Assembly (NCBI RefSeq): GCF_006345805.1
Contig: NW_021836775.1
Location: 1-22,782, forward strand
DNA length: 22,782 nt
From: Octopus sinensis
Lineage: Eukaryota
Reading direction: 5' to 3'
The position numbers and the translations under genes were made by a program. How positions within the stretch are numbered: position 1 is the stretch's first letter; each line of letters begins with the position of its first letter. A model generated the notes under the pieces. It was not told the origin of the DNA. It was given only the letters and a program-made list of their open reading frames with translations, and ran no database searches. Shown here in pieces: positions 1-22,782 of the stretch.

Positions 1-140
1 GAAACTATGTACACACACATATGGACACATACATTCGTAAATACATATACTAATATATACAGGCATACGTACATACACACACACAAACGCACACATATAT
101 ATACACACACATATATTGATATACACACACACATATATAT
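1..140. repeat. Degenerate (AC)n/(AT)n microsatellite
   Basis: Alternating acac/atat tracts; source of the HTYI-type spurious ORF. Confidence 0.9.
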
Positions 141-141
141 A

Positions 142-518
142 CTAGCAGTATCGCCCGGCGTTGCTCGGGTTTGTTTCGACCGTTTAGAATTGGAATTTTT
201 CAAAAGTAAAAATGTTGCATTATGTACCTTGTTATTCCCTTTAAGTGAACATTTTTCTGGTTGAAATACACCGAAAAATGGCGACACAGCAGTAAAAAAA
301 CCGTAAAAAATAGGGATTTTCATAGAAAGAAAAGCACCTTTTTGATGTAAATAATTGTTGGTCTTAACATGGTCCGATTTGAATTTTTTTTGTACTGAAG
401 GAAGAGCAAACCTTCTTCTATCATACTCTCAAATTTGGTTAACTTGCGCTGCGGGGTCTCGGAGGAGAGAGTGTTAGTTGAGGCTACCAAGCCTGCCATA
501 CACAGACAACTTCAGCTT

Positions 519-520
<2 letters not shown>
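142..520 (-). mobile_element. Non-autonomous Helitron-like element
   Basis: Minus strand ends ...CCCGAGCAACGCCGGG-CGATACTG-CTAG followed by T: a GC-rich hairpin (154-169) about 8 nt before a CTAG terminus (142-145), the canonical Helitron 3' end. The other end runs into (TA)n; the 5' TC may lie near 666. Confidence 0.7.
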
Positions 521-611
<91 letters not shown>

Positions 612-643
612 TCATATATATACATATATATATATATTATATA

Positions 644-687
<44 letters not shown>

Positions 688-697
688 GAGGAGAGAA
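519..697. repeat. (TA)n followed by (GA)n microsatellite
   Basis: Read directly from sequence. Confidence 0.95.
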
Positions 698-849
698 ATT
701 GAGAGTACAGTATGGTATAGTTTAGTAGAGTTAAGTATAGGGATAATATATGTGGGTGGTGTGTTGAGTGTAGAGCGAATGTATATTTGCGTATATTGTG
801 TAGCTAATCCATCACGACGACACACATTTTACCGCGGTCACCTGATTCC

Positions 850-1000
850 CTAAAAATAGTAGCTAAATCTCTCTCATATCATACCTTATTTCTTTTTATT
901 TCAAGTATCGTTTTTATTTGAAGTATATGACACACTGGATAATGCTTAGTTGAACTAAATAAGAGACAGGATGATCGTACTTGGAATATCTTTGATCGAT
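850..1000 (+). repeat. Old interspersed repeat beginning CTAAAAATAGYAGCYAAATCTC
   Basis: The same motif recurs near 1527, 4016, 7705 and 18602; the copies at 850 and 4016 share weak downstream similarity. Confidence 0.6.
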
Positions 1001-1126
1001 TATTCTTGACATGGGTTTGAATGTCATCCAGCAGGGAAAAAAAACCATAACAAGATCAAAAATTTCATCGTAAAATAAAAAACACGATGTACAATATCGT
1101 ATGACACATTATGGCACATATAAATA

Positions 1127-1361
1127 TCTATTTCTTTATTACCCACAAGGGGCTAAACACGGAGAGGACAAACAAGGACAGACAAACGGATTAAGTCGAT
1201 TATATCGACCCCAGTGCGTAACTGGTACTTATTTAATCGACCCCGAAAGGATGAAAGGCAAATTGGACCTCGGCGGAATTTGAACTCAGAACGTAGTGGG
1301 GGACAAAATACGGCTACGCGTTTCGCCTGGCGTGCTAACGTGTCTGCCAGCTCGCCGCCTT
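1127..1361 (-). mobile_element. tRNA-derived SINE family A (Nin/Deu-like core GCCTTTCATCCTTTCGGGGTCGAT), with TSD
   Basis: Reverse complement matches copies at 12935 and 17184 (GGCGGCGAGCTGGCAGA head, GAGTTCAAATTCC B-box). 16-bp TSD ATRGCACATATAAATA at 1111-1126 and 1363-1378 (one mismatch). Confidence 0.9.
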
Positions 1362-1605
1362 AATAGCACATATAAATACCAAGTGCATTGTGCATTTGAG
1401 TACGTTGTGTAGCTACCCCATCGCGGCGACACACATCCTACCTAAATCTTACTTCACAAGCAGTATGGCACCAAATTTCAATCTCACCAAACTTTGCACT
1501 TACCAATGAGGTAGCTTCCCGATTTCCTAAAAATAGTTGCTAAATCTCTCTCATATCATAATTTTTCAGGAGAGATATTTATAAATTTCAAAGATATTCA
1601 AAATT

Positions 1606-2462
1606 TTAATCTCCTTCAAAGTAAGTTCCTCCAACTTCAATGCACTTGTTGTAGCACTTCAATCACTGTTCTAGCACTTCAACCTCTTCATGAAGTTGTC
1701 CAGGACACTTCAACAGCCTCTTTTCATCTTCTTCAATATGGGAACCAACCAAAAGTCATAAGAAGCAAGGTTTGGACTGTTGGAAGGGCAAGATATAATC
1801 TTGATAACCATCTCCGCTAAGTAATTATTAACCAGGATGGGATTTTAGACTGGTGTATTGTCCTGGTGTAGGTGCTGTGCTCTGGCTTTTTGCGACTATA
1901 TCTCTTCCTCGACTTCCACAAAACATCAATAAAGTACTATTTGTTAATCGTCCTGCCAGGGGAACCCAGTTTGTTTGTTTGTTCCTTCTCGACCCATGCC
2001 TGGCTCATAAAGGGCCGGTTTCCTGGTTTCATCAGCGTATAGGTTCCCCACCTGAACAGGATGCCGGTCCGTCGCAGGTGAGCTGCAAGATGCAGGAGCA
2101 AAGAGCGAGAGAAAGTTGTGGTGAAAGAGTTAGCAGAAGTTCGCCATTACCTTCTGCCGGAGCCGCATGGAGCTTAGGTGTTTCGCTCATAAACACTCAC
2201 ATCGCCCGGTCTGTGATTCGAGCCCACGAGCCCGTTGCTCTAACCACTAGGCCATGTACCTCCACTAGGGGAACCTTACAGTGAATGTAGATGATTCCCA
2301 AATGGGAATCATCAGGTGTTTCCTGGTGGACTTGTTTTCCCTGGCCTCTAGCCAAGTCAATCTATATACAGCTTTGAGTATTCCATAGGTATTTGTAGCG
2401 TTTTGGCCCAGTTTAACACAAACCTTTATTGCATAGCCAGCTTCCAAACATCCCACCTGCAT
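1606..2462 (-). pseudogene. Decayed, internally deleted mariner transposase interrupted by a SINE
   Basis: Minus-strand translations: N-terminal YAIKVCVKLGQNATNTYGILKAVY (2265-2462 ORF), HQDNTPV (~1848-1868), CPSNSPNLASYDFWLVP (~1741-1790; cf. PPYSPDLAPCDFWLFP) and C-terminal KCIEVGGTYFEGD* with stop at 1606-1608. Confidence 0.85.
1969..2265 (-). mobile_element. tRNA-derived SINE family B
   Basis: High similarity to 6822-7125; A-box TGGCCTAGTGG on the minus strand; (AAAC)n tail; candidate TSD AGGGGAACC at 1958-1966 and 2267-2275; short deletion in the tRNA head relative to the other copy. Confidence 0.9.
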
Positions 2463-2913
2463 TCTGCAAACTAGTCCGCTGTGACAAATAGTGTTTAGTA
2501 GGGAGTGTTAAAAGTGCAGTTGCAGGTGTCTCCCTCAATCTTGAATAGTAAAAGTTGGTGGGTCAGTTTGGTAGACGTGTAGTAATGATGTATTAAAATT
2601 ACAATAATCTAGAATAATTTTATCTGCTTCTCCTAAAAATATTTCAAAATTCTATCATGCACAACATATATAAATAAACCAGGGCATACACTGTGTATGT
2701 AGAAAGGAATGCTCCGGGTACGAATTTCAAGGAACAAATTCTCCTCACTTTGATGAGAGTTCGAACAATATGAACAACGCAGACAGTAATGGATCTGGTA
2801 TTAACAGTCAACTATGAGACTTGTTTCGGTCGTATTAGACCTTCTCAGTGAATCGGTGAAGCACATTCTTCGCAGTTGGTAAGTGTAAGAATGATCAATC
2901 TGTGTATGTGTGA

Positions 2914-3125
2914 TAGAGAGAGAGAAGAGGAAAGAGAGAGAGTGTAGAGAGAGGAGGGAGAGAGAGGAAGAAGAGAGAGGGGGAGAGAAAGGAGGAAGAG
3001 AGAGAGGAGAGGGGGAGCGGTGCGTGTGGATCTGTGTGTCGTATGTGAATGTGTATAAATGTATAATATATGTGTTTACATATACATATATATAGATAGA
3101 TTCATAGATACATATATATGGATAT
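2914..3125. repeat. GA-rich then TG/TA low-complexity tract
   Basis: Read directly from sequence. Confidence 0.85.
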
Positions 3126-3203
3126 ATATTATCACTATGGACTCCGTGTGGGCAGTCATCTAAAAGTTTTTGTTCGTCATGATGCTGACATAAGTTCCTT
3201 GTC

Positions 3204-3284
3204 TTTCCTGATGAGAAGGCGGCATAATGCACCCTTTATTCCTTCGGAATTAGGAATATGCAGTATTCGAAACATATGTCGAGA
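3204..3284 (+). ncRNA. Candidate minimal type I hammerhead ribozyme (Penelope-like element type)
   Basis: TTTC-CTGATGA(3208-3214)-G...long imperfect stem II...C-GAAA(3269-3272)-C-ATAT-G-TC(3280)-GAGA. Complete core consensus, palindromic ACATATGT stem III, 4-bp stem I, followed by AATAAA (3284-3289). Confidence 0.7.
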
Positions 3285-3326
3285 ATAAAGGAATTTTGTT
3301 AAATCGTCATTCGACTCCATTCTTTC

Positions 3327-3333
<7 letters not shown>

Positions 3334-3361
<28 letters not shown>

Positions 3362-3364
3362 GAT

Positions 3365-3433
<69 letters not shown>

Positions 3434-3535
3434 TACACACACATCTGTGTGTACATATGTGTATGTGTGTATAAATATATGGAAGAGAGAGAGAGAGACA
3501 AACAGAGAAAGACATACAGATAGAGAGTGGGGAAA
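3334..3535. repeat. (TA)n and GA-rich microsatellites
   Basis: Read directly from sequence. Confidence 0.9.
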
Positions 3536-4328
3536 ATGATATAGTGATTTATAAATATCAGGAAGAGAATGGAAGAGCAACCTGCAAAGTAAATATTAAC
3601 ACGACAGGAATGGGTTATCACATGGAAAGTTTTGATTACCTAACAATTAGAAGAACATATTTCGCTTCTGGTGTCCCCAGAATATTAGATGAACGGCTAA
3701 GGGAGATAACTGTAAGTAGATCCACTGGTTGAAGTCTGTATGGGAATCAAAAACTTCTGGTTTCATTAAATTGAAACAGCGTTGGTTTTCTCTCATGCCG
3801 AATAAGTTATCTCCTGGGAGGATCTGAAATACTCCCTTTCATAATGAAATGAAAGTTACGCGAAACGTTGGAGGGGAACTAATAATTAATAATTAACTGA
3901 GAATATATAACAGATATCTACATATTGATAACATATACAAGGGCAGCAAGAATAACAACAAAGCCTATCAGTCACCATCAGTCATGGGGTTCAGCTATCT
4001 AGTCATTGAACTTTCTAAAAATAGCAGCCAAATTACATTAAATTACGCGATAACGTCTTAATACATGAAGTATAAATTGGGCAATTTCGTCTTAGATACA
4101 ACATATAATCTGAAATTTTATAGAAAATATATTTGGGAACATACCAGCAGAAACATCATTAATTATAGATCTGCTCGATGAAGGCTGCCCAGCAACAAAA
4201 TAAATAACTATTGATGCTGCAGTAGATATTGAAACTTATGTTGGTATTACAGCTCTATATCTAAGAGTTGAGGAATTATGTACATTATTTACATTCGACG
4301 GATATTTGTCCTCATCTTGTTTGTTGTT

Positions 4329-4370
4329 AACACAACGTTTTGACTGATATAACCTCCAGCCTTCTTCAGG
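4329..4370 (-). ncRNA. Degenerate minimal hammerhead motif (G12 to A; 5' strand of stem I truncated)
   Basis: Minus strand reads C-CTGAAGAA-GGCTG-loop-CAGTC-AAAACGTT-GTGTT. Confidence 0.55.
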
Positions 4371-4493
4371 TTAATCACTACGACATATGCCCGTGGGCAT
4401 ATGGCGTAGTGGTTAAGAGCACGGGCTACTAACCTCAAGATTCCGAGTTCGATTCTAAGCAGTGACCTGAACAACAACAACAACAACAACAAC

Positions 4494-4546
<53 letters not shown>

Positions 4547-4670
4547 TAAGAAGAAGAAGAAGAAAGAAGAAGAAGAAGAAGAAGAAGAAGAAGAAGAAGA
4601 AGAAGAAGAAGAAAGAAGAAGAAGAAGAAGAAGACGACGAAAAATACTTTAGGAATGAGAATTTCCCCAA

Positions 4671-4716
4671 GACACCTGAAAAAGGCTGGAGGGTATATCA
4701 GCCGAAACGTTGTGCT
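4671..4716 (+). ncRNA. Degenerate minimal hammerhead motif (G8 to A)
   Basis: GACAC-CTGAAAAA-GGCTG-loop-CAGCC-GAAACGTT-GTGCT; 5-bp stem II and palindromic AACGTT. The inverted copy has the intact CTGAAGAA. Confidence 0.6.
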
Positions 4717-5187
4717 AACAACAAACAAGATGAGGACAAATATCCGTTGAATGTAAATAATGTTATATTGGTATTTTACATTGGTGCAAGGCCAAAAGTT
4801 GTTACCAGGAGATTTCAACACGTATGATAACAAGTGCTAACTGTAAAGACCTTGCCAGAAATGCAACGTATAGTGGACCTCAGTGAAATTTGAACGTAGA
4901 TAGACGACACTCAACACTAGTAAAATAATGAGTTAAAATTTTAGAGGCAGGCGTATTTGGTACTTATGAATTCTGGATGAAATGACCGTGAGCCAAATTC
5001 GAAGCCAGAAAGGGACCTCACTTGGTAATGAAGTAATTCAATCAACCCAATAGAAAATTCTATTTTTTCTTTCAGGCAGCGATGAGGAGCGGCTGATACT
5101 CTGATCATACTAGGTATCTTCATGAGAGAAGAATGGGATTGATGTGACTGATGTCTGTAAAAGTTGTATGAATGAGGAATAAACATT

Positions 5188-5348
5188 GGCGCAGGAGTGG
5201 CTATGTGGTAAGTAGCTTGCTTACCAGCCACATGGTTCCAGGTTCAGTCCCACTGCGTGGAACCTTGGGCAAGTGCCTTCTACTATAGCCTCGGGCCGAC
5301 CAAACCCTTGAGGGTGGATTTGGTAGACGGAAACTGAAAGAAGCCGTC

Positions 5349-5413
<65 letters not shown>

Positions 5414-5636
5414 GTGTGTATATGTTTGTGTGTTTGCGTTTGTCCCCCTAACATCGCTTGACAACCGATGCTGGTGTGTTTACGCCCCCGTAACTTAGCG
5501 GTTCGGCAAAAGAGACCGATAGAATAAGTATTAGGCTTACAACGAATAAGTCCTGGGGTCGATGTGCTCGACTAAAGGCGGTGCTCCAGCATGGCCACAG
5601 TCAAATGACTGAAACAAGTGAAAGAGTAAAAGAGTA
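5188..5636 (+). mobile_element. tRNA-derived SINE family C with internal TA/TG microsatellite
   Basis: GGCGCAGGAGTGGCT head, GGTTCAGTCC B-box, CCTTGGGCAAGTG (CORE-like) motif and AAAGAGT repeat tail; matches 10168-10572 in inverted orientation. Confidence 0.9.
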
Positions 5637-6821
5637 TTGGGCGAAATGCCTAAGTGCGGAATCGAGGAAGTGAGAGACAATAAGAATAGCAAGAGAAAGA
5701 GAATTGGGTGTGTCTGAGAGCAAAAATATCAGAGAAGTAGAAAGAAAAAATGTGGTTAAGGTAAAAATAAAAAGCAGATAGAAGAAATAACTTGCTTATA
5801 CATGTATAGGTGAAGCTTGTTGAACGAATTTTGTTAGTTTTGTTTTCTTTGAGAAAATGGTCTGGAATTTATGTTGAGTGCAATAGCATCAGCACTTACA
5901 GATATGTAAGTAAAAAGTTTAGTGTGCTCTGAGATGTTCCTCTGTGCATGTGTGCGTATGCGTGAGCGCACTTGTGTGTGTGTGTGTGTGTCACAGCAGA
6001 ACTGCCCCAGATATCTGAGTAGTCCTGCACTATGTCTTGGAGTTAAGAATGTTTGTGCCTGGTATGGTAACAACACCGCTGTCTCAGATATGTAAGCCAT
6101 ACTGAAATATAAGTTTAGCACGTATGTGTAACAACAGCGCTGTCCGAGTTATGTGAACAGTAGTTTAATGTGGTTTACGATAGATGTTTGTAGTAACGGG
6201 AGTAGTCTCCGATACATTCGCAGTACTGTATTGTGGTCTAGGATGTATTTACATGCAACAGAGACAATATTTCTGATATGTATGCAAGTCTGTTATATGG
6301 TCCAGAATATAGGAGTATCAGTAACATTGCCCCTGATACACGAGTAGTGCTATAATATGGTCTAGGACGGCTCCGTGCCTAACGGCAGCACTGCGATTTG
6401 GTCGAGGATGGATATGTGAAACAAACAGTAGCATTGTCCTAGAAAAGTGAGCAATACTTCAGTATTTGTCTAAGAAATATGAGAGCAATAACATCACTGC
6501 CTCAGACGTGAGCAGTATCGTGTTGTGGCTTAGGATGCCTGTCTGCATATTAGCAGTACTGTCCGAATGAAATATGGTGTAGAATGCCTCTGTGTGTAAC
6601 AGTAGCATTGTCCTAGATATGTGTGCAGTACAGTATCGTGGTTTCAGATGTCTGAATGCGTTATAGCACCAATGTCCAAGATATGTGGTCAATAGAATAT
6701 TTTGGTCTCGGCCGTCTGCTTGTGTATAGGAGAAGCATTATACCAGATATGTGAGTTGTAGTGCGACGTGAATGTAAGATGTCTATACATGTAACATCTG
6801 CACTGTACCAGGTATGTGAAT

Positions 6822-7125
6822 GTTTTTTGTTCCTTCTCGAGCTATGCCTGACACACAAGGGCCGGTTTCCCGGTTTCATCAGCGTATTGGTTCCCCACCT
6901 GGATGGGATGCTGGTCCGTCGCAAGTGAGCAGCTAGATGCAGGAGGAAAGAATGAGAGAAAGTTGTGGCGAAAGAGTCAGCAGAAGTTCGACATTACTTT
7001 CTGCCGGATCTGCGTGGAGCTTAGGTGTTTCACTCACAAACACACACATCGCCCGGTCTGAGATTCGAACCCGCGATCCCTCAACCGCCAGTCCACTGCT
7101 CTAACCACTAGGCCATGTGCCTCCC
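6822..7125 (-). mobile_element. tRNA-derived SINE family B, full length with TSD
   Basis: A-box TGGCCTAGTGG and B-box GGTTCGAATC on the minus strand; exact 12-bp TSD AGGTATGTGAAT at 6810-6821 and 7128-7139. Confidence 0.92.
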
Positions 7126-7187
7126 AAAGGTATGTGAATAGTTATTATAATAGTGACTCTTGAGATGTTCATATGCGAGTGTACCGG

Positions 7188-7283
7188 GTACGTTGGAGGC
7201 ATTGTAATGTGTGTAATGTGTGTACGTTGGAGGCATTGTAATGTGTGTAATGTGTGTACGTTGGAGGCATTGTAATGTGTGTA
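7188..7283. repeat. 34-bp perfect tandem repeat, ~2.8 copies
   Basis: GTACGTTGGAGGCATTGTAATGTGTGTAATGTGT starts at 7188, 7222 and 7256. Confidence 0.95.
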
Positions 7284-7814
7284 TAAAAAGAGAACTGTTT
7301 CAGGTAAGTTAGTAGTATTGTAATTTGGGTTTAGAATGTTCGTATGTGCAATACCAGCATTGTCCACATGAGCAGTACCGTATTGTGAATCTGACATGTG
7401 GTGTGTGTGTGTGTATGTGTAACACTAGCACAGTTCTATATATGTGTGTCTAGGATGCCTAGGTGTAAGAGCAGTCCTGTAATGTGCGTCTTAATTCACG
7501 CTCTTACAAGGCCCAGAATATTTCGTAAATAATCAACCCTAATAGTTAACTGGTATTCGTTTATTAGTGAAGGGGATGGAATCCCCAAAGTGACCGCACT
7601 TGACCGCCACTGAATATATTAGAGTATAGCAACACTAGAAGAAACCGCAGGAGCAGTTACGTCAACAACAGCACAAACAATGCTAGCCATGGTCAATCGA
7701 TCTGTTAAAATAGCAGCCAAATCTTTCTCAAATCAAATCTCAAAGGCCCGAAACTACGCGAACGCCACGGCTGGAAAGCATTTCACCAGAAGTTTTGTTA
7801 TTGCTGTGGAACCA

Positions 7815-7901
7815 ACAGCAGCTGTAGTAGTAGTAGTAGTAGAGTAATTGTGGTGGTGGTGGTGGTGGTGGTAGGTGAAGGAGCTGCAGCAGCAGCAGCG
7901 A

Positions 7902-7943
<42 letters not shown>

Positions 7944-8032
7944 CAGCAGCAGCAACAGGAGCAGCAGTAATAGTAATAGTAATTGTAGTAGTAGTAGTAG
8001 TAGTAGTAGCAGGAGGAGGAGGAGGAGGAGGA
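7815..8032. repeat. Compound trinucleotide microsatellite (TAG/TGG/CAG/GGA)
   Basis: Read directly from sequence. Confidence 0.95.
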
Positions 8033-8085
8033 AAAGGAGCTGCCGCAATTCTTAGCAGTAGAAAAGAAAAAATTAGTATAGCACT

Positions 8086-8950
8086 AGCCAGAGTAAGAGT
8101 AGCTGGAGTGGTAATGACGTGGTTGTGGTTTCGGTGGTAGTTTACGGTAGAGGCAGCCAGAGTAAGAGTAGCTGGAGTGGTAATGATGTGGTTGTGGTTT
8201 CGGTGGTAGTTTACGGTAGAGGCAGCCAGAGTAAGAGTAGCTGGAGTGGTAATGACGTGGTTGTGGTTTCGGTGGTAGTTTACGGTAGAAGCAGCCAGAG
8301 TAAGAGTAGCAAGAGTGGTAATGATGTGGTTGTGGTTTCGGTGGTAGTTTACGGTGGAGATAGCCAGACTAATAGTAGCAGAAGTGGTAATGTTGTGGTT
8401 GTGGTTTTGGTGGTAGTTTACGGTAGAGGCAGCCAGACTAATAGTAGCAGAAGTGGTAATGTTGTGGTTGTGGTTTCGGTGGTAGTTTACGGTAGAGGCA
8501 GCCAGAGTAATAGTAGCAGAAGTGGTAATGTTGTGGTTGTGGTTTCGGTGGCTGTTAATGGTAGAGGTAGCCAGAGTAATAGTTGCAGGAGTGGTAATGT
8601 TGTGGTTGTAGTTTCGGTGGTTGTTAATGGTAGAGGTAGCCAGAGTAATAGCAGCAGGAGTGGTATTGTTGTGGTTGTGGTTTCGGTGGTAGTTTACGGT
8701 AGAGGCAGCCAGAGTAATAGTAGCAAGAGTGGTATTGTTGTGGTTGTAGTTTCGGTGGTAGTTAATGGTAGAGGTAGTCAGAGTAATAGTAGCAGAAGTG
8801 GTAATGTTGTGGTTGTGGTTTCTGTGGTAGTTTATGGTAGAGGTAGCCAGAGTAATAGTTGCAGGAGTGGTAATGTTGTGGTTGTAGTTTAGGTGGTAGT
8901 ATTTAATTGTAGAGGTAGCCATATTAATAGTAGCAGGAGTGGTAATGTGG
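8086..8950. repeat. 69-bp minisatellite, ~12.5 copies
   Basis: AGCCAGAG anchors at 8086, 8155, 8224 ... 8845 and 8917; produces 23-aa periodic ORFs on both strands. Confidence 0.95.
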
Positions 8951-9184
8951 TGCTGGGGTGGTGATGACAGTAACTGTAAAAGTGGTAGTAGTGTTACTTG
9001 TGGTAGTGATGGTAGTTGTAGTACTAATAGTGGTAACGGTTGCGATGATAGTACTGGTGATAGTAGTAACGGTGGTGGAGGTGGTAGATGTGTGTTGGTG
9101 GTGGTGGTGGCTGGGGCAGTAGTATTTGTAGTTGTAGAGGTTTGGGCGATAGTATACTGGTAGCTGCGTTGTTAACGTTGTAGT

Positions 9185-9805
9185 GAGAGTTTCGAGGAAG
9201 AGAGAGAGAGAGAGATGGAAGAAAAAGAGGGAAAAAAAGGAGAGATGAAGGTATAAGACGGTGATAGGGAGAGTGAGGAGAGGGGAGAGGAGGAGGGAGT
9301 GGGGATGTAATTGTCCGGCAGAGAGTTGTATAGAGAACGAGTATGTCTGTCTTTATAACTTTATATCTGTCTCTCTCTCGTCTCATTTCTATGTTCTTCT
9401 CTCTCACCGTCTATCTCTCCATCTATCTATCTTTCTATCCATCTATCTATTCTGTCTCTCCCCATTTCTCTCTCTCTCTCTCTTTCTCTCACATTATCTA
9501 TCTATCTATCTAACTCAGTCTTCTTCTGTCTCTCACCATCTCTCTTTCTCTTTCTATCTGTATTTTTGTCTCTATCTTTCTCTCTCTCCCTTTCTCTCTC
9601 TCCCTTTCTCTCTCTCTCTCTCTCCCTTCCTCTCTCTCTCTCTCCATTTCTCTCTCTCTCTCTCTCTCCTCTCTCCGTCAATGTGTGACTCTTTTTTTTT
9701 ATCCCTCGCACACTCGCCCACACTCTTTATTTCCATTTCTGTGTGACTTTTCCTATCTCTCTCCCTCTCTCTCCCTCTCTCTCCCCCTCTCTCTCTCTCC
9801 CCCTC

Positions 9806-9853
<48 letters not shown>

Positions 9854-9860
9854 CCTCTCT
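9185..9860. repeat. Polypurine (GA) tract followed by a long polypyrimidine (CT) tract
   Basis: GA-rich at ~9195-9305, CT-rich at ~9365-9860. Confidence 0.9.
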
Positions 9861-10167
9861 TATTCAATAATTCCTAAATATGTCTCTTTGTATGCGAGTG
9901 TCTCTCTCCCTCAATGTATCAGTGATTGTTTTTATCTCGGTATATTCAATTGTGAATGTGTGCGTGTGTGTATACATATGTATGGAAGTAAGAATATACT
10001 ATGAAACGACGTCTTTATCTGACTATGTATATATCCGTGATCGCCGATATATATTGGTGTGTGTGTGTGTGTGTGTTTATGATCTTTGTGTGTGTGTCAG
10101 TATGCGAATGATGTCCCTCTCTAAGTGCACGCACGCAGTGTCAGCATGTTTGCGCCTGTGAAGATAT

Positions 10168-10572
10168 TACTCTCTTTTACTTGTTTCAGGCATTTGACTG
10201 CGGCCATGCTGGAGCACCGCCTTTAGTCGAGCAAATCGACCCCGGGCCTTATTCTTTGTAAGCCTAGTACTTATTCTATCGGTCTCTTTTGCCGAACCGC
10301 TAAGTGACGGGGACGTAAACACACCAGCATCGGTTGTCAAGCAATGCTAGGGGGACAAACACAGACACACAAACACATACATACATATATATATATATAT
10401 ACATATATACGACAGGCTTCTTTCAGTTTCCGTCTACCAAATCCACTCACAAGGCATTGGTCGACCCGGGGCTATAGCAGAAGACACTTGCCCAAGATGC
10501 CACGCAGTGGGACTGAACCCGGAACCATGTGGTTGGTTAGCAATCTACTTACCACACAGCCACCCCTGCGCC
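10168..10572 (-). mobile_element. SINE family C, full length
   Basis: Reverse complement of 5188-5636. Confidence 0.9.
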
Positions 10573-10600
10573 TTGGATACATATATATATTATATATAGA

Positions 10601-10753
10601 AGTGGCTGCGTGCTAAGAAGTTTGCTTCCCAAGCACATGGTTCTGTGTTCGGTTCCCCTGCGTGTCACCTAGGGAAAGTGTCTTCTACTATAGCCTTGAG
10701 CTGACCAATCCTTGTGAGTGAATTCGGTAGACGGAAACTGAAAAAAGCCCGTC

Positions 10754-10791
<38 letters not shown>

Positions 10792-11023
10792 TTGTGTGAG
10801 TGTGTGTTTATGTATATATGTATATATGAATGTATTTGTGTGTCCGTGTTTGGCCCCCACCTCATCGTTTGACAACCGATGTTCATATGTTTATGTCCCC
10901 GTGTCTTAGCGGTTCGTTAAAGGTGGGCGATAGAATGAGTCCGAGGTTTACTAAGAATAAGTCCAGGGTTCGATTTGTTCGATTTTGCCGCAGTCAAATG
11001 ACAGAAACAAGCAAAACAATAAA
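10601..11023 (+). mobile_element. SINE family C, more diverged copy
   Basis: AGTGGCTGCGTGCTAAGAAG head, GGTAGACGGAAACTGAAA, GACAACCGAT and CAGTCAAATGACAGAAACAAG tail. Confidence 0.85.
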
Positions 11024-11032
11024 CGCATGAAA

Positions 11033-11107
11033 GATATATACATGTGTGTGTGTGTATAAATATATATATATATATATAATATATATATATATATATTATA
11101 TATATAT

Positions 11108-11150
<43 letters not shown>

Positions 11151-11204
11151 ATATATATATACATATAAATATATATATATAAATTCTTTATAATATATAT
11201 ATAA

Positions 11205-11235
<31 letters not shown>

Positions 11236-11260
11236 CATATATATACATATATATATATAT
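11033..11260. repeat. (TA)n microsatellite
   Basis: Read directly from sequence. Confidence 0.95.
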
Positions 11261-11416
11261 ACGACGCGCTTCGTTTCAGTTTCCGTCTACCAAATCTACT
11301 CACAAGGCTTTTGGTCGGCCTGAGGGTATAGTTGAAAACACTTGCCGAAGATGCCACGAATCCGAACTGAAACCGGAACCATGTTGTTGGAAAGCAATCT
11401 TCTTACTGCACAGCCA
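11261..11416 (-). mobile_element. SINE family C, 5' half only
   Basis: TTTCAGTTTCCGTCTACCAAAT...CACAGCCA matches 10421-10562; a further deleted tail remnant lies at ~11495-11570. Confidence 0.85.
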
Positions 11417-11695
11417 TATATATACACCATATATATACACACCATATATACAAGACCATATATATACACACATACACATATATGTTTTCTTTAGTTGTTT
11501 CAGGAATTTGGCTGCGGACATGCTGCGGAATCACCTCCAAAGGGATAGGGGCAAACACAGACACAAGAACATACGCAATATATATATATACACACACACA
11601 CACACATATATGCATATATATACATTACCTGTTTCCATCACTCACAACAAGGACGAGGCGTTGGGCTTTGAGAGACATAACACATATACATATGA

Positions 11696-11785
<90 letters not shown>

Positions 11786-11793
11786 GATAGATA

Positions 11794-11851
<58 letters not shown>
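11696..11851. repeat. (GATA)n microsatellite
   Basis: Read directly from sequence. Confidence 0.97.
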
Positions 11852-11852
<1 letters not shown>

Positions 11853-12068
11853 TGTTTCTTTATTAGCCACACAGGGCTGCACACAGATGGGACAAGTTAC
11901 AAGGTAGAGCTTTTCTTTTGGGGGATGAAAAAAAAAACAAAAGAAACAAAAAAAAGGGGGTGGCGTAGGTTTTCGATCAAGAGGGATCGTAAAAGGGAAG
12001 AAAAGAACAAAAAAAATAAATAAATGAATAAAATAAAAAAGAAAAAAAGAAAAAGAAAAAAAAAAAAA
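11853..12068 (-). mobile_element. Probable 5'-truncated non-LTR retrotransposon 3' UTR embedded in (GATA)n
   Basis: Minus strand ends TGTCCCATCTGTGTGCAGCCCTGTGTGGCTAATAAAGAAACA followed by (TATC)n; GATA repeats on both flanks (11696-11851, 12069-12082). Confidence 0.5.
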
Positions 12069-12635
12069 GATAGATAGATAGAAAATGTCTGCGTATGTAT
12101 TGGTATCTCTATATATATATGCATATATAAATGTACACCCATACATATATATATATGCATGTATGATGTATATATATATATATCTTATTTGTTTAGATAT
12201 TAATCTATGTAGGAATACGTTCATGTATGCATGTATGTATGTATGTATGTATATGTATGGCTGCGCATACACGTGAATATATGTCTATATAAAAGTGTAT
12301 GTATATGTGTGTGTGAGAGGAAGTGCGCCCGTACGTTGCTGTGTGTACGCGTATAACTCTGCTTGTAACTATATCTGTGCGTGTGTGTTAGATATATTTG
12401 TGTCTGTGTGTTTGATTCACAAACGGTCCTAAGCAATGCGTATAAATAAATGTAAGACTATGTTGAGTCGGTGGAGGCATTCTAGCTTTTGCACCCCTGG
12501 AATATGGTATGACATAAGAGTATGGTGAGTGAATCTTGTCAGTTGAGAAGTCTAGGGTTCGTATCACACCCGTGACGTTGTTTCGTTAAGTAAGGTTCTT
12601 CTCCCTTCGTCGACATCGTCGTTGCTGACAGCGAT

Positions 12636-12732
12636 TACTACTACTACTACTACTACTACAACTACAACTACTTCTACTACTACCATCATCATCATCATCA
12701 TCATCATCACATCATCATCATCATCATCATCA
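12636..12732. repeat. (CTA)n/(CAT)n microsatellite
   Basis: Read directly from sequence. Confidence 0.95.
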
Positions 12733-12733
12733 A

Positions 12734-12930
12734 AGCAGCGAGTTAGCACGCTGGGCAAATTGCTTAGCGGTATTCTGTCCGTCTTTACGCTCTGAGTTCA
12801 AGTGCTACCGAGAGTCGACTTTGTTTTCCATTTTTCTGGGCTCGATAAAATAAGTACTAGTCAAGCACTAACTAATCTACTAACAGCCGCTTCCAAAAAC
12901 ATTTCAGGCCTTGTACCTCTAATGGAAGAG
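12734..12930 (+). mobile_element. SINE family A, old copy with tail type B
   Basis: Diverged head and core; tail ATTTCAGGCCTTGTACC. Confidence 0.75.
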
Positions 12931-12934
12931 TTTA

Positions 12935-13505
12935 GGCAGCGAGGTGGCAGAATCGTTAGTACGCAGGGCGAAATGCTTAGCGGTATTTCGTCTGCCGTTA
13001 CGTTGTGAGTTCAAATTCCGCCGAGGTCGACTTTGCCTTTCATTCTTTCGGGGTCGATAAATTAAGTACCAGTTATGCACTGGGGTCGATGTAATCGACT
13101 TAATAACTTCGTCTGTCCTTGTTTGTCCCTTGTGGGTAATAAAGAAATAGGTATTTCGTCTGCCGCTCCGTTCTGAGTTCAAATTCCGCCGAGGTCGACT
13201 TTGCCTTTCATCCTTTCGAGGTTGATAAATTAAGTACCAGTTACGCACTGGGGTCGATATGGTCGACTTCATTCGTCTGTCTGTCATTGTTTGTGCTCTC
13301 TGTGTTTAGCTCCTTGTGGTTAGTAAAGAAATAGGTATTTCGCCTGTCTTTACGTTCTGAGTTCAAATTCCGCCGTGGTCGACTTTGCCTTTTATCCTTT
13401 CAGGGTCGATAAATTAAGTACAATTTGCTTACTGGGGCTCGATCTAATCGACTAGCCGCCTCCCCAAAAATTTCAAGCCTTGTGCCTAGAGTAGAATAGA
13501 ATATT
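12935..13505 (+). mobile_element. Composite SINE A: head + core-tailA + core-tailA + core-tailB
   Basis: GGTATTTC unit starts at 12982, 13150 and 13334. Confidence 0.9.
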
Positions 13506-13519
13506 CAAGAAGTACTGAA

Positions 13520-13904
13520 GGCAGCGAGCATGGCAGGTGAAATGCTTAGTGGTATTTCGTCTGCCGTTATGTTCTGAGTTCAAATTCTGCCGAGGTCGAC
13601 TTTGCCTTTCATCATTTCAGGGTCGATTAAATACGTACCAGTTACGCACTGGGGTCGATATAATCGACTTAATCCATGTGTCTGTCCTTGTTTGTCCTCT
13701 CTGTGTTTAGCCCCTTGTCGGTAGTAAAGAAATAGGTATTTCTTCTGCCGCCACGTTGTGAGTTCAAATTCCACCGAGCTCGACTTTGCCTTTCATCCTT
13801 TCGGGGTCGATAAAATAAGTACCAGTTGCGTACTGGGGTCGATCTAATCGACTGGCCCCCTTTCAACACTTTCGGGCTTTGTGCCTAGAGTAGAAATGAA
13901 TATC
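13520..13904 (+). mobile_element. Composite SINE A: head + core-tailA + core-tailB, with TSD
   Basis: Units start at 13551 and 13735; exact direct repeat CAAGAAGTACTGA at 13506-13518 and 13905-13917. Confidence 0.88.
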
Positions 13905-14369
13905 CAAGAAGTACTGATTGTTTTTGTTGTCTCTACAGCATTATATTTTCCCAGTTTTTGATTTTATTCAAATTGAATATCATCATTCATAAAACTAGCG
14001 ATAATATTAATAACTTAGCATTCATGAGACAATCGAAATGAATTTTCCTGCAAGTTTTAGTGATTGCATTTATTCCTAGTTGTATAAAACTATTTAAGAG
14101 AAACGCACATTTTAACTATCAAGGGTTCATAGTAAGTTATGATATTCAGGTTCAAGAATCTATTTATTTAATTAAGAAGAGAATTTACTAAACAAATTTA
14201 AATAATAGATACAATGAATCCATACAATGCATCCATAGAGCGCATCCATACGGTAACCCAGCAATAAAAATTATTTGAGTGTTTACTTTGAGGAACAAAC
14301 TAAGTGATCGCATATAATGGAACAATGGTTAGCTCTTTTCTTTTTCTTTCTTTTCGGTTAGAAGCACAA

Positions 14370-14573
14370 GTATCGTTACACTGTCGGGAAAAGTCTTAGT
14401 GGTATTTCGTCCGGCTCAACGGGCTTAGTTCACTTTCTGCAAACGCCAGCTTTGCCTTATATCCCGTAGGGAGTCGATAAAATAAAGTACTAGTCAAGTA
14501 CTGCGATCGATGGTATGGGCCAATCCCTCCTCTCAAAATTGTTGGCCAAGTTCAAAAAGCACTATTATTATTA
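14370..14573 (+). mobile_element. Old diverged SINE A-like copy with (TAT)n tail
   Basis: CTTAGTGGTATTTCGTCC, CTTTGCCTTATATCCC and GTCGATAAAATAAAGTACTAGTCAAGTACTG motifs. Confidence 0.7.
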
Positions 14574-14811
14574 TTAGCCCCTTGTGGGTAGTAAAGAAAT
14601 TGGTATTTCGTCTGCCGCTACGTTCTGAGTTCAAATTCCACCGATGCCGACTTTGCCTTTCATCCTTTCGGGGTCGATAAATTAAGTAATCGACTGGCCC
14701 CCTTTCAAAACTTTCGGGCTTTGTGCCTAGAGTAGAAAAGAATATCCAAGAAGTACTAATTGTTTTTTTTTTTTGTCTCTACAGCAGGATATTTTCCCAG
14801 CTTTTGATTTT
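14574..14811 (+). repeat. Local duplicate of 13707-13965 (SINE A 3' part plus flank)
   Basis: Shares diagnostic variants and ~60 bp of flank (CCAAGAAGTACT...GTCTCTACAGCA..ATATTTTCCCAG.TTTTGATTTT). Confidence 0.85.
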
Positions 14812-15092
14812 GTTAGGGAAGGGTGTTCCACTCACGATCGCGAGATCGTGGATTCAATTCCTAGACCGGGTGGTCCGTTGTCGGGTGGTCCGTTGTGTTC
14901 TTGAGCATTTCATCTCAACGTTGCTCCGCTATCACTCCGATACCTGACGCTTGGCACACTTTGCACCGTTTCGGGTAAGGTCGATTTGATGGAGAGATTG
15001 AGCTAATGTACACCACATAAATTTGATCACTATAAACGAATCATTTGGGGAGGCCGTTCGGCAAAAAAAGCTGAATATTCATCGTTATAAGA
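14812..15092 (+). mobile_element. tRNA-derived SINE family D (diverged)
   Basis: tRNA-like CACTCACGATCGCGAGATCGTGGATTCAATTCC, then GTGTTCTTGAGCA; 15-bp tandem duplication at 14867-14896; 3' boundary approximate. Confidence 0.6.
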
Positions 15093-15119
15093 CAGTAGTT
15101 CTGCGTGATTTGGGTATGT

Positions 15120-15454
15120 ACTGTGCTTTGTTTTATAATGCTGTTATTTTTACGGTATGGGAAGTGTTTTACGTAGGATATGTGAGGTCCATAGCAGTGT
15201 GCTATTTTCTGTATGTTAATATATATTCGTAAGTCCTGGTGTTTTCATTATGTATTTGTGTGTATGGTTTTAACCATATCTAATGCACTTATTATTGAAG
15301 TGATTATTTCTTATCTTCAGGCTCCACGCTCGTGTAATCTCTATTTCGAGATATTTATATTTCGAGTCTTGTGTTGGGATTGATATGTGGATTAGAAGAC
15401 ATTTTTTGGTCCCTCACAACAATATCTGGTCCATTAGCCCTGATCTTTCACACA

Positions 15455-15490
<36 letters not shown>

Positions 15491-16320
15491 ACACTCTCAC
15501 TTTCTCACTATCACTCTATTTCTCTATCTCCCCCTCTCTTTCCCCCCTCTCTCTCTGTGAATTGGCATGTCCCAGATTGTGGTTGTTTTGTCGTTTTCTG
15601 CATTTCCTGTCTTTTTTCCATTCTCATTCCAAAGTGCTGCACAACTCCCAATTCTGTCATGTCTGTGTATATATTCCTTCTTTGCTAGAACTGGGCAACC
15701 AGAAACAACATGATTTATTATTGTATCTTCCCCATCACTATATATTCTGCAGTTACTTATTGTATTTTTTATCATTATGTAATTTTGGTGGTTGCTGGTG
15801 GGGAGGCTTTGATCTTGTGCCGCAATTATAAACCCTTAAGTCTCTGCTTCGAGTTCGGAACTTTTCAACCAGTGTGAGAATTTTACTTTATTTCTTTTCT
15901 GTTTGGCTTATCCAAGTATTAGCCACGGAAGGGCTTTTCTTGCCATCGTCTTCTCGCGGTTCTTTGTAGTTTCAGTTTTGGCTTAGATTTTAGTTGCTTT
16001 ACAACTTTTGATGCTTCTTCTTTTTCTTCATAGCTGTCAGCTATTATAAACTCTTCCTTGTATTTTTCGGCTTCAAGTCAGAAAAGATTCTTTTTCTTTT
16101 TACTCATGCTATTTGTTGCAGATTTCCTCGGTTCTGAATTAGATATTCCTGTTGTCCTATGTTGGGTATTTTATAGCTGTTTTCTAGTTGTGTAAAAACT
16201 CTAAGACCTTCAATTCGTTGTATTTTCAACATTTCTGTGTCAGATTGTGGTTGGTGTTGTCTAGTACGGATATTCACTTAGTGTCAGTTTAAAAATATTG
16301 TAATTATAACTTATAACCGG
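15120..16320 (-). pseudogene. Decayed restriction-like-endonuclease non-LTR retrotransposon (R2 group, R4/Dong-like), C-terminal part
   Basis: Minus translations: CRIY..INHVVSGCPVLAKKEYIHRHD (decayed CCHC knuckle plus RHD), IWDMPIH, KIRANGPDIVVRD / CLLIHISIP (PD-D nuclease motif) and terminal TSHILRKTL. Frameshifted; 5' boundary approximate. Confidence 0.8.
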
Positions 16321-16356
16321 GAAAACTAGAGATAATATTTTTATCATTATTATTAT

Positions 16357-16905
16357 TGAGTGAGAGAGCAATGCATGCTACCAAAGCGACACTGGGGTAC
16401 AAATATACGAAGCCCGGTATACCCATAATGACCACCCATCTGATAATTGTACACCAGGCACATCCATATCAATCAAATGTGCGTGATCTGGTGATCTCAT
16501 AATAGGATGAACAGGACATGACTTTGCCGGTTAGGCTCAGTTAGAAATTTCTTTAGGTCGAATAGCCCATTCAGCTCAAAAGGTCTCTGAATAAGGGTTG
16601 TTTAAGGATGTTGAACGAAACACCCACCTTTCCAAAGGTGAATTATCCACCATGAGCAGCAGTAGTGCTCCCCCACTACTTCTGCTCATGATCAGAGATG
16701 CACATATTGTCAGCCACTAAGGGCCATGCTTAACTGGTTCAGATCAAACAACTGACAGGCAAATCTGTGGTATTGAGCAGAATATTTGCTGTAGCCCATC
16801 TTTTATACCAAGACAAAACAATGTACATGATAACACTTCCAATCAGAAGCCATGAGTTAAGATCAGAAGCCATGAGAGCCACTGTCTGGTACTGCATCAG
16901 GGCGT
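16357..16905. mobile_element. Non-coding interspersed repeat bounded by (TTA)n arrays
   Basis: Higher-complexity ~550-bp block with TTA repeats on both sides; recognised from memory as an octopus repeat, but single copy in this window. Confidence 0.5.
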
Positions 16906-16978
16906 TTTCTTCTTCTTCTTCTCTTCTTCTTATTATTATTATTATTATTATTATTATAATTATTATTATTATTATTAT

Positions 16979-17013
<35 letters not shown>

Positions 17014-17072
17014 AGTAGTAGTAGTAGTAGTAGTACAAACACACACACACGTGTGTGTATATATATAATATA

Positions 17073-17103
<31 letters not shown>

Positions 17104-17106
17104 AAT

Positions 17107-17163
<57 letters not shown>

Positions 17164-17165
17164 TA
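16906..17165. repeat. Compound (CTT)(TTA)(GTA)(CA)(TA) microsatellite
   Basis: Read directly from sequence. Confidence 0.95.
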
Positions 17166-17183
17166 GATACGTATGTTTCTAAA

Positions 17184-17405
17184 GGCGGCGAGCTGGCAGA
17201 AACGTTAGCACGCCGGGCAAAATGAGTAGCCGTATTTCGTCTGCCGTTACGTTCTGAGTCCAAATTCCGCCGAGGTCGACTTTGCCTTTCATCCTTTTGG
17301 GGTCGATAAATTAAGTACCAGTTACGCACTGGGGTCAATGTAATCGACTTAATCAGTTTGTCTGTCCTTATTTGTCCCCTCTATGTTTAGCCCCTTGTGG
17401 GTAGT

Positions 17406-17408
<3 letters not shown>
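17184..17408 (+). mobile_element. SINE family A, head + core + tail A
   Basis: Closely matches 1127-1361 (reverse) and 12935-13150. Confidence 0.92.
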
Positions 17409-17441
<33 letters not shown>

Positions 17442-17793
17442 CGTATATATATATATATATACGTATGTATACATATATATATTCAAACATATTTTGCGTG
17501 TTAAATAAGGAGTAGAAATGAGAGTATTCACTACTCTAAATAGTGATATTATACAAATTATTTGAAGCTGAAACTTCCCAATTCGTGGCTCCAGTTTCTA
17601 GCTTGTGATTTTCAGACAATTCCGGTTGCAGTGAAGTGACTGAAAACCATTGAAACAATACAAGTGAAACTATTGATAGCGGGCATCTAAAAATTAATAT
17701 TTAAAGCTTTTAGAGATATTGGAGATAAAACGTGTATTCTACTCCAGGTGGAAAGCCACATACGTATTCACACGATCAAATGAAGTGACAGTA

Positions 17794-18359
17794 TTGGGTT
17801 CTCGGGAAAGTTCGTGCCGATTTTTAAAGGAAAGAAAAATGTCAATAAATACTTGCCATTACATTTTTAATCAACCAAATATGAACCATGTTGTTGCACA
17901 ATGCGTCTCCATCTTTCCTTTAACTTGAAAATACCCTCTCCCCAGAATTGAGGTGGTTTCATGGCAAAGAATTCATCAAGGTATCTTTTTACGTCATCCA
18001 AGGTATTGAAATTTTTACCATTAAGACTATTCTGCAGAGACCTGAATAAGTGGAAATCTGAAGGAGCAATATCTAGTGTATATGGCGGGTGGGGTAACAC
18101 ATCCCAGCCGAGAAACAGCAATTTTTGTCTGGTTCCCAAAGCATCAAGTGCCGAAAATGAACTTTCTTATCTTCCATTTTAAAGGGTTACAGAATTAACA
18201 CGGGTTATAGGAACATAAATCTTCTGCCACGAAAAGATAGCTTAAACTGTGCTCTAAATGGAGGTGTAGTCAAATCCTATTTTATGGACTCAATTATGTT
18301 CTGAAATAAGTCGAAAGGTAAGCTACTATAAATCGGCACGAACTTTCCAGACAACCCAG
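17794..18359 (-). mobile_element. Internally deleted mariner (mellifera-like) with TIRs and TA TSD
   Basis: 30-bp TIRs at 17794-17823 and 18330-18359 (27/30 match); TA at 17792-17793 and 18360-18361. N-terminus MEDKKVHFRHLML (ATG at 18177) is joined to C-terminus LGWDVLPHPPYTLDIAPSDFHLFRSLQNSLNGKNF...ERWRRIVQQHGSY. Confidence 0.93.
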
Positions 18360-19093
18360 TAGGTAGGAAGTTTCGTGCAATAATATAAAACAAAGCGGAA
18401 AGAGAAAGGAGAATGGAAACTGTCTCAAGCACTGTCTACGTTATGTTTGGTGCACCATACCATCTGGATCAGGCTTCTTATTCTTGGATATGGTTAACTG
18501 TGTAAGGTGTGTGGTTAAAGGGGTGACTGGAATTGATTGTTGATGCATATTTTCATCAATTACAGACAGTTACAAGCAATGATACAGTCTATACATAGTC
18601 GCTAGAAATAGGAGCCAAATTCCCTTCAAGTTCAGAACCCTGTATAAATAAGGAACGGGCAAGTTAATAACGGACTGAGAAATTGAGTGTGACTCAGTTG
18701 GAACACTCTACACTGCTTCTCTAGCCACACTCAGTTTTGCTGTATCACTTTTCTAGTTCAAGTGCACTCAGTTTCCCTACCCATTTTACTCCCTCAGCGA
18801 CACTCAGCGGCCAGAAATAGTAAAAGCTAAGCCATTAGCGGACGAACAGAGCATACACAGTGCTGCTGCTGCTGCTGCTGCTGCTTGAGGTGAATGGTGG
18901 TGAGTAGGGTTTCGCAGGGACGTGAACCGGACAAATAGCATGAGCGGCCACTAAGCATCGGATCGATACTGACACGTCATCGGCGAAGCTTACTTTGCTA
19001 AGTGCACGCCAACACGGGAAACACTAACATAATATAATAATTCACTATAAACTAAACGAACCATCATGACGGCAGCTGCAACACGTTAACACA

Positions 19094-19147
<54 letters not shown>

Positions 19148-19152
19148 TGTAC

Positions 19153-19200
<48 letters not shown>

Positions 19201-19323
19201 ATACATGCATACATACATATATATATACATACATAGACATACATATATATACACATATATATATATACATATATCTATATATACATATATATAGGTGTGT
19301 GTGTATGTATGTATATACATATG

Positions 19324-19356
<33 letters not shown>

Positions 19357-19512
19357 ATGTATCTATACATACATAAACATATGGGTTTATACATACGCAC
19401 ATATACATATGTAATGTGTGTATATATATTTATGTATATGTGTATATATAGGTATATACATATATACGCATATATACATTTATTAGTGTGTGTGTGTGTG
19501 TGTGTGTGTGTT
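19094..19512. repeat. (TG)n/(TA)n compound microsatellite
   Basis: Read directly from sequence. Confidence 0.95.
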
Positions 19513-19690
19513 TGGATAAATTAAATAAATTTGTTATTTTAAAGTTATTTTAGGAGTAAGAAATACCGATCACTCATGGAGTGACTCAGTATTATGAGTG
19601 GAGTGAGACTTATCGATGGAATATCAAGTTACGTGTTTTGGCTTGTTGTACCTGGCTGAATCGTCCAAGTCCATATATAGTCATATATTG

Positions 19691-20468
19691 ATGAGGTACG
19701 TTCAAACAGCATCAGGCTTTATCTTTTTTTCCGCCAAAATTAATGCCGCATGGGCAAAATCCTTTGTGTGGGACTTGACGGCACCCCACCTGGGCATGAG
19801 AGAAAACTTTTACGCCGGTAGGCCGCAGCAGTTCCTGGTTCTTATGCCTAAAGTACTAGGTGCAGTTGTGTAGTGTGCCCTTATCGGATTTTTGTTTTCA
19901 CAGATGACCAAGCGCACCAGCAGACACCAGAAACTCATGTCTCATCACCAGCGATGATGGTTAACATGAAGTGTGGGTCGTGGTCTTCACAGTCTCAGAG
20001 TGATTCCCATGCGAAGTTGCTTCTACTGTTCCGCCAGCACATTAGGGACTAATGCCGCTGGTACTCTCCAAATGCACAAGCATTCCTTTAAATGGAATAT
20101 ACAGATCCTGTGTTTATTCCCACATCGTGAACACATTCCTGGATTGTTCTGTGACGGTCTTCATGACTATTTGCCGAACTCTCTCAATCAGTTCTTCGTT
20201 TCGGTTTGTAGAAGACCCGCTTGAGCGTGCCTCGGTCTCCACTGAGGAGCTGCCATACTTGAAGCAGTTGTGCCACTCCTTGATCTGAGTTTTAGCCATG
20301 ATATAAACGCCAAAGGACTGCTGCGGTGACTGACACGGTCTACCGGCACCGAAATTTTGTCATGATCACATGAAGGATGGCGCCACCTCCCTCCAAAAGG
20401 ACTTTGCCCACGTGATATTAGTTTTGCCGAGAAATAATGAAGGCGGATTCTCTTTCAACGCACCTCAT
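19691..20468 (-). mobile_element. Decayed mariner with long (~95 bp) inverted termini
   Basis: Outer IRs at 19691-19719 and 20440-20468 (~23/29 match), continuing to ~19787 and ~20375. Minus translations: KTQIKEWHNCFKYGSSSVETEARSSGSST (HTH region) and TIIAGDET*V (first catalytic D). Confidence 0.85.
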
Positions 20469-21092
20469 GTGTGTATACACTCACACACACACATAGACGG
20501 TTTGTGCATATGGTATATAGATCGTAAAATAGTCATACGGTTTTTTTAAAGATATGTTATACGTTTTTAATTTGATTTTTAATTTTTAATTTTTAAATTT
20601 TATTTCATAAATATATTATAATATTTATATAAGTAATAATGGACTTTTTTTTTGGTTATATGTCTATATATTTATTGATAGGGAACATTTTAGATTTTTA
20701 ATTACTATATTTGTTGATTATGAATTTGATACTTATTTTATGTATTTATTATTTTATAATTATTAGATGTGAACTTAAATCTAAAATTATTAATAGTGAT
20801 TATTTTGTTAAATAATTTGGTAATTAAATATTGGAGTATAATTCAGTTAAAGATATTCGAGAGTTTATTATGTTTTTTAAAGCCAAATTATATCTTCAAA
20901 GATAAATACATATTTCTATCTATTTTTTGTACTGTAAAAATTAAATATTTAACATAATAAATCTGTTGTACGAAATAATCCTAATGTTTATTTATTAATG
21001 GAGTTTTTTCTATAAAAAATATTATTATTTTATTCATTTCTTCAATAAATATTGTTTAACTCTATTTGCTTATTTATTTAACTATTATCATT

Positions 21093-21194
21093 AACCTGAA
21101 GATTGACTATAATTTTAAATCGAATTTATTTCAATTGAATTTAAACTTAATTGTAATTCGAATTTAATTGTAGCCATGAAACAAACGTAGTGTT
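21093..21194 (+). ncRNA. Candidate type I hammerhead motif with long AT-rich stem II
   Basis: AAC-CTGAAGA(21096-21102)-T-TGACTATAATT...AATTGTAGCCA-T-GAAA(21178-21181)-C-AAAC-GTA-GTGTT. Core intact; stem I weak; U-U at the base of stem II. Confidence 0.5.
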
Positions 21195-21238
21195 TTTACT
21201 TATTATATTATATATTTATCATTCATTTCATACTTTTT

Positions 21239-21637
21239 GAGATCTAGTTATAAGTTATATGTTTTATAAAAATATATATTATTTGTTATTTATGTATTGG
21301 TTTATGTCTATCACTGTTTGAATTGCATAATAGTGGTTTTATCTCTAATTTATATTTTATATATACATATATATATACGTATGTATATAAATTAGAGAAA
21401 AACCACTATTATGCAATTCAAACAATGACAGACATGTTTGTGATCTAGTTATATGTTTTAAAAAATATATTTTATTATTTATTTTTTTAATTATGATTTG
21501 GTTTATGTCTATCATTGTTTGAATTGAATAATAGTGTTTTTTCTCTAATTTTTATATTATATATTTATATTGTGAAATTTGATTTAATACTAAATTGAAT
21601 TTTTCCCTGTAAGTTTGGAGTTACTACACCTAATATA

Positions 21638-21640
<3 letters not shown>
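21239..21640. repeat. Direct/inverted/direct arrangement of an AT-rich element tail
   Basis: 21304-21355 is inverted at 21385-21435; 21241-21351 is repeated directly at 21442-21551. Confidence 0.85.
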
Positions 21641-21670
<30 letters not shown>

Positions 21671-21672
<2 letters not shown>

Positions 21673-22014
21673 CGGAGATGCACTTGCATAGAAAATGAAT
21701 TGATCTGAGAAAAAAAAACAATTGCAGCATGGAAGATATTTGTAAGCGATTTAAGAACGCACAAAAACCGGTTAGATTCACTGCAACATTTAATTTAATT
21801 TTGATTTGTTTCAAAATATTTTTGTCGGTTTGAAACCGCGATCTGTTCACTGACAAAAATTCCGTACAGCACGAAGCTTTGTCAGTGAACAGGTCGCGGT
21901 TTCAAATCGAGGAAAATATTTTGAAACAAATTAAATTTAAATGTTGAAGTGAATCTAACCGGTTTTTGTGTGTTCTTAAATGGCTTATAAACACCTTCCA
22001 CGCTGCAATTGTTT
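21671..22014. mobile_element. Palindromic element with ~140-bp arms, each carrying a G3-C8 hammerhead-like motif
   Basis: Arms at 21716-21857 and 21878-22014 with a 20-nt spacer; right arm reads TCA-GTGAACA-G-GTCG..CGAG-GAAA-ATAT-TT-TGA. Confidence 0.75.
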
Positions 22015-22029
22015 GTGTGTGTGTGTATT

Positions 22030-22071
<42 letters not shown>

Positions 22072-22102
22072 CATCTGCCATAATATATAATATACATCTG
22101 CC

Positions 22103-22544
22103 ATAATATACATCTGGAAGATCCTGGTGGGAAGTGTCCTGAACTTTGGCATCGAGAGTTACGCAAATGCCAGAACTGGGCGCCACTGCGTGGTGCCTAG
22201 GACTCCAAACCTGCCATCAAGATGTAGGACAAGATTCTGTGATAGCCTGGGCTTCCGAGGCCCACAGCTCTTCAATATCCTCCCGAAGAACCTGAGAGAC
22301 CTGCATGGGGTGGATACAGATGTCTTTAAAATGAAGCTGGATCTCTTCTGTCAGGTGTCCCAGATGAACCAACTTCACGGCAGGAGGGACAGATGAGGGC
22401 AGCTGCATCGAACTCTCTCATGCACCAAATAGCAGTCGCTAGAAAGCCTCCATGAAGTGAAAACCAAGTAGTAGCAACACCAAAGCGGTTGCCGCAGCTT
22501 GCACAGCTCATAAGCTGACACTAGAATCAATCAATCAATCAATC
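22103..22544 (+). mobile_element. 5'-truncated LINE (CR1/L2-group-like) ORF2 C-terminus and 3' UTR with (AATC)5 tail
   Basis: YIWKILVGSVLNFG...SLGFRGPQLFNILPKNLRDL..VFKMKLDLF, then frameshifted SGVPDEP; tail at 22525-22544. Clade assignment is uncertain. Confidence 0.8.
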
Positions 22545-22555
22545 ATATATATATA

Positions 22556-22610
<55 letters not shown>

Positions 22611-22700
22611 TGTTGTTTCTGAGGAGAGTTATTTTTCTGTGCCTTATAATTTTAACACACTCACCGGTTAAAATTTCCACTTATTTCTTATTTTTCTTCT

Positions 22701-22737
22701 CTAAAATTTTCGTTGCGTCTTACAACCTTTTCAATAG
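22701..22737 (-). ncRNA. Possible U3-A8 variant minimal hammerhead motif
   Basis: Minus strand reads CTA-TTGAAAA-G-GTTG-TAAGACG-CAAC-GAAAATTT-TAG; 3-bp stem I, 4-bp stem II, palindromic AAATTT. Confidence 0.4.
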
Positions 22738-22782
22738 TCTTGACTCTACGTTATTTACACTGCGCTCCGCTTTTGTTGGTTG

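Follow-up and report, generated by a model that had tools for sequence, protein, structure and literature searches.

Minimal type I hammerhead motifs in terminal repeats of Penelope-like elements of Octopus sinensis, among them a lineage with a G3-C8 core pair

Minimal hammerheads of Penelope-like elements (PLEs) and natural cores with a U3-A8 pair have already been published, the U3-A8 variant having been reported earlier in the Cercyon elements of Schistosoma. The published motifs share with those described here a type I layout with a short stem I, an extra nucleotide after A9 and a palindromic stem III. They are present in both pLTRs and occur mostly as solo copies, with neighbouring copies on opposite strands. 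PLE hammerheads are slow to cleave, insertion in vitro can proceed without them, and any role in vivo is putative; for PAc, a Poseidon element of Anolis, RNA ends were not observed at the hammerhead site (PMC11167929). In a type III hammerhead, an engineered swap of positions 3 and 8 restores cleavage (PMC9901934); in a PLE hammerhead it does so in part (PMC11167929). A natural G3-C8 pair was not found in the literature searched, in which it occurs only as an engineered rescue.

The window analysed here is a stretch of 22,782 nucleotides of Octopus sinensis (contig NW_021836775.1, positions 1 to 22,782), in which five repeat families, G, E, A, B and D, have minimal type I hammerhead motifs. 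The positions listed for them in a preliminary description are correct and mark the ends of stem I (3204 for B, 4671 and 4329 for A, 21093 for D, 21807 and 21878 for G, 22701-22737 for E). Family G is represented by an inverted pair of pLTR copies of a Neptune-type PLE end (21669-22014) with microsatellites on either side. The minus copy, at about 21669-21870, has the longer tail end and a decayed motif (21807-21857, minus strand, G3 at 21850, with G12A and G10.1A), and the plus copy, at about 21867-22014, contains a G3-C8 motif (21878-21928, plus strand, G3 at 21885) with C11.1G and a second change in stem II. Family E is present as the pLTR at the 3' end of a Neptune-type PLE (22605-22781, minus strand), which is cut by the contig end and contains a U3-A8 motif (22701-22737, minus strand, U3 at 22734). 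The family B motif (3195-3292, plus strand, C3-G8, C3 at 3208) lies in a pLTR with a (TA)n terminus that forms the 3' end of a PLE (3128-3330, plus strand), and the hammerhead-like C3-G8 motif of family D (21093-21192, plus strand, C3 at 21096, G12 at 21178), the palindrome of which is disrupted in this copy, lies in the AT-rich 3' region of a PLE (20514-21392, plus strand). The family A motif (4671-4716, plus strand, C3 at 4676) is C3-G8 in the family and has G8A in this copy; a second motif, in an inverted partial copy (4329-4371, minus strand, C3 at 4369), has G12A and a truncated stem I.

A strict descriptor allowing any Watson-Crick 3-8 pair was passed by two of the seven listed window motifs, those at 3208 and 22734, the other copies being damaged; block shuffles of the window (n = 40) gave a mean of 0.175 motifs and a maximum of 1. 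The layout noted in the preliminary description holds at the family level, but most of the window copies have decayed. The motif with which that description began, at 2815-2851 on the minus strand, was not confirmed: it is a decayed hammerhead-like remnant without the core and without a 3-8 pair, a DNA search found no family for it and only four decayed look-alikes, and it was excluded from the support. As had been anticipated, a search for CUGANGA only would miss G and E, and Rfam misses the motifs as well: no hammerhead was reported for the window at E up to 5, or for an intact family G motif at E up to 10.

At the family level, the copies sampled are biased, since the loci were chosen as those most similar to the copy in the window. 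In these samples, the motif test was passed by 10/29 copies of G, 21/29 of E, 19/30 of A and 27/30 of B. None of 25 copies of D passed, and 8/25 did so once a U.U closing pair was permitted. Dinucleotide shuffles passed in 0 of 500-600 cases per family, so that the layout stands well above chance. The core N3-UGAN-N8-A, GAAA and UH together with a Watson-Crick 3-8 pair were found in G, E, A and B, and the core letters are also present in D. The canonical C3-G8 identity is absent from G, which is G3-C8 in 28/29 copies, and from E, which is U3-A8 in 29/29; C-G was found in 26/30 copies of A, 30/30 of B and 25/25 of D. Stems I and II, G10.1-C11.1, the extra nucleotide after A9 and the palindromic stem III are all present in G, E and A. 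The G motif consists of a stem I of 7 bp, a stem II of 5 bp, a 6-nt palindrome and U17, and the E motif of a stem I of 3 bp, a stem II of 5 bp, a 4-nt palindrome and U17. In family B, stem II is long and encloses a hairpin, the palindrome has 8 nt, position 17 is C, and the extra nucleotide after A9 is lacking in the parse used; family D has a long AU-rich stem II with the U.U closing pair.

The motif-bearing repeats G, E, B and D are the ends (pLTRs) of protein-coding PLEs, being preceded on their own strand by sequence that codes for endonuclease or reverse transcriptase (RT), which confirms the Penelope origin proposed earlier. In family E, loci picked by the 3' UTR had the motif downstream in 25/30 cases and RT or endonuclease homology in 10/30. 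Motifs read directly from the G and E proteins show an RT followed by a C-terminal GIY-YIG domain with a CX2-5CxxC linker, a linker type that is common to Nematis as well. The GIY-YIG domain was matched by Pfam, which returned no RT family for the G/E protein, and the sole RT match from the PDB was weak. At least 120 protein relatives were listed; none was found in prokaryote genomes, and viral contigs gave one distant RT match. In a quick tree of 78 relatives, none of them a named Neptune reference, families G and E fall on a single branch together with a further family, H (SH-aLRT 95). Lineages G and E are sisters and appear to be of Neptune type; the repeats cannot all be called unrelated, as they had been.

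In each of the 12 lineages compared, positions 3 and 8 form a Watson-Crick pair (C-G in eight, U-A in three, G-C in one), and the sisters G, E and H have three different pairs (G-C, U-A and C-G, respectively). In a 22-row tree, likewise a quick one, the 3-8 state changes at least four times and a mismatch never occurs at the lineage level. When position 8 is shuffled among lineages, the chance of finding all 12 paired is 5e-4 if kinship is ignored. The covariation proposed for this pair exists between lineages and is not found within any family. That positions 3 and 8 always change as a pair between lineages suggests selection acting on the tertiary pair. In family H, A9 is replaced by C in 27/28 motifs; fixed core changes thus do occur, possibly in motifs that are not functional.

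The lineage in which G3-C8 has become fixed is young and codes for protein. With positions 3 and 8 left free, the family G motif gave 5,276 matches in the genome and none in the control; the first 100 comprised 92 G-C, three G-U, two C.C, two G.G and one U.C. In this one genome, thousands of motifs therefore escape Rfam and any search limited to C3-G8 or U3-A8. Exact 34-nt matches numbered 1,070, some of them dependent, 28 of 67 examined lying in a 2-kb composite repeat. A near-complete element (L283) has a G3-C8 hammerhead at one end and a second one 4.36 kb on, and between pLTRs codes for frames of 608 and 475 aa, separated by one frameshift, with RT motifs, a CxxxCxxC linker and GIY-YIG (E 6e-5). 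The pLTR-ORF-pLTR order, inverted 5' copies and two 3' ends (tail) were found in G at L283 and L284. The lineage has at least 150 endonuclease copies, the best of which are 95-99% alike. Among 40 loci picked by the endonuclease, 27 had the motif downstream (26 G-C, one G.G) and 13 had none within about 2.2 kb, one of these stopping at a contig end. An endonuclease fragment upstream of G (L015) was rejected as the parent, the motif being absent after its two relatives. The G stretch is present in 20 sequencing runs under four organism labels, none of them recorded as RNA; in four runs no alternative to the letters at 3 and 8 is listed, which is weak evidence, nothing at all being listed at that end of the stretch.

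In G, a splice-site-like tract is followed by the hammerhead and, about 95 nt on, by the ATG of the RT-endonuclease frame. The copies have two preferred 3' ends, both inside this frame, 22 near +125 and 35 near +185. The letters at the 5' end are GAG in 10/28 short copies, against YAG in 25/26 endonuclease-linked copies. A copied RNA cap is the preferred guess for the extra 5' G of the short copies; a short spliced first exon was rejected as its source, no GAGGT donor being found upstream in four copies. Two G subfamilies differ in 5/9 columns of loop II, in none of 42 columns of core, stems and palindrome, and in only 1/53 columns of the UTR after the motif. The loop II change may be one event, and the signal of selection within G is weak.

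The preferred reading, with a probability of about 0.8, is that several PLE families have minimal type I hammerheads in their terminal repeats and that the G lineage has fixed G-C in what is likely a slow, putative ribozyme needing a partner copy or an element protein in order to cut. The G RNA would start about 23 nt before the core, and reverse transcription would prime at two internal sites, as in PAc of the anole. Priming in the downstream repeat would yield 5'-truncated copies with the endonuclease upstream, and priming in the upstream repeat would yield the thousands of solo copies of 150 and 210 nt with a fixed 5' end. Since the solo copies contain the whole motif, their templates would have been uncut. 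The G3-C8 motif is likely able to cut RNA. In the predicted fold of the G monomer, stem I is formed with P 0.94 and stem II with P 1.00. In other monomers stem I is weakly formed (P 0.17 in E, 0.02 in A and 0.10 in B). Calculated without tertiary contacts, the double-hammerhead fold of two strands has -28.8 kcal/mol against a lowest value of -32.7, and that of a natural tandem pair -46.0 against -56.7.

A more far-reaching reading is put forward tentatively, at slightly less than even odds. The G3-C8 hammerhead of G would be natural and active, fixed in a PLE lineage that has moved recently, and with its sisters would represent three pairings of a core tertiary pair tried at one orthologous site, while in the same genome a tRNA-headed SINE would be moved by Penelope machinery. 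The gap of two transversions could be crossed via the dimer, because a copy with a broken core would still be cut by its partner. A double compensatory change at the only core pair known to withstand a swap, fixed in a young multi-copy lineage, counts as natural evidence of selection on the fold, and G beside its U3-A8 and C3-G8 sisters offers a ready natural test set, for which this genome also encodes near-intact protein partners.

The alternative that survives best, although it is rather unlikely, is that family G carries a hammerhead descendant with little or no activity left, in a lineage that transposes without cleavage, its sequence being kept as a promoter, leader or protein-binding hairpin. 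Every genomic G copy derives from uncut RNA, the motif is conserved no better than the UTR after it, the dimer fold is not the lowest in energy, and the A9C of family H is fixed. Such a course has parallels in the literature, where insertion of PAc in vitro is unaffected by hammerhead mutants (PMC11167929) and Naiads thrive without canonical hammerheads (PMC8557442). However, when all pairs were scanned, a single compensatory pair restored activity (PMC9901934), and it is this pair that the two transversions hit; all other core positions, both stems and the palindrome of G are intact, and the Watson-Crick 3-8 pair is kept in 12/12 lineages.

It had also been proposed that the repeats are a radiation of non-autonomous, retrozyme-like elements; retrozymes would spread by tandem arrays and ribozyme-cut circular RNAs. 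This is very improbable, even though most copies are short and non-coding and a 2026 preprint derives animal retrozymes from pLTRs (10.64898/2026.07.22.740005). Coding parents were found for four of the five families, which largely refutes the proposal for G, E, B and D as fragments of protein-coding PLEs and leaves only A as non-autonomous. Tandem organisation did not hold up either: copies lie scattered, singly or as inverted pairs, 35 of 68 G copies having an inverted neighbour and a same-strand neighbour occurring only in one duplicated pair. Two same-strand G arrays (4 and 8 units) do exist among 25 loci picked by the frame start, but their units contain a host (TA)n run and one common flank, as in local duplication, and copies end within the protein frame rather than where the hammerhead would cut. 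Moreover, the hammerheads that retrozymes carry in their tandem repeats are of the canonical form and not minimal (PMC7229834). An origin of the motifs by chance in AT-rich repeats is hardly credible and, for families G, E, A and B, is refuted by the shuffles, despite the few window motifs passing the strict descriptor and the failure of family D and the 2815-2851 motif, and related elements on metagenome contigs have the motif at the known PLE position in 6/11 loci (four by script, two by eye).

The parents of families B and D are protein-coding PLEs, known here from endonuclease fragments that are 35% alike and that may resemble the Hydra type. Hydra-clade PLEs are marked by an endonuclease that lacks CCHH, a CxCX5C linker and a DKT motif. 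At one family D locus (L412), such a fragment precedes the core by about 2.2 kb. Family D was also considered as the published Naiad_Ovul 'half core'; the reading was dropped because six short motifs were unmatched in the supplement of that paper and the upstream fragment is a C-terminal-type endonuclease.

Family A is the sole family that looks non-autonomous, and a search for its parent element found none. The entire insertion (4282-4765) consists of the inverted partial copy, a tRNA-like head with box A-like and box B-like motifs (4385-4472, plus strand), (AAC/AAT/AAG)n and the hammerhead-bearing tail. The boxes match the pol III box A and box B consensus, but ARAGORN and Rfam call no tRNA in the head. 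Loci picked by the head had the hammerhead tail 73-254 nt on in 22/28 cases, and those picked by the tail had the head in 15/30. Family A looks SINE-like rather than retrozyme-like, and is likely a passenger using a PLE 3' end. Schistosoma Sm-alpha and non-LTR retrozymes (PMC6765202, PMC6155905, PMC7229834) are likewise non-autonomous with a type I hammerhead, which in Sm-alpha also follows a promoter; their hammerheads are canonical and in tandem arrays, whereas that of A is minimal and dispersed, with PLE-type inversions.

Compared with the published minimal PLE hammerheads, G is distinct: G3 starts none of the 56 rows in the text of their Fig. S3, which has no cephalopod row, although their descriptor would miss G3-C8. 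Among the natural core variants of Perreault et al. 2011 (PMC3088659), natural 3-8 covariation occurs as it does here, the U10.1-U11.1 closing mismatch resembles family D, and U15.1-A16.1 is also found at one of the present loci (L369); section 8 of that paper reports only U3-A8, not G3-C8. As in the Neptune-type EN+ PLEs of Craig et al. 2021 (PMC8557442), G, E and H have a single frame with RT and C-terminal GIY-YIG, the CX2-5CxxC linker, pLTRs, inverted 5' copies, a tail and (TA)n targets. In contrast to these, the G tail is about 60 nt long against the usual 30-40, and the three sister lineages have three different 3-8 pairs. PAc (Frangieh et al. 2024, PMC11167929) resembles G in that the hammerhead adjoins the start of the frame and in its two internal 3' ends inside the frame. 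It differs in belonging to another clade, in its natural C3-G8 core, and in an ATG that lies before the cut site, whereas that of G lies about 60 nt after it; the engineered C3G/G8C mutant of PAc is the core that is natural in family G.

The positions listed in the preliminary description are the stem I ends of hammerhead-shaped motifs, which lie in a 22.8-kb window that spans an entire contig of a 2.72-Gb animal genome with abundant SINEs and microsatellites. With a strict descriptor allowing any Watson-Crick pair between core positions 3 and 8, two window motifs pass (3208 and 22734) versus 0.175 in shuffles, because the remaining copies have decayed. Among the best genomic matches fetched for each window motif, the descriptor is passed by 10 of 29 copies of family G (G3-C8), 21 of 29 of family E (U3-A8), 19 of 30 of family A and 27 of 30 of family B (both C3-G8), one overlapping locus each being left out in G and E. 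Family D (C3-G8) has no passing copy among 25, and 8/25 pass when a U.U closing pair is allowed. The objection that matches might be equally frequent in shuffled repeats fails, since none of 500-600 shuffles per family passes. The proposed recurrence of the layout in several repeats holds for these five families but not for the motif at 2815-2851, which has neither a family among its genomic matches nor a 3-8 pair. An Rfam search returned no match to any of the hammerhead-shaped motifs. The initial observation is confirmed in part, and its interpretation is partly supported. The window further contains a tandem array of a 69-nt unit (8086-8952; 12.5 copies, 91% alike). The unit length is divisible by three, and its minus strand could encode protein. 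One SINE-like repeat is present in several copies (12931-13920, 14571-14760, 17182-17408, 1122-1361), some partly tandem with a spacing of 168-184 nt.

In the family G motif, a 7-bp stem I and a 5-bp stem II with a G-C closing pair are combined with a single additional G following A9, a perfectly palindromic 6-nt segment, and U17 before the predicted cut site. A 22-nt pattern of this motif with positions 3 and 8 left free has 5,276 matches in the genome, compared with 0 for the reversed control; these are partly non-independent, as 28 of 67 exact-pattern loci lie inside a composite repeat. Among the first 100 matches, 92 are G-C, eight are single departures, and none is C-G. Therefore, the sequences indicate that G-C is the founding state of the family and that departures from it represent decay. 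A single inverted pair of G repeats was captured by the composite unit of approximately 2 kb (L211, L212, and 26 further loci; 94-98% alike, in places tandem), which then spread it. In a survey of 68 copies beyond this set, one of which (L027) is still of the composite type, the 5' start lies 20-22 nt before the core in 42 (the reference began at -22), and the 3' end lies near +125 in 22 and near +185 in 35. An inverted neighbor is present in 35/68 and a terminal (TA)n in 23/68, and 10 of 28 short copies begin with an extra G. Same-strand arrays of four and eight G repeats spaced 166-214 nt apart were found at L261:1880-2540 and L269:1780-3222, respectively; a (TA)n run and an identical short flank recur in every unit, and these arrays are possible raw material for retrozymes.

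An ATG approximately 95 nt past the G core opens a reading frame, which two database proteins extend into an N-terminus typical of Penelope-like elements (PLEs). In the database protein P0001, the frame start is fused to a methyltransferase domain, probably as a gene-model chimera. In loose ends of four sequencing runs and in locus L196, a branch-point-like sequence and a pyrimidine tract lie directly upstream, and a broken endonuclease is located farther upstream. L283 is a near-complete element, in which a G3-C8 motif is followed by reading frames (608 and 475 aa, one frameshift) encoding reverse transcriptase (RT) motifs, a zinc-finger-like linker, and a GIY-YIG endonuclease domain; a second G3-C8 motif lies 4.4 kb from the first. 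At least 150 endonuclease copies belong to this lineage, the best 95-99% alike and with open frames of up to 1,042 aa. Among 40 chosen loci (20 at 95-99% and 20 at 63-89%), a motif follows the endonuclease in 27, of which 26 are G-C and one is G.G.

Coding remnants also accompany other families. In family E, the motif is found downstream in 25 of 30 loci chosen by the 3' UTR, and the upstream sequence contains fragments of RT and endonuclease. Family B has an upstream endonuclease in L100, L107, and L108, collinear with L118; the Pfam match of the endonuclease (E 0.001) is under the cut-off. The 3' strand of its stem I is matched by a complementary 9-nt stretch in loop II (3233-3241/3283-3291), and a competing fold could form. 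The family D core is present in 24/30 loci chosen by sequence 0.8 kb upstream; a further 0.8-1.5 kb are common to six loci, with an endonuclease fragment in one. Many D copies (L405-L433, near position 1500) have their first nucleotides within or immediately ahead of an AG-terminated pyrimidine tract, approximately 0.8 kb upstream of the core, a pattern that resembles the fixed 5' end of G.

In family A (window 4282-4765; L061-L090, L374-L403), the hammerhead tail is preceded by a tRNA-like head and a trinucleotide run, and the three parts move as one unit. The whole arrangement is present in 15 of 30 loci chosen by the tail, and 22 of 28 chosen by the head, after removal of two already sampled, carry the tail. 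Inverted partial copies of the PLE type are often attached, and a search for a coding parent found none. From its organization, family A looks like a SINE with a Penelope-type hammerhead tail; no report of Penelope-moved SINEs was found in the literature searched.

The suggested covariation at core pair 3-8 is borne out across lineages. A quick tree with 78 relatives places G, E, and the sister family H together on one branch (SH-aLRT 95). The Neptune-type family H (L286-L320, e.g., L295:690-750) has a hammerhead-shaped C3-G8 motif with C instead of A9 in 27/28 motifs; C9 also occurs in L363, combined with U3-A8. In 11 related metagenome contigs, a motif follows the endonuclease in six (four recognized by script, two by eye), of which two are U-A, four C-G, and none G-C. 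Two related PLE motifs in metagenome contigs, read by eye, have U15.1-A16.1 (L369:4965-5010) and G at position 4 (L366:1670-1720). On a 22-row tree, at least four changes of the 3-8 state are required, with a single origin of G-C. Positions 3 and 8 pair in 12 of 12 lineages, with a shuffling chance of 5e-4 that ignores kinship and the choice by eye of the window families.

In the proposed life cycle of G, transcription would start in the upstream repeat, approximately 23 nt before the core; the extra G of short copies would be explained by cap copying. The RNA would contain both motifs, separated by 4.4 kb. Priming of reverse transcription may occur at two sites within the frame start, as established for PAc, a Poseidon-type PLE of Anolis (PMC11167929), and both long truncated copies and fixed-end solo repeats would result from such priming. 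Inserted copies contain an uncut motif. As the monomer is unable to close stem III, cleavage would require two palindrome-paired copies or protein help as in PAc. Pairing of copies is disfavored by a double-hammerhead fold predicted 4-11 kcal/mol above the lowest-energy fold, and conservation within G that is no stronger than in the adjoining UTR argues against an active motif. On balance, activity of the G3-C8 motif is slightly favored (probability roughly 0.55).

Neither the ribozyme motif of G nor the element that carries it is of a new kind. Minimal PLE hammerheads with low activity as dimers and a U3-A8 variant (PMC4209133), natural U3-A8 and the U.U closing pair (PMC3088659), and the PLE clades (PMC8557442) have been described; retrozymes, Sm-alpha, and short Penelope elements that are non-autonomous are covered in PMC7229834, PMC6765202, PMC6155905, PMC2837043, PMC6685494, and bioRxiv 10.64898/2026.07.22.740005. 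No report of octopus hammerheads or of natural G3-C8 was found in the literature searched, which covers the hammerhead field in part, and none of the 56 motifs listed in PMC4209133 begins with G3. Within this partial coverage, G3-C8 appears to be new as a natural, fixed, high-copy core state. In PMC9901934, PMC11167929, and PMC3884650, G3-C8 is an engineered mutant in which cleavage is rescued or partly rescued, whereas in family G it occurs naturally.
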